DNA of 64,000 nucleotides from Macrostomum lignano. Its lineage: Eukaryota. The translations under genes and the position numbers were made by a program. This document shows, piece after piece, positions 1-64,000 of the stretch. The stretch lies in the NCBI GenBank assembly GCA_002269645.1, contig NIVC01000617.1, positions 1-64,000 on the forward strand, given 5' to 3'. The notes beneath the pieces were generated by a model that was not told the DNA's origin, made no database searches, and worked only from the letters and a program-made list of their open reading frames with translations. Numbering within the stretch: the first letter of the stretch is position 1; every line of letters begins with the position of its first letter.

Positions 1-353
1 GAGCGCATCCGATTCTCACACGCAGCTCATTTTCCATTTTGCAGGCATGATTTTCCTTCCACCTCACAATGTCTCACAAGCACTCACGCACAGCCTCCCA
101 GTTCTCCATCTGCAGCTCAACCCACACACTCTCACTGCACACCGAGGCCCTACAGCTTCCATTCTCGACTGAGATCAACCGCACCCCATTGGCTAAAGAG
201 GCAGCCAGCCAATCACAGCTCTCGCCATCAAAGCAGTCAGTCAGAGACAAGCTCAGCTGACTGGCTCTGATTGGCTGGCCTGAGACTGCAGCACTGGCAC
301 CGCAGCAGAATGCTGCAAAACTTGATGGACACAGCAGCGAACTGCTCACTTAC

Positions 354-923
354 CGCTCGATGTAGCTGGCCAGCTCTGAGTGGCCGCTGAGCCTCGCCAG
401 GTCCAACGCCGTCCGACCCTCGCGATCCTGCAGTCCGAGCAGCCGCGACCTCTTCGAGTTTCCGTGATTCAAGCATTCATTGAATTTAAACTGCCTAAGC
501 AGGTGCAGCAGTGGCTTGGCGATTTCCAGCGTCCAGTCCGCGCCGCCTCCATCAGCGGAGTGGCGCCGTTGTCGTTTCGCAGCCACTTCGCATCGAAAGA
601 CAGCAGCGTCAGCAGACGCAGGTGGTCCTGTCGGGCTGCTAGGTTCGCAGCCGTGTCGCCGTTCGCTGTCAGCCGCCTTGGGGTTCGCGGCCAGCTTAAA
701 TAAGTACAAGATGCACTTTTCAGTGTGCACGGGAGTCTCAGGAGCGTCGGCCACCAGCATGAGGACGGTCCGACGATCTGCATCAGCGCTGGTGACCAGC
801 TGGCGCGTTGCCAGCCGCCGCACCTGGCCGAAGTCACCTCGGATGACGTCGTGGGCGAGAGTCTGGGATCGCTGGTGAGTCTCCGACGCTTGCCCGGTTG
901 CTGGGGTCCGGCTGAGTGAGTTC
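354..923 (-). pseudogene. Unit W: ankyrin-repeat exon ANK-B (frameshifted); gene continues off the left edge
   Basis: Homologous to the ANK-B exons at 10037-10608, 17775-18345 and 22630-23201 (HTEKCILYLF, NGDTAA.LAAR.DHLRLLTLLSFDAKWLRNDNGATPLMEAARTG, ELASYIER). Same CAGTTGCAG acceptor, and donor CG|GTAAGT at 353. It is 570 nt versus 572 in intact copies, with about four single-base indels (two near 860-875, +1 near 637, -1 near 524). Could be a pseudogene or sequencing error. Confidence 0.8.
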
Positions 924-1465
924 CTGCAACTGCAATTGAGGCACCCAATCTGCACATTCAAACATGTGAGTGAGTTCCTAACTGCAATTAAGCACTAAAG
1001 CTGCACATTGAAACATGTGAGTGAGAACCAAAGATATTTTTCAAATGGATTTAAAAAAAATAAATTTCAAATCAAACTGCTACAAAACTTACATTCTTAC
1101 AAAGAACCCTATGTACAATATAAGGTAAAACTTACCTTGTAATCAGAATAGTATATCACCTTAGAGGCCGCACTGCCCATTTTTAAAGACTCGAGCAGTT
1201 AATCAACTGGAAAATCAAAATGCATGAGCAGCTGCGTCAACTCAAACTCAACAGATTATATAGCGGCCTCAGAAGACATTGTCAGAGAGATGCACTGCCT
1301 GCGCCTCATTGGCTGAATGCAAACCCAGTGTCTCTGTTTCTGATTCTCTGCCGTACAGAATGCATACTACTCACGGCAGTAGAAGTTAGATTGTAGATAT
1401 TATTTTCACTTTCGCATAATACTTTTTCTGAATTTCTCTGTTGTAATACATGGCATACAATGATA

Positions 1466-2240
1466 AAACAACAACAACAAAATACGTGCTCCGCGTCACA
1501 GTGCGCGCCTCAAAGGTAGGTCTCGAATGAACGCCCCGCCGCCGACCGAATCTGGGGCGCCGCCGTCAGCCAGCAGGCAGTCGACGAATCGCCGAGTGCG
1601 GGCTTGCCCCCCCCACCGGTAGGGTGCCTGCAGCGTCAATAGCAGCACCTCCTGCATCGGTTGGGAAGTACGTTCGGCTCTGATGATGTGGAATGCAAGC
1701 TGGAGTCGCCGACGGCGCAACAGGTCGCTTGGACGAACCAGGCCGTCATGGTGGTAGAAAGCTGCGTTGGTCACTCGCTCGTTGCCGATCCTGAAGGCAG
1801 CGCTTAGCAGGTCAGCGTGCGCCGCGTCAACTTGTTGCTTGAGCAACTCCATCAGCGTCCAGGTCTCGGCGTTGTACAACAGGACGGTCTCGATCACCGC
1901 CTGGAAAAACGCCACCCTCTGGCGGTCAGGTAGGCCCTTGGATTGCAAGACTGCCCTCACAGAATAAAAGGCAGCCCATGACGTCAAGAACTAGACCGCC
2001 GAGGAAGTCGAACTGCTGACAACACGAAAGCTCCGTCGCCGGGCCATCTGCGCCTTGACTCATAAATGCAACCTCGATGTCGTCCGGCACGCAGGCACAA
2101 CGGTTTTCTGTGTATTGACCACCAGACCGACAGCTTGTACAGTTGTTTCTGGCGCCCTCGACCGTTCAGGACAGCAGGACGAGATCGTCAGCGTAGCCAA
2201 GCACGCTGAGCCGCCTCTATCGTTGACGTCACCGCAACAG
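1466..2240 (-). mobile_element. 5'-truncated, degenerate non-LTR retrotransposon (RTE-like) RT C-terminal fragment
   Basis: Minus strand encodes LSVLGYADDLVLLS (YADD at 2184-2195), GLVVNTQKT, FDFLGG and WAAF...FFQAVIETVLLYNAETWTL, which are typical RT/post-RT motifs of RTE-clade LINEs. It has stops and frameshifts and ends in a short (TTG)n tail near 1466-1480. Confidence 0.8.
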
Positions 2241-5200
2241 TTTTTTTTTAAAATAATAAACGATAAACAAGAATACGTGTCTATTGTGTTGAGAATGCAC
2301 CGTGCCTGGAGTCGCGTGACCGTGTAGAGAGGTGGGTGGATGGACAAGAGACGGGGAGGGAGAGAAGAATGGCAAGCCGAAAAGATGAGAGCGAGGGAGA
2401 AGAATTCTGATGTACCAAATCCTATAATAACTATTATACTATCTAATAGTGCAAGTTTGGTGAAAGCAGGTTTCTAGTTGTGAAATGAGAGAGTATTATA
2501 TTAAAGCCAGCCTGCAAAAGCTTATTAGAGAAACTACCTGGCATATTATTCTGCATTAACTTCATGGCCTAACTAAAAATTATTTTTATAAGCTTCGTTT
2601 TTTAATAGCGTTGCTCACAGAAAAATACGTCTTCTAAATCTGGCTTTACTCAAGTTTACACGGCTTTCAGGAATTAACAAAATATAATTTCATTCTACTG
2701 CAATATAAAATGATGGCGAAGTTTGTTTATTATCCACAGGATTTAAAAAACTACGCCATCAAGAGCAAAAAACGACTGTAAACTCAATGATTGTACGCTC
2801 GTATAGAATTGTTTGGAGATGCAATCAACCGTAGAAACATGTTAACACATGGATCTCATGTAAAAAATGCAATACCCAGTTGACATCGTTTTAAAGAGAA
2901 TTAATTTGACTATTTGAGACGATAATTACATGTACGTCGTACGCCACTCCTCTGCAGAGGACTTGAATCTGAGACTGGGATTAAAGGTGACCCTTAATTA
3001 CCTCCCGTCGCCATCTTTGGTTGTTATCATCTCGGAAGCGTCAGCGCTGGAGGTCGCGGTTCATCACCGGATGATTGCGTCACCAACACCGCGTTTCAGC
3101 AGCCACTCTTGCATCATGCGCATCTTTTATTAGTACATATATATAACTGCCTGTCTGCCTGTTTGTCTTGCTTTATTCTTTTTAAAGGGGCGCAACGTTT
3201 TAATTGCGCTACAACTTTTCAGCAGTTTCTAGAAGAGTCTGTAAGGTGCTCTAGAATCTCCTTAGCAATACTTACTAAATGTCATCTTGCATTTTTAGTA
3301 TGCATCTCTATTGCATGTCTCCAAGAGGCGGGCAGGAGGGGGCATGTCCCTCAGTAAATGCTTCGGGGGGACATTTCAATGCTTTGTCCCCCGTACCAGC
3401 TCTGTGACCTGTTATGTAAATCAAGAATTTTGTTTCAGGGCACCACGGCGCTAAAATGAGTGACTGGGGTCAAAGAAGTTGCGAAACTCGATGCTTATCT
3501 CGTTTCAGAAGACATCAAATGCAGTACAGAATTTCAGTTAGCTGTTCAGGCTCACCGCATCAGCACAAAATCTGCCAACCTGGCTTAACAATAGGCTGAG
3601 CTGCTTCTAAATCTAAAACTGTCCTTCATTCAAAACCAAAGAAATTCAGTTTGCCACTATCTATGCGCTAGTAAATATAGAAACTGAAACACGCAAATGC
3701 AGCAATGCTGTTTATTAAGACGAAGGGGCACATGGCACGCCACAGCAGCTCCAGATTAAAGATTAAATGCAGACTGAAAAATAGATGCAGAAAGACGTAC
3801 AAGTATGACCTTACGAACTCAGAAAAGAGTAAAATGCAGGGCTGAAACAGAATGCGGGCTGTGGTTGATGTGTGGGTGAGAAACTTCAAAAGAAAAGAGC
3901 GGAAAAGAGAGGGAGTGTAACTCGTATATCTAGCAATATTTTTGAAACTGAAAAACAGTTTCTGATAAATTTAGAAAACGAAAGCCAGAGCGTCTATAGA
4001 CGGTGAGTGGAATATTAAAATAGACGATTAGGCACGGACAGAGGTTTTCAAAACAAAATTAAGTTGCCAAATACTTAACATACTACTTATATATGTTATT
4101 AGTCGCAGTTCGTTGCCCTGCATCTTGATGCAGTATCCAGACTGAATATCCAGACCACAGATTATCACCCAGAACGGTCATTCACGGTGACAGCAGTGAC
4201 CGCAGTTTGTGAACAGTGATAAAGTCCTGGCTGCATAGTGCAGGCAACTGTCAGCCAATACATTCGCCAAATTCACTTATTGGTCAATTGAAATCTTCAA
4301 AATCAAAGAATATACAGGAAATCTAGCTAGGTGACATTGTTTCCAACTCTTGTGCATAATTGCTTTCGTTAGCGGTTCTAAAAAACAATTCTTCAACAGC
4401 TGTAGAATAATTGAGTCTAAAACTTTCAATAAATAAGCATGAATAAGAGTTCCGTTGAAAAATTTATATGCTAGTCTCACTTATCGTAAATACAAAGTTT
4501 GTCTGATAATGAATAATGAATTATGATAACGAAATACAACGTAAAGACGAGCTACTCACTAAGCAACATGTTACATTTTCCACCCCCGACACGTGCGACC
4601 AACTTTTCTCACATCTCAGCGGTTTTCCTCTCAACTGTGGGTGATGCAGCTTCCGTCACAAGAAGGCCCCAGTTTATTAACCTGATGAGGAGAGACAGGA
4701 GAGCTATGACCACAGAGTTGGATTAAGCTCGACCACTTTCAGTTCTCATGCAGACCTCATGAACGGGTCTCATAAGCAAAAACGTTCTGAAATTAAAAAT
4801 TTCATGTATGAGTAGATCTCATCTGAGAGTTTTTTCTCTATTTGATATCTATCTCAATTGCTTCGATCCTTTGGCCCTCTTAATACATGTATACGTATTA
4901 TACAGGCTGCCAATCGGGACCCAAAAACCATGCTACTTGTAAATTACTGTATCAAGAGCGAGAACGAGAATTTAATCACCTGTAGCACTGCCTGGAGTTG
5001 TTTCTTGGGCTCTCGGTGGTTGGGTGCTCATATATGGAAATTTCCTTTCTCTTGCTCTCTCACTCTGTCAAGCTTTTGTTTTATTGCTCATCCCAGCAGC
5101 CTATAAAACCGCGAAAAGCACCGCCTATCTGTATGCACCTGGCTCAATGCTAGCTTCTACTTATAAGAACATCGAAATTTTTGCCCTATCGTCCATTTAT

Positions 5201-6094
5201 TTCTTGCATTTTCTGCAAGCCGTTTGCATTTTGCAGCAAATTTGCGAGCCGTACTTGTCCAGCTAGTGTTTCGTTTAGCTATGAGCGTGAGCAGTCCTGC
5301 TCACGGCTCTCTTCATCAGTTTCTCGTACATTTGCACGTGTGTTAATTAACAGAATTCATCAATACACCCTCGCTTTGACCACTGACCAGATGTTCCACC
5401 TTTTCTGCGTAATCTTTCGTCTCTTATGTTTATATCTACGCATATTCCTAAACGTTCTAGTTGTCAATTGCCCATAAAGGAGTCACTAAGCAAACAACCA
5501 GTCCGATTTTGTTTGTAATTCAGTTTTTAGAGACGATAAACCTTTAACTAACTACCAATTTATTGTTCAGAAAACTTGTGATTACCAATTAACTTTAAAA
5601 ACGGTAGTCACGGTGTTAGAAACTTTAAATATAGAAACACAAAAAATAATTAAAAAATCAACCGTAACTGAGTAGCTACAAATTTTAAGCAGATTAACTT
5701 GAGTAGACATTGGAGCAGATCAACAAGTAGCTTACGCGAGCTCTTGAGCTGAAGGGGCAACCCAGCAGTCGGGAAAGCAAAAACTTGAATAAATAATAAA
5801 AAACACGTCGGATCAAAAAAACTTATAAATATATAAAAAATTGCGGCTAAATATGGATAGGCACGGCACACAAAACAGAAAGCTGCAAGTACAGGAAAAG
5901 TTCGGTTGCTTGAGTAAACTGGAGGACAGTGTTTCAGCAGCAAGAGAGATTGTTTGTCAAAAGATAAACATATCGATTACTAATTTTCAGCTAATTTGCG
6001 TGGCTACTGGGCTACGTTACTTTCAATTCTATTCTAACTCTTCTCAAAGCTACTACTTAGCACGTTGCTGAGTGAATATAATAGTGTCGACGTC

Positions 6095-9000
6095 TCAGAA
6101 ACCGCTAAAAAATTTCATTGAGCAGCTTAAACTTTCGAGCTTCTCTGGATCGAAGCTTACAAGGCGTGAAAGCTGGTCGACTTTCTGTGGCACAACATGG
6201 TACAGGTTGTTTTTCACCCGAACCGGGTTTTCCTGCAAGTGGCCGCTCACCTTGGTCATGATGGTACTGAGGTCGAGCTCACGGAAGTTTTCTCGATGAA
6301 ATCGCAAACAGTCTGCACGTACAGCGAACCCGTGTCGATGTTTCTAAAGGCGGCTGAGCCTGGAGTGTTGGCGTAGCAGAGCAGAAAGTCGCTCTCTGCA
6401 GGACGGACCGCGGTGTTGTACACCGGAGCGGGTGCTCGTCCGTTTCCTCGCGAGAATTGGGAGCAACAACAGCGCGGTCGAGACGGCTTCCGCGACAGGC
6501 CTGGATGAAGAACGCCTTCGGCCTGCCTTCAAGTCTGCGGCAGACAGAGCTCTGCGATGCGATGACAGTGGCGGTGAGGTTTTTCGTCTTAGAAACATGG
6601 TATACTGTCTAGTCTCCGCTTCTTTGATGAATTAGATTGAAGGCGTGAGACACGCCTGTTTCAGAACTCAATTCAGAACTCAAAATGAGATTTCGGCTCT
6701 CTCATGCGCTTGTATATTTTTCCGCTAGCGTTCGCTGGCTTCAAGCCCATACCTGTAAAGCGCAAATCCCCCAACATGTCTATGAAAATATTTTACGTTA
6801 ATAAAATGCACTACATGTTTTGTCATCAGTGCCACAAAGTCTACACAGACTTTTGTAAATGCGAAAACGAGTTCCTACACTCAATATTACCTTTCGGCTC
6901 AATACTATACATTTCTATTCAGAGCCCTTTTTAATATTCCTGTCCTTGCTCATATCAAGATAAAAAACTATCAACAGGATATTCTCGGCGATAGCTTACC
7001 TGGAACCTGTCTGTCAGCTTTCGAATTTCGTAGGGACAGCCGTCCCTACCGTAGATGCAGTCGTGGCTGCCGTGCGCCATCAGGAAGCAGACAAAGCTGC
7101 CATGCTCGCAAGGTCCGGTGACTTTTTTATCTCATGGAGGAAATCATCCACCTGCTCAGCGGTAAGATCCTATTTTACCTTGACGATGAAGCGCAGACTC
7201 TCGAATACCTGTTTCACTCGTTCAACATCACGAACTGAACCTTTACGCTCGGTATGACTGAATGTGATGTCACTTCCGGAGTCGTACTTGCTGATGTTGA
7301 TGATCAGGCAGTAGCCTTGCGGGTCCGTCACTGGATAGAAGTCTCCCTCCACCCTGGAATACAGTGAATGCTCAATACATTTTTTACGAGCTCGTACTTT
7401 ACAGCGCAAAACATAAAATTTAGTATCACCTTGACAGCTGATGGCGAGCGGTTTGACACGCATGGCTCCTCCGAAGTCTCCAAAAGTTCTTTTAAGTGAA
7501 AAACAACAATTTGACTATGCTGTTACTGAATATTTGTGGCATGCTTTGCCTGATGACTAAATAAAACTTCGACTCACAGATCTGGTTCCTCATCGCTTGG
7601 TATCTCGTCATCAGCATGGTCTGTAAAAACTTTTCGTCTGAAAAGGTAAAAAAGCCATGCAGTTTTCGTAGCTGTGTGCTGTAGCTGTGTGTTGTAGCTG
7701 TGTGCTGTAGCTGTGTGCTGTAGCTGTGTGCTGTAGCTGTGTGCTGTAGCTGTGTGCTGTAGCTGTGTGCTGTAGCTGTGTGCTGTAGCTGTGTGTGCTG
7801 TAGCTGTGTGTGCTGTAGCTGTGTGCTGTAGCTGTGTGCTGTAGCTGTGTGCTGTAGCTGTGTGCTGTAGCTGTGTGTGCTGTAGCTGTGTGCTGTAGCT
7901 GTGTGTGCTGTAGCTGTGTGCTGTAGCTGTGTGTGCTGTAGCTGTGTGCTGTAGCTGTGTGTGCTGTAGCTGTGTGTGCTGTAGATGTGTGCTGTAGCTG
8001 TGTGCTGTAGCTGTGTGCTGTAGCTGTGTGTGCTGTAGCTGTGTGCTGTAGCTGTGTGTGCTGTAGCTGTGTGTGCTGTAGCTGTGTGCTGTAGCTGTGT
8101 GTGCTGTAGCTGTGTGTGGTGTAGCTGTGTGTGCTGTAGATGTGTGCTGTAGCTGTGTGCTGTAGCTGTGTGCTGTAGCTGTGTGTGCTGTAGCTGTGTG
8201 CTGTAGCTGTGTGTGCTGTAGCTGTGTGCTGTAGCTGTGTGCTGTAGCAGTGTGCTGTAGCTGTGTGTGCTGTAGCTGTGTGTGCTGTAGCTGTGTGCTG
8301 TAGCTGTGTGCTGTAGCTGTGTGTGCTGTAGCAGTGTGCTGTAGCTGTGTGCTGTAGCAGTGTGCTGTAGCTGTGTGCTGTAGCTGTGTGTGCTGTAACT
8401 GTGTGTGCTGTAGCTGTGTGCTGTAGCTGTGTGCTGTAGCTGTGTGTGCTGTAGCTGTGTGCTGTAGCAGTGTGCTGTAGCTGTGTGCTGTAGCAGTGTG
8501 CTGTAGCTGTGTGTTGTAGCTGTGTGCTGTAGCAGTGTGCTGTAGCAGTGTGCTGTAGAAGTGTGTGCTTAGTGTGCAGTGTCTGCGCTTGAGCTGAAGA
8601 AACTCACCGTGGCTCCGAAGACTCGTCAAAGTACTTCTTGCCTTCGTACCTGAAATTGATTTGGATAGTTTGAATCAAGACTTTGGCTGATATTTTGTTT
8701 TCACGTGAGTATTTAGGAACTCAACAGCAGATTTCTGATTTCAAGATGGGATTCAGGGTCTCGAAACAAACTCATTTTTTACATAGATTTTATATTAAGC
8801 CGTAAATTTTGAATTTTATCTTTAAATTGAAGATTTTGCTTAGATTTATCAGCAATAAAGTTATAAAGTTATCAACTGGCAATCTGCAGTCAAACTGCAC
8901 TGCAAACTTCCTCAATGCAGCTCAGTCAGTCCCTGCTGCCCATTTGGACTACAATAATTAAAAAATTCCCACTCAGAGCAACTGCCGTCAGCTGCTCAAT

Positions 9001-10608
9001 ATTCAATCATAAATTACAGCAATAGTGTTTATCAATCGGGATAAATCAAAGTCAAAGAGAAATTCTCAGTCGCCATGGAAACTCACCCACGCAGCAGCTC
9101 AGCCAGTTCGCTCTTTCCCTTCTCTGTGGCCAAATCCAGCGCAGTCTCGCCGTTTATGTCCTTCAGGCTCCAATCCGCCCCTGAGTCCAGCAGAACCCGA
9201 CCGACTGCGGCGGCGGTGGCGGGGGGCGCATGGATGGCTGCCTGCATGAGAGGCGTAGATTCCATTCCACTCGTGGCATTTGCGGAGACTCCGACAGCCA
9301 GCAGAGCGGAGGCTGCGGCAGAATTTCCAGCGCTGGCTGCGTGGTGGAGGCAACTTTTATCATAAAAATCTGCCAATGTAGGGTCTCCCATATGCACCAG
9401 CTGCTCCCACAGAATCTCATCACAGCAGGACCTGTTTTGAGCTGCCCACATCAACGCGGTGCAACCATATTGGTCAGGCAGGTCGCAGCTGCTGCGGGTC
9501 GCCGCTCGCCGCAGCGCCGCCATTAAGCCCTTATCGGCCAGCCGCCGCAGTTCCTGTCGATCCGACTTCTCCTGCAAAGGCGAGTGGGAAATTTGAGCAC
9601 AGCTGCTCAGTTGCAGCTGCATCGCCACTGCAGATGCCACTCACCTTGGCTATCAGGCCGGAGATAAAGCTATGTCTATCCACAACCAGCCGCATCTCCC
9701 TGAAACAGCAGAATTGAGCAGCGAATTTGCAATTTTCTCAAATCTGGCAACTCACATAGCTATATTATAATAAAATTTTATGATAATTTTCATGATATTT
9801 GTCAACAGAAATTCTAAATAATGTGAGCTGCTCGCGAATGGACTTTCCAAGAGCCCTCAAGCACAGCCTCCCAGTTCTCCATCTGCAGCTCAACCCACAC
9901 ACTCTCACTGCACACCGAGGCCCTACAGCTTCCATTCTTGACTGAGATCAACCCGCATCCCGTTGGCTGGAAGGCAGCTCTCGCCCATCAAGCAGTCAGC
10001 CAGAGACAAGCTCAGCTCAGCGAACTGCTCACTCACCGCTCGATGTAGCTGGTCAGCTCTAAGTGGCCGTTGCGCCTCGCCAGGTCCGACGCCGAGTGTA
10101 AATTGCGATCGCACAGTTTGAGTAGCTCCGACCTCTTCGAGTCTTCGTAGATAGTGGACTCATTGAACCTTCTCTGCCTGAGCAGGTGCAGCAGGTGCTT
10201 GGCGCATTTCCAGCTTCCAGTTCGCGCCGCCTCCATCAGCGGAGTGGCGCCGTTGTCGTTCCGCAGCCACTTCGCATCGAACGATAGCAGCGTCAGCAGC
10301 CGCAGGTGGTCCCGCCGGGCTGCCAGGTGCGCAGCCGTGTCGCCGTTCGCGTCAGCCGCCTTGAGGTTAACGCCCTTCTCAAATAAGTACAAGATGCACT
10401 TTTCAGTGTGCACGGGAGTCTCAGGAGCGTCGGCCACCAGCATGAGGACGGTCCGACGATCTGCATCAGCGCTGGTGACCAGCTGGCGCGTTGCCAGCCG
10501 CCGCACCTTGCCGAAGTCACCTCGGCTGACGAGCTGGGCGAGAGTGTGGAGATCGGCTGGTGAGTCTCCGACGCTTGTACGGTTGCTGGGGTCCGGCTGA
10601 GTGAGTTC
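6095..10608 (-). pseudogene. Unit Z: ANK-B + ANK-A + caspase (peptidase C14A); caspase part disrupted
   Basis: GT-AG exons with compatible phases: 10037-10608 (ANK-B), 9645-9699, 9087-9571 (ANK-A), 8608-8649, 7578-7637, 7000-~7488 (p20: GYCLIIN, FLMAHG) and 6095-6551 (KPKAFFIQACRG, p10 SDFLLCYANTPG). There is an in-frame TAG at ~7150 and -1 indels near 7088, 6435 and 6290 relative to unit X. Confidence 0.85.
7666..8560. repeat. 13/15-bp GCTGTAGCTGTGT(GT) tandem repeat in the intron between micro-exon and linker exon of unit Z
   Basis: Directly visible tandem array. The homologous intron in unit X carries a shorter array (21015-21253). Confidence 0.95.
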
Positions 10609-11385
10609 CTGCAACTGCAATGGAGGCACCTGGCTTTTAGAACCAGAAAAAGGGTATAGAACTCCGGGGTATTGTCGTTTTTTATCCTGTTGAATGAGGT
10701 TAAGGATTACACGTCGAAATGGTCGAGGTAGATTCCATGGAAGAGAAATACGTGTCCATTATGAGCGCTACTGTCGCGACTTATAATAAGGATACGGTCT
10801 AAAGCTACAGACCTACAGTTTATAGTTCTTGTTTTACTGCAAATGTACCAACAGCTAATAGTAATTTATTAGCTCACCGTGTTATTCAGAGAGGAGGCCG
10901 CACTGCCCATTATTCGCACTTCAACCAGTTTTTCTCCACTCAGGCCGGAAAGCAAAATGCATGAGCAGTCGACCCTAGGCAACAGATTATATATCGCCCT
11001 CAGAAGACATTGTCAAAGAGATGCCTGATTGGCCTAATGCAAAGCCGGTGCCTCGGTTTAGGGTTTATCTGTCATACAGAATGCATACTACTTACGGCAG
11101 TAGACACCCTCTAGGCAAATGAAGATCATCGTTGCAAAATTATTTTTTATTTCGTACAAATCAACAAATTTTCTGGCTTCTTCCACTAAAATTGCATGAT
11201 TTTTTTTGGTAAATGCAAGACTTACCTTCTAAAAATAAGCACAATGTTTGTAATTAGTGACAGACACACAGAGACTAAGAGCTGAAATAATGGAAATGAG
11301 GAGAGATATGCCTCTAAGGTTTTGTCGTTACGAGTATATACATGCCATTGCTTGAAATGGCGCAAAATGAGTTATTGCATTGCCA

Positions 11386-12140
11386 AAATGAGTGACTGCT
11401 GTGCCAAAATGAGTGACTGCTGTGCCAAAATGAGTAACAGCTGTGCCAAAATGAGTAACAGCTGTGCCAAAATGAGTGACTGCTGTGCCAAAATGAGTGA
11501 CTGCTGTGCCAAAATGAGTAACAGCTGTGCCAAAATGAGTAACAGCTGTGCCAAAATGAGTGACTGCTGTGCCAAAATGAGTGACTGCTGTGCCAAAATG
11601 AGTGACTGCTGTGCTAAAATGAGTGACTGCTGTGCTAAAATGAGTGACTGCTGTGCCAAAATGAGTGACTGCTGTGCCAAAATGAGTGACTGCTGTGCTA
11701 AAATGAGTGACTGCTGTGCTAAAATGAGTGACTGCTGTGCCAAAATGAGTGACTGCTGTGCCAAAATGAGTGACTGCTGTGCCAAAATGAGTGACTGCTG
11801 TGCCAAAATGAGTAACAGCTGTGCCAAAATGAGTAACAGCTGTGCCAAAATGAGTGACTGCTGTGCCAAAATGAGTGACTGCTGTGCCAAAATGAGTGAC
11901 TGCTGTGCTAAAATGAGTGACTGCTGTGCTAAAATGAGTGACTGCTGTGCCAAAATGAGTGACTGCTGTGCCAAAATGAGTGCCTGCTGTGCCAAAATGA
12001 GTGACTGCTGTGCCAAAATGAGTGACTGCTGTGCCAAAATGAGTGCCTGCTGTGCCAAAATGAGTGACTGCTGTGCCAAAATGAGTGACTGCTGTGCCAA
12101 AATGAGTGCCTGCTGTGCTAAAATGAGTGACTGCTGTGCT
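11386..12140. repeat. 21-bp minisatellite (CCAAAATGAGTGACTGCTGTG), about 36 copies
   Basis: Directly visible. Variants AACA and GCCT are interspersed. Confidence 0.97.
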
Positions 12141-12509
12141 GTGCAACAACCCCAGGATTTCCAAAAATATGGGTAACTTTTTGGTTTGGAACTGGTGGCT
12201 TTGCACCCCTTACGCCATAAAGTCCAAGGCAACTCCCCTTCTGCAGCTATATTGTTGGTATAGAAATTTTTTTCAAAAATGCAGGACCCATTAGAAGTAA
12301 TTTTTCTGACTCTGTTTCAGCCGTGTTACCCATAGGCTGTTTTTATTAAAAATCATCAATAACAGTATTCGCATGCATTGCTTCATTACAAAAGACATTT
12401 TGAAAGAGGAGAGGATGCGGAATATGATTTTCATATTCTAGTCTAATCTTTCTTCTGCTTAAGAATTTCTTGGCTATCATAGTACTCGAAATAATCAATA
12501 ATGATTTAT

Positions 12510-12801
12510 TAAACATGCCCTAATGGCCAGATGTGCAACCGACAGCTCAGCCGCAGCTATTGCGCGGCGCATCTGAAGGTTGCGTACGGCTGTTCAATCC
12601 AAGGACTGGGGGGGGGGGGTCGCCACACATACCCTCAATTACCCCAGCTAATGCTCGCACCCATTTTACAGCTGGGTGAACTGAAGCAATGCAGAGTTAG
12701 GTGTCTTGCTCAATGACACAAATTGTTCCGAGTGGGATCAGGAATCGAACCCCCGACCTTCAGCCGTGAGTCCGACGCTGTAACCACTAGGCTACAACCC
12801 C
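12510..12801 (-). mobile_element. tRNA-derived SINE with V/Meta-like core
   Basis: Minus strand begins GGGGTTGTAGCCTAGTGGTTA (A box) and has GGTTCGATTCC (B box). These are followed by GTGTCATTGAGCAAGACACCTAAC...CACCCAGCTGTAAAATGG, resembling the conserved core of V/Meta-type SINEs. A second copy lies at 13870-14010. Confidence 0.7.
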
Positions 12802-13869
12802 ACTCTTCAAATACACCAAACCGTTTAACTTCCACCTTTGCATAGCTCTGTGCCTGCTTGGAAATATTTCAAACAGGAAAAGGGGTCAGTTTATCCCCTA
12901 GACAAAGAATTCTGGAGCAATGCTGAGCTCTGCTCTTTCAAACAAGATCGGTGCTTTTTCGTTTTGGAAGACATCAAATGCAGTACAGAATTTCAGCTAT
13001 TCAGGCTGACCGCATCTGCACAAACTCTGCCACTTTGCTTAACAAAAATGCTGCATGAGCTGCTCTAAAACTGAGCCGTCTTTCAGAACAGAAAAAATAT
13101 TTTTGCCACTAAATATAGAAACTGAAACACGCAGTGCAGAATGCTGCTTATAGAGGGGCATGGCAGCTGCGCACACTGCAGCAGCTCCAGATTCGAGTTT
13201 AAAGACAGACAATTGCATGCAGAAGAGAGTTAAATGAAGGGGCTGAAACACACGGGGGAGGTGCAGTGGAGGTGTAGAAGATAAAATTCGAATAGGAAAG
13301 AGTGGAGAAGAGGAGGAAGACTGAATGGCCTTGTTTTTGAAATGGAAAAATAATTCACTGATAAATTTAGAAACCGAAACACAGAGCGTCTGTAGGGGTG
13401 AGTTGAGGGTGAAAATAGACGATTGGTACAGACGGCTGTAATAAATATATAAAATTGTCAAATCTTTACTTCACCTTCACCTTTAATTTACTTCAAATCC
13501 AGATAGAATGTCCAGATAAAATAGCCAGATAGAAGACTCTAAAATGAGGGCGCCAAAATGAGTGACTGAGGCGCAAAAACTAAATATTGACAAGCTCAAT
13601 TTACAAAAATATGGGTAATTTTTTGCTTCGAACTGTTGGATTTGCATCGCCTCCGCCAAAAAATTCATGGCAACTTCCCTGCCGATGTTTTACGAGCGTA
13701 CTGTTGGTATGAAGATTCTTATCAAAGATGACTTATTAAAGTCATCACTTCTTCATTGCAGAAGACATTTTGAAAGAGGAGAGGATTCGGATTATGATTT
13801 TCATACTCTAGTCTAATATTCCTTCTGCTCAAGAAATTTTAGGCTGTCATAGTAAATCAATAATAGTTG

Positions 13870-14010
13870 ATTACATTTTACAGCTGGGTGAACTGAAGCA
13901 ATGCAGAGTTGAGTATCTTGCTCAAGGAAACAAATTGTTCCAGTGAGATTGGGACTCAAACCCTCGACCTTAAAGTCGTGAGTGTGACGCTCTAACAACT
14001 AGGCTAAAAC
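13870..14010 (-). mobile_element. Second, more diverged copy of the tRNA-derived SINE
   Basis: Aligns by eye with 12660-12795 (TTTACAGCTGGGTGAACTGAAGCAATGCAGAGTT...CTAGGCTA) inside a duplicated intergenic block. Confidence 0.65.
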
Positions 14011-16814
14011 CTCATTAAATACACCAAACCGTTTAACTTTCACCTTTGCATAGCTCCGTGCCAGTTTGGAAACATTTCAAACAGGAAAAGGGGTCAGTTT
14101 ATCCCCTAGAGAAAGAATTCTGGAGCAATGCTGAGCTCTGTTCTTTCAATCAAATGCAGTACAGAATTTCAGCTATTCAGGCTGACCGCATCTGCACAAA
14201 CTCTGCCACTTTGCTTAACAAAATATGCTGCATGAGCTGCTTTAAAACTTCAGAACAGAAAATATATATTTGTCTGAATGGCCTTGTTTTCGAAATTGAA
14301 AAATAATTCTGTGATAAATCTAGAAACCGAAACACAGAGCGTCTGTAGGGGTGAGTTGCAGGTTGAGGTTTGAGGTTGCGGTGGAGGTGGGGGGAGAGAA
14401 AACTCCAGATAGAATGAGTCGAAAAGACGAGGGAGGCTGAATGGCCTTGTTTTCGAAACTGAAAAATAATTCACTGATAAATTTAGAAACCGAAACACAG
14501 AGCGTCTGTAGGGGTGAGTTGGGGGTGAAAATGGACGATTGGGCATAAACAGAAGGCATTAAAATTATTTAAATTCCCAAGTATTTACCACACTACTTAT
14601 AGTATTAGTCGCAGTTCATTATTGATCAAATTTTGTAATTTTGTTTAACCTCTGACTTGAAAAACATTACCCTGCATCTTGATAGATTATACCGATACGA
14701 GCTAGAATATCCAGATAGATTATCTAATAGAAAACACAATCGGCTAAGGACTTCGTCACTCTGTCCAAATTCGGTTGTAGCCATAGACATGGATAGTGCT
14801 CGGCCTTCTTAAGCCCTCGATCGGTGGTAGTCCGTCAGGCCTAGGAGCAAAGAAATCAATCACTTATTGAATACTCTGGCCTCTCAATTCTATCAGATGG
14901 TCTGCCCTCGGGCAGCTGAGATGTGGGCAAGCAGAACAGCACAGACCCTGTGGCTAAGAGAAGACAGCAAGAGACAACCAGCAGGGAGACTTTTAAAGGT
15001 AGAGATTAGCTAATCCGGAGATTTGGCTAACCCATGCCGCCACCAAACTGGCTCTAGAACTAATTTGCAAACTACAGCTGTTATAAGTGACACTGCTGGA
15101 CTGGATCGCTGTCCAATCTAAAGATTTAAGGGTCGCTAGCAAGTCTCTCTACACCGCTCAGTGTACTATTACATTATTGACTTCCCGTGAAAGTACATCT
15201 ACATGCATTTTGACGCTTCTCCACGACTCTAAGAACGCATAGCGCTGAATGGGGTTTTGCAATAGACAATTTTGACTGAAGAAAATCCGACTCGTGCGTT
15301 CTTAGATGACCTATCCCTCGACACATCCATCAGATGCCATCACCCACATAGTCTGCCCGAGATAGACCTCTTACACCAGTGGAGCTTCCTACTTCTGACT
15401 ACGCTGGAGCACTCAGAGAGAGCAGCGCATCCAGTTAATGCAGACAAAATTCGTACTCATTTCTAACTGAGTAGTTTCATTCTCCTCTCCGTATCCAACG
15501 CACTCATGGTTCGAGCCCTTTTGGAAATATCTCAAACAGGAGAATTCTATAGGCTTGCCAACATGAGAATTTGTGTCCTAAAACTATTTTACATGGCCCA
15601 GAGCAATGCCCATCTATTTTGGAAAGCGCTGTAGATTAAAACACAATGGATGAGCCAGTGCTTTTTCAAGGCCGAAAGAGCCTGTATATGCAATGCACAG
15701 TCTTCTCTGCAAAGCTCTGCCCTCACTTTTGTTCAACAATGGCATTAGAAATAGGCGAACTGAGCAAATGCTGGGGCAGCTGCATGGCTGAGTAATGAAT
15801 TCAGGGTGCTCAAAACTCCACTCAGTTGTACGGGTGGCCAATTCGTATGGGCCCGGCTCAAGTGCGGGGCTTCTTGTGGTCATTGCCAATCTGTCTTTAG
15901 TCTCAGCAGGGTCTGTTGCAAAGCGTTTTTCTACCTGCATGTGGAATCTGTGCCACCCACCTGCTTAATACTCGCGACTGATGCAGGTGTAACTAAATAA
16001 AAAACTTGACAAATATGCATTTAGCATACTTTAAGTATCGATTCTCAATCCTTCAACTTTCTACGAGAAAACTGACATTTAATTAAAACCGTTTGTGTTT
16101 TGGTGCTGAGCTTATAGTAGGGATAAAGGGCGGGGCAGGCTTTTAAAAAAACAGATTATGAGAACAGGGGCCCGTGCTATACAGCACTCTTAACTGCTTA
16201 ACAAGCTTGCATGAAGTCGAAAAATCGTGGAAGAGACTGAAGTACAAGGACGGACCGTCTGCAGAGTACGTAGCTCCGGTATGTGCTGCGACCCCACTGC
16301 GTTCCCAAGGCTTCAAAAATAAAGATATGACAACGCGGGCACCGCAATCTCGGGCATTGAGTCTCTGAGGTGCGCAAAAAATATAAGCTAAATCTCTTCA
16401 TCAGCTTGAGCAGTCTCACAAAAGTGTACAGAGAAGATTGAGTGCTGGCTTGCATATATTATATATATAAAATACAAAAATCTGTTCCGAAATTTCAAGG
16501 ATATGAAACAAAATAACTCAAAGCATAGAGAAAACACACAGAATTTCAGAAAAAGAGAAAAGGACAGTATAGTATAAGGAACCACCTCACAACGACATTT
16601 TAAATCACAGGAGCAGTGTGTGAATCAGCAGCGTGTGAACAGCAGTGAGCCAACAGCAGTGTATGAACAGTAGTGAGTGAACAGCAGTGTGTGAACAACA
16701 GTCACATATGCGCAAGTATCTACCTATATCAAACAAGCTGTCAATATCAAAGATGATACTGTGCCATCATCATTGTGCCATTATGTCCCATCGCTGCCAC
16801 CTGAAGAAACTCAC

Positions 16815-18345
16815 AGCGGCCACAGAGACTCGTCGAAGAACTTCTTGTCTTTGTATCTGAAAAAAGAAGTCCAAGGTCTAAATTCAGGTGATTTTTCGGT
16901 ATAAATAGGCCATTGTGGCTTGGTTACTTAAAACCATTGCTTGCTACTTCATTCGCCTGTTTCATTCCTGTGAAAAGCCCCAGGAAGCCTGTCAACTATC
17001 TGAGAGTGGCTGCAGTCAAATTGCCATTGAGGCATTCTCAGTCGCCATGGAAACTCACCCACGCAGCAGCTCAGCCAGTTCGCTGTTTTCCTCCTCCGTG
17101 ACCAAATCCAGCGCAGTCCTGCCGTGTCCGTCCTTCAGGCTCCAATCCGCCCCAGAGTCCAGCAGAACCCGACCGACTGCGGCAACGGTGACGGGAGGCG
17201 TAGCGAAGGCTGCCGCCATGAGGGGCGTCAACTCACAGTAATCCCTGGCATTGGCGGAGGCTCCGGCAGCCAGCAGAGCGGAGGCTGCGGCAGAATCGCC
17301 AGTCCTGGCTGCATAATGCAGGCAGCTGTCAGCCAGTACATTCGCACAGGTGGGGTCACCCAGCTGCACAAGCTGTTCCCGAGCCTCATTACGACACGAG
17401 CTTTTCCCAGCTGCCCACATCATCGCGGTGGCACAAAATGCGTTAAGCAGGTCACAGTTTCCGTTTGCCACAGCTCGCCGCAGCCCCGCCGAGTCGCTTG
17501 AATCGGCCAGCCGCTGCAGTTTCTGTTGCTTCCTATTCTCCTGCAAAGGTGAGAGGGAAATTTGAGCACTGCTGCTCAGCTGCAGCCGCATCGGCGCTAT
17601 AAATGCCGCTCACCTGGGCGGTTAAGCCGGATAAAGATGCATGTTTTTTCACCACCAGCCGCATCTCCCTGAAGCAGAAAAATTGGGCTTCTTGAATCTG
17701 ACAACTACGTCGTACAATTACCAAATTATAATGCTGCAAAACTTGATGGACACAGCAGCAAACTGCTCACTCACCGCTCGATGTAGCTGGCTAACTCTAA
17801 GTGGCCGCTGAGCCTCGCCAGGTCCGACGCCTTCCGACCCTCGCGATTTTTCAGTCCGAGCAGCCGCGACCTCTTCGAGTTTCCGTGCTGTCTGCACTTA
17901 TTGAACATTGCTTGCCTGAGCAGGTGCAGCAGGTGCTTGGCGCATTTCCAGCTTCCAGTCCACGCCGCCTCCATCAGCGGAGTGGCGCCGTTGTCGTTCC
18001 GCAGCCCCTTCGCATCGAACGACAGCAGCGTCAGCAGCCGCAGGTGGTCCCGACGGGCAGCCAAGTGCGCAGCCGTGTCGCCGTTCGCGTCAGCCGCCTT
18101 GGGGTTCGCGCCCAGCTCAAATAAGTACAAGATGCACTTTCAGTGTGCACGGGAGTCTCAGGAGCGTCGGCCACCAGCATGAGGACGGTCCGACGAGCTG
18201 CATCAGCTCTGGTGACCACCTGGCGCGTTGCCAGCCGCCGGACCTTGCCGAAGTCACCTCGGCTGACGAGCTGGGCGAGAGTGTGGAGATCGGCTGGTGA
18301 GTCTCCGACGCTTGTCCGGTGTCTGGGGTCTGGCTGAGTGAGTTC
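16815..18345 (-). CDS. Unit Y: ankyrin-only paralog (ANK-B + spacer + ANK-A + micro-exon), no caspase exons found
   Basis: Exons 17775-18345 (ANK-B, one T missing in a T-run at ~18138), 17614-17668, 17059-17540 (ANK-A) and 16815-16856, all with GT-AG sites in the same phases as unit Z. No linker, p20 or QACRG exon is recognisable between 16814 and 10609. Confidence 0.75.
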
Positions 18346-19594
18346 CTGCAACTGCAATTGGAGTACCCAAGCTGCACATTCAAAGACGTGAGTGAGAACT
18401 CAGTTTAGTAATGGACCGCTTGAACCCACACAAAATCAATATTTTACACTAAATACGTCCATGACGCTTGATAGGTTTGCATTTTAGTTTGTATTCAGTA
18501 AGTGCATTGTTCAGTGATTCCATTGTCCTGCATTTGAATCATGGAAGTCTGTGTTGTCAGGCAGTCAGACACAGCTCGTGTTTCGTTACTTTCGGCTCAC
18601 ACGGCTCTCTTCGCCAGTTACATGTGCTCACTCATTAATCAACACAATTCATTAAAACACCCTCTTTAACCCATTGACCAGATGATCCACCTTTATGTGT
18701 AATTTTTTACTTCGTGTCTTGTTTATATCTCAGGCATATTCCTGAACGTCCGATCGCGTACCTGTGGCTGTAGTTGCCAAGAAGAGTCACCAAGCAACAA
18801 CCATTTAGTTTTTAATTGGGATACAACGTCTTTTAGCAGCGATAAAGCCTAACAAATTTTTTACTAGTTTTGCTTTAGAAAGCTTTCGATCACCGATTGA
18901 ACTTTATAAACAAGCAATAAGATGGTTAGAAACGTAATTAAAACAATAAAGATTACCAAAACAAACGTTAACGGTAATTGAGTAATTCAGTTCACATCAA
19001 CTTGAGTAGCTAGATATCAGTGCCAATTAACAGTAGCCTACAGTACGCTTGAGCTGAAAGGGCAACACAGCTGTCGGAGAAGCAAAAACTGGGTATAAAA
19101 AAACTTGAATAAAAATCTCAGAAAAGCACATGCATGTTTGATTAGTTGAAAATCTTATAAAAATAAGAAATTACCGGCTGAATTAATTGAAACCATCAGA
19201 GCGGTCTAATCTAAATAAGGCTACGAAACACAAAAACAAATGGCTGCAAGTACAGAAAAAGTTTGGATAAACTGGAACAGTATTTCAGCAACAAAATGAT
19301 TGTTTGTCAAAGGCTAAACATCTCGATTAAAAATTATTAGTTATAATTTGCCTGCCTACTCGGCAGCAGAGCAAAACAGGCTCCGTCACCAATTGTATAT
19401 GTCCCTATTTCTCCTCTGAACTGTGGGAGATGCAGTTTGCGTCACATTGCTCCAACTTTGGCTCGTGAAGAGAGAATGTCAGTTATGGCTGAAGTTGGAT
19501 TAAAGCTGCTAGTCTCAGTTCTCAGGAAACTTTAACATGTTGCTGAATGTACTTCTATACAAGTGTCGCAGAAACCTCTAAGTAATTGTTCCAT

Positions 19595-22500
19595 CTAAAC
19601 TTTTTCAGCTCTTTCTGGATCAAAGCTAACTTTGCGCGAAAGCTGGTCGACTTTCTGCGGAACAACATGGTGCAGTTTGTTTTTCACCCGCACAGGGTTC
19701 CTCTGCAGGTGACCGCTCACCTCAGTCATGATTTCACTAAGGTCAAGCTCACGGAAGTTCTTCTCGATGAAATCGCAAACAGTCTGCACGTACACCGAAC
19801 CTTTTTCGATGTTTCTAAAGGCGGCTGAGCCTGGAGTGTTGGCGTAGCAGACCAAAAAGTCGCTCTCTGCAGGAAGGACTTCGTCGTTTAACACCGGAGC
19901 GGGTGCCTCGTCAGTTTCCTCGCCAGAATTGGGAGCATCAGTTCGGTCGCGACGGCTTCCGCGACAGGCCTGGACGAAGAACACCTTCGGCTTTCCTTGA
20001 AGGCTGCGGCAGACAGAGGTCTGTGATGCGATGGTAGTGGCGGTGAGGTCTTCAGCCTTTGAACCTAATTATACTGACCAGTGGCGACCACAGAATGATC
20101 CTAACTGGATTCAGGATTTTAGCTCGTATAAGATGTTTTTAGGATCTGTGGTCTGGACTGTTGTAAATGCCAAAAACATGTTCATTTCAGTCAAGATTAC
20201 CTTTTGTTTCTATTCATAAATTTCTCTTTAGGACCATTTTAATAGCCCTACGAGCTATTCTTGCATAAATCAAGATAACAAAATAATAAACATGGTATTT
20301 CTTGCGAGGCTTACCAGGAACCTGTCTGTCAGCTTTCGAATTTCGCAGGGCACGCCGTCCCTGCCGTAGATGCAGTCGTGGGTGCCGTGCGCCATCAAGA
20401 AGCAGACAAAGCTTCCGTGCTTGGCAAAGTCCGGTGACTTCTTTATCTCACAGAGGAAATTATCCACCTGCTCAGCAGTGAGGTCTTCTCGTATCTTGAC
20501 GATGAAGCGCAGACTCTCGAATACCTTTTGTACTCGTTCAACATCAAGAACCGAACCTTGACGCTCTGTGTGCTCAAATGTGATGTGACTTCCGGTGTCA
20601 TACTTGCTGATGTTAATGATCAGGCAGTAGCCTTGTGGGTCCGTCACTGGATAGAAATTTCCCTTGAGCCTGGAATGCAGCAGATGCTCAATAGCTCGTA
20701 TACATGTACTTTTTATTGTAGCAAGGCCAAACAACACAATGTAGTGGCACCTTGAGGGTTGATGTCGGACTGGTCTGTCACGCACAGGTTTTGTAGGATT
20801 TCTAAAAGATTTTTATACTGACATAGGAATAAATTCAATATTAGGATGATATAATCAATAAATATTTGTAAGCAGTTCCCCACGACCACGAGAAAAATAT
20901 CTTTAACTTTGACTCACCGATCTGGTTCATCATCGCTTGGTTCATTGTCAAGGGCATGGTCCGTGAAAACGTTTCGTCTGAAATGGTCAAAAAGGGTAAG
21001 AAGTTCTCTCAGCCTTGTGCTGTAGCTGTGAGCTGTAGCTGTGTGTGCTGTAGCTGTGTGTACTGTAGCTGTGAGTTCTAGCTGTGTGTACTGTAGTTGT
21101 GAGCTGTAGCTGTGTGTACTGTAGTTGTGTATGGTGTAGCTGTGTGTGCTGTAGATGTCTGCTGTAGCTGTGTGTGATGTAGCTGTGTGTGCTGTAGCTG
21201 TGTGTGCTGTAGCTGTGTGTGATGTAGCTGTGTGTGCTGTAGCTGTGTGTGCTGAAGGAACTCACGCCAGTGCCAGAGGCTTGTCGAAGTAAATCTTGCC
21301 GTCGTACCTAAATAGGCAGTTCGGAGTCTGAAGTCAAGGTAATTTATGTGAGCCCATGCTCTTTGCTTCGTTCTATCTGTTAATCGATTTTTATTATTTT
21401 AGTATCGTGCGATAACCGTAAATGAGTAAGTTGTAAACTTGTAAACTATTTATTTAACATTACAAAAGACCACAAAAAGCTACCCTTGATACGATCGTAA
21501 GTCTATACACTGGCCAAATATTTTTTTATAATTAGCCTAATTTTTCTTATGTTTCAGGCGGTCATGCATAGCTTTCGTCGATGGAAAATTCGAATGGGAA
21601 GTGAGTCGAATATCGAAAAAAAATATGCTTTCTTAATGCTGTCAAAAGACACTCGGTAGTCATTTTCATTGCGAACGATTCTGACTTGAATTGGAAAATG
21701 AGTTAAATGAAATTTATGATGTCAGTAGGAACGGACCTTAATGCCCAGGGTTTTGGTGTAGAGTTTTGAGTTATTTGACCGTTTAACTTTGCACACCGCT
21801 CCCCCCACTTCATTCCTGAACTCAAGTCTGAACTCACAAAGATTGATAGACTTTACCTGCACTCTCAAAAGTGACGAACATAGACGAATCTTCTGTGATG
21901 GCGACTATTCGATTTTGCAGAGCATATGTTACTTACTTGTCTTTAAGTTCTTTTGATTACCGAATTATTTACAGGGTAGGGCAAAGAGCGTTTAATGATG
22001 CCTTACTTAATAGCTTACTGGTGATTCAACTGGCAATCTGCAGTCAAAATGCACTGCAAACTCCCTCAATGCAGCTCAGTCTAATTAAAATTAATTAAAT
22101 TAAAATTTATTGTTTACCATAGAAGTTTTATGGTAAATTTTAGAAAATATAAACTGGCAATTAGGCGGTTAAGGCCCCTTCGGGGGGACCTGTACCTCCT
22201 TGTATGCCCCAGAGTATTTGTGAGACATTTGTGAAAAAGCATTCCCCAGATAGCAAGTTTATCCCAAAAACAAGCATCCGGATCCCCGATATAAATCCAA
22301 CAAAGTTTTGAAGCTAAAAATGGAATAAGGAATTTAAATAAACTACATGTAGCTTCTGAGCTTTAAGTCTTGACATCTCAGCAATTCCCCCATGAGCCTT
22401 GGCATCACAGCAATTCCCCGTGAGCCCTGACATCTCAGCAATTCCATTATGAGCCTTGACATCTCAGCAATTCCATTATGAGCCTTGACATCTCATCAAT

Positions 22501-23415
22501 TCCCCCGAAGGTTCGCTTTTAAATGCGTCACACAGACACTCACTGTTGGTATATATTGGATTCCAAATTATCTGAGCTGCTCGCAGATGGACTTTCCAAA
22601 AGAACTGCAGCAGCGAACTGCTCACTCACCGCTCGATGTAGCTGGCCAGCTCTGAGTGGCCGCTGAGCCTCGCCAGGTCCGACGCCGTCCGACCCTCGCG
22701 ATTTTTCAGTCCGAGCAGCCGCGACCTCTTCGAGTTTCCGTGCTGTCTGCACTCATTGAACATTGCCTGCCTGAGCAGGTGCAGCAGGTGCTTGGCGCAT
22801 TTCCAGCTTCCAGTCCGCGCCGCCTCCATCAGCGGAGTGGCGCCGTTGTCGTTCCGCAGCCACTTCGCATCGAACGACAGCAGCGTCAGCAGCCGCAGGT
22901 GGTCCCGCCGGGCTGCCAGGTGCGCAGCCGTGTCGCCGTTCGCGTCAGCCGCCTTGGAGTTCGCGCCCAGCTCAAATAAGTACAAGATGCACTTTTCAGT
23001 GTGCACTGGAGTCTTAGGAGCGTCGGCCACCAGCATGAGGATGGTTCGACGAGCTGCATCAGCGCTGGTGACCAGCTGGCGCGTTGCCAGCCGCCGCACC
23101 TGTCCGAAGTCACCTCGGATGGCGTCGTGGGCGAGAGTCTGGAGATCGGCTGGTGAGTCTCCGACGCTTGTCCGGTGTCTGGGGTCCGGCTGAGTGAGTC
23201 CCTGCAACTGCAATTGAGACACCTGGGAGTTACATCTAAGTACTGAAATTTTTTGAGTCAACTTGCACAAGCAACCGGAGTCGCCGACTGTAGATAATTA
23301 CTACTACATGTATTCAGTTTCTGTCGCTTCAACTTACCGCAGAGTTAGGGAAGTCGGTAATAATTATTTCTTCATCTTCTGACGATGAATTCGAATCGTC
23401 TGAGGAGCTTGACAT
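19595..23415 (-). CDS. Unit X: intact ankyrin-repeat caspase (ANK-B prodomain + caspase p20/p10), ~554 aa
   Basis: Exons 23338-23415 (MSSSSDD...), 22630-23201, 21266-21307, 20918-20977, 20315-20801 and 19595-20020 join in frame (1665 nt) with canonical GT-AG sites. Caspase motifs: YPVTDPQGYCLIIN, ERQGSVLD, FLMAHG, CRSLQGKPKVFFVQACRG, LPAESDFLVCYANTPG, FRNIEKGSVYVQ. Confidence 0.92.
21015..21253. repeat. GCTGTAGCTGTGTGT-type tandem repeat in unit X intron
   Basis: Directly visible. Homologous position to 7666-8560. Confidence 0.9.
22368..22505. repeat. ~29-bp tandem repeat (TGACATCTCAGCAATTCCATTATGAGCCT), about 5 copies
   Basis: Directly visible, in the unit X intron at the inferred ANK-A deletion junction. 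Confidence 0.85.
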
Positions 23416-24997
23416 GGCAAAGCGCGGGTTTCTTAATTGTTGGCGCAGGATGTTGTCCGCAGCTTTGCATCCTGCTGAGCAGCAGATTTTATTGCTTTGC
23501 GGCGGCTGCTCGCAGCGGATTGGCTGAACAATTTTCCATGCCACTGATCCACATTACACAGCTATTTCGAACTCTGCTCGTATCTCGTCTCACCTGTTTC
23601 TTTAATTAGCAACGAAAGCTCTTTCAAAAGCTGTGTCAGAAATGTACGGCATTGCTGTACACAATAGATAGCTATGTTCTATATAGAATATCCTGATGGA
23701 ATATCCAGACTATTTGAGCTGACTGAGACCCTTACTCTACTAAACATAAGCACCCACCTCCTGGCATATATCAATTATGGTAATTAATGCAAAAACTATA
23801 TTTCGGACTAAACAATATAATAAGCACAATGTCAGCTGAACCCGCACACAGGCACACTGAGATTAACATTATTAGTAAGGAGCAGAGAATATGCGTCTAT
23901 AGTGTTGAGACTGCATCGAGCTAGCCTCATGAAGGCCTGCGTGCCGCCGGTGAAGAGGTGGATGAGAAGCATGAGAGATGAAGCCAACAATTCCTGGAAA
24001 TCGGATGCTGCTTGAAATTCTATTTAAAGTACATGTTCAACTTTATGACAAACTTGCGCCCACAACACATGAATGTGGATCTCAGATGCAAAATCGGCTC
24101 TCAGTTTTTTTCTATCAACCCGGATCCCACTGATTGTACTTTAAGGACCTGTTAAGCTCATAAAGTGGAGCTCGAGTAACATGTACGCAAATTATAAGCA
24201 TTGTGATAAACTTTTATTTAGTTAACAAATTCACTTTTTTTACGAGCCGTCAACGGCTGAGCCGCAAATGTCTGTGAGCATTTCGTACAGTACGAGCTAT
24301 GCTCACTAACTAAAAGAGCCACGAAATATAATGAAGAGAACACTGTCTGTTGGGGTGAGTTAAAGGCTGCTACTCAAAATAACTAAAGGACTGGAAATCA
24401 ATTCTTAAGAAGACCAACACAGATGACACTAGGAAGCTATGCTTGGCAAAAAATTGACACTCTACTTTACAAGCTTAAGTTGACATAATATAGTCCCTAA
24501 TTATCCCCTTGATTGTTCTCCCAAGTCTAACTTCTTAGTGTCATTGTGAGCAGAATGACAAAGATTCATTTCTTTGCGTGCATAGGTTACTCGGGTTCCA
24601 CTTTATGGTCTTAAAATTAACAGGTTAAAAAGTTTAAAGAGGTTTAGCAGTGTCAATGGCAGGGTAGAGATTAAGGTATTTTATTTGATTTTGAATTTAT
24701 ATAACTGATGCCAGCTGACATACTGAGTTCTTCTAGCTCGACAATGGAATTAGTAGTCAGTACTCTGTCAGTAGTATAAAATCGCTAAACTAAAAATGAA
24801 CCATTAAAAAATCCACTTAAGCAGACAAATAAAATGCAAACTTGAAATTTGAACTCAGGGGTATTTTAATCAATGCATCAGCCATAAACAACTGCTGAGC
24901 TGATTCTCACGGTTTATTGTAAAAGTCGTGACTGACTCAAACAAAATGCGGCACTGCAGATACAATGCGGTTGGCAAAAATCATTTAGAACACCAAG

Positions 24998-27900
24998 TCA
25001 GGAGGTCATGTGAGGACACAGCCGGGCCACATAGTAGGCATTGAGCAGCTCGGGCTTGAGGAACTTCCTGGCCCGCCAGTCCAGCTCGCCAACCAGCGCC
25101 GAATCACCCCAGCTGTCCTCGAACTCCAGGTAAGCCGCCCAGAAGGCCACCGAGCCGGGGCCGAGTCGGCCAGCGAGGCGTTCGAACTCGCGACGTACTC
25201 GAGCGATTGAGGCGGCGGAGCGGCTCGATGCGGCCTCCAGCTGGCAGTAGCGGCGCAGGGCACGAACTCCGGCCGTGTCCCTGGTAGGGGTGGCGGGAAC
25301 GGTGGGAAAACTGCTAGACGATATGTATAGAAAACCACTTTTTTAACTAGTGGACTCAAGTCAAGATTCCTACCGATATGTATCGAAATCATCTTTCAAC
25401 TTGTTGACTGAGTATAACCAGGACTCTTTCCGATATGTATAGAAAACCGCTTTAAAATCTAATAAACTGGGTGTAATCAGGACACCTGCCGATATGTATT
25501 GAAAACGACTTTATAAACTAAAACTGGGTGTAATCAGGACACCTGCCGATATGTATCGAAAACCGCATTATAAACTAATAAACTTGGCGTAGTCAGGACA
25601 CCTGCCGATATGTATCGAAAACCGCTTTACAAACTAATAAACTGGGTGTAGTCAGGACACCTGCCGATATGTATCGAAAACCGCTTTATAAACTAATAAA
25701 CTGAGTGTAGTCAGGACACCTGCCGATATGTATCGAAAACAGCTTTACAAATTAATTAAGGTATGTAACAAAATTAATTTTTTCGAATTTTAAATAATTA
25801 GGACTCTACAGATATGTATCCACCCAGAAGCCAAATAAGCAATTCTAGCAGTCAAATCAAAACTGAAACCCACCTGGAAGCCGCCCAGACCTCTCGGGCC
25901 GCATCCAGACCATCGGCAGCATCCAGCTTGGCCACAACTTCATCGTCAGGATCCGCAGCAGCAGCTCCGGCTGCATCAGCCACGCTCAGGATGGGGGGGT
26001 CCTCAACCTCAGCAGGCAGTGCGGCCAGCCGAGCCCGCAGGTCATCAGCGAACTTGTCAGCAACGGGCGGGCAGGCCTGAGCAGCTGACAGCAGCCCCGT
26101 CAGCAGCTGCCGATCCTCTCCTGTCGACCTAGACGTCGTCGAGTCGCCGAAGGTCTCCAGCAGGGCGGACAGAACCAGCGCGGCGGGCTCGCCGGCAGCC
26201 ACCGAGTCCTCGTCGATGCCCGAAGCGGCGGGCAGGTCCTGGCGGCGGTGCAGCAGCCAGGCGGTGAGGCCGCACTCCAGCTTCAGCAGGCCGAACAGCA
26301 GGCGGCGGCTGCGCTTGTGCACCCGAAGGCCGCGCAGTAGGAAGGCCCGCGCCAGCTGGGCGGACTGCAGCACCTCCTTGGCTGGGGCTGACAGCCGGGC
26401 ATCGGCCTGCGGGGTGGGGGAGACCCTTGGCTGGTGTCATTGATAATGAAGCTTACCTCATTACCTGTGATGCTGCCGATCGAGCCCATAGCTAAACTGT
26501 TAAATCCTCAGCCAGTAAAATTACAGCCAACAGCCGGTAAAAGCTACAATCACAACCGGTGAAACCTACAATCCTAACTGGTGAAACCTACAATCCTAAC
26601 TGGTGAAACCTACAATCCTAACCGGTGAAATCTACAATTCTAACTGGTAAAACCTACAATCCTAACTGGTAAAACCTACAATCCTAACTGGTGAAACCTA
26701 CAATCCTAACTGGTGAAACCTACAATCCTAACTGGTGAAATCTACAATCCTAACTGGTGAAACCTACAATCCTAACTGGTGAAACCTACAATCCTAACTG
26801 GTGAAACCTACAATCCTAACTGGTGAAACCTACAATCCTAACTGGTGAAACCTACAATCCTAACTGGTGAAACCTACAATCCTAACTGGTGAAATCTACA
26901 ATCACAACCGGTGAAACCTACAATCCTAACTGGTGAAACCTACAATCCTAACTGGTGAAATCTACAATCCTAACTGGTGAAATCTACAATCCTAACTGGT
27001 GAAACCTACAATCCTAACTGGTGAAAACTACAATCCTAACTGGTGAAACCTACAATCCTAACTGGTGAAACCTACAATCCTAACTGGTGAAACCTACAAT
27101 CCTAACTGGTGAAACCTACAATCCTAACTGGTGAAACCTACAATCCTAACTGGTGAAACCTACAATCCTAACTGGTGAAACCTACAATCCTAACTGGTGA
27201 AACCTACAATCCTAACTGGTGAAACCTACAATCCTAACCGGTGAAACCTACAATCCTAACTGGTGAAACCTACAATCCCAACCGGTGAAACCTACAATCC
27301 CAACCGGTAAACCTACAATCCTAACTGGTGAAACCTACAATCCCAACCGGTGAAACCTACAATCCCAACCGGTAAACCTACAATCCTAACTGGTGAAACC
27401 TACAATCCCAACCGGTGAAACCTACAATCCCAACCGGTGAAACCTACAATCCTACGTGGTGAAACCTACAATCCCAACCGGTGAAACCTACAATCCCAAC
27501 CGGTGAAACCTACAATCCAAACCGGTGAAACCTACAATCCTAACTGGTGAAATCTACAATCACAACCGGTGAAATCTACAATCCTAACTGGTAAAACCTA
27601 CAATCCTAACTGGTAAAACCTACAATCCTAACTGGTAAAACCTACAATCCTAATTGGTGAAACCTACAATCCTAACTGGTGAAACCTACAATCCTAACTG
27701 GTGAAATCTACAATCACAACCGGTGAAACCTACAATCCTAACTGGTGAAACCTACAATCCTAACTGGTGAAACCTACAATCCTAACTGGTAAAACCTACA
27801 ATCCTAACTGGTGAAACCTACAATCCTAACTGGTGAAACCTACAATCCTAACTGGTGAAACCTACAATCCTAACTGGTGAAACCTACAATCCTAACTGGT

Positions 27901-30191
27901 GAAAACTACAATCCTAACTGGTGAAATCTACAATCCTAACTGGTGAAACCTACAATCCTAACTGGTGAAACCTACAATCCTAACTGGTGAAATCTACAAT
28001 CCTAACTGGTGAAACCTACAATCCTAACTGGTGAAATCTACAATCCTAACTGGTGAAACCTACAATCCTAACTGGTGAAACCTACAATCCTAACCGGTGA
28101 AACCTACAATCCTAACTGGTGAAACCTACAATCCCAACCGGTGAAACCTACAATCCCAACCGGTAAACCTACAATCCTAACTGGTGAAACCTACAATCCC
28201 AACCGGTGAAACCTACAATCCTAACTGGTGAAACCTACAATCCTAACTGGTGAAACCTACAATCCTAACTGGTGAAATCTACAATCCTAACTGGTGAAAC
28301 CTACAATCCTAACTGGTGAAACCTACAATCCTAACTGGTGAAACCTACAATCCCAACCGGTGAAACCTACAATCCTAACTGGTGAAACCTACAATCCTAA
28401 CTGGTGAAACCTACAATCCTAACTGGTGAAACCTACAATCCTAACCGGTGAAACCTACAATCCTAACTGGTGAAACCTACAATCCCAACCGGTGAAACCT
28501 ACAATCCCAACCGGTAAACCTACAATCCTAACTGGTGAAACCTACAATCCCAACCGGTGAAACCTACAATCCCAACCGGTAAACCTACAATCCTAACTGG
28601 TGAAACCTACAATCCCAACCGGTGAAACCTACAATCCCAACCGGTGAAACCTACAATCCTACGTGGTGAAACCTACAATCCCAACCGGTGAAACCACCTA
28701 ATCAACAAAGCAAATGCAACTCACAGGCACCCCATCAGCGTCAGTCTCCATTCCCAAAGCCTGCTGTTCACTTTTCTCTTCATCTTTCAGCGACTTCTTT
28801 CTGCCCTCCTTCTGTCGCAGCCAGCGAGCCCGCGCCTCCAGCCGGTCGGTCCAGTGCCAGTCTGCAGCGGCCAGCCAGAGGTCCTCGCGGCCCGAGTGCA
28901 CCTGCAGCATCCGAGCCAGTACTTTGCTGGCCATCTGCGGGTGTCCGATCTGCTCGCAGAATCTGGCGTGCGCGAGCCAGCAGTCCAGGCGCTCCTGGAA
29001 TCTGTAGCAGGCCTGGCGGTGCAGCCGGTGCAGACGCTGCACTATGGAGGCTTCGATTCGATCCCGCTTGAAATAATAGCTGGCAGCGGCCCGCCTGTGC
29101 TTCAGGAGCAGCAGCAGCCCCACCTGGGTTTGGAGTGCGGGTGGAGGCAGTGAGGTGGGGTAGAGCTTTGGGGCGACTTCAGGGTTGATTAGGGGTGATT
29201 TCAGAGTGGATTAGGGGGTGACTTCAGGGTTGATTAGGGGGTGACTTCAGGGTTGATTAGGGGGGTGACTTTAGGGTTGATTAGGGGGTGACTTCAGGGT
29301 TGATTAGGGGGTGACTTCAGGGTTGATTAGGGGGTGATTTCAGAGTGGATTAAGGGGTGACTTCAGGGTTGATTAGGGGGTGACTTTAGGGTTGATTAGA
29401 GGGTGACTTTAGGGTTGATTAGGGGGTGACTTCAAGGTAGATTAGGGGTGATTTCGGAGTGGATTAGGGGTGATTTCGGAGTGGATTAGGGGTGATTTCG
29501 GAGTGGAGTAGGGGTGATTTCGGAGTGGATTAGGGAGTAGTTTCAGAGTGGATTAGGGAGTGGTTTCAGAGTGGATTAGGGGGTGACTTTGGGGTGGATT
29601 ATGGAGTGACTTCAGCGAGGACCAAGGGGGGGTGACTTAAGGGTGGATTAAGGGATGACTTCAGGGTGGATTAGGGGTTGACTTAGGGGTGGTTTTTGGG
29701 GGGTGACTTTAGGAGGATTAGGGAATGAATTCAAGGAGGACTAGGGGGTGACTTTGTTTGGGGCGGACTAGTGGTGACTTCCGGGCGGACTAGTGGTGAC
29801 TTCCGGGTGGATTAGGGGTGACTTCCGGGTGGATTAGGGGTGACTTCTGGGTGGACTAGTATGTGACTTTAGGGGGGATTAGGGGGTGCCTACTTAAGCG
29901 TGAATTAGGTGACTCAAGTGCGGATTAGGATGAGTCTAGAGTCGGTTTAAGCTATCGCGTTATCAAGATTCACATTCCTAGAAATCAGGGAAATATTGAT
30001 GCGCCAACCTCGTGCTGAGCATAGGCCTGATAATCCCGCAGTCGCTTCTCCCTTTTTTGCAGCCGGTATTCGAACCCGCGCCGCTTTCGCAGCAGCTGAG
30101 CAGCTTCATCTGGGTTCAGCAGGCCGGATATGGTCAGCTGCTGCAGTTCCGGCAGCTGCTGTTCGAGCTGCTCTTCAGCATACTCAGCCAT
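24998..30191 (-). CDS. UTP6: U3 snoRNA-associated protein 6 (HAT repeats), 4 exons, ~475 aa
   Basis: Exons 30009-30191 (MAEYAEEQLEQQLPELQQL...FEYRLQKR), 28725-29123 (YYFKRDRIEASIVQR...LWLAAADW), 25874-26406 and 24998-25310 (REFER...FWAAYLEFE...WRARKFL) splice in frame. These match the recognisable UTP6 N-terminal domain and C-terminal HAT motifs. Confidence 0.9.
25317..25750. repeat. ~59-bp minisatellite in UTP6 intron 3, about 8 copies
   Basis: CCGATATGTATCGAAAACCGC...CAGGACACCTG recurs with a 59-bp period (25605, 25664, 25723). Confidence 0.92.
26552..28694. repeat. 22-bp minisatellite (GGTGAAACCTACAATCCTAACT) filling UTP6 intron 2, ~95 copies
   Basis: Directly visible. Variant blocks recur (for example CCTACGTGG near 27452 and 28659), indicating higher-order duplication. 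Confidence 0.97.
29172..29930. repeat. 22-23-bp G-rich minisatellite (GGGGTGACTTCAGGGTTGATTA) in UTP6 intron 1
   Basis: Directly visible; degenerates toward 29930. Confidence 0.92.
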
Positions 30192-32323
30192 TAGCCAGCG
30201 AATTCCAGTTGGTCTGCAATGGGTATTGATTGATGGCAGCACTTGAGTAAAATTTGCTAAAAAACACTAAACAAAAGCTTTGCTAAATAAACCAGTGTTT
30301 CAATGATCTAGCATAAACTAGCTTTAATCTACAATATTCTGCTATAATTCATTATTTAACATTAGCAACAGCTTATTAAGATTTTGACAAGGCTACAAGT
30401 GAACAGTTTCATAGGCTAGAGCAAACTTTGAATGAAAAATTAAAATTTAAAAATTTAAAAAATACTTTCTAAATCAGTTTTATTATTAATGACTAAAGTG
30501 AATGGTTGAAACTTGGTTAACTTAACTAATATTTTTTATCAATGTCAATTATGCAACAAAACAAATGTTATGAGCAATCTGGCTTATTTAAAGTTGTCTT
30601 TTCTTTGCTTAAATTATCTCTCATTTGTAGAAATTGTCATTTTTACCTTTTATCTTGCTAGTCTCAACTCTGTTTCTCTTTCTTCTCATTTTTTATTCCT
30701 TTCTTTCCTACTTATTGCACTACTTTCTATAGTGTGCTAATGCAAATTTGTTAAATTCAAACACTACTATTTATGGCATATGCATTATTTTAAATTAAAT
30801 AGTTTTAACAATTTGGCTATATTCATTTTTGTATGCACTTGCCTACAGTAGCTAGCTGCTCTTATGGCTACAACTACAGAAATATGGTAGTTGCTGTCAC
30901 ATTCCCTAGATCCCTAGATTCCCAAAGCCATAGTTATTAATTTTTTTTAAAATGAAAAATTTATTATAAACAAGTAGAGTTTAGTAAGAAACAAGTACAG
31001 TTTACAAAGACACTTTAGTAAACTGTAATATCAACTTAGAAACTCAAAGAATATACCTAATAAAGTACAATAAAACACTAGCAAACTCTAATTTTTATTA
31101 ATGTGAAAAGTACAGCATTAGTACTTTCAGTAGCAATTAAGTATTGTTGCTTTGTAAAAAGACAAAATATAATCTTACAAAGGCAATCAAGTGTTTCTTT
31201 TATTTTCTAACTTAATTTGCAGTTGTTTAAGCACCAGGTTATCTTCTTGATTCAAATATTTTGTTTTCTATAATTTTTGTTAAAACTATAGCTATGGCTA
31301 TAGGAATTATAGGAATATGGTAATATTGGGATCTCTATGGCTACAGCTACAGTACATGGACTCTCCTTACAGCAGAACACTAGATTATAGTGACAATTCA
31401 ATCTTTTCTCTATATCAACTTTAAAGTCTTAAAAATAGACAATTTAAACAAAATTATGAACAAAAATGTAAAAACTCAAGGATATGACTTATATAGCAAT
31501 TCTAGGACTATAGTACAAGCTAGGCTAGGCCTAGCAAAATTTTGAAGTGGTAGCTAAGAAATGGGTTATTAGTTCTTATTGTGGTAGTTGGGTACCACCG
31601 ATTGATTATTGGCTCATATGGTTTCTTAATAACATTACAGTTTCTGGACAATAAAATTATGCGTACCCTATTCTGGTCCCCGTTAGTCCACTCCCTGGCG
31701 CAAGTCATGACATATTTCTGCCCTCTTTCTGTTCCCCTTGCCCCATTTTCTGGCTCTATATGACCAAATTGTGTTTTCCTTTTGTTTTACTATGTATTTC
31801 TGCGGTAATTTTGTTGAATCCCCTTTTTGGCCTTTTGAGTTTCGCCCTTCCCTAGTTTCTGGGCCTCGCAAGCCTTTTTGTGACCTGTTTCCTGGGTATT
31901 TATTCCCGCCCCTTGCGCCTGTCCTCCCCTCAATCTCCTTTCTCCCTCTCTCTTGCTTTTTTCCCCTTTCTTCTACTCTTTCCGACACGCCCCTTAACTT
32001 AATAATGTTTAGTTAACGTAGTCTATTACTTGAAGGAAAGAAAACCTAACTTAGTTTTATTTAAGTAAGCCTGCACCGCGGCACCCCTGATTCATCTGTC
32101 GTCGGTGGTCTCTTATTTTACACGCGTGAGGCCTAGTTTAATATTTTCAGTTTTTTTATACTAACTCGATAAGCAATAAACTCGCATTAATTTGCTGCAA
32201 ACCATTTTCGATAAAAGCCATAGCTTAACTTAAGTCATTTGCCCATGGGGCGTAAAATAACCCAGTCTCACCTCAAAGCAAGCTCTGAGACTTTTTCAAC
32301 ATTCCGTAATACGCAAATTACGG

Positions 32324-35300
32324 TGGTGGCAGCGCTACTCTACTGTTAGTAACACAACAAGAATACGAGACTCATTCAATCTACGGTGTCTGAGAACCCG
32401 CCATCTGAACGCTCGCGCCAAATGAAGGCCGCTCGCCTACGACCAAAACTACCCTCCCCCCGGGATTGAGGACCCCGGCAGACAGAGTATCTACGAGTTG
32501 TTTTCATTGGGATCCATTCACGCAAACTTTCCGTGTTTAATTCGTGCGAAATAACGACGGCGCCCAATCGAAGGCCCGAGCCGCTCAAGTTCGACATTAG
32601 ATCAAGTGAACACCGGACAATCCCGACCACCCCCAAGTCTAAATCGCCCCCACCTCATTGGTGTCAGCTAAGTGGGATATCGAAATGCCACAATCCATTC
32701 GACGAGTCGTTCAGAAACTACGCTATGGCTTCAACTACTACTAATTCAACGGCCGCGGACGCGACAGCCGACGCCGCAGGCCCTGACAATTCAGCAATGA
32801 GACCGACCTACGACGAGATGATTCAGGCAGTGACTGACGAGGTGCGACGGCGCTTGGAGCAGACCAGCCTGGGCCAGCCGCAGCACCACCACCACGTGTA
32901 TCAGCAGCCCCAGCAGCAGGATCGAGCTCCAGCGCCAAAACCAGTTAAGATTCAGCAGTATACTCAAAACCAGGAATTCGACGTCTGGATCCAGGCTCTC
33001 GAGGAGCGTTGTGAGCTCAACGGGATCACAGACGATAGACGAAAGAAGGCAGAGGTCCTTGTGAATTTGGACATCGCCACAACCTATCCCGCAGTTGTCA
33101 GGATGGAGTTGCCAGACAACCTAACGTTTGGCGAGTTTAAACAGCGCTTGTCCAAACGTTTTACGCATGTGGCTGACACGCTGGAGTACCGGGAGCAATT
33201 CCGATGCTGCTAGCAAGGCAAGACTGAGAGCGTAGATGACTACGGCGATCGATTAATTGCTCTGGCCAACAAAGCGTTCCTGCACTTTACTCCGGTGCAA
33301 AAGCAAGCTGAGCTGGTGGACCAGTTCACGGTTGGAGTGCGAATCGCCCAGTCGGCCTGAGAACAGTTAATCCTGGTGAGACCGCAGAATCTGACTGCTG
33401 CGAGAAGGGCCGTGCTACGCCTGGAGACAGCGGCTAGCCTGGCTCAGCGAGTAGCACCGCCGCCAGCAGCGAGACATGTACGGGTTCTTGAGGATGACGA
33501 CAGTCAGATGCCCACTGCAGTGCAACACGACGCCAAGTCATCTCGGCCCAAGGAGAACTGGTTGCGGGAAGTGATGGAACAACAAACGGAAACTCTGCAA
33601 GAGCAGCGACAAATTCTGGAAACATTAAGCAACGAAATGCGAGAGTTCTACTCGCGGGGATCGCGCGACAACGACACCCCGGAGCCATGGGAACCAGCTT
33701 GCCATTAGCCGCGGGACTCGTGGGGCCAACGCTCCAGATGTTTGGTACCTCCGACTCCTCGCCGCAGCGCCGACGGAAGCGCCCAATTTACGACACCCGG
33801 CACACGCCATGTGTAGCATCAACTGTTCCATCGACTTCAGCAACCACGAGACGGCAGCAACCCGCCACCAAGGACACCACCAGCAGGAGGTCAACGTCAA
33901 CAACATCAGCAGCCACAGCAGTCGCAGCAGCAGACAAGTTCGCGCCTGCCGCCCTATCAGCTGCGGCGGCAGAGCGCCATGTGCTACAGGTGCAATTGTG
34001 AGCATCGCGGCGAAGAGTGCCCGCATCGATGGTCGGCCAGCACCGTGCCCCAGCGAAACGGCAGCTCGGGAAACGGGACGGCTGGACGTGCCATCGGGGC
34101 AGCGCCATCCAGCAGCCGAGCCAGCACTAAAGTCCCCGCCGAGGACTTTAGTCGCTCAGCAGGCCACTGCTGAGACCGCCTCTACACCTGTACAGAACTC
34201 TGCACCCAAGCGACCTTGAAGGGATCCATATCTGACTGGTAAGATTCAGGGCCGCTATTTTGCTTTTCTACTTGACACCGGCTCAAAGTGCGAAGTCTTA
34301 GGATTCAGCACCTGGCACCGTCTATGTACTGATGACCCAACCCTGCCAAATCGAGCCCTGCCAACAACGCATCGTGACCTACAATGGCGAACCAATCCAG
34401 ATGGCAGGCCAACTAACTATGAAAGTTAAAATCGGAAGTTTTGAGCCGACAGTTAAGTTTCTGCTAGCAAAGGGATCACACGACAACATCCTAGGCTTCG
34501 AGTTTCTAGAGAAGTACAGCACCTCACTAGATCTCGCTGCCGGGATGCTGTTCTTCAAGGACGGCACTGCCGCACCGCTTTGCTACACGCGAACTGAAGC
34601 TACCCCATGCAGAATTTATACAGCCGAGAGCACTACTGTGCCACCATTATCTTCAGCCCGAATCAAAATCAAATTAGCAAAAGGACGCGAAGAAAACCAA
34701 GGGACACCAGCTATGATCGAGCCGCTGAAACTGGCTCGGCGCAAAGACGATGTGCAGCATCTGGACGCCGCACCTGCCCTGATATCAATGGCGAATGGAG
34801 AAGGCGCAATTGAGATGATCAATCAAGGCACTACGGCCATCAAAGTGCGAGCGAACGCCCTAGTCGGGATTGCGAGACCAATCAGACTGCCCGAGTTTCA
34901 TTTCTTTCCACTGCCGAAGCCAGAAGACTCTGTAAACCAAATCCAAGATGAAGATCCTGATGCTTGGATCAAGGAGATCGACATCGGCAAGGATTTGACC
35001 AGTGACCAGCGCGCTCAAGTCATTGAGCTGCTAATGAAGTACAAGAACATCTTTTCCCAGGGGCCACACAATCTCGGCCGAACTCACCTGGTCACCCATA
35101 ACATCGTACTAAAGGACAAGGATCCGGTACACCTGCCGACGCAAAGGATTCCGCCACATCTGTTACTGAAGGTGGATCAGCTGCTAGACGATCTTCTTGC
35201 CAAAGGTGTGATCAGACCAAGCTTTTCCAGCTACAACACCCCGCTGGTGATCATCCCGAAGAAGGACGGCAGCCTGAGGATTGTACAAGACTTTCGGAGT

Positions 35301-38300
35301 TTGAATCAGAAATGTGAGTACTTTCTATACCCGATTCCTAATATTCAAGAAGCATTTGCCAGCCTTGAAGGAAGCCAGCTGTTTAGTACATTCGATTTAA
35401 ATAGCGGCTACTATCAGATTCCTCTGCGTCCAGAAGATCAAGATCTGACTGCATTCGCTACGCTGCACCGCGGACAATTCGCCTATAATGTTATTCCTAT
35501 GGGACTCAGCTCAGCTCCAGCCAGCTTCATGAGACTTATGAATGCTGTGCTCAACGGGATAGCCTACAAAAGTGCAATTGCCTATTTAGATGATGTCATT
35601 GTCTACTCCAAGAAGTTCAACGACTCTTCAACATATGGAAGAAGTTTTCAAACGAGTGCAAGACGCCAACTTAAAGTTCAAAGGCAAGAAGTGCCATTTA
35701 TTTTGGGAAAGTCTAAATTATTTGGGACACCTAGTAACTAAGGACGGCATCAAGACCGATCCGGCGAAAATTGAAGCAATCCAAACCTGGCCAAGACCAA
35801 GAACAGCCCGGCAACTTAAAAGCTTTGTCTGCACGTGCGCTTATTATGCTAAATTTGTACCCGGCTACGCAGAACTTGCAGCTCCGCTCCATGATTTGAT
35901 CAAAGAAAAGAAAATTCGGAATTTCAATTGTCTATGGGGAAAAGCCCAGCAAGACGCGTTCAACCAGCTCAAGGCAGCTATGACTTCGACATCAGTGCTC
36001 GCGTATCCGCAGTTCAGCGAGGATTCTGAAGTAATGTTTATCTTGAACACGGATGCTTCTGCGACCAGGATCGGAGCCTGCCTGAGCCAACGCCAAGCTG
36101 ATGGAATCGAGCGCCCAATTTCTCCCGGCGACTCAAGCCAGCCAAAGCCCACTATCCGATTACGAAGCAGGAACTATTGGCAGTCGTAGACGGAATGCGA
36201 CACTTCCGCTTCTACCTGCTAGCCAAAAAGTTCATCTGCGGAACCGACCATGCCGCACTAACCTGGATCCTGAGACAAACTCAACAGGTTGGAATTTTTG
36301 GAAGATGGCTACAACACCTAAGCGAATTCGAGTTCGAGATCCAGCACCAAAAGTCGAGTCAGCATCAGAATGCCGATGGCCTCTCGAGACGGCCTGAGGA
36401 CGACGCTGAATGCATGGAGGAGGCTCAGCCCGAGGCAGCTGCAGTCGAGGACCAAAGTAAGCAGCCAGCCGCGATAACTGGCGCAGCGGCGCCAAAGGTC
36501 CACGACAGCAGCCACCCTAGTCCTCCACCGAGCAAGAAGCGACCGACCCGCCGTCACCGACGAAAGCCGCCGACGAAATCAACTGAGTCCAACGGCGAGA
36601 CTACGCCGCCCGCAACACCGACAGCTGAAAGCAAGCCGCTGACAGAGCTGCATCCGCCGGCGACGAAGTCGAGGCCATCTGCCAGTCGTTACCGGGACTC
36701 ACAGAGGTCGCCCACCAGCTTTAGCAGTTTGACATGTTGCCCCATTAGGAGCCACCGACTACTAGCTGAAGGTGACGAGGACAGCGACCACAGTGCAGCC
36801 AGAGATGACCACTGCCAACCCGCTCGCTGCCCTAAGTTCAAGAAGGTAAGATTCAGCAGCAACGCCGACAGCTCCGCTGACTCATCATTATCTGCTGACG
36901 ATTCAAATTCCAACGACAGTGACGCCGAAGCCACCGACACGGATCGGCCTTTAAAGACAGCAATGGCCCGGTCACCGGTCCAAGTAGCGACCATGCGTAG
37001 GGAGCTCCTGACCCCGAACCATGCCGCCAAAGCCGATGCCGCGCCAGCAAATCCTACAGACAGACGCCGTACTCTGAATCTAACAGATCACATCCCGAGG
37101 CCAGTCACTCGCGAGGAGCTCCAGACCCATCAGCGTGCTGACTCCCCATTGCCATGGTGATCAATCTATTGGAAACCCGACAACCAAAACCGCCGATGAA
37201 CCAATGTCTGAACATGACGAGAAATGAACGGAACCTGTTAGCATTTTACGAACAATTAGAAGTCCAAGACGATGGACTATTAGTTATACATCTCGACGAT
37301 GTCGGAGAAGAGGACGAAGCGCGAATCATCCTGCCGAAGAGTCTTGATGCCACCGTGTTCGCTGACCTGCATGGTTCGCCCTACTGCGGACACATGGGCC
37401 GAGACCTTACCATCGCTAAGGTGCGCGAGCGTTTCTGGCGACCTGCCCTGGCCAAGGCAGTGTCCGACTATGTCGCTTCCTGCCAGACCTGCACTTTAAG
37501 CAAAGGACGGCGGAGAATTCCGGCGCATGTACAGTCATTCCCGTCTGCAAAATCTATAGGTGATGCGCTATTGACATCTTGGGCCCCACTGGAGATCCGA
37601 CAGATCGAGGCAATAAGTACATCCTCACCTACGTCGACACGACGTCGAAGTACCCATTCGCTTTCGCCATGAAGAACCAGCGCGCTAAGACAATAATCAC
37701 GCTCCTGCAAGAGCAAGTCTTTCCAATCACCGGAATTCCCGCTTGGATTCACTCGGATCAAGGCAAGCAATTTACAGGGCATGAGTTCCGACACTTCTGC
37801 GAAGTCTACGGTATCAGGCAGACAACGACGCCACCATACTGGCCCTGGGCAAACGGACAAGCCGAATTGTGCAATAAGAATATTAAGAAAGTGCTCACCT
37901 GTCTCCTTGAAGACCACCAACAGTGGGACAAAATGTTGCCAGCTGCTTTGACTGCACTAAGATCCGCCGTCAATCGTACCACCGGGTTCTTGCTGCACTA
38001 TGTAGTCTACGGAGTGCCTTATCGATACCCTATCGACAACACCCTAGACCGCCTAGACGTATCAGCTGACCTCCCAGAGTACATCGCTAAACATCAGCAC
38101 AGACTGGCCGAGACTGAGCGCATTGTTCGCCAGCGACTGAGAGCAGAGATCCAACGCCAAGAAGAGTTGTACTATGAAAACGGCCGAAGCCAGTAGAACT
38201 GCAGCCCGGAGATTTGGTCTGCCTGGCCAACCCGAAGCTCGAGTTGGGAGAGCTGCCAAAATTCCACTGGCCGTATAAGATCGTTAAGAAAGTCGCAAAG

Positions 38301-39400
38301 TCGCTTATTGGATTAAACCTGCCACAGCACGATGAGGACGCCCAGCCGAAGTACTTGTACACTGGAACAATATTATCAAAGTGCCGCAATCAATGGCTGA
38401 ACGACCACAGGAGCCGCCGCAACCAACTGAGCGGCCGATGTTGCCCTGCAAGTCGAGCGAGAAAAGCGAAACGGATTCAATTAATCAGTCCGCACTAGAG
38501 CCGCAGGCCGCAGCTCAGCCTGATCTTCAAGGCAGCCAATTATTCGAACCTAGCCTGCGCCATCCTGAAGTGCTAGAAGAAGACGACCCGGACCTGCCAG
38601 ACATTGAATGGAGGTTGAAATTCAAGGTAATTAACTGCGAAATTTATATATGTGCGCTTTCTGCGAATTTTACTTGCGCACTACTGCCAGTAGCCACGTT
38701 TGCGAATTTGTTTATTTCCCTGCCACTGTAAAACCTTCTCTGCACCCGCTAATGTGCTGAAGGTTAGTGTTTTTCTAATTTGACCTTATGCCTGAGGGAT
38801 AAAGGCAGCTTTTCTTTGTAATTTTACCTTATGCCTGAGGGATAAAGGCAGCTTTTCTCTGTAATTTTACCTTATGCCTGAGGATAAAGCAGCTTTTCTC
38901 TGTAATTTTACCTTATGCCTGAGGGATAAAGGCAGTTTCTCTGTAATTTTACCTTATGCCTGAAGGATAAAGGCAGTTTATCTAATTTGTCCTTAAGCTT
39001 TCCGGTTAAAAGCAGCATCTATCTATTTCTACGTGCTCATGCTTATGCGATGCGTTACAATAAGCTGCACCCTCGCGTTTCCTATTTAGCCTTAGGCTTT
39101 CTGGTAAAAGCCTGCACAAGTGCGTTATTTATCCCCATGCGATACAATATTTCGGCGTGAATTTTCCTGTTTGATCTGCGAAATTTTGCTGTAATTTTCT
39201 GTTCATGCCCAAAGTGCTGAAAGTGGTATGAGCATGCTCATTTCTGTAATATATATTCGCATGCTAAATTTCATTATTTTGTAAACCTTCTCACTCCTTG
39301 ATTAAAGCTGAAGGTAATTTTGTTCAACCCGCCATTTTGACTGCCCTGCGCACCCGGGTCAGCCAACTTGTTTGAGCTCTGTTCCTAGTGGGGGCATCTA
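32324..39400 (+). mobile_element. Degenerate Ty3/gypsy LTR retrotransposon internal region (gag-PR-RT-RNaseH-IN)
   Basis: Putative PBS TGGTGGCAGCG at 32324. Gag from ATG 32725, with zinc knuckle CYRCNCEHRGEEC (~33982). Protease LLDTG (~34270), RT YLDD (~35582), RNase H TDAS (~36050), integrase HGSPYCGH...C..C, VDTTSKY, HSDQGKQF and NGQAE. Multiple stops and frameshifts. No matching LTR pair could be identified. Confidence 0.95.
38781..38990. repeat. ~43-bp tandem repeat in the gypsy 3' non-coding region, about 5 copies
   Basis: TTTACCTTATGCCTGAGGGATAAAGGCAGC recurs. Confidence 0.85.
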
Positions 39401-39683
39401 AGGTGACTCGAGGCTCCAGATCTCTGTTCAGATCGAGCCGAGCTTGGGAAAATTCTCCCAGTGTCTTTTTCCTTTTGTTTGTATAGCTTCTCATGGAGAT
39501 CTACCTACTATTTGGTTAAACTATTATTCAGCTACTTCCTATTATTAAAGCTAGTTAGGAACCTCAGTTTGTTACTAATGGTCAGTCAGTTGTCTAAATT
39601 TCTAACTTGTATTTGCAAACTCTGATGCGCCGCCCCTGTGCTACCCCCCCCATTCGTGTGAGCCCATTTGGGGCCTTCTCATT

Positions 39684-40231
39684 NNNNNNNNNNNNNNNNN
39701 NNNNNNNNNNNNNNNNNNNNNNNNNNNNNNNNNNNNNNNNNNNNNNNNNNNNNNNNNNNNNNNNNNNNNNNNNNNNNNNNNNNNNNNNNNNNNNNNNNNN
39801 NNNNNNNNNNNNNNNNNNNNNNNNNNNNNNNNNNNNNNNNNNNNNNNNNNNNNNNNNNNNNNNNNNNNNNNNNNNNNNNNNNNNNNNNNNNNNNNNNNNN
39901 NNNNNNNNNNNNNNNNNNNNNNNNNNNNNNNNNNNNNNNNNNNNNNNNNNNNNNNNNNNNNNNNNNNNNNNNNNNNNNNNNNNNNNNNNNNNNNNNNNNN
40001 NNNNNNNNNNNNNNNNNNNNNNNNNNNNNNNNNNNNNNNNNNNNNNNNNNNNNNNNNNNNNNNNNNNNNNNNNNNNNNNNNNNNNNNNNNNNNNNNNNNN
40101 NNNNNNNNNNNNNNNNNNNNNNNNNNNNNNNNNNNNNNNNNNNNNNNNNNNNNNNNNNNNNNNNNNNNNNNNNNNNNNNNNNNNNNNNNNNNNNNNNNNN
40201 NNNNNNNNNNNNNNNNNNNNNNNNNNNNNNN
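39684..40231. other. Assembly gap (548 N)
   Basis: Run of N. Confidence 1.
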
Positions 40232-40960
40232 AGCATCCGAGGTCAGCATTCGGACAGAAGACCCACAACTCGGACAGCTCCCGTCGGTGGCCAAGTCCGG
40301 CAAGCATCGGTCACGACAAACCCAACGCTGACGTTCGCCATCGACATTACTGTCGTTGTCCTGGTCTGTTGTTCCCGGACAGGGCCCGCAGTGTGTCGGA
40401 TGCAAGCTGTTTACGCAGACCTGGCACAGTCTGAATCCTTGCGGGCGTCTGGAAGCAGTTGACCAACAGTCCTTTGCAGGCTTTGCAGACAAAATAATTG
40501 GGACTGCTGATGGAGACACAGGCTTGGCACACAGGGCTCTGTCTGATAGCTCCATTGATCTGGAGTAGGTGGGAAGGTAAGCAGCTAAAGATTTAAGCTG
40601 GAATTATATTAACGGAAGCGTTAAAATGTGTCTATCGAATCTATGCTTAGTCTATATGTTCCGATCAAAAACACTCAATCCCTGTGTGCAGAGGTACTCT
40701 TTACAACAGAAAACTTTATGAAAGTACGCATACTTTCAGCTTACAAAACTCACTTTCCCAAGAATTAAAATAATTAAGTTTTCAAAGTTTGATAGCAAAT
40801 AGCAAACATATCATTTTTGTATTTAATAAAATGCTGGACAATGCAGTGTCTATTTAATTTACTAATTAAACAAGTAGTTCAGTATACTCGTAGAGCATGT
40901 AATTTTGCCGCGTAAAGTAAATGCACAAATTTTGACAGCTACGGTTTCTTATCCTCAGCC

Positions 40961-41485
40961 TCAAGCCAGCTTGTACATACTGCCCTGCATTGTTAGCCGG
41001 CCATCTCGAACTTTCTCGTCCAGAAAGTTTTTCAATTTCTGCTGATCCAATTCCACGTTGGATCAACTAGGAACAGCTGCAGCATAGTGCGGATCCGCTC
41101 CACTGACATGCACGAGTCCATGTTGGTCAGCATGCCCACCACGTAGTTCCACAGGCACTCCCACGTCTCCTCAGACCCGTCGCCTGCGCCGGCGTCTCCG
41201 TCCGCTTCGACTTCTTCCTCGGCTGCCGTCTCCGACATTGACGAATCCGCGGTGGGGGCGGCTTCGGCGGCCGAGTGAGTTGAGTCAACTAAGCGAAACC
41301 GCTCCGGCCGGGGCTCGGAAAGAATCCCCTGGAGGGATTTTTTATGGTTCAAGAGTGTTATAGGCTGTCGTTTGTTCTACTGATAGGAGAATTCAGCCCG
41401 TGTGTCATTGTGTCTGTCTGTCTGTCTGTCTGGTCTGGTCTGTCTGTCTGTCTGTCTGGTCTGGTCTGTCTGTCTGTCTGGTCTG

Positions 41486-41543
<58 letters not shown>

Positions 41544-41564
41544 TTATCTGTCTGTCTGTCTGTG

Positions 41565-41631
<67 letters not shown>

Positions 41632-44600
41632 TTATCTGTCTGTCTGTCTGTGTGTCTGTCTTAGTGTTTCAGTGTTTTAGTGCCTGTCTATCTGTCTTAG
41701 TGTCTGTTTGTTTGTCTTAGTGTCTTAGTGTTGGTGTCTTAGCCTGCCAATAATCATATATTATCGCCAATTCACCTGCTGCAGCCAGAAGCCAATATTT
41801 CTCCTAGCATAGGATGGCTGCATCTGGGCGGCCTCGGCCAGTTCAGTCAAACTGAGCTCCCTGTGCTCAAGAAAAGCGGTTAGGATAGCGTACTGAGCCG
41901 GTTTGCAGGTGAGCTCCAGCTCCCTGCCAGCCAGTTCAATCCTGACCGTGACCCGACCCAGCTGCGGGCGCCACTCCAATCCCCGGTTGCACTTTTGCGC
42001 CTTGTAGCGAGCGGCGAATCGTTCGCCTGCGGCGGCCAGCTGCGCGGGCAGAGCGGACATTCTGCGGGGCGCGAATGCCGGCCAGAATTGCAGGGATAAA
42101 ATCAGGGCGGAGACTTGGAATGCTTCGGTCACGTGATGCTGCGACTGCTGCTGCCGATCGCTGCCGACTTCGCCGCTGTTGCCGCCGGAGCCGATGAGGG
42201 TGCACAGCCGACGGGAGTCTTCGATGTCTTTCAGCATCACCTTGAAGAGGAGGGGGAGATTAGTAAAAAGTGCTCTACGGGATTCATTGTAATGGAATCT
42301 TCAAAACCCATCATATCCGCTCTCTTTACCTATTAAATCCACCCGCTCTCTACCTGTCAGATCCACTCTCTCTACCTGTCAGATCCACTCTCTCTACCTG
42401 TCAGATCCACTCTCTCTACCTGTCAGATCCGCTCTCTCTACCTGTCAGATCCACTCTCTCTACCTGTCAGATCCGCTCTCTCTACCTGTCAGATCCGCTC
42501 TCTCTACCTGTCAGATCCACTCTCTCTACCTGTCAGATCCACTCTCTCTACCTGTCAGATCCACTCTCTCTACCTGTCAGATCCGCTCTCTCTACCTGTC
42601 AGATCCACTCTCTCTACCTGTCAGATCCGCTCTCTCTACCTGTCAGATCCGCTCTCTCTACCTGTCAGATCCACTCTCTCTACCTGTCAGATCCGCTCTC
42701 TCTACCTGTCAGATCCGCTCTCTACCTGTCAGATCCACTCTCTGTACCTATCAGATCCGCTCTCTACCTATCAGATCTACCTATGAGTTACTACTTATCA
42801 GTCTACTATTTACTATCTACTAGTCTACTACTTGAGTCTACTCTCTACCCTTCAGATCCACTCTCTCTACCCAGCAAATCTGCTTTCTATCAGTAGATCC
42901 GCTCTCTACCTTTCCGATCCGCTCTCTACCTTTCCGATCCGCTCTCTACCTTTCCGATCCGCTCTCTACCTTTCCGATCCGCTCTCTACCTTTCCGATCC
43001 GCTCTCTACCTTTCCGATCCGCTCTCTACCTTTCCGATCCGCTCTCTACCTGTCAGATCCGCTCTCTACCTGTCAGATCCGCTCTCTACCTGTCAGATCC
43101 GCTCTCTACCTCTCAGATCCGCTCTCTACCTGTCAGATCCGCTATAATCGACGCATCAAAATGCCACCCAAAAGCTCACCTCGCATTTAATCAGATCGAT
43201 CTCGCCAAATCTTAATTTGAGCAGCTCAACATTTTTAATCTCCCGATCAATTTTAAAGCTGAGATTGTCCAACAGCCGGCTGGCCAGCATGCTCTGGTAC
43301 TCGTGAATAAACAGTCGCTTCGAGCCGTAGATTCCGACTAGCAGGGACAGCAGGTCGGGCGGCTGGCGGCTCAGGCTGCCGCAGCTGCTGTAGGCCTCCA
43401 CTGGATCCGGCCGCCAAGCGTCGAAGTCCTGTCCGGGATCGTCGACACTCTCGGCGGAGTTCTCGCCCAGCCCAGCAAGCGGGCCGCTTCTGGTGAGCTC
43501 GGCGGCCAGATCGTCCGAGCCGCCGGCGCCGGACTCGTCCCCGATCATCTTGCTGATGATGGCCCGGATCGTGTCCTCCCGGCGGCGAAGGTATTCGGCT
43601 ACCTGCGGCGGTTGTTGTTAGGGAGGGCATGGGAGACTTTGTTACATGGGGACTTCGGGATCTGGGAGGCTGGCCCAGCAACTGAGGATCTGGGAGGCTG
43701 GCCCAGCAACTGAGGATCTGGGAGGCTGGCCCAGCAACTGAGGATCTGGGAGGCTGGCTCAGCAACTGGGAATCTGGGAGGCTGGCCCAGCAACTGAGGA
43801 TCTGGGAGGCTGGCCCAGCAACTGACACTCTGGGAGGCTGGCCCAGCAACTGAGGATCTTGGAGGCTGGCCCAGCAACTGAGGATCTGGGAGGCTGGCCC
43901 AGCAACTGACACTCTGGGAGGCTAGCCCAGCAACTGAGGATCTTGGAGGCTGGCCCAGCAACTGACACTCTGGGAGGCTCTGGCACTCTGGGACCCAGCA
44001 ACACACAGCAGCAGCCAGGGCCCTGCATCGGCCCGCAGCAACTCACGGAGCCCAGCGCCAGCTCCTGAGACACGCCAGACGGGTCGAGAATCCTCAGCGA
44101 GCGCACGGCGCCAATGTAGGCGCTGAGAATGTCCAGAGTGGCCACTCCCGGATGCAGCAGACGTTGCTCAACATCGGATCGAAGAGTTCGCACCATTTTC
44201 GGCCTGAGATCCGGGACCTTCTCTATGCAGGCAGCCAGGTCCTTGAGCCCGCATTCAGAGTCGGGATAGTCAATGGTCATGGAGAAGAGCTCTCGGATTC
44301 TGGCCTCGCCAAACACTCGATACGGCAGGAGGTTGGCCGACTGGCCAAGGACTCCCACCCGACTAGGCGGCGGCGGCGGGTTTCTATTCCGTTGGAATTC
44401 CTCAGTCCAGCGCTGCTCCAGATGTCCGTGGAGTTGCAGTACGCGGTCCAGGTGACTCTCAGAAAAGCTGTGCGAGCACTCTTTGGCTACGTAGGCGGAT
44501 AGGCCGCGACGAATGAAAGCGGCGCCGTGGTCAAGCAGCAGCCGGCGGCGCAGTTGAAGCCGATCGAGCAGCCTGCCGCAGTGCTGCGCGATGCTTCTGA

Positions 44601-45202
44601 CCTCCTCTTCTGCTTCTAGTAGAGACGAGGATTCGTCTTCATTTTCGGCGAAAGTCAAGTCCAAATAGCGGGCAACGTAGGTAGAGAAGTTTCGACGGGT
44701 TTTATCGACCAATATTTGCTGACTTGGCTGGTCTGATGACTGGCCTAGCAACTGTTTAGAGATGGGGGAAGTGTGGATATTTGAAGGTCAAAATATTAAC
44801 ATAGGCGTGATAATTGCATAGCAAACTGGTTACTAACCCGGCTAGGAGCGAACAGCAGCAGGCGAACGCCGCGAAGCATTTCAGCCGGTAGCTGCTGCCG
44901 AGTGTCGTCGCCTTCGCGAGTACCAGCGGCGCCAGCTGCGGTTGGCGGCACTGATAAGGCAGGACGCAGTCGAGCAGGCATTGCAAGCTCGATGCCAGAG
45001 CTCGCATAGCTGAGACAGCGGCGGCGGCGTCTAAAGCGGCATCCTCCGGACACGACATCGCTGGCTCAGCAAAGTGACTCCAGAACCGGTTGAAACCGGT
45101 TTCTAACAACTCGCATTGCGCATTCCACGATGCCAAAATTGGCATTAGTGACGTGTGCTGTTGGTCTGTACTGTCGCTTGTTGGACAGGAGATTTGTAAC
45201 AT
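40961..45202 (-). CDS. ANAPC2: Anaphase-promoting complex subunit 2 (cullin homology + C-terminal winged helix)
   Basis: Exons ~44838-45202 (donor uncertain), 44047-44751 (LFSMTIDYPDS...LRSDVEQRLLHPGVATLDIL), 43180-43602 (YLRRREDT...LLVGIYGSKRLFIHEYQSMLASRLL...LLKLRFG), 41776-42240 (VMLKDIEDSRR...FWP...LEWRPQLG) and 40961-41328 (WNYVVGMLTN...LDEKVRDG). There is one -1 indel at ~41057. Confidence 0.93.
41411..41735. repeat. (TCTG)n microsatellite in ANAPC2 intron
   Basis: Directly visible. Confidence 0.97.
42343..43143. repeat. 20-22-bp minisatellite (TCTCTCTACCTGTCAGATCC[A/G]C) in ANAPC2 intron
   Basis: Directly visible. Confidence 0.95.
43657..43980. repeat. 28-bp minisatellite (TCTGGGAGGCTGGCCCAGCAACTGAGGA) in ANAPC2 intron
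   Basis: Directly visible. Confidence 0.95.
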
Positions 45203-45899
45203 TTTTCAAATTTATTTAGCGCTACATGCAGTAGAGTGATTCGGATTAAAATGCATTTCAACAGTATAACGTTATACTAATTTAAAACATTTTGGCAACC
45301 TTACGCTACTAAAAGTAGGGTAATTTGGGTGTTGACATATAAATAAAATGTAACAGTAAAAAATCCTGTTAAATTTCAACATTTGGTAATTTAACGCTAC
45401 TGAAAGTAGTGTATTGCGCTTAGCGCAAACCTGGCACCGTAAACAAACAATAACTACTATACTAACTTCTATACTATTATTTCTTTAAAGTTTAAATAAA
45501 ATCAAGTCTTCAACACAATTCTCAACAGTCAAACGCAATTGCCCGCGCCAACTTTACTTGCATCAATATATAGATAAATGTATCAGATTTATATATCAAT
45601 TATGGCACAAGAACAATGAAAACAATTAAAATTTTACTAATGATTCTCAAAATGTCAATCTGCGAGACCAGACCTCAATAACACGAGAGATAAGAATCAG
45701 TTAGAATAAAATTCCTATGTAATTTTTCATTTAAAATGTTACATTGAACGATTAGAGGAACATGGAATTAGATAAACTTATAACTACGAGCGACACATAT
45801 AATAAGACCCTAGTAGAAGTACATATGAACTCGAGCCAACGCAATAGGATTAAGGATACTCAAGGTAAATCCAACACAGGCAGACATACTATCCCTCAG

Positions 45900-46522
45900 A
45901 CTGACCTTCAGGTGCGCTATTTGCTTAATCATCCTGACCTTCAGGTGCCGCTATTTGCCCTATCATCCTGACCTTCAGGTGCCGCTATTTGCCCTATCAT
46001 CCTGACCTTCAGGTGCCGCTATTTGCCCTATCATCCTGACCTTCAGGTGCCGCTATTTGCCCTATCATCCTGACCTTCAGGTGCCGCTATTTGCCCTATC
46101 ATCCTGACCTTCAGGTGCCGCTATTTGCCCTATCATCCTGACCTTCAGGTGCCGCTATTTGCCCTATCATCCTGACCTTCAGGTGCCGCTATTTGCCCTA
46201 TCATCCTGACCTTCAGGTGCCGCTATTTGCCCTATCATCCTGACCTTCAGGTGCCGCTATTTGCCCTATCATCCTGACCTTCTGGTGCCGCTATTTGCCC
46301 TATCATCCTGACCTTCAGGTGCCGCTATTTGCCCTATCATCCTGACCTTCAGGTGCCGCTATTTGCCCTATCATCCTGACCTTCAGGTGCCGCTATTTGC
46401 CCTATCATCCTGACCTTCAGGTGCCGCTATTTGCCCTATCATCCTGACCTTCAGGTGCCGCTATTTGCCCTATCATCCTGACCTTCAGGTGCCGCTACTT
46501 GTCCTATCATCCTGACCTTCAG
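45900..46522. repeat. 34-bp near-perfect minisatellite between TMEM208 and ANAPC2, ~18 copies
   Basis: CCTGACCTTCAGGTGCCGCTATTTGCCCTATCAT repeated almost without variation. Confidence 0.97.
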
Positions 46523-46582
46523 ACACCTCTCCAATTGCTACATTCACCAGCTCACAGCTTCAGTAAACCGACACCGCCTTCA

Positions 46583-49389
46583 TCACCGAACAATTTTAGC
46601 CCGGTTCATCCGCCTCTCCTGCTTCTTCTGTTTTTTAGCATCCGCTTCGGTCTCCTCGGGTGCCGGAGCAAAGAACCATGGGCCAAGGATGTTCACCCAG
46701 AGCAGGTAGAACAGGCGGATGGGGACAGCGATGAGCAGGCAGAAGCAGTAAGTGTGCAGTTGGGCCAGGACCAAGGTGCCCGCAGTCCACAGAAGAACAT
46801 CCTGCCGGCGATAGGTTGCAGATATAGGATAGTATTATATCTTTTATTATTTATTATTTAGTTTTAAATTATATATCTCCGCTTCAAAAAAAGATCTTAC
46901 CCAATCCTGTCTATGATTTCACTTTTTCGATTAAGAGAACTCATCCATTCTACTAGAGATCTCACTCATTCTACTAGAGATCTCACCCATTCTACTAGAG
47001 AGTTCACCTATTCTACTAGAGAGTTCACTCATTCTACTAGAGAGTTCACCCATTCTACTAGAGATCTCACCCATTCTACTAGAGATCTCACCCATTCTAC
47101 TAGAGATCTCACCCATTCTACTAGAGATCTCACCCATTCTACTAGAGATCTCACCCATTCTACTAGAGATCTCACTCATTCTACCTGAGATCTCACCCAT
47201 TCTACTAGAGATCTCACCCATTCTAATAGAGATCTCCCCCGTTCTACAAAGAGATCTCACCCATTCTATTAGAGATCTCACCCATTCTACTAGAGATCTC
47301 ACCCATTCTACAAAGAGATCTCACTCATTCTACTAGAGATCTCACCCATTCTACTAGAGAGTTCACCTATTCTATTAGAGATCTCACCCATTATACTTGA
47401 GATCTCACCCATTCTACTAGAGATCTCACCCATTCTAATAGAGATCTCACCCGTTCTATTAAAGATCTCACCCATTCTACAAAGAGATCTCACCCATTCT
47501 ATTAGAGATCTCACTCATTCTACTAGAGATCTCACCCATTCTACAAAGAGATCGCACCCATTCTACAAAGAGATCTTATTCATTCTACTTGAGATCTCAC
47601 CCATTCTATTAGAGATCTCACCCATTCTACAAAGAGATCTCACCCATTCTATTAGAGATCTCACTCATTCTACTAGAGATCTCACCCATTCTACAAAGAG
47701 ATCGCACCCATTCTACAAAGAGATCTTATTCATTCTACTTGAGATCTCACCCATTCTATTAGAGATCTCACCCATTCTACAAAGAGATCTCACCAATTCT
47801 ACGAAGAGATCTCACCCATTCTACTAGAGATCTCACTCATTCTACTTGAGATCTCACCCATTCTACTAGACATCTCACCCATTCTATTAGAGATCTCACC
47901 CATTCTACAAAAGAGATCGCACCCATTCTACAAAGAGATCTTATTCATTCTACTTGAGATCTCACACATTCTATTAGAGATCTCACCCATTCTACAAAGA
48001 GATCTCACCAATTCTACGAAGAGATCTCACCCATTCTACTAGAGAGTTCACCTATTCTACTAGAGAGTTCACTCATTCTACTAGAGAGTTCACCCATTCT
48101 ACTAGAGATCTCACCCATTCTACTGGAGATCTTACCCATTCTACTAGAGATCTCACCCATTCTACTAGAGATATCACCCATTCTACAAAGAGATCTCACT
48201 CATTCTACTAGAGATCTCACTCATTCTACTAGAGATCTCACCCATTCTACTAGAGATCTCACCCATTCTACAAAGAGATCTCACTCATTCTACTAGAGAT
48301 CTCACTCATTCTACTAGAGATCTCACCCATTCTACTAGAGAGTTCACCTATTCTATTAGAGATCTCACCCATTCTAATAGAGATCTCACCCGTTCTATTA
48401 AAGATCTCACCCATTCTACAAAGAGATCTCACCCATTCTATTAGAGATCTCACCCATTCTACTAGAGATCTCACCCATTCTACAAAGAGATCTCACTCAT
48501 TCTACTAGAGATCTCACTCATTCTACTAGAGATCTCACCCATTCTACTAGAGAGTTCACCTATTCTATTAGAGATCTCACCCATTCTACTTGAGATCTCA
48601 CCCATTCTACTAGAGATCTCACCCATTCTACTTGAGATCTCACCCATTCTACTAGACATCTCACCCATTCTATTAGAGATCTCACCCATTCTACAAAGAG
48701 ATCGCACCCATTCTACAAAGAGATCTTATTCATTCTACTTGAGATCTCACACATTCTATTAGAGATCTCACCCATTCTACAAAGAGATCTCACCAATTCT
48801 ACGAAGAGATCTCACCCATTCTACTAGAGAGTTCACCTATTCTACTAGAGAGTTCACTCATTCTACTAGAGAGTTCACCCATTCTACTAGAGATCTCACC
48901 CATTCTACAAAGAGATCTCACCCATTCTACTAGAGAACTCAACCATTCTACTGGAGATCTCACCCATTCTACTAGAGAACTCAACCATTCTACTGGAGAT
49001 CTCACCCATTCTACTGGAGATCTTACCCATTCTACTAGAGATCTCAGCCATTCTACTAGAAAATAACAAATTACCTTAAAGTGCTCAGCCATGCCGTGCT
49101 CCATATTTAAATCCTGACCGGCATCAACCAGCTGCCCAGTAGGGGAATAAGTGGCCGCTGACATGCTAGACATCACTTTGTACATTCCGCCTAGTAGAGC
49201 TTCGCACACGATAATAAGCGCCAAATGCCAATTAGATATTGAAGACCAAAATAACAGAGTGCAAGGCAAAGCGAACGCATTGACGCCGAGGATAATGCGT
49301 TGATAGAGCTGCAAAGTTGACGCGTTCTCTTCCGTGATTTGTTTCTGGCCTCGGGTGGCCGTTTTGCCCGGCTTGGTTGTTGCTTTCAT
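46583..49389 (-). CDS. TMEM208: Transmembrane protein 208 (SND2 homolog), 2 exons
   Basis: Exon 49075-49389 (KTATRGQKQITEEN...LYQRIILGVN...AGQDLNMEHGMAEHFK) and exon 46583-46801 (DVLLWTA...FYLLWVNILGPWF...KQERR) splice in phase 0. The motifs match the TMEM208 family. Confidence 0.95.
46925..49060. repeat. 21-bp minisatellite (GAGATCTCACCCATTCTACTA) filling the TMEM208 intron, ~100 copies
   Basis: Directly visible. Higher-order variant blocks recur (~47550, 47700, 47915, 48700). Confidence 0.97.
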
Positions 49390-49902
49390 GCCCGCCGCTG
49401 CGGGGGAAGACACGCGGTTTAAATTTTTTTCTTATAAATTCCATTTCTTCTACTTATCAGTAGACAAGTAAAACATTTTATTAACTTTTTTTGTATTTTC
49501 GATTCAAAAAGCCAAGCATAAGAATATTTTTTCGCAGGATAGACAAATTAAACAGATAGTAAGTCTTTATTATTTACTATAATATTTAATTTTTATATTC
49601 TACACAGATTATTTTACAAGGCATCAGAATAATTGTGAAAACCAAGGCGTACATACAGATTAAAACTATACAATTACAAAACTGTATCAAGTGTTTCTCA
49701 GAGTATTCATATTGCATGTTCAATAACTATTGTATGCTACAGGTCATCAAAACGCATATAGGATCTATTCAAGTATAAGGGGCAGACATACACAGACTGA
49801 AATACAGAGCTGTAATACCAAAAATACTGAACTCTATTTATCTCTTTCCAAATGAGTACAGAATATAACGCAATGAGCTTGGCTATGCTCAACGGAACAC
49901 CG

Positions 49903-50762
49903 ATAAACACCCAGATTTATCCAATTAGATACTAACCAATAAACACCCAGCTTTATCCAATAAGACACTGATAAACACCCCAGCTTTATCTAATAAGACA
50001 CTGATAAACACCCAGCTTTATCCAATAAGACACTGATAAACACCCAGCTTTATCCAATAAGACACTGATAAACACCCAGCTTTATCCAATAAGACACTGA
50101 TAAACACCCCAGCTTTATCTAATAAGACACTGATAAACACCCCAGCTTTATCTAATAAGACACTGATAAACACCCAGCTTTATCCAATAAGACACTGATA
50201 AACACCCAGCTTTATCCAATAAGACACTGATAAACACCCAGCTTTATCCAATAAGACACTGATAAACACCCCAGCTTTATCTAATAAGACACTGATAAAC
50301 ACCCAGCTTTATCCAATAAGACACTGATAAACACCCAGCTTTATCCAATAAGACACTGATAAACACCCAGCTTTATCCAATAAGACACTGATAAACACCC
50401 CAGCTTTATCTAATAAGACACTGATAAACACCCCAGCTTTACCCAATAAGACACTAATAAACACCCCAGCTTTATCTAATAAGACACTGATAAACACCCC
50501 AGCTTTATCTAATAAGACACTGATAAACACCCCAGCTTTATCTAATAAGACACTGATAAACACCCCAGCTTTATCTAATAAGACACTGATAAACACCCCA
50601 GCTTTATCCAATAAGACACTGATAAACACCCCAGCTTTATCTAATAAGACACTGATAAACACCCCAGCTTTATCTAATAAGACACTGATAAACACCCCAG
50701 CTTTATCCAATAAGACACTGATAAACACCCCAGCTTTATCTAATAAGACTGATAAACATCCA
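49903..50762. repeat. 32-33-bp minisatellite (ATAAACACCCAGCTTTATCCAATAAGACACTG)
   Basis: Directly visible, between the TMEM208 start and the stop of the upstream gene. Confidence 0.96.
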
Positions 50763-50832
50763 GCTTTATACAACGAGAAGGTTTCAAAGGACACAATGAA
50801 CTCTAAATCTACTAGCAACAACTATTAATTAA

Positions 50833-53800
50833 CTAGAAAGCGACACCCCAAGCTCCCTCAGCTGCCCGTTGAAATTCGCCATCCTCATCAGCATCATCGC
50901 AGCTGTCCTCATCGCTGGGCCTGGCAGCGGCCAGCGGCAGTTCGTCAGCTTCAGCCAGCTGTCTGCAAACGGCCGGATCCGTGGCGAACAGACTGATTCC
51001 AGACTTGTACGCGGCCGGCAGGCACACGTGATGCGCCCATTTCGGTCGGAAACCATCGAATCCTTTGTGCTTAAATTCGCGCAGAGTGCAGATTACCTGT
51101 TTTAGTGTTTTTTGGGATTTAGCCATTTTATAGTGTATAGATGCGTTACACCCTACTGACAAGAAAAAGACGCGCATTTATTTGCCGAAGCATAACGAGA
51201 TACCATCCTTAAATTTTGAACTTTGTCTCCTGTGAACTTCGTGTCTGCCTGTGAACTTCGTGTCTGCCTGTGAACTTCGTGTCTGCCTGTGAAGTCTGTC
51301 TGCCTGTGAACTCTGTGTCTACCTGTGAATTCTGTGTCTGCCTGTGAACTCTGTGTCTACCTGTGAAGTCTGTGTCTGCCTGTGAAGTCTGTGTCTGCCT
51401 GTGAACTCTGTGTCTGCCTGTGAACTCTGTGTCTGTCTGTGAACTTCGTGTCTGTCTGTGAACTTCGTGTCTGCCTGTGAACTTCGTGTCTGTCTGTGAA
51501 CTTCGTGTCTGCCTGTGAACTTCGTTTCTGCCTGTGAACTTCGTGTCTGCCTGTGAACTCTGTGTCTGCCTGTGAACTTCGTGTCTGCCCGTGAACTGTC
51601 TGCCTGTGAACTTCGTGTCTGCCTGTGAACTCTGTGTCTGCCTGTGAACTCTGTGTCTGCCTGTGAACTCTGTGTCTGCCTGTGAACTCTGTGTCTGCCT
51701 GTGAACTCTGTGTCTGCCTGTGAACTCTGTGTCTGCCTGTGAACTTCGTGTCTGCCCGTGAACTGTCTGCCTGTGAACTCTGTGTCTGCCTGTGAACTCT
51801 GTGTCTGCCTGTGAGCTCTGTGTATAGCATAATACACGTGAAAAAGCTAAGCATTCAGCTCCAACTCTCACCTGCCCCAGCACATTCATGCTGGTCCATC
51901 TGGGATCAGGCTGATTAGCCAAAGGCGTTAAATCGTCGTTATTAGTCCAGACTTTGCAGACGTCAGCTTTGCGCACTAACAGTACGGATTCGCTGCAGAG
52001 CTGGGCGCTTAGACTGGGCCAGGTGAGCAGGCTGTGAGGATTCGTGAGATGCACACCTATGGGATAAAAGGGGTATAAGGTTAAATAAAAAGACAATAAA
52101 TTTATTATTTATTATATGAAAAGAATTCTTTTGACGCGGATAAGGGACTACCAAAACACTGAGGGGTGGAAAAGTGTTATTCGAATAATGCATTTGCTCA
52201 GAAGCTGGGATCAGGATATGGGATTAAGATAGAATGTGGGGATCAGATCGGGATATTTTAAATCAGGATGTTGCAAACGGGATGTTAGGATTAGGATGCT
52301 GGGATTACGACAGTTGGGATAAGGAAAGTTGGGATCAGGATTTTGGAATCAGGATGGTTGGGATCAGGACGTTAGGATTAGGACAGGTGGGATTAGGATA
52401 GTTGTGATAAGGATAGTTGGGATCAGGATATTTGGGATCAGGATATTTGGGATCAGGATTTTGGAATCAGGATCATAGTTGGGATCAGGACAGTTGGGAT
52501 CAGGACAATTGGGATCAGGACAGTTGGGATCAGGACAGTTGGGATCAGGACAGTTGGGAACAGGACAGTTGGGATCAGGACAGTTGGGATCAGGACAATT
52601 GGGATCAGGACAATTGGGATCAGGACAGTTGGGATCAGGACAGTTGGGATCAGGACAGTTGGGAACAGGACGTATGTGTTTTAGAGCCGCCATATCACCT
52701 TCGTGAGTGACGCCGTACACCATCTGGTGATGCCAGGCGTCCGCGACAACGCGAGAACCGTTGCCTCCACCAGCGCCAGAAGCTGCAGTGGCGGCGGCGG
52801 CGTCGGCAGACGGAGAGGCGGCACCGGTAGAGACGGCAGCGCCGCCAATCACCTGAGGATTGAGCGTAACTATGGGAACGGCGCCCCGACGCATCCAGTC
52901 GGATAGCCAGCGATGCAAGCCGTTTCTGCCTGGCAGGTTGGTTACATCAGGTTAGATTGTGGGATCATATGAGAACGTAGTGTGAGGATTCAGAATGTGG
53001 GAACAGAGAATTAGATAGAATGAACAGAGTATGGGATTAGGGTGTGGGATCATAAATTGTAATGTGAGCTCAGTGTGGAATCAGGGTGTGGGATCAGATC
53101 GTGAGCTCAGAGTGTGGGATCAGAGCGTGAGCTCAGAGTGTGGGATCAGAGCGTGAGCTCAGAGTGTGGGATCAGAGCGTGAGCTCAGAGTGTGGGATCA
53201 GAGCGTGAGCTCAGAGTGTGGGATCAGAGCGTGAGCTCAGAGTGTGGGATCAGAGCGTGAGCTCAGAGTGTTGGATCAGTGTGGGATTAATGTGAGATCA
53301 GAGTGTGGGAGATCAGAGTGTGAGAATCATAGTGTGAGATCAGTGTGAGATCAGAGTGAGATCAGAGTGTGAGATCAGAGTGTGGTATCAGAGTGTGGGA
53401 TCAGAGTGTGAGATCAGAGTGTGAGATCAGAGTGTGAGATCAGAGTGTGGTATCAGAGTGTGGGATCAGAGTGTGAGATCAGAGTGTGGTATCAGAGTGT
53501 TGGATCAGTGTGGGATTAATGTGAGATCAGGGTGTGGGAATCTTAGTGTGGGATCCTACTAACCTGGCAGCTTCCTCCTTGGATGGCAGGCAAAGAACCT
53601 TGCCCGCACTCGGCCGTTAGTGAACCGCTGCACTCCGTCAATCAACTCCTGGGCTGTGGTGCCAGCCCGCGCCCTGGACAGCAAGTAGGCGGTCAGGCCG
53701 GCATTGTGTACTCGAAGCGAAGCCGGCACAGCGGCAGACAGCTCCACTGGATCGACATCAATGCCCAGCGCTTTCATTGCGCAGATAAGTGCAGCCGGAC

Positions 53801-55769
53801 CGCACGAACTCGGACCCAGTTTACCAACGCCGCTGGCTCCTCCGCTTCCTAGCAACTGTAGCTCGACGTGCTGCGCTTCGGTTGGACTCCACAGCCAGTA
53901 CTGCGATCGGCTGGTATCGGCCGCCTCTTTTCTTCTGCTGCTGAAGCGTTGCTGCTGCTGCTGTTGCTCATGCTGTCTCGGCTGCTTTGGCGCCGTTGCG
54001 GCGCTTAAATTATTAATACCAGCTGCGACAGTAGCGGCGGCGCCAGTGTCATCGGCTGCGCTTGGCGCCGTGGTGCTACTGCCGCCTCCGCCGCCGCCGC
54101 TGCTGAGGTCATTCAAATAGTCGAGTCCCTGCCAGATGTTGGCGGTTGGGGCGGCGGCGGCGGGGAAGTCGGAAGACGTGGTGGCGGTGGCGGTGGCGGT
54201 GGTGGCGGTGGCAGATGCCGCGTTTGCTGCGGCTGCAGAGGCGGCTGCTGCTGCTACGGCTGCGGCGTTGGCGGCGGCGGCAGCTGATAATGCCATGGCC
54301 ATTGTTAGCGGTTCGGCTGAGTACCGGTCGTAGCCCAGGGCTGCTGCGGGAATAATTGTTAGTCTTTGTACCGAATCTCCCCATGAGAGTCTGAGACTTG
54401 CCCCAATGTCAAAAATCTCCCCTGTGAGAGTCTGAGACTTGCCCCAATGTCAAGAGTCTTCCCCATGAGCGTCTGAGACTTGCCCCAATGTCAAGAGTCT
54501 TCCCCATGAGCGTCTGAGACTTGCCCCAATGTCAAGAATCTTCCCCCCTGAGAGTCTGAGACTTGCCCCAATGTCAAGAATCTTCCCCCTGAGAGGCTGA
54601 GACTTGTCCCAACGTCAAGAATCCCCCCACTGAGAGTCTGAGACTTGTCCCAACCCCAAAAATCCTTCACTAAGAGTCTGACTTGCCCCAATATTCACAA
54701 TATCAAGAATCTCCCCCTGAGAGTCTGAGACTTGCTCCAATGCCAAGAATCTCCCCTGAGAGTTTGAGACTTGTCCCAACGTCATGAAACTCCCCACTGA
54801 GAGTCTGAGACTTGTCCCAACGTCATGAATCTCCCCACTGAGAGTCTGAGACTTGTCCCAACGTCAGGAACCCCTTCCCCACTAAGATTCTGACTTGCCC
54901 TAATATTCACAATATCAAGAATCTAGCCCATGAGAGTCTGAGACTTGCCCCAATGTCAAGAATCTCCCCACTGAGAGTCTGAGACTTGTACCAATGTCAA
55001 GAATCTCCCCACTGAGAGTCTGAGACTTGTCCCAACGTCAGGAACCCCTTCCCCACTAAGATTCTGACTTGCCCTAATATTCACAATATCAAGAATCTAG
55101 CCCATGAGAGTCTGAGACTTGCCCCAATGTCAAGAACCAATGCCAGCCCACTAAAACAGCGGCAGACTCACCATCTCCCAGACCGCCAACATTGTCATTC
55201 TCATCCGATGTATCCACGTGCTCGTCAATCTCAGCATCTGCAGACCCTAACGCAGCGGCATCATGGCCCGTCACATTGTTACCGTGCCTGCTGACTAACT
55301 CAACAACACCCGCTCCACCAGCGGCACCAGCATTATCATCCTCATTATCTTCATCTTCGGCTCCATTAACATCGATATCGATAAAATCTCCCATAGCTTC
55401 GGTGACAGGTCCCTGCTGATTGGCTAACAAGGCTCCTGCTGCTGCTGCACCCGCAGCCGCTGCGGGACCCCCCATGGCGTTGTTGGCTCTGGCAGCGACG
55501 GCATTCCTCACGGGACCCGCAGCGCCGCCTACAGCCGCCGGCTCCCTGCCATGCTCTTGACCATCTAGCAGCTCCTGGCGCGGATTGGCAGGACGCCAAA
55601 CTAGAACGGCCTCCTCATCTAGACTGTTGTTATCATCGTCTGACAGGTTGGCGGCATCATTGTCCTGATCGTTGCCATGGGCAACAGCCATCACTGCTCG
55701 CTGGGGGGACTGCTGTCTATCAGTAGCATTGAACTGTTGTTGCAAGAAATTCATATGTTGAGCATTGGG
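50833..55769 (-). CDS. Uncharacterised protein with papain-like/peptidase C39-like domain and long low-complexity N-terminus (5' end incomplete)
   Basis: Exons 55172-55769, 53564-54343, 52699-52929, 51871-52056 and 50833-51096 splice in frame (phases 1,1,1,0). Motifs SSCGPAALICAMKALG (Cys), DAWHHQMVYG (His) and VHLTNP (Asn) have the spacing of C39-like cysteine-peptidase folds. Confidence 0.75.
51226..51820. repeat. 19-bp minisatellite (CTGTGAACTCTGTGTCTGC), intronic
   Basis: Directly visible. Confidence 0.95.
52205..52670. repeat. 15-bp minisatellite (GGGATCAGGACAGTT), intronic
   Basis: Directly visible. Confidence 0.92.
53085..53555. repeat. 13/26-bp minisatellite (GGGATCAGAGCGTGAGCTCAGAGTGT / GAGATCAGAGTGT), intronic
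   Basis: Directly visible. Confidence 0.92.
54378..55135. repeat. ~36-38-bp minisatellite (GAGAGTCTGAGACTTGCCCCAATGTCAAGAATCTCCCC), intronic
   Basis: Directly visible. Confidence 0.92.
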
Positions 55770-58086
55770 CTGCAACAGAGGTTTTATAATAGTTTCCTAG
55801 TTTAATGTTAATTATAATCCATTAGAGCTACTATATACAGTATTTGCAACCTCACAGCTGTGCAACTTAGTTTTTCACCAAAAATTCAACATACCACAAT
55901 TTTAATTCACCCTTTGAATGTGACTCTTATTAACATATAATTGCATTTAGCCTTTAGCTTCAGACTTTGATTTTGCTAAAATTAAACTAAACTTTTTTAT
56001 CATGGCTAGTTGTAATTTGCTCTATATTTCATGTTGTTATTAAAATTAAAATACAAATTGCAAAATCGTGCCAGAGCATTTAAGTGAAAAAGCTTGTTGG
56101 CTAGTTCAACCACCTTTTGAAGTGTTTTATTTGAGTCTAAATAAGTCATAAGCACATTTATTTAGATAAAAAAGGGGTCAGACATGATCATGATTGTGAA
56201 TTTCTTAAACCAGTTTGAGGTCTTGAAATCTTTTTTGCTTTAAATTATTTTAATTAGAACTTTTCTATTTCATTTACAAAAATAAAAACATGAGCATGAA
56301 TGTGTAAAAGAGTAACGATAGTTTATATTTACTAGTATTACCAAGCATCTAGTTTGTAATAAAATGGATAACAGCTGTTTGTAACTTTTGGTATCAATCT
56401 TATAAATTCATTGAAAAAGTTCCATTAAAAGTATAATTGCCATTACTTACTTGTTTTATGTCTTAGTTAGTTGTAGATCAGGGGTCAGCAATATTTTCAG
56501 AGCAAGGGCCAAATAGTGAAAGTTTCAAGGGCTTAGAGGCCAATAATAAAGATTTAAAAAACCATTGAAATTCCCTCACTGCAAAAAACCTGTCTTGTTC
56601 CTTTTTTCTCACTCTAATCCCAATAACCACCCCTTTGGAAACATTTAGACCTACATCCAATCTACTTTTTCCCACAGAAAGCCACCATAGGATAGGGATA
56701 ATAAAGGCAAAAGCAAGAGAAAATTAAGTGAAAAGCTCAGGGGGTGGATGCAATTCTAGATCATCAAGGGCCTTGGGGGCTAGATTAGAAGGCTTTGTTT
56801 GGGGGAGGCAGATCCAGCCCTAGGGCTGGAGTTTGCTGATGCTTGTTGTAAATAATGATTTAAAAAAAAGTATAGTGAATTAATTGCAAACTTAATAATA
56901 CAATTATATGGCCTGCCAATACAAGCTTATAAGCCCTATTGGAAGAAGATAACAAATTGCAGATAGCTATCTGTCATATTTTCAATATTTTCTAGTGTTA
57001 TTAAAATTACTTTGAATATAGTTTTAGAATTTTTAATTTATTTTCTAGGTTTTCGCATAGATCATTTATCTATTTTTTGCCATGTTTTATTGTTTTTTTA
57101 ATTGTAAATTCTTATGTCATGTTGCACTTTTTTCATTCATTTGACTTGTGTATTGCATATTTGGGCTACTTGCCTTATTTATTCACTTGCCTTAATTTGG
57201 GCTAACTGACTTAAGATATAGTCACCTGGTGTAATCTGTTGAAGGAGCCGACAGTGTTGGGATGATGACGGAATGCTTGAGAGACTAGCTGAGAATGTCT
57301 GGCGGTTGATTCTTGCCCACTGTCGAGGCTTGATCGGCGAAACTAGAGAAATCCGCATCAGGGTGTCCATAGTCACCTGGTGCCATAGCTGTTGAGGGTC
57401 CAGAAGCTCCACTTGGGTGAAGGCTAGTGACCAACGAAGTCAGAACTGATGCAGACACGTGTTTGACGTGCTGATGAAATTTGGAGACTTGGCAAGGCTG
57501 CACTGAGGCGCAGTGCTAATTGGCGCACAGGGGTGTACTGAATACACTAGCACTTATGGGAAAAATCCGACCTTCTGGCAGAATCATCGAATATCTCGAT
57601 GGTCTGAAGGGCTGGCGACTTGATTCTTGTTTAAGAAAGTGCACAACAAAAAGTTAGCCCGTGTTCTTGAATTTCGTGTGCCTGCGTTGCTCCATTCCGG
57701 CGCAGCGAAAAAATTGTCAGGGGGGATTCCCCCCCCCTCTTGGTAGTTCTACTGTTGTATAGGTGTTTCTTGTTTTCTATTTTGGTTTACATTTTTACCA
57801 TATGCCAGTGCAATGGCATACAAATTTACTATGGCATAAGTATTTTGATATACTGGATATATACTGCCAAGCATATTTTTAGGTCCACTGTATATATGCT
57901 AGAATTTTCTTTCTTCTAGAATGCTAGAATGGTAGAAGATTTGAAAGTGGGATAATAGGATATATTCATTTTACAAAGCCTTTCTAGTTAGCTCTCAAGT
58001 CCTATAAAACTTCACAATAATAATCCCACCCTTTAAATATTTATATCACTTCTTAGCATTCTTTCTTTCTCTTTTCTTTATTACAT

Positions 58087-58087
<1 letters not shown>

Positions 58088-58132
<45 letters not shown>
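58088..58132. repeat. (TC)n microsatellite
   Basis: Directly visible. Confidence 0.95.
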
Positions 58133-58133
<1 letters not shown>

Positions 58134-61100
58134 TATCTCTTACTTTTTTCTTAGTCTTATCTCTTACTTTATCTCTTTTTTCCTTTTATCTCCTATACCT
58201 GGCTTTACCTAGAGAATACAAAATCTCAAATTTTGCCAATCCTGGGATCTCAATAAAAGGTTTCTAATCTTTGTTGGTACAATTTTGGCTTACAAAGCTA
58301 TCTAACCTGATTTTAAATGGCATTTAATAATAAAGTAGAAAAGAATAAAAGATTTTGCAAACAAGAAACTGACAATAAGCTCTGAATTGGAGTGTGATAT
58401 ACAGGCTGATATCTTAGACATGCTTTTTTATATGCCAATATTAGCTCAGGAAAATCACACTTAATTGTATTATAACCTAGGGAATGATAGCTTAGAGCTA
58501 TGGCCCAAGGTACTGATAACAGGGTAGAAGTGGATCAGACTTAGACTTCACCTTCCCAGGGGCATCTATCCTAGATAGAAAATTGGTAGCTTAGGTTGTG
58601 GTCTAGTAACAAGGTCCTACTGTTCTAATCCCAACTATGGCCAAGGAGTTTTGAAGGTATCTGTAAGCACTAGAAGTGAAAAAGAAAACAATGGTCTCTT
58701 CTCTTCTCAACTAGTTCTATCTAGCCAGACCAGCTTTACACTGAAGGACAGATGGCAAAGCTGAGGTTTGAAGGCCAAGCCAGCAGCCTACAAATGCGTG
58801 ACACAGTAGATTTGCAGCAATGCTTTGGCAGTGATATGGTTGCCTAATAACTGGATAGAGAAAATTGCTTTGAGCAATAACCCTGCCCTGCTCAAACTAT
58901 GCATTGCTTTTCATTTTATCAATTAAACCAGTTTGCTTGCTTGACCATAATATACATTGTCTTAAATAATTTGCGAGACAGAGATTTAGAGATGTGAGCC
59001 TCACACTCATAATAGGACCCTTAGAAGCTAGTGTATTAAAGTTTTTCTGACTTGTGAGTAGATAGCAGGAATAAAAACTGTTATAGCATTGATTTCCTAA
59101 AGTACATAATCTTTCTAACACTTTTTTTAACACCCTGTCTACTACCCATTCCAACTTCTGTCATCATCTTTATATTGCATGCTAGGCATCTAAAGGGTGT
59201 CTTGACAATGCTAAAAATGAGGTCTTTTGCATAGAGCCTAACCAGGATAGGAAAAATCTGATTGGGCAGAATCAGGCTGGATTGAATTCATAAAAGTTGG
59301 GACTTGGGATTGGCTGGGATTGGGATCAATATTTACCATTGGCATCCAGGCTTATTTAGGTATATGATGGCTAATTAAGGGTCCATTTACTATTATAATA
59401 TATAGGCACATGTAATTATTAGTAGTCAAGTGATATTACTATACTAGCCTAACTTGTAGTTTAGTATAAGTTAATACTACTAGATCATAGAGCCTAGACA
59501 AACTCAGGTTTTGGTCAAGTCAAGTATTTGACTGAACTTTGGGAGTTCATGCTGAGTATTCAAGTCAAGTTTTGTTGAGCAGTCGAGTAGAAAAAAATTC
59601 AGTAGTTAATGAATTTCAAACCTCCACCTATTTGACTATTGTTATATTTTTGCACTTAACTTTATAATTTTCATTTTGTTAGTATTTCCAATAATTAAAG
59701 ATCATCAAATAGCACTTTTAGCAAAAAATTGGGCTTTTCAATTACTTTTGGTTTGAGTAAGTTGATTGAATCATTTAAGTTAAGATATTCTAGGAAATCA
59801 AAATAACCTTGAAGACTTGAACTAAATAAATGAATCAATTTGGCATATGTAATATGTAGTGATCCACTAGTTTGGTATAATTGGTATTAGGTGTTGCACT
59901 ATTGTCAGCAGCTTCCTTTGCCCTTGCCCTCGCCCTGGGTTGCTGTCTGCCGCTAGGTAGCCTCCCTCCCCTTTTGCTGCCTGTTCTCTGGCATCCCCTC
60001 TCTTCTCTACACTCTTTCTTGCTTGTAGCCACCAGCTTCTCTGTTGTGACCTGCTCTGTGGTTTGTTCCTATCCTGAGGTCACACTGGTAGTCTGTTCCC
60101 TTGTCATATGAGCAAGTCACATGACAAGTCTTGTTTTCTCAAAGTCCTAAAGTGCAGTAAATATGTTTATTGCACTTGTCGGCCCATGTTTACAGGAGGA
60201 ATCACATGCTTCGGGGCCCTTGCCTTCTCTAAGGTAACATGTGGCTCATGTTTCTAAAAATAGATACTGAGTCATGTGGCCCTATGTACTTTACCCGCGC
60301 AGACCTTGCCTTCTCTAAGGAGAAGGGTGACATCAGTTCTAAAAATAGAACTGAGTCACAAGGTCCAGCTCACACTGGCACAACAGGGATTTCTTGCCTA
60401 TAAATATGTGCTCCTCTCCCTTGGTTCAGTCAAGGGGCCTTTTCATATTACCAATTCTAGAACCAGAATCGGTTTGGAGTTCCAAGAAAAACAGCAGTAT
60501 ATATTAAACTCTATTAATATTTGACTGCCTTAACAGCCTCACTTTGCACAATTTTTGACTTTCTTCTTGGCGATTGTCATTCAATAATAAAAACTTTATA
60601 GCACATATCTTCCTCTAGTTATGTAGAAAAAAAGGTATACTTTACAAATTGGTTCTGGTTCTAGAACCAGACCAGAACAAGCAATATGAAAAGGCCCAAA
60701 GATTCATATTCTTTTTTGTATTCTTTTTTGTCTTTTTAGTCTTTCTTCTTGTTGTTTTTCTTTAGTCTAGTTTTTAGACTTTGTTCAGTTGCCCATTTAA
60801 GCTATCTGTAATTGGCCTGACTAAACTTAGATGCTCAAACCTAAGGGAGGCTAGAACTGCCCTCCTAGCCACCCCCTGAGCCTGACCTGATCTGCTGACC
60901 AGGACGCCTTGTTCATTAATCTGCAAATCTGCACGCTATGCTGAGTTTGTTGACTTGTTTATTTTGTTCCAATAAGAGGCTCACCTCACCAAAGACCAAG
61001 ACCTAAAGGAACTGGTGGCAGCATTACCTATACTACTAAGAGCCAAGAAGGCTTCCAACAGAAGAGGCTCAAGACTTAAGGTGAACTTAGATGCCTAAAC

Positions 61101-61733
61101 CAGGAAGCTAATGACGTCTACTTCATTGGTGGCAATGGTAGGATTCAAAGACTTACTAGAAAGACTTACCCCAAGATAACCCTAAGTACTTCATATACTT
61201 GCCTTATTTAGTCCTTTCAAAATCGCTTCTAAATGATTTTTAGGGTATACTTAAAATACAAAAAACTTTTTATAAATTATAATCCTCCCCAACTTTTCCC
61301 AACTCTTAACTTACTCCCGACATGATCAGAAATCTGAAAAAACAACTGGGTCCCGACCAAGTCAGGATTGGGATCAGAATCCTAGACAGCTCTACTTTTG
61401 CATAAGGGGCTTCTAATCTGTGCAAGGTCAAGACCCCTTGATTTTAGCTAGGTTTGAAATGAAGGAGAGTTTCAATAAACAATCATTTGACTCCTATTTG
61501 GCTAGCACCATTGCTACAATTGGAAACAATGAGAGATTGGCTTCTATTGCTTTAGTAGGCTTTCTGCATATATAGATTTTAGGATAATAATTATATTATT
61601 CTGCATGTAACTTAATTAGACAGCTGCATATATATTTTTACATTTAAAATCTCTTTACAATCTGCCAATAGCTTTAGCTTTGTATCACTGCAATCCTAGC
61701 CTTTTTACTAAAGCCTATAGGCCCTTAAATATA

Positions 61734-63043
61734 TAAGGGTTGTTTGGAAAGTCTGCGACCAAACATGCATATCTTTTTTTGAGTCACTACTTTGTCTTGA
61801 AACTTTATAACATAGACAAATATCATACCCTGAATATTTTAAATCAATAGTGGTCTTGTTTGAGCCAGGAATTTCCTTTTTGCAGTGTTTTTAGTCACAC
61901 ACAAATTCTATCACTATGCTGAATAATGAAGAAGCAAAGCAAAGTGTCATTTGGTTTTTGTGGAAACAAGGAAAGCGACAGGCAGAAATTCTTTGCGAGT
62001 TGCAAGCAACGTATGGTGAATATGCACCATCAAAAACAATGGTCAACAAGTGGGTGCAACGTTTTGAAGACGGCTGGGAGACAGTCGATGACCTTCCATG
62101 GAGTGGCCGGCCTGCCACCACGGTTAACAGGTCAAACATCGAGCTTGTGTGTTGTGCTCTGGATGTTGACTGCCGAGCTACAGTGCGAGAGTTGTCAACC
62201 ATTACTGGCATCTCATCAATGGCCATTCATTCAATCCTGACAGTTGAGCTTGGTATGTCACGCATTATTGCTTGTTGGGTCCCAAAACTTCTGATTGACC
62301 AGCAGCAGCGAGAGCAGGTCCAGGTGTGTTGGCAGCTCCTCCAGTCATATTGCAGTGATCCCAACTTTTTGGACCAGATTGTGACTGGGGATGAATCCTG
62401 GTTTCATTATAGTGAGCCAGAGTCCAAGATGCAGAGCAGTGTATGGAAGGCCAGCCATAAGCCCACACCTGTCAAGGCCCTGACTGCACCTTCAGCTGGC
62501 AAGCAAATGGCCACCATCTTCTGGGACAATGAGGGTATTCTACTCATCGAATGGCTACCTTGTGGTGCCACAATAAACAGTGAGTACTACATCCAAGTCC
62601 TGCAGAAGTTGCGTGAAGCCATCAAGGCCTAGCAGCGTGGCAAGCTGAGCCGTCGCATCCTGATTCAGCACGACAATGCCAGGCCACATACCAGCCAGGC
62701 AACAATGGCTGCCATTTCGGACCTGGGCTTCGAGGTGCTGCCACACCTGCTTTACTTGCTGGACCTTGCACCTAGTGACTTCTGGCTGTTCGGAAAGATG
62801 AAAAAACCTTCCGAGGTTGCTAGTACAGCTCTCTACAGACCCTGGCATCGGCCATCAGCCAGTGGGTCAGGGGGTCACTTGCCAATTTCTATGCTGCTGG
62901 CATCGAGAAATTGCCTGAGAGGTGGCACAAGTGCATAAGCCTCAAGGGTGCCTACGTTGAGAAGCAAGAAGAGTAGCACTACATTTTTTCAATCTGTTAA
63001 ACTGTTAGACACATTTGATTGCGGACTTTCTGAACAACCTTTC
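61734..63043 (+). mobile_element. Decayed mariner (DD34D-type) DNA transposon, ~1.3 kb
   Basis: Transposase from 61916 with HTH, WVPKLL, TGDESW, HDNARPH and DLAPSD motifs. There is a stop at 62630 and a later frameshift. Imperfect ~30-bp terminal inverted repeats (AAGGGTTGTTTGGAAAGTCTGCGACCAAAC / ATTTGATTGCGGACTTTCTGAACAACCTTT) are flanked by TA. Confidence 0.95.
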
Positions 63044-64000
63044 TATGTTAAAAAGATTAATAAATCAAAATAGGCTAACTAAGTTTATAATTTTTATTTG
63101 TCAAGTGGCTTAGCGTATTTTAGCTATTGATTTTATTACTTGAATAAATGATTGAATTATTGCAAACTAGGATCAGGATCCAGATAATCAAGGGATTTTT
63201 AATCTAGGATAAGTGGGATCCTAGCATTTAGAATCATAGGATTTAGGCATTTATTGAAAGATCCTAGGATTATACTCCCAGCCCCACACTCAGGAAGGTG
63301 TATATTATAGCAGAAAATTCCGGCGCACATCAACAAAAATGTGCGCAAAGTAGAAGTTTTTAGCACACAGTAGCGCATAGCAAAAGTAGATAAAAAAATT
63401 TAGCTTATAATGAGTCACCTAATTTGCATATGCAATACATGAAATATGCTTTTAGATTGTTTTTTAAGCATATTAATTAAAAATTTGTTTCTTGGTAAGT
63501 GAAACAAATAATCAAAATTCAAAATAGGATTTTACTCTAAAGTTTAAGCTAATTCTATGTGAGCTAAAATAAAGCACAAAGTTTTGAGTTAAAAAAAAGC
63601 CTATGGAAAGTACAAAAATTTATCTGTTTTTTTACTTAATTGTTTTAATCGGACTTTTACCAAGTTTTTTTGTTATTGCACATTAGTGCTCTAGCTAGGC
63701 CCTATGTATTTGTCAATAAACAAATGAAGGCCTCGGCGCACAAGTTCATATTTTAGCTTTGCGCACAGCACACACTCCAAAAATACACTGAGATATATTC
63801 CCGCACACACGTGACACCTTCCTGACTGTGGTCCCAGCCTAGCCTTACCTCTCCTTTTCCTCATTTTTATTTTTTCTTTCTTTCTTATTCTTCATTTTTT
63901 CTTAATTTGGTCTATATAGCTATCTATCTATACTTATAGTCATACTTGATTTTCTATCCTATCCTATAGTAGGGACTCCAGTGAGATTTTGAAACTTTAA

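Follow-up and report, generated by a model that had tools for sequence, protein, structure and literature searches.

A 2024 study (Genome Biol Evol evae204; PMC11463336) described ankyrin-repeat (ANK) caspases in platyhelminths; it credits Lee et al. 2014 for the Schistosoma ANK caspases and regards the architecture as restricted to parasitic species. Parasitic examples include the Schistosoma mansoni "subfamily C14A unassigned peptidase" and the Taenia solium "Caspase-8." FADD is reported to have been lost in all platyhelminths (PMC11463336), so DISC-type recruitment is unavailable to them. The window analyzed here, 64,000 nt of Macrostomum lignano DNA, holds four head-to-tail minus-strand paralogs (W, Z, Y, and X) drawn from one common exon set: ANK-B, spacer, ANK-A, micro-exon, acidic linker, p20, and p10. 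An initial annotation of this DNA had proposed a candidate undescribed system. That label does not stand, as the flatworm cases were already published (PMC11463336) and M. lignano proteins combining Ank and Peptidase_C14 are annotated as such in UniProt and NCBI; the ankyrin-caspase architecture is not new, and the cluster is a real tandem array of such genes.

Like the parasitic-flatworm enzymes, the genes in the window place an N-terminal ankyrin-repeat prodomain before caspase-8-like p20 and p10 subunits, lack a death fold, and come from a flatworm host. They differ in three respects: M. lignano is free-living, as against the parasitic-only distribution given in PMC11463336; the prodomain is a two-cassette ANK-B/ANK-A arrangement shared with kinase genes; and a neighbor-joining (NJ) tree puts them in a separate, M. 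lignano-only radiation. The close database matches were all from M. lignano, with at least 14 clusters carrying Ank plus Peptidase_C14, and the architecture was also found in Schistosoma, Taenia, and Cichlidogyrus. The closest non-flatworm relatives by sequence are the DED initiators caspase-8 and -10 (bird caspase-8, ~1e-30), and sequence comparison with the PDB gave caspase-3 at 1.6e-36 and caspase-8 at 3.9e-34, the latter over the full domain. Caspase-8 and -10 share the long prodomain and an intersubunit linker with an (E/V/L)xxD motif, but their prodomain is formed by tandem DEDs rather than ankyrin repeats.

Organization of the Cluster

Self-BLASTN of the window recovered the ANK-B exon four times (335-945, 10018-10630, 17753-18363, and 22608-23223; 88-95% identity), ANK-A twice (9062-9719 and 17034-17688; 79%), and the caspase regions twice (p10 at 6057-6613 and 19532-20082; p20 at 6848-7913 and 20156-21257). 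Pfam called Ank_2 and Peptidase_C14 on the cluster ORFs. These results bear out the original description of four minus-strand tandem paralogs made from one exon set; the modules listed at that time were correct, but the Y micro-exon and a 51/60-nt exon of X and Z had been missed. A six-frame profile HMM scan detected no caspase sequence outside X and Z. The internal modules are all phase-2 symmetric and can therefore be dropped or swapped in frame. Retroelement fragments also occur inside the cluster.

Positions 1-15855 of the window were compared with contig NIVC01003438.1 of the polished assembly Mlig_3_7 (GCA_002269645.1). The two are 99.44% identical and differ by 21 mismatches and 68 gap bases; at most of these gap positions it is the window that lacks the base. 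Every frameshift in the ANK-B exon of W and the caspase of Z falls at a gap site where Mlig_3_7 holds the frame-restoring base. The "broken" or "partial" states that made each copy look different are largely a matter of assembly indel (sequencing) errors.

X Carries a Complete Caspase Catalytic Site

X is intact; its ANK-B and acidic linker precede a caspase whose catalytic site is complete. Its seven clean exons form an uninterrupted, in-frame ORF (1539 nt when spliced, or 1590 nt with one extra exon) that puts the ankyrin-repeat prodomain and p20/p10 on one predicted polypeptide of 512 or 529 aa; all junctions, predicted from sequence, are GT-AG. Exon 1 (23338..23415; this and all other exons are on the minus strand), assigned by sequence reading, supplies the ATG start and MSSSSDDSNSSSEDEEIIITDFPNSA and ends at the donor GTAAGT. 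Its product is identical to the N terminus of P0002, an X-like gene prediction placed on a near-identical copy, and the junctions of X itself are deduced. The 578-nt ANK-B exon (22630..23207) ends in phase 2 and encodes ~4-5 ankyrin repeats (Pfam Ank_2, E=1.5e-16; splice sites), for which AlphaFold pLDDT falls mostly in the range 84-96 across residues 50-220, with a low-confidence loop at 178-183. It is followed by the micro-exon YDGKIYFDKPLAL (21266..21307; 100% match to P0002, GT-AG) and the acidic linker exon RNVFTDHALDNEPSDDEPD (20918..20977; sequence, P0002 comparison, and splice sites), both phase 2 to 2. Splice sites and homology point to a putative optional exon of 51 nt, NPTKPVRDRPVRHQPS (20751..20801), again phase 2 to 2; the transcript-based models of Z and P0001 include homologous exons ("ARHQLSR" in P0007, "IVRHQPPR" in P0001). 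The p20 exon (20315..20669; Pfam Peptidase_C14, E=9.9e-19) contains the catalytic His in LMAHG, and the last exon (19595..20020; Pfam E=1.1e-15; Foldseek) encodes QACRG (19958-19972), the intersubunit linker, p10, and the stop codon.

The AlphaFold model of the X caspase superposes on caspase-8, -3, and -7 with a TM of ~0.85 (Foldseek). X carries the catalytic His and Cys and the S1-pocket Arg/Gln/Arg, and alignment A1 shows no variation at R35, H93, Q134, C136, and R186. By sequence, X is an intact caspase zymogen with predicted Asp-specific activity. Its prodomain of ~255 residues includes a DEPD motif in the linker, and EETD|E lies in the intersubunit linker; in the model, both of these linkers come out as disordered, residues 223-256 and 392-423 having pLDDT <50. 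As far as sequence evidence goes, a long N-terminal domain together with Asp-containing linkers, one in the prodomain and one between the subunits, resembles the arrangement of initiator caspases.

One alternative holds that annotation joined ANK and caspase genes artefactually, and that these neighbors in a polycistronic, trans-spliced unit would give rise to separate proteins. M. lignano uses spliced-leader (SL) trans-splicing, ~7% of its assembled transcripts are multi-gene precursors (PMC5730564), and databases contain caspase-only models (P0004 and P0005) and an ANK-only model (P0012). However, X has no Met between ANK-B and LMAHG, upstream of p20, so its caspase would be untranslatable without the upstream exons, and the phase-compatible exons maintain a stop-free ORF across 3-4 linker exons. 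P0004 and P0005 begin in translated intron minisatellite and are therefore truncated predictions. ANK-caspase exon joins, as proposed in the initial annotation, are backed by the Mlig_3_7 models P0001, P0007 (100% to the Z exons), P0003, P0019, and P0031, all from an RNA-seq-based annotation, and P0001, P0003, and P0031 stayed fused even though TBONE cut transcripts at experimental trans-splice sites. The same architecture in the three other flatworm genera also speaks against separate proteins, and we regard the artefact as very improbable.

Z, Y, and W Lack a Complete Caspase in the Window

Z holds every module, from a first exon encoding MGxxxS through ANK-B, ANK-A, and linker to the caspase. 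Its model, P0007, has exons that match those of the window at 100%, and Z is transcribed, because P0007 is RNA-seq-based. Exon 1 (10878..10910; MGSAASSLNNT, an exact P0007 match, with donor GTGAGC) gives a start that resembles an N-myristoylation signal. The ANK-B exon (10037..10614; Pfam Ank_2, E=4.1e-18) is 100% identical to P0007 residues 12-204, and the spliced translation of the ANK-A exon (9087..9571; Pfam Ank_2, E=1.6e-22) equals P0007. The spacer exon (9645..9699), the micro-exon YEGKKYFDESSEP (8608..8649), and the acidic linker exon RKVFTDHADDEIPSDEEPD (7578..7637) were placed by P0007 comparison and splice sites. The intron between the latter two contains ~65 copies of the 13-nt minisatellite GTAGCTGTGTGCT (7668..8565), and a homologous array is found in X at 21016-21254. 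An extra exon, TFGDFGGARRVETARHQLS (7430..7488; P0007 sequence and assembly comparison), is one base shorter in the window (59 nt) than in Mlig_3_7 (60 nt). The initial annotation had called the Z caspase broken, and in one respect it is: the p20 exon (7000..7353) is interrupted in frame by a TAG at 7170-7172, and no other lesion of Z is common to both assemblies. The 1-nt gap at 7106 in the same exon is an assembly error, and the window frameshifts at 6435 and 6289 in the QACRG/p10 exon (6128..6551) are both absent from Mlig_3_7, in which the ORF is intact. The catalytic motifs are present but lie downstream of the TAG; given this premature stop, the annotated product of Z is an ANK-only protein.

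Y consists of ANK-B, ANK-A, and the micro-exon, and resembles annotated ANK-only members of the family. In an alignment of the four copies, its 577-nt ANK-B exon (17775..18351) is one base short within a run of A (18138-18140), which is the single lesion of Y and probably an assembly error of the same type as the W and Z frameshifts. The ANK-A exon (17059..17540; Pfam Ank_2, E=1.1e-12) lies between the spacer exon EMRLVVKKHASLSGLTAQ (17614..17668) and the micro-exon YKDKKFFDESLWPL (16815..16856), both assigned by sequence reading; neither linker nor caspase exon follows, and an HMM scan of 10.9-16.8 kb found no caspase remnant. The modules first listed for X (ANK-B and a caspase) and for Y (ANK-B and ANK-A without a caspase) agree with these results. 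W, earlier termed partial, is indeed a lone ANK-B exon (354..929; four-copy alignment and Mlig_3_7 comparison), but its frameshifts are assembly errors: the indels at 870/866, 667, and 521 are absent in Mlig_3_7, which has one clean ORF. Within 3.1 kb beyond the window edge in Mlig_3_7, no family exon was found downstream of W.

Selection on the Caspase and Ankyrin Modules

The caspase exons are under purifying selection, with pairwise dN/dS values of 0.27-0.42 among X, Z, and P0001; selection therefore acted until recently. Pairwise values for ANK-A are near neutral (0.76-0.99). Such values, together with the TAG of Z in both assemblies, the absence of a caspase remnant after Y and W, the QAGRG sequence (catalytic Cys-to-Gly) of the neighboring paralog P0001, and the retroelement fragments, could mean that the window copies are mostly non-functional relics of recent duplications, with functional members only elsewhere in the genome and X possibly silent; no Mlig_3_7 transcript-based protein was found for X, Y, or W. 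Set against this are the constrained caspase exons, the seven clean exons, canonical splice sites, and open ORF of X, the transcription of Z, and the fact that every frameshift open to checking, all of them in W or Z, proved to be an assembly error. We consider the relic explanation unlikely.

Within ANK-B, pN/pS is 0.46 for the core, 2.75 for the N-tail, and on average 1.0 across pairs for the C-terminal part, for which the X-Z pair has pN 0.27 vs pS 0.077 (Fisher p=0.035, uncorrected). Across 31 paralogs, the core, canonical binding face included, is almost invariant apart from one hypervariable loop, which argues against a hypervariable sensor. The recognition of a variable ligand, put forward in the initial annotation, is partly contradicted by the near invariance of the core and the purifying selection on it; only ANK-A, the N-tail, and the one loop vary. 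Spelled out, this reading makes the cassettes a lineage-specific repertoire of innate-immune or conflict sensors: variable ANK surfaces would bind diverse ligands that signal non-self or danger, and binding would directly activate the attached caspase or kinase. The lineage-specific expansion, the tandem arrays, the shuffling among caspase, kinase, Roc, and no effector, and the divergent N-tail, loop, X-Z C-terminal part, and ANK-A (near 1 vs the constrained caspase) are in keeping with it. Yet a variable surface on a conserved framework is expected in any ANK family under relaxed constraint, and Pfam found no NACHT/NB-ARC, TIR, or death-fold domain in the window's genes, which contain Ank and Peptidase_C14 only and differ in this from NLR/STAND-like sensors. 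With the near-invariant ANK-B core and binding face, this leaves the sensor proposal doubtful.

Phylogeny and a Model for the Ankyrin Cassettes

In evae204, the platyhelminth ANK caspases make up a single monophyletic group, sister to the DED caspases. In the NJ tree (500 bootstraps), a clade with 100% support unites X, Z, P0001, and P0005 within the M. lignano-only radiation of caspase-8-like genes; this radiation also includes ANK-kinase-, kinase-ANK-, and Roc-caspases. The M. lignano sister of the neodermatan ANK-caspase clade (100% bootstrap) is Mlig019067/P0191 (81%) and not the window's genes; nodes linking the neodermatan and P0191 group to the window family have <5% support.

We favor as likely the interpretation that the cluster comprises paralogs of an M. 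lignano-specific caspase-8-like radiation in which ankyrin cassettes (ANK-B with or without ANK-A) replace the death-fold prodomain, in line with the modular birth-and-death family envisaged at the outset. The conserved ANK-B core may serve to dock the zymogen, either to a common partner or by self-association, and the biological trigger may lie in cell turnover, stress, or infection. By analogy with DED and CARD caspases, proximity-induced dimerization would then be followed by autoprocessing at the linker Asp sites to give the active protease; DED and CARD act in this way for caspase-8 and caspase-9. ANK-A, the N-tail, and the one ANK-B loop could provide paralog-specific contacts. The ANK-only copies (Y and truncated Z) and P0001 might act as cFLIP-like dominant-negative regulators or be decaying copies. 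Together with P0034, which is likewise QAGRG, they recall cFLIP and CARD-only or DED-only decoys in keeping the recruitment module and lacking protease activity, a resemblance that simple decay may also explain. The ANK dN/dS near 1, the nonsense codon of Z, and the Cys loss of P0001 also fit a largely decaying cluster.

A broader proposal, which we hold to be quite improbable, is that the ANK-B/ANK-A cassettes constitute a death-fold-independent sensor-effector repertoire, with a conserved ANK-B dock and fast-evolving ANK-A and loops that phase-2 exon shuffling would have joined to a caspase, an STE-type kinase, a kinase plus caspase, or no effector (decoys). If so, FADD-less flatworms would possess an independently evolved system for immunity and cell death, comparable to an inflammasome or a DISC. 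Elsewhere in the genome, the ANK cassette is joined to STE-type kinases or to nothing, and relatives additionally carry Pkinase or Ras/Roc (Pfam). P0017, a kinase paralog, shares 91% identity with X across ANK-B, and the nearest matches of its kinase domain are ASK1, PAK, and MST. The "protein-kinase pro-domain caspase" that evae204 mentions for M. lignano is probably the Mlig018903 or Mlig030125 family (P0129, P0137, and P0143). These proteins belong to the same caspase radiation as the window's genes (NJ tree) but have a Pkinase domain that either precedes the ANK repeats and the caspase or lies between them, whereas the window's genes are kinase-free; the N-terminal ANK region of P0129 is homologous to the P0003 cassette (E=3.7e-50).

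Modular Organization of the Tandem Paralogs

Self-BLASTN of the window resolved four copies of ANK-B (88-95% identical), two copies of ANK-A (79% identical), and two copies each of the caspase p20 and p10 regions (77-82% identical), with the 5′ and 3′ flanks duplicated in part. Pfam called Ank_2 and Peptidase_C14 in the window genes, and a family HMM run over all six frames placed caspase sequence in X and Z only. Gene models were rebuilt from the minus-strand reading of the window. Collectively, the self-BLASTN, Pfam, and rebuilt exons bear out the initial annotation's view of W, Z, Y, and X as genuine tandem paralogs of modular construction. Gene X (minus strand) has six exons (23415-23338, 23207-22630, 21307-21266, 20977-20918, 20669-20315, and 20020-19595), joined throughout at GT-AG junctions and giving an ORF of 1539 nt that encodes 512 aa. 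The interval between the acidic linker and p20 also holds an optional 51-nt exon (20751-20801, minus strand, phase 2/2), which is in frame and extends X to 529 aa. Its counterpart in Z is a 60-nt exon of the same phase in the same interval (7430-7488, minus strand, where the window has 59 nt), and homologs are present in transcript-based models of Z and of P0001, a fifth paralog. This additional exon was missing from the exon list first drawn up.

Gene Z begins with an exon encoding MGSAASSLNNT, followed by ANK-B, spacer, ANK-A, micro-exon, linker, the 60-nt exon, p20, and p10; the database protein P0007 (BOX15_Mlig007583g1) is a 100% match to these exons. Gene Y consists of ANK-B, spacer, ANK-A, and micro-exon with nothing recognizable after them, and copy W of an ANK-B exon. 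Neither tblastn nor the six-frame family HMM detected caspase remnants 3′ of Y or W, which agrees with the earlier description of Y as lacking a caspase. The same searches found no more family copies at 23.5-64 kb of the window, and no more family exons were seen beyond W within 3.1 kb past the window's left edge on the Mlig_3_7 contig. The internal modules are all phase-2 symmetric, with ANK-B ending and p20 starting in phase 2, so the differing module sets keep frame.

Several family members (Z exon 1 at 10878-10910, P0019, and P0003) start with MGSxxS, an N-myristoylation-like signal suggestive of membrane tethering, whereas the N-terminus of X and P0001 is an acidic Ser-rich tail. A 13-nt minisatellite, GTAGCTGTGTGCT, is kept in the same intron of Z (7668-8565) and X (21016-21254), and the database models P0004 and P0005 include it as translated sequence at their N-termini. 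Between Z and Y sits a 21-nt unit in 37 tandem copies (11363-12139).

Apparent Lesions and Assembly Error

Window positions 1-15855 were aligned with the end of contig NIVC01003438.1 from the Mlig_3_7 assembly (GCA_002269645.1), giving 99.44% identity; the two differ by 21 mismatches and 68 gap bases. The window therefore derives from a different, less polished assembly of this locus. Most gap bases among the 89 differences are missing from the window. Mlig_3_7 was polished by Pilon with Illumina and RNA-seq reads and reportedly surpasses the earlier PacBio assembly in base accuracy (PMC5730564). At each of the frameshifts in the W ANK-B exon (870/866, 667, and 521) and in the Z caspase (7106, 6435, and 6289), Mlig_3_7 carries a frame-restoring base; in its version, W ANK-B is a single ORF and the Z p10 exon is intact with QACRG. 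The Z caspase had been described as broken. Its frameshifts disappear in Mlig_3_7, but a TAG in p20 at 7170-7172 ('FIVKVK*DLTAEQ'), the sole p20 lesion there, is common to both assemblies and stands. Y has a single lesion, the loss of 1 nt from an A-run at 18138-18140, which is of the same class as the window indel errors and probably one of them; the Mlig_3_7 contig stops between Z and Y. Apparent pseudogenization in the window is mostly assembly indel error, and other reading-frame breaks in the window deserve equal suspicion as indel artifacts. An interpretation of W, Z, Y, and X as four different decay states was ruled out by the comparison with Mlig_3_7.

Fusion of Ankyrin and Caspase Modules

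The caspase exons of X contain no Met 5′ of LMAHG, and no stop interrupts the X ORF between ANK-B and p20, which are separated by three or four short exons. We infer the X junctions with a single source of support, the gene prediction P0002 on a near-identical copy. P0001, P0007, P0003, P0019, and P0031 are Mlig_3_7 models, from an annotation that used RNA-seq with StringTie, TACO, TBONE, and TransDecoder and in which transcripts were cut at experimentally seen trans-splice sites (PMC5730564). In exon layout, the P0001 gene matches Z. It lies ~30 kb left of the window on the same Mlig_3_7 contig (stretch L001, 10001-15978), contains full ANK-B, ANK-A, and caspase, and is followed by a Sema-domain gene. 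Its pentapeptide is QAGRG, not QACRG (catalytic Cys to Gly), and the same change is found in P0034.

For X, AlphaFold confidently predicts both an ankyrin solenoid (residues 45-222) and a caspase fold (257-510), with disordered prodomain and intersubunit linkers that carry DEPD and EETD|E, respectively. The best PDB structural matches in Foldseek were caspase-8, caspase-3, and caspase-7 (TM ~0.85), and sequence closeness to caspase-3 (1.6e-36) was similar to that for caspase-8 (3.9e-34, full length). In the family alignment, both catalytic residues (His and Cys) and the S1-pocket Arg/Gln/Arg are invariant.

Selection on the Modules

Selection was estimated by the Nei-Gojobori method as dN/dS or pN/pS. 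The dN/dS values were 0.27-0.42 for caspase p20 and p10 (dS 0.22-0.41), 0.76-0.99 for ANK-A (dS 0.28-0.42), and 0.53-1.76 for the whole ANK-B exon (dS 0.07-0.13). Because the ANK-B dS is far under that of the caspase, the ANK-B exon either postdates the caspase exons in those genes or has undergone homogenization. Within ANK-B, pN/pS was 0.46 in the core (codons 31-140), 2.75 in the N-tail, and 1.0 in the C-terminal part (Fisher p=0.035, uncorrected, for the C-terminal part in the X-Z pair). The core is almost invariant across 31 paralogs, and variability is mainly confined to one loop (exon residues 148-157). This conservation speaks for a common partner rather than the variable ligand envisaged in the initial annotation. 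A sensor role for the family is a weakly favored candidate reading. For ANK-A, either relaxed constraint or diversification could apply.

Relatives and Origin of ANK Caspases

Almost all protein matches to spliced X in a protein database search were from Macrostomum lignano. When 1.84 billion representatives were searched with a caspase-domain profile, 10921 hits were returned, and architectures were assigned to the best 150 from Pfam and source names; ANK in the representatives was flagged by phmmer with real prodomains together with Pfam. Among the best 150 of 10921, M. lignano contributed ANK-caspase (Mlig019067 and Mlig001045), ANK-kinase-caspase (Mlig018903), kinase-ANK-caspase (Mlig030125), and Roc-caspase (Mlig000293) proteins, and the monogenean Cichlidogyrus an ANK-caspase. 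A homolog search starting from the Cichlidogyrus protein yielded no useful hits. A search with P0191 (BOX15_Mlig019067g1-g4, outside the window) recovered ANK-caspases from schistosomes, Trichobilharzia, and Taenia. The related caspases P0129, P0137, P0143, and P0110 have ANK + kinase, kinase + ANK, or Ras/Roc prodomains; the Logan contig of P0134 is an uninformative 923-bp fragment. A gene prediction from the jellyfish Sanderia malayensis (P0122, EukProt), also among the best 150, combines ANK repeats with two caspase domains and is either an independent fusion or a merged gene model.

An alignment of 50 caspase domains with 236 columns was used for a neighbor-joining tree (500 bootstraps). 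The neodermatan ANK caspases formed a 100% clade, and the sister of this schistosome/tapeworm/monogenean group was M. lignano P0191/P0248 (81% support). A distinct radiation confined to M. lignano, with 48-52% support, contained a subfamily of X, Z, P0001, and P0005 supported at 100%. Nodes joining that radiation to the neodermatan group have under 5% support. The tree gives no support to the window genes as orthologs of neodermatan ANK caspases.

The architecture itself is already described, so the proposal of a new class does not hold: a survey of lophotrochozoan apoptosis genes (evae204, Genome Biol Evol 2024, PMC11463336) presented 'ANK caspases' as having been acquired by parasitic flatworms, in connection with loss of DED caspases. 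It placed them as sister to DED caspases and found them in parasitic platyhelminths only; the sole M. lignano entry was a kinase-prodomain caspase, sister to the ANK group. In contrast, the genes examined here belong to a free-living flatworm, are strongly expanded, and add tandem arrays and a cassette common to STE-type kinases. The position of P0191, as judged from caspase-domain sequences, contradicts the published restriction to parasites. A literature search for the Mlig gene identifiers found no paper mentioning them.

In the free-living, early-branching M. lignano, Mlig019067 is thus probably orthologous to the parasite clade, and the species also has its own far larger radiation, in tandem arrays, whose prodomains include ANK, kinase, and Roc. 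These findings would therefore place the origin of ANK caspases no later than the rhabditophoran ancestor and uncouple it from a parasitic lifestyle. Transgenesis and RNAi exist for M. lignano, a workable system for caspase activation without a death fold, which is hard to study in schistosomes.

Many other M. lignano genes (P0014-P0017, P0020, and others) couple the ANK-B/ANK-A cassette directly with an STE-type Ser/Thr kinase, with ANK-B identity of 80-91%. The ANK-B of P0017 shares 91% identity with that of X, and the P0017 kinase is nearest ASK1, PAK, and MST.

Neighborhood of the Array

A LINE-like fragment upstream of W (1496-1987, minus strand) was recognized by eye, with no Pfam hit. 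Beyond the array are a gypsy-like retroelement (32533-38196, plus strand; RVT_1 and rve domains), a run of N marking an assembly gap (~39.7-40.2 kb), and a mariner-like transposase (61916-62632, plus strand; Transposase_1 and HTH_48). Two housekeeping genes are encoded on the minus strand, ANAPC2 (41761-45202; Cullin and TPR_ANAPC2 domains) and TMEM208/SND2 (48799-49413), and both are split by long tandem-repeat introns.

Follow-up and report, generated by a model that had tools for sequence, protein, structure and literature searches.

Ankyrin-repeat (ANK) caspases of Platyhelminthes were first noted in Schistosoma, and the ANK caspase clade has been reported only in parasitic flatworms, with Schmidtea and Dugesia, both free-living, lacking it; for Macrostomum lignano, only a kinase-prodomain caspase was listed (Genome Biol Evol 2024, PMC11463336). 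The ankyrin prodomain was proposed to be a protein-recognition module, and Platyhelminthes were reported to be without the FADD/DED-caspase extrinsic pathway (PMC11463336). In fungi, NLR-like proteins such as het-d and het-e of Podospora carry highly conserved ANK, TPR, or WD40 repeats with hypervariable sites (Dyrka et al. 2014, PMC4986451).

The window analyzed here, a 64-kb stretch of M. lignano DNA, contains a locus that resembles the parasite ANK caspases in encoding a flatworm caspase with an N-terminal ankyrin-repeat prodomain. Unlike the published ANK caspases, it belongs to a free-living species with at least six clusters (50% identity) of ANK caspases and more than 30 paralogs of one ankyrin exon, ANK-B. 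The M. lignano family also shows a hypervariable prodomain, which has not been described for the ANK caspases of Platyhelminthes. Like the fungal NLR-like proteins, it forms a large paralog family in which the repeat scaffolds are alike in DNA (by concerted evolution in fungi) and a few binding-surface sites are hypervariable, with a predicted coupling to cell death, in M. lignano via the fused caspase. However, the near-identical units in fungi are repeats within one gene, whereas in this animal family they are exons from separate paralogs. The fungal proteins have a NACHT or NB-ARC signalling domain; the M. lignano family has no NTPase domain, and the effector is the fused caspase.

From their sequence, we assign the Z and Y segments as ANK-A exons of tandem paralogs in an M. 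lignano ANK caspase multigene family. The predicted family layout is an ANK-B exon, a 55-nt micro-exon, an ANK-A exon, a linker, and the caspase p20/p10 exons. The features in the window are listed below.

9087..9571, minus strand: ANK-A exon of copy Z, 485 nt; ORF and splice sites, Pfam Ank_2 1.6e-22
17059..17540, minus strand: ANK-A exon of copy Y, 482 nt
9645..9699, minus strand: 55-nt micro-exon of Z, EMRLVVDRHSFISGLIAK; β-hairpin, tip hypervariable among paralogs
17614..17668, minus strand: 55-nt micro-exon of Y, EMRLVVKKHASLSGLTAQ
9572..9644, minus strand: 73-nt intron of Z, from micro-exon to ANK-A; Y counterpart at 17541-17613
10037..10614, minus strand: ANK-B exon of Z, 578 nt, intact; C-terminal third strongly unlike other copies
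17775..18351, minus strand: ANK-B exon of Y; 1-nt deletion (frameshift) in an A-run; mosaic
22630..23207, minus strand: ANK-B exon of gene X, intact
354..929, minus strand: ANK-B exon of copy W; three small indels, pseudogene-like
23338-23415: exon 1 of gene X
19598..20668, minus strand: caspase exons of gene X (p20 20318-20668, p10 19598-20020); PF00656, MAHG and QACRG intact
6128..7352, minus strand: caspase exons downstream of Z ANK-A; disrupted in appearance, by a TAG codon in frame (7170-7172) and, compared with X, three 1-nt deletions

The sequence-only reading of this DNA had the ANK-A coordinates and the strand-corrected reading right: both are minus-strand exons, and their splice sites could be located. 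Each exon follows a TTTGCAG acceptor and ends at ..CGTGG/GTGAGT, so the "stop" of the ORF is a splice donor. The Z exon starts in phase 0, ends in phase 2, and codes for a half repeat plus four ankyrin repeats. In repeat 1 of the Y exon, helix 2 lacks one codon through a deletion and the conserved Gly4 is gone. Pfam Ank_2 scores are 80.3 bits for Z and 48.7 bits for Y (cut-off 27.3), and the ANK-B exons reach 61 to 66 bits. All ANK-A exons are still open reading frames despite frameshifts in neighbouring exons.

The gene X caspase has caspase-3 as its best PDB match (7e-37). Gene X goes from ANK-B straight to the linker and caspase exons, without a micro-exon or ANK-A (model P0029). Model P0031 has ANK-B, the micro-exon, and ANK-A in one protein. 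UniProt model P0013 connects the end of Z ANK-A to the caspase at 6128..7352, and P0044 likewise joins ANK-A to a caspase. An ankyrin prodomain and a caspase occur in one polypeptide in P0029, P0044, P0013, P0043, and P0049, the last being a full-length relative of 760 aa, and the exon order and phases in the window fit this arrangement. In the window exons and the full-length relatives, Pfam gave only Ank and Peptidase_C14, and no NACHT/NB-ARC domain was found. Among the best 149 caspase-domain representatives, no parasite ANK caspase occurs; all six ANK-plus-caspase proteins come from M. lignano, with proteins from other phyla that resemble caspase-3 and caspase-8 as the next relatives. A word-indexed search with the family gave M. 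lignano matches and one fish caspase-14 only. Two copies were rejected as intact genes: Z has a disrupted caspase, and Y has an ANK-B frameshift and is without caspase or exon 1.

The ANK-A sequences of Z and Y had been estimated to be about 61% identical (99/162), and our recount gives 98 of 161 residues, again 61%. The differing blocks listed at the time (DQYGC/NAFCA, QN/GK, DFYDK/NVLAD, SA/RT, SGMES/DYCEL, IH/FA, INGE/GHGR) are all present and lie at repeat positions 1 to 5 and 13 to 14. The framework DNA described as near-identical matches at 53 of 54 nt around 9160-9210 versus 17131-17180. We defined an a priori set of 26 ANK-A residues at repeat positions 2, 3, 5, 13, 14, and 33, those randomised in DARPin libraries. 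The repeat register was checked independently by HMMER alignment to DARPins. Between Z and Y, 22 of the 26 a priori positions differ, compared with 41 of 135 elsewhere (Fisher p=3e-7). In an alignment of 18 ANK-A paralogs, a priori positions account for 17 of the 26 columns with the greatest variability (p=1e-10), and entropy is 1.88 bits at these positions versus 0.55 elsewhere. The β-hairpin tips (33, 1 to 5) and helix-1 positions 10, 13, and 14 are nearly randomised in every ANK-A repeat. Aromatic residues make up 10.6% at these hot positions and 3.3% elsewhere. In ankyrin repeats, the canonical target-binding face consists of the hairpin tips and the helix-1 positions that vary here. As placed by predicted secondary structure and the DARPin register, the variation thus sits on the predicted canonical binding surface while the scaffold is conserved; the clustering at ligand-binding positions proposed earlier is borne out both for Z versus Y and family-wide.

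ANK-B had been called a constant domain. This description stands for repeats 1 to 3, which are invariant even at the canonical binding positions and so serve as an internal negative control within the same genes. It does not stand for the C-terminal third, with its insert, or for the repeat-4 hairpin, which are hypervariable. Between X and Z, exactly 6 of 111 core residues differ, as previously counted, but beyond LLRQ the number is 20 of 46. Like the ANK-A hot sites, the hairpin tip of the micro-exon and the C-terminal third of ANK-B are hypervariable.

Our preferred explanation, which we consider probable, is an ANK-caspase family whose predicted binding surfaces have been diversified among paralogs under birth-and-death evolution, with the scaffold kept alike. 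Selection would have favored paralogs that differ in what they bind, in a family that turns over by birth and death and holds many dead copies. The variable surface may act as the specificity module, determining the partner by which the fused caspase is recruited or activated, and the invariant ANK-B repeats 1 to 3 may bind something common to every member. Caspase prodomains such as CARD and DED are normally conserved adaptors. If the prodomain binding face is scrambled family-wide, caspase recruitment would have become a system for diversified recognition, and flatworms could possess an innate sensor of a new type. Caspases with an ankyrin prodomain also occur outside the parasitic flatworms, which would change the published evolutionary scenario. 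An intracellular sensor repertoire coupled to cell death is plausible, and hypervariable ANK-A might have a role like that of immune receptors, the analogy drawn by the sequence-only reading. A bolder version, which we think doubtful, is a germline repertoire of intracellular receptor-protease fusions. On recognising diverse non-self ligands derived from pathogens, viruses, transposons, or another individual, their ankyrin surfaces would set off the caspase directly. New diversity would come from gene conversion of cassette size, with paralogs, pseudogenes, and pieces like the 45-nt orphan described below as partners. If true, this repertoire would be for an animal what the repeat-sensor cell-death systems are for fungi and bacteria. 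M. lignano is a transgenic, RNAi-tractable model, so the ANK-caspase idea is directly testable.

Codon analyses used four full ANK-A DNA sequences (Z, Y, L001, and L002), which give a star-like tree; three of the four are from defective copies. Protein searches placed the full exons outside the window on two contigs, L001 (two identical copies) and L002, and a partial exon on L003. A scan of metagenome contigs with a conserved 25-mer gave no further ANK-A DNA. The sequence-only reading had claimed diversifying selection, to be checked by dN/dS. Under a shared-dS partition model, ω_bind is 3.8 to 3.9 and ω_rest is 0.6, and ω_bind=1 is worse by a 2ΔlnL of 42 to 44 in all three topologies. The M1a versus M2a comparison gave an LRT of 50.7, and ten sites had NEB>0.95, nine of them a priori positions; recombination inflates such site-model tests. 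A single ω for the 26 a priori codons with shared dS was a worse fit than a rate multiplier or two ω classes. A heterogeneous-ω model is slightly better (lnL -1593.0) than the rate-multiplier models (-1595.8 and -1598.1; ΔAIC ~3.6), and the free rate-multiplier model favors a very high rate, with ω below 1, at hot codons.

Within the 26 hot codons, however, pN is about equal to pS and both are saturated, so dN>dS is seen only when divergence in the framework and intron is the yardstick. Because of this saturation, a Hughes-Nei style test inside the hot codons was uninformative, and the classical within-site comparison of the MHC type does not give dN>dS in ANK-A. Third positions of hot codons have diverged as much as first and second positions. 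Divergence per site is 0.47 to 0.57 in hot codons versus 0.23 at framework third positions. The 73-nt intron is 85 to 92% identical among copies, above its flanking exons (75 to 79%), and with its divergence of 8 to 19%, the hot codons are 3 to 5 times higher. Homology between copies ends ~25 to 75 nt from each exon, which limits the neutral yardstick to this intron and 25 nt of 3' flank. The selection claim is partly supported. By the refuting mark that the sequence-only reading had set, dN/dS at or below 1 at hairpin and helix-1 sites, the outcome is ambiguous. The ω above 1 under a shared synonymous rate argues for positive selection at the predicted binding sites, which pN ~ pS in saturated hot codons, n=4, and recombination leave as probable rather than proven. 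The ω_rest of 0.6 and the defective copies mean that part of the divergence is relaxed drift.

MHC peptide-binding regions and plant NLR LRRs are birth-and-death families with gene conversion, and both variation and synonymous divergence are raised at their ligand-contact codons. The M. lignano family is alike in being a birth-and-death multigene family with gene conversion, in which variation and synonymous divergence are high at predicted contact codons. It differs in fold, effector, and organism.

Gene conversion or recombination among the paralogs is evident from their sequences. The ANK-B exon of Y is a mosaic, with an N-terminal part like Z and a C-terminal part like X, and synonymous divergence differs 2- to 4-fold between adjoining segments. 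Scaffold likeness among paralogs is due in part to conversion between copies. The L001 copy is defective: a microsatellite truncates its ANK-B, and no caspase lies within 10 kb. One further fragment was found.

4223..4267, minus strand: orphan 45-nt fragment, ANVLADSCLHYAART; 42/45 identical to the Y ANK-A repeat-2 hypervariable cassette

This fragment covers repeat positions 33 to 14, exactly one cassette, and all three of its differences are synonymous. Besides it, no orphan cassette fragments were found in 64 kb plus 21 kb. Hypervariable cassettes recur in differing combinations among paralogs.

The same pattern could arise by relaxed constraint with no selection for diversity, if surface sites tolerated any residue in an old, pseudogene-rich family while purifying selection and conversion held the scaffold. 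The near equality of pN and pS, the equally diverged third positions, the common defective copies, the ω_rest value, and the conversion mosaics are all consistent with this, and ω=1 with a 4.5-fold rate fits better than the single ω_bind of 3.8. However, neutral sites cannot surpass local neutral divergence, and the hot codons stand at 2.5 times the framework third positions and well above the adjacent intron. Conversion would also homogenise islands of 1 to 5 codons in the scaffold unless selection purged such events. The invariance of ANK-B repeats 1 to 3 at the same positions, the open ANK-A exons, the best fit of the heterogeneous-ω model, the aromatic enrichment, and the exclusively synonymous changes in the orphan fragment argue further against relaxed constraint, which we regard as unlikely. 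Apparent hypervariable blocks might also come from misalignment, or from errors in assembling a genome that is repetitive and polyploid. The window does contain an assembly gap and many 1-nt indels, some in homopolymer runs, and two indels of the Z caspase are missing from P0013. Yet the pattern recurs in independent sources: L001 comes from the NCBI assembly, L002 is a contig from ENA, and over 15 UniProt models show it as well. The alignments are without gaps except for one codon and the blocks are in frame, and an artefact is very improbable.

Diversity may instead reflect a mutational mechanism in which templated patches of ~15 codons are copied from paralogs or fragments by short-tract gene conversion, so that hairpin and helix-1 cassettes are replaced and shuffled. 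Hot codons differ at all three positions and have sharp borders to near-identical flanks, and the sharing of cassettes in different combinations, the one-cassette orphan, and the Y ANK-B mosaic point the same way. But the orphan is a single fragment, shuffling spreads diversity rather than creating it, and we know of no eukaryotic system that shuffles ankyrin-repeat cassettes. We find this mechanism improbable as a separate account; it could operate as one part of the diversification of the binding surfaces by selection, with which it is compatible.

The AF2 model of P0031 (pLDDT 91.3, pTM 0.88) predicts, with high confidence, paired helices all along, in a two-module ankyrin fold. Its best Foldseek matches are DARPin-DARPin rigid fusions, tankyrase ARCs, and ankyrin-1/2; the rigid fusions are two ankyrin modules joined through a shared helix. 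DARPin structures are the best sequence and fold matches of the ankyrin prodomain. The DARPin libraries of Binz and colleagues in 2003 reportedly keep a conserved consensus scaffold and vary positions 2, 3, 5, 13, 14, and 33. DARPins are man-made, whereas the M. lignano family is natural and also varies positions 1, 4, and 10, the ANK-B non-repeat insert, and the hairpin micro-exon.

The ANK-A, ANK-B, micro-exon and caspase features in the window all lie on the minus strand. Neither the ORF at 9083-9640 nor the one at 17055-17591 is a whole gene: the apparent "stop" codon in each belongs to a splice donor (..CGTGG/GTGAGT, slash at the splice site). Both ANK-A exons start after a TTTGCAG acceptor, and the ANK-A coordinates proposed by the sequence-only reading coincide exactly with the splice-defined exons. 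Each is preceded on its 5' side by a 73-nt intron, which is conserved, then by the 55-nt micro-exon, and further out by ANK-B, an exon of 578 nt closing with ..GAGCG/GTGAGT. The window holds two ANK-A exons (copies Z and Y), four ANK-B exons and two sets of caspase exons.

Features of the tandem copies W, Z, Y and X
354-929, minus strand, ANK-B of W
6128-7352, minus strand, caspase p20/p10 exons after Z
9087-9571, minus strand, ANK-A exon of Z, 485 nt
9572-9644, minus strand, 73-nt intron from micro-exon to ANK-A, Z
9645-9699, minus strand, 55-nt micro-exon of Z, EMRLVV-x5-ISGLTAQ
10037-10614, minus strand, ANK-B of Z
17059-17540, minus strand, ANK-A exon of Y, 482 nt
17541-17613, minus strand, 73-nt intron from micro-exon to ANK-A, Y
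17614-17668, minus strand, 55-nt micro-exon of Y, same motif
17775-18351, minus strand, ANK-B of Y
19598-20668, minus strand, caspase p20/p10 exons after X
19598-23415, minus strand, gene X (UniProt model P0029): exon 1, ANK-B, linker and caspase, without ANK-A
22630-23207, minus strand, ANK-B of X

Independent gene models (P0031, P0013, P0043, P0044, P0029 and P0049) confirmed the splicing. P0031 joins ANK-B, micro-exon and ANK-A; P0013, P0043 and P0044 join ANK-A to the caspase; and P0049, a 760-aa full-length relative, carries every part of the layout. The micro-exon and ANK-A together form a frame-neutral cassette of 540 nt that some paralogs have and X lacks. Therefore, ANK-A is an optional module. 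The catalytic motifs MAHG and QACRG are present in the caspase, whose nearest solved structure is caspase-3. P0049 (NCBI PAA46841.1) also has MGSGSSVNS at residues 23-31, right after the first 22 residues of the partial model; this could be an N-myristoylation signal, hinting at membrane anchoring of some ANK-caspases.

The hypervariability of ANK-A is confirmed and extends across the family. We set the repeat register from conserved motifs, in agreement with HMMER alignments to DARPins, and defined 26 binding ("hot") codons ahead of the variation analysis: positions 2, 3, 5, 13, 14 and 33 of each repeat. These are the positions reportedly randomised in the DARPin libraries of Binz et al. 2003. 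Z and Y share 98 of 161 ANK-A residues, which bears out the earlier estimate of about 61% identity. They differ at 22 of the 26 a-priori positions versus 41 of 135 elsewhere (p=3e-7), as expected from the proposed clustering at ligand-binding positions. The clustering persisted across 18 non-redundant paralogs, in which 17 of the 26 most variable columns were a-priori positions (p=1e-10) and mean entropy was 1.88 bits at a-priori columns versus 0.55 elsewhere (Mann-Whitney p=7e-12). Position 10 of repeats 2 and 3, which sits on the same face of the helix, is among the remaining hot columns. Aromatic residues are enriched threefold at hot positions. Framework DNA is near-identical, as had been noted (for example, 53 of 54 nt ahead of the INGE/GHGR hairpin). 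The same genes provide a control: the canonical positions of ANK-B repeats 1-3 are invariant across 16 paralogs, and among the window copies no more than 1-3 of the roughly 38 non-synonymous sites there differ. Variability at canonical ankyrin positions is thus not automatic in this family.

Codon tests used four DNA sequences: Z, Y, and two loci outside the window, L001 and L002. Whole-exon ANK-A dN/dS was 0.53-1.03 (Nei-Gojobori), and dN at the 26 hot codons was 0.67-1.06 versus a framework dS of 0.23-0.41. The diversifying selection suggested by the sequence-only reading was supported under a shared dS. In a maximum-likelihood codon model whose branch lengths were shared, omega was 3.8-3.9 for the 26 hot codons and 0.6 for the rest; against omega=1 at the hot codons, the likelihood-ratio statistic was 42-44 on all three topologies. 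M2a was favored over M1a (LRT 50.7, p=1e-11), with about 10% of sites in an effectively saturated class, and nine of the ten sites with posterior >0.95 were a-priori positions. However, pN and pS are nearly the same inside the hot codons, which weakens the claim, and divergence there is about 0.5 at all three codon positions versus 0.14-0.23 in the framework. Giving hot codons their own rate beat a single omega (lnL -1598.1 with omega=1 and a 4.5-fold rate), and with the rate unconstrained lnL was -1595.8 and omega fell below 1. The best fit had two omega classes with shared dS (lnL -1593.0), by a small margin (delta-AIC about 3.6).

Divergence at the hot codons is well above that of every adjacent neutral yardstick (the 73-nt intron, at 8-19%, framework third positions and the 3' flank), which excludes plain neutrality at equal age. 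The 73-nt intron is 85-92% identical between copies of different loci, the exons on both sides are less conserved, and copies lose homology about 25-75 nt past each exon. The data do not distinguish recurrent positive selection from old cassettes kept inside a scaffold that undergoes gene conversion; unless conversion is patchy, either one needs selection that opposes homogenisation. Conversion itself is real in this family. The ANK-B of Y is a mosaic, Z-like in its N-terminal part (DLHTLAQLVSRGDFGK) and X-like in its C-terminal part (RQAMFN.CRQHGN..KNREGR), which directly shows gene conversion or recombination among paralogs. Measured against L001, synonymous divergence is 0.06-0.18 over the core of ANK-B and 0.30-0.45 in the C-terminal part. 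Paralogs reuse hairpin cassettes in differing combinations. An orphan 45-nt fragment (4223-4267, minus strand) with unrelated flanks matches the ANK-A repeat-2 cassette of Y (ANVLADSCLHYAART, exactly positions 33 to 14) at 42 of 45 nt, all three differences being synonymous; it could be left over from templated transfer in patches. We consider selection favoring diversity on the binding surface the best explanation, and a somewhat probable one, though it is not proven. By inference, ANK-caspases may serve as immune receptors.

ANK-B had been proposed as a constant domain. This holds for repeats 1-3, and the ANK-B cores of X and Z differ at exactly 6 of 111 residues, as first counted, but the C-terminal third is variable. 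Whole-exon omega was 0.56-1.79; in the C-terminal 46 codons, pN was 0.286 versus a pS of 0.084 between X and Z; and M2a placed 4% of sites at omega 23 (LRT 36.7). Selected sites include one just ahead of the repeat-4 hairpin and two 2-codon islands after LLRQ, in LLRQ-[AM/RR/FK/PR]-FNEC-[RQ/TI/LN/MK]-HGN (22743-22766 in X, 10150-10173 in Z). Almost every nucleotide of the islands differs, against an identity of about 95-100% in the flanking DNA, and there is variability in the repeat-4 hairpin (LK-xxx-G) too. The micro-exon codes for a beta-hairpin. Few stretches of the family vary as much as its 5-residue tip, where a column holds up to nine different residues in 20 sequences. The variable region therefore starts with the last third of ANK-B and continues to the end of ANK-A. 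In the AF2 model of P0031 (pLDDT 91.3), a long helix and the micro-exon hairpin link two ankyrin modules; in the PDB, the model is matched best by rigid DARPin-DARPin fusions and by tankyrase ARCs.

X, an ANK-B-only caspase, is the sole window copy that looks intact, and exon 1 occurs in the window only 5' of X. The caspase of Z is interrupted by an in-frame TAG at 7170-7172 and, compared with X, carries three 1-nt deletions. It shares one deletion and a skip across the stop region with P0013; two deletions, in GG runs, are not in P0013 and may be assembly errors or homeolog differences. Y has a 1-nt ANK-B deletion, no caspase and a one-codon ANK-A deletion, and Gly4 of repeat 1 is lost as well. 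The ANK-B of W has three indels. L001 (NIVC01000028.1) carries two identical units 4312 bp apart (5548-6700 and 9860-11012), each a partial ANK-B, its 5' end lost to a long (CTGT)n microsatellite, with micro-exon and ANK-A; we found no caspase within 10 kb. The units arose by tandem duplication very recently, or they are an artefact of the assembly. With such defective copies, the family evolves by birth and death. The ANK-A exons of Z and Y both lie in defective genes, yet the reading frame is open in every ANK-A exon seen.

ANK caspases, which have an ankyrin prodomain, were described in 2024 as a clade of parasitic flatworms only, absent from free-living ones, and only a kinase-prodomain caspase was listed for M. 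lignano (PMC11463336). In this free-living species we found over 30 clusters of ANK-B paralogs (90% identity) and at least six ANK-plus-caspase clusters (50% identity), among them an ANK-kinase-caspase and a subfamily whose internal ankyrin repeats are nearly identical. So many ANK-prodomain caspases (family-level models P0029, P0044, P0049, P0050, P0063, P0075, P0111 and P0145) contradict the restriction to parasites. No parasite ANK caspase was found among the best 149 caspase-domain representatives. The evolutionary pattern resembles that of fungal NLR repeat domains (PMC4986451), the MHC peptide-binding region and plant NLR LRRs; unlike NLRs, the M. lignano ANK-caspases have no NACHT or NB-ARC domain. 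Our literature search found no account of hypervariable ANK-caspase prodomains, although ANK caspases and hypervariable repeat receptors are each already known. M. lignano also encodes a Roc/Ras-caspase (P0053) and an ANK-kinase-caspase (P0111). Proteins of its P0063/P0045 ANK-caspase subfamily each carry about six tandem, roughly 90%-identical ankyrin double-repeats with few differing positions, the "high internal conservation" layout known from the repeats of fungal NLRs.

The top protein matches of both ANK-A exons and the adjoining caspase exons are all from Macrostomum lignano, and the window is typical of a eukaryotic genome, with short exons, GT-AG introns, many minisatellites and transposable elements.

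Other features of the window
7574-8629, minisatellite
11322-12232, minisatellite
26500-28700, minisatellite
29160-29890, minisatellite
32533-38196, plus strand, Ty3/Gypsy-type retroelement, RVT_1 and rve (integrase) domains, ORFs frameshifted
39684-40231, assembly gap, 548-nt N run
41032-45202, minus strand, ANAPC2, TPR_ANAPC2 and ANAPC2 domains, exons interrupted by coding-frame minisatellites
42270-43215, minisatellite
45900-46520, minisatellite
46870-49060, minisatellite
48799-49413, minus strand, TMEM208/SND2
49900-50770, minisatellite
51217-51823, minisatellite
61916-62632, plus strand, mariner/Mos1-type transposase fragment

ANAPC2 and TMEM208/SND2 are housekeeping neighbours of the ANK-caspase cluster. 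Minisatellite density is very high, with units of 19-34 nt; one array lies within the intron separating the ANK-A of Z from its caspase, and another between the Y and Z units.
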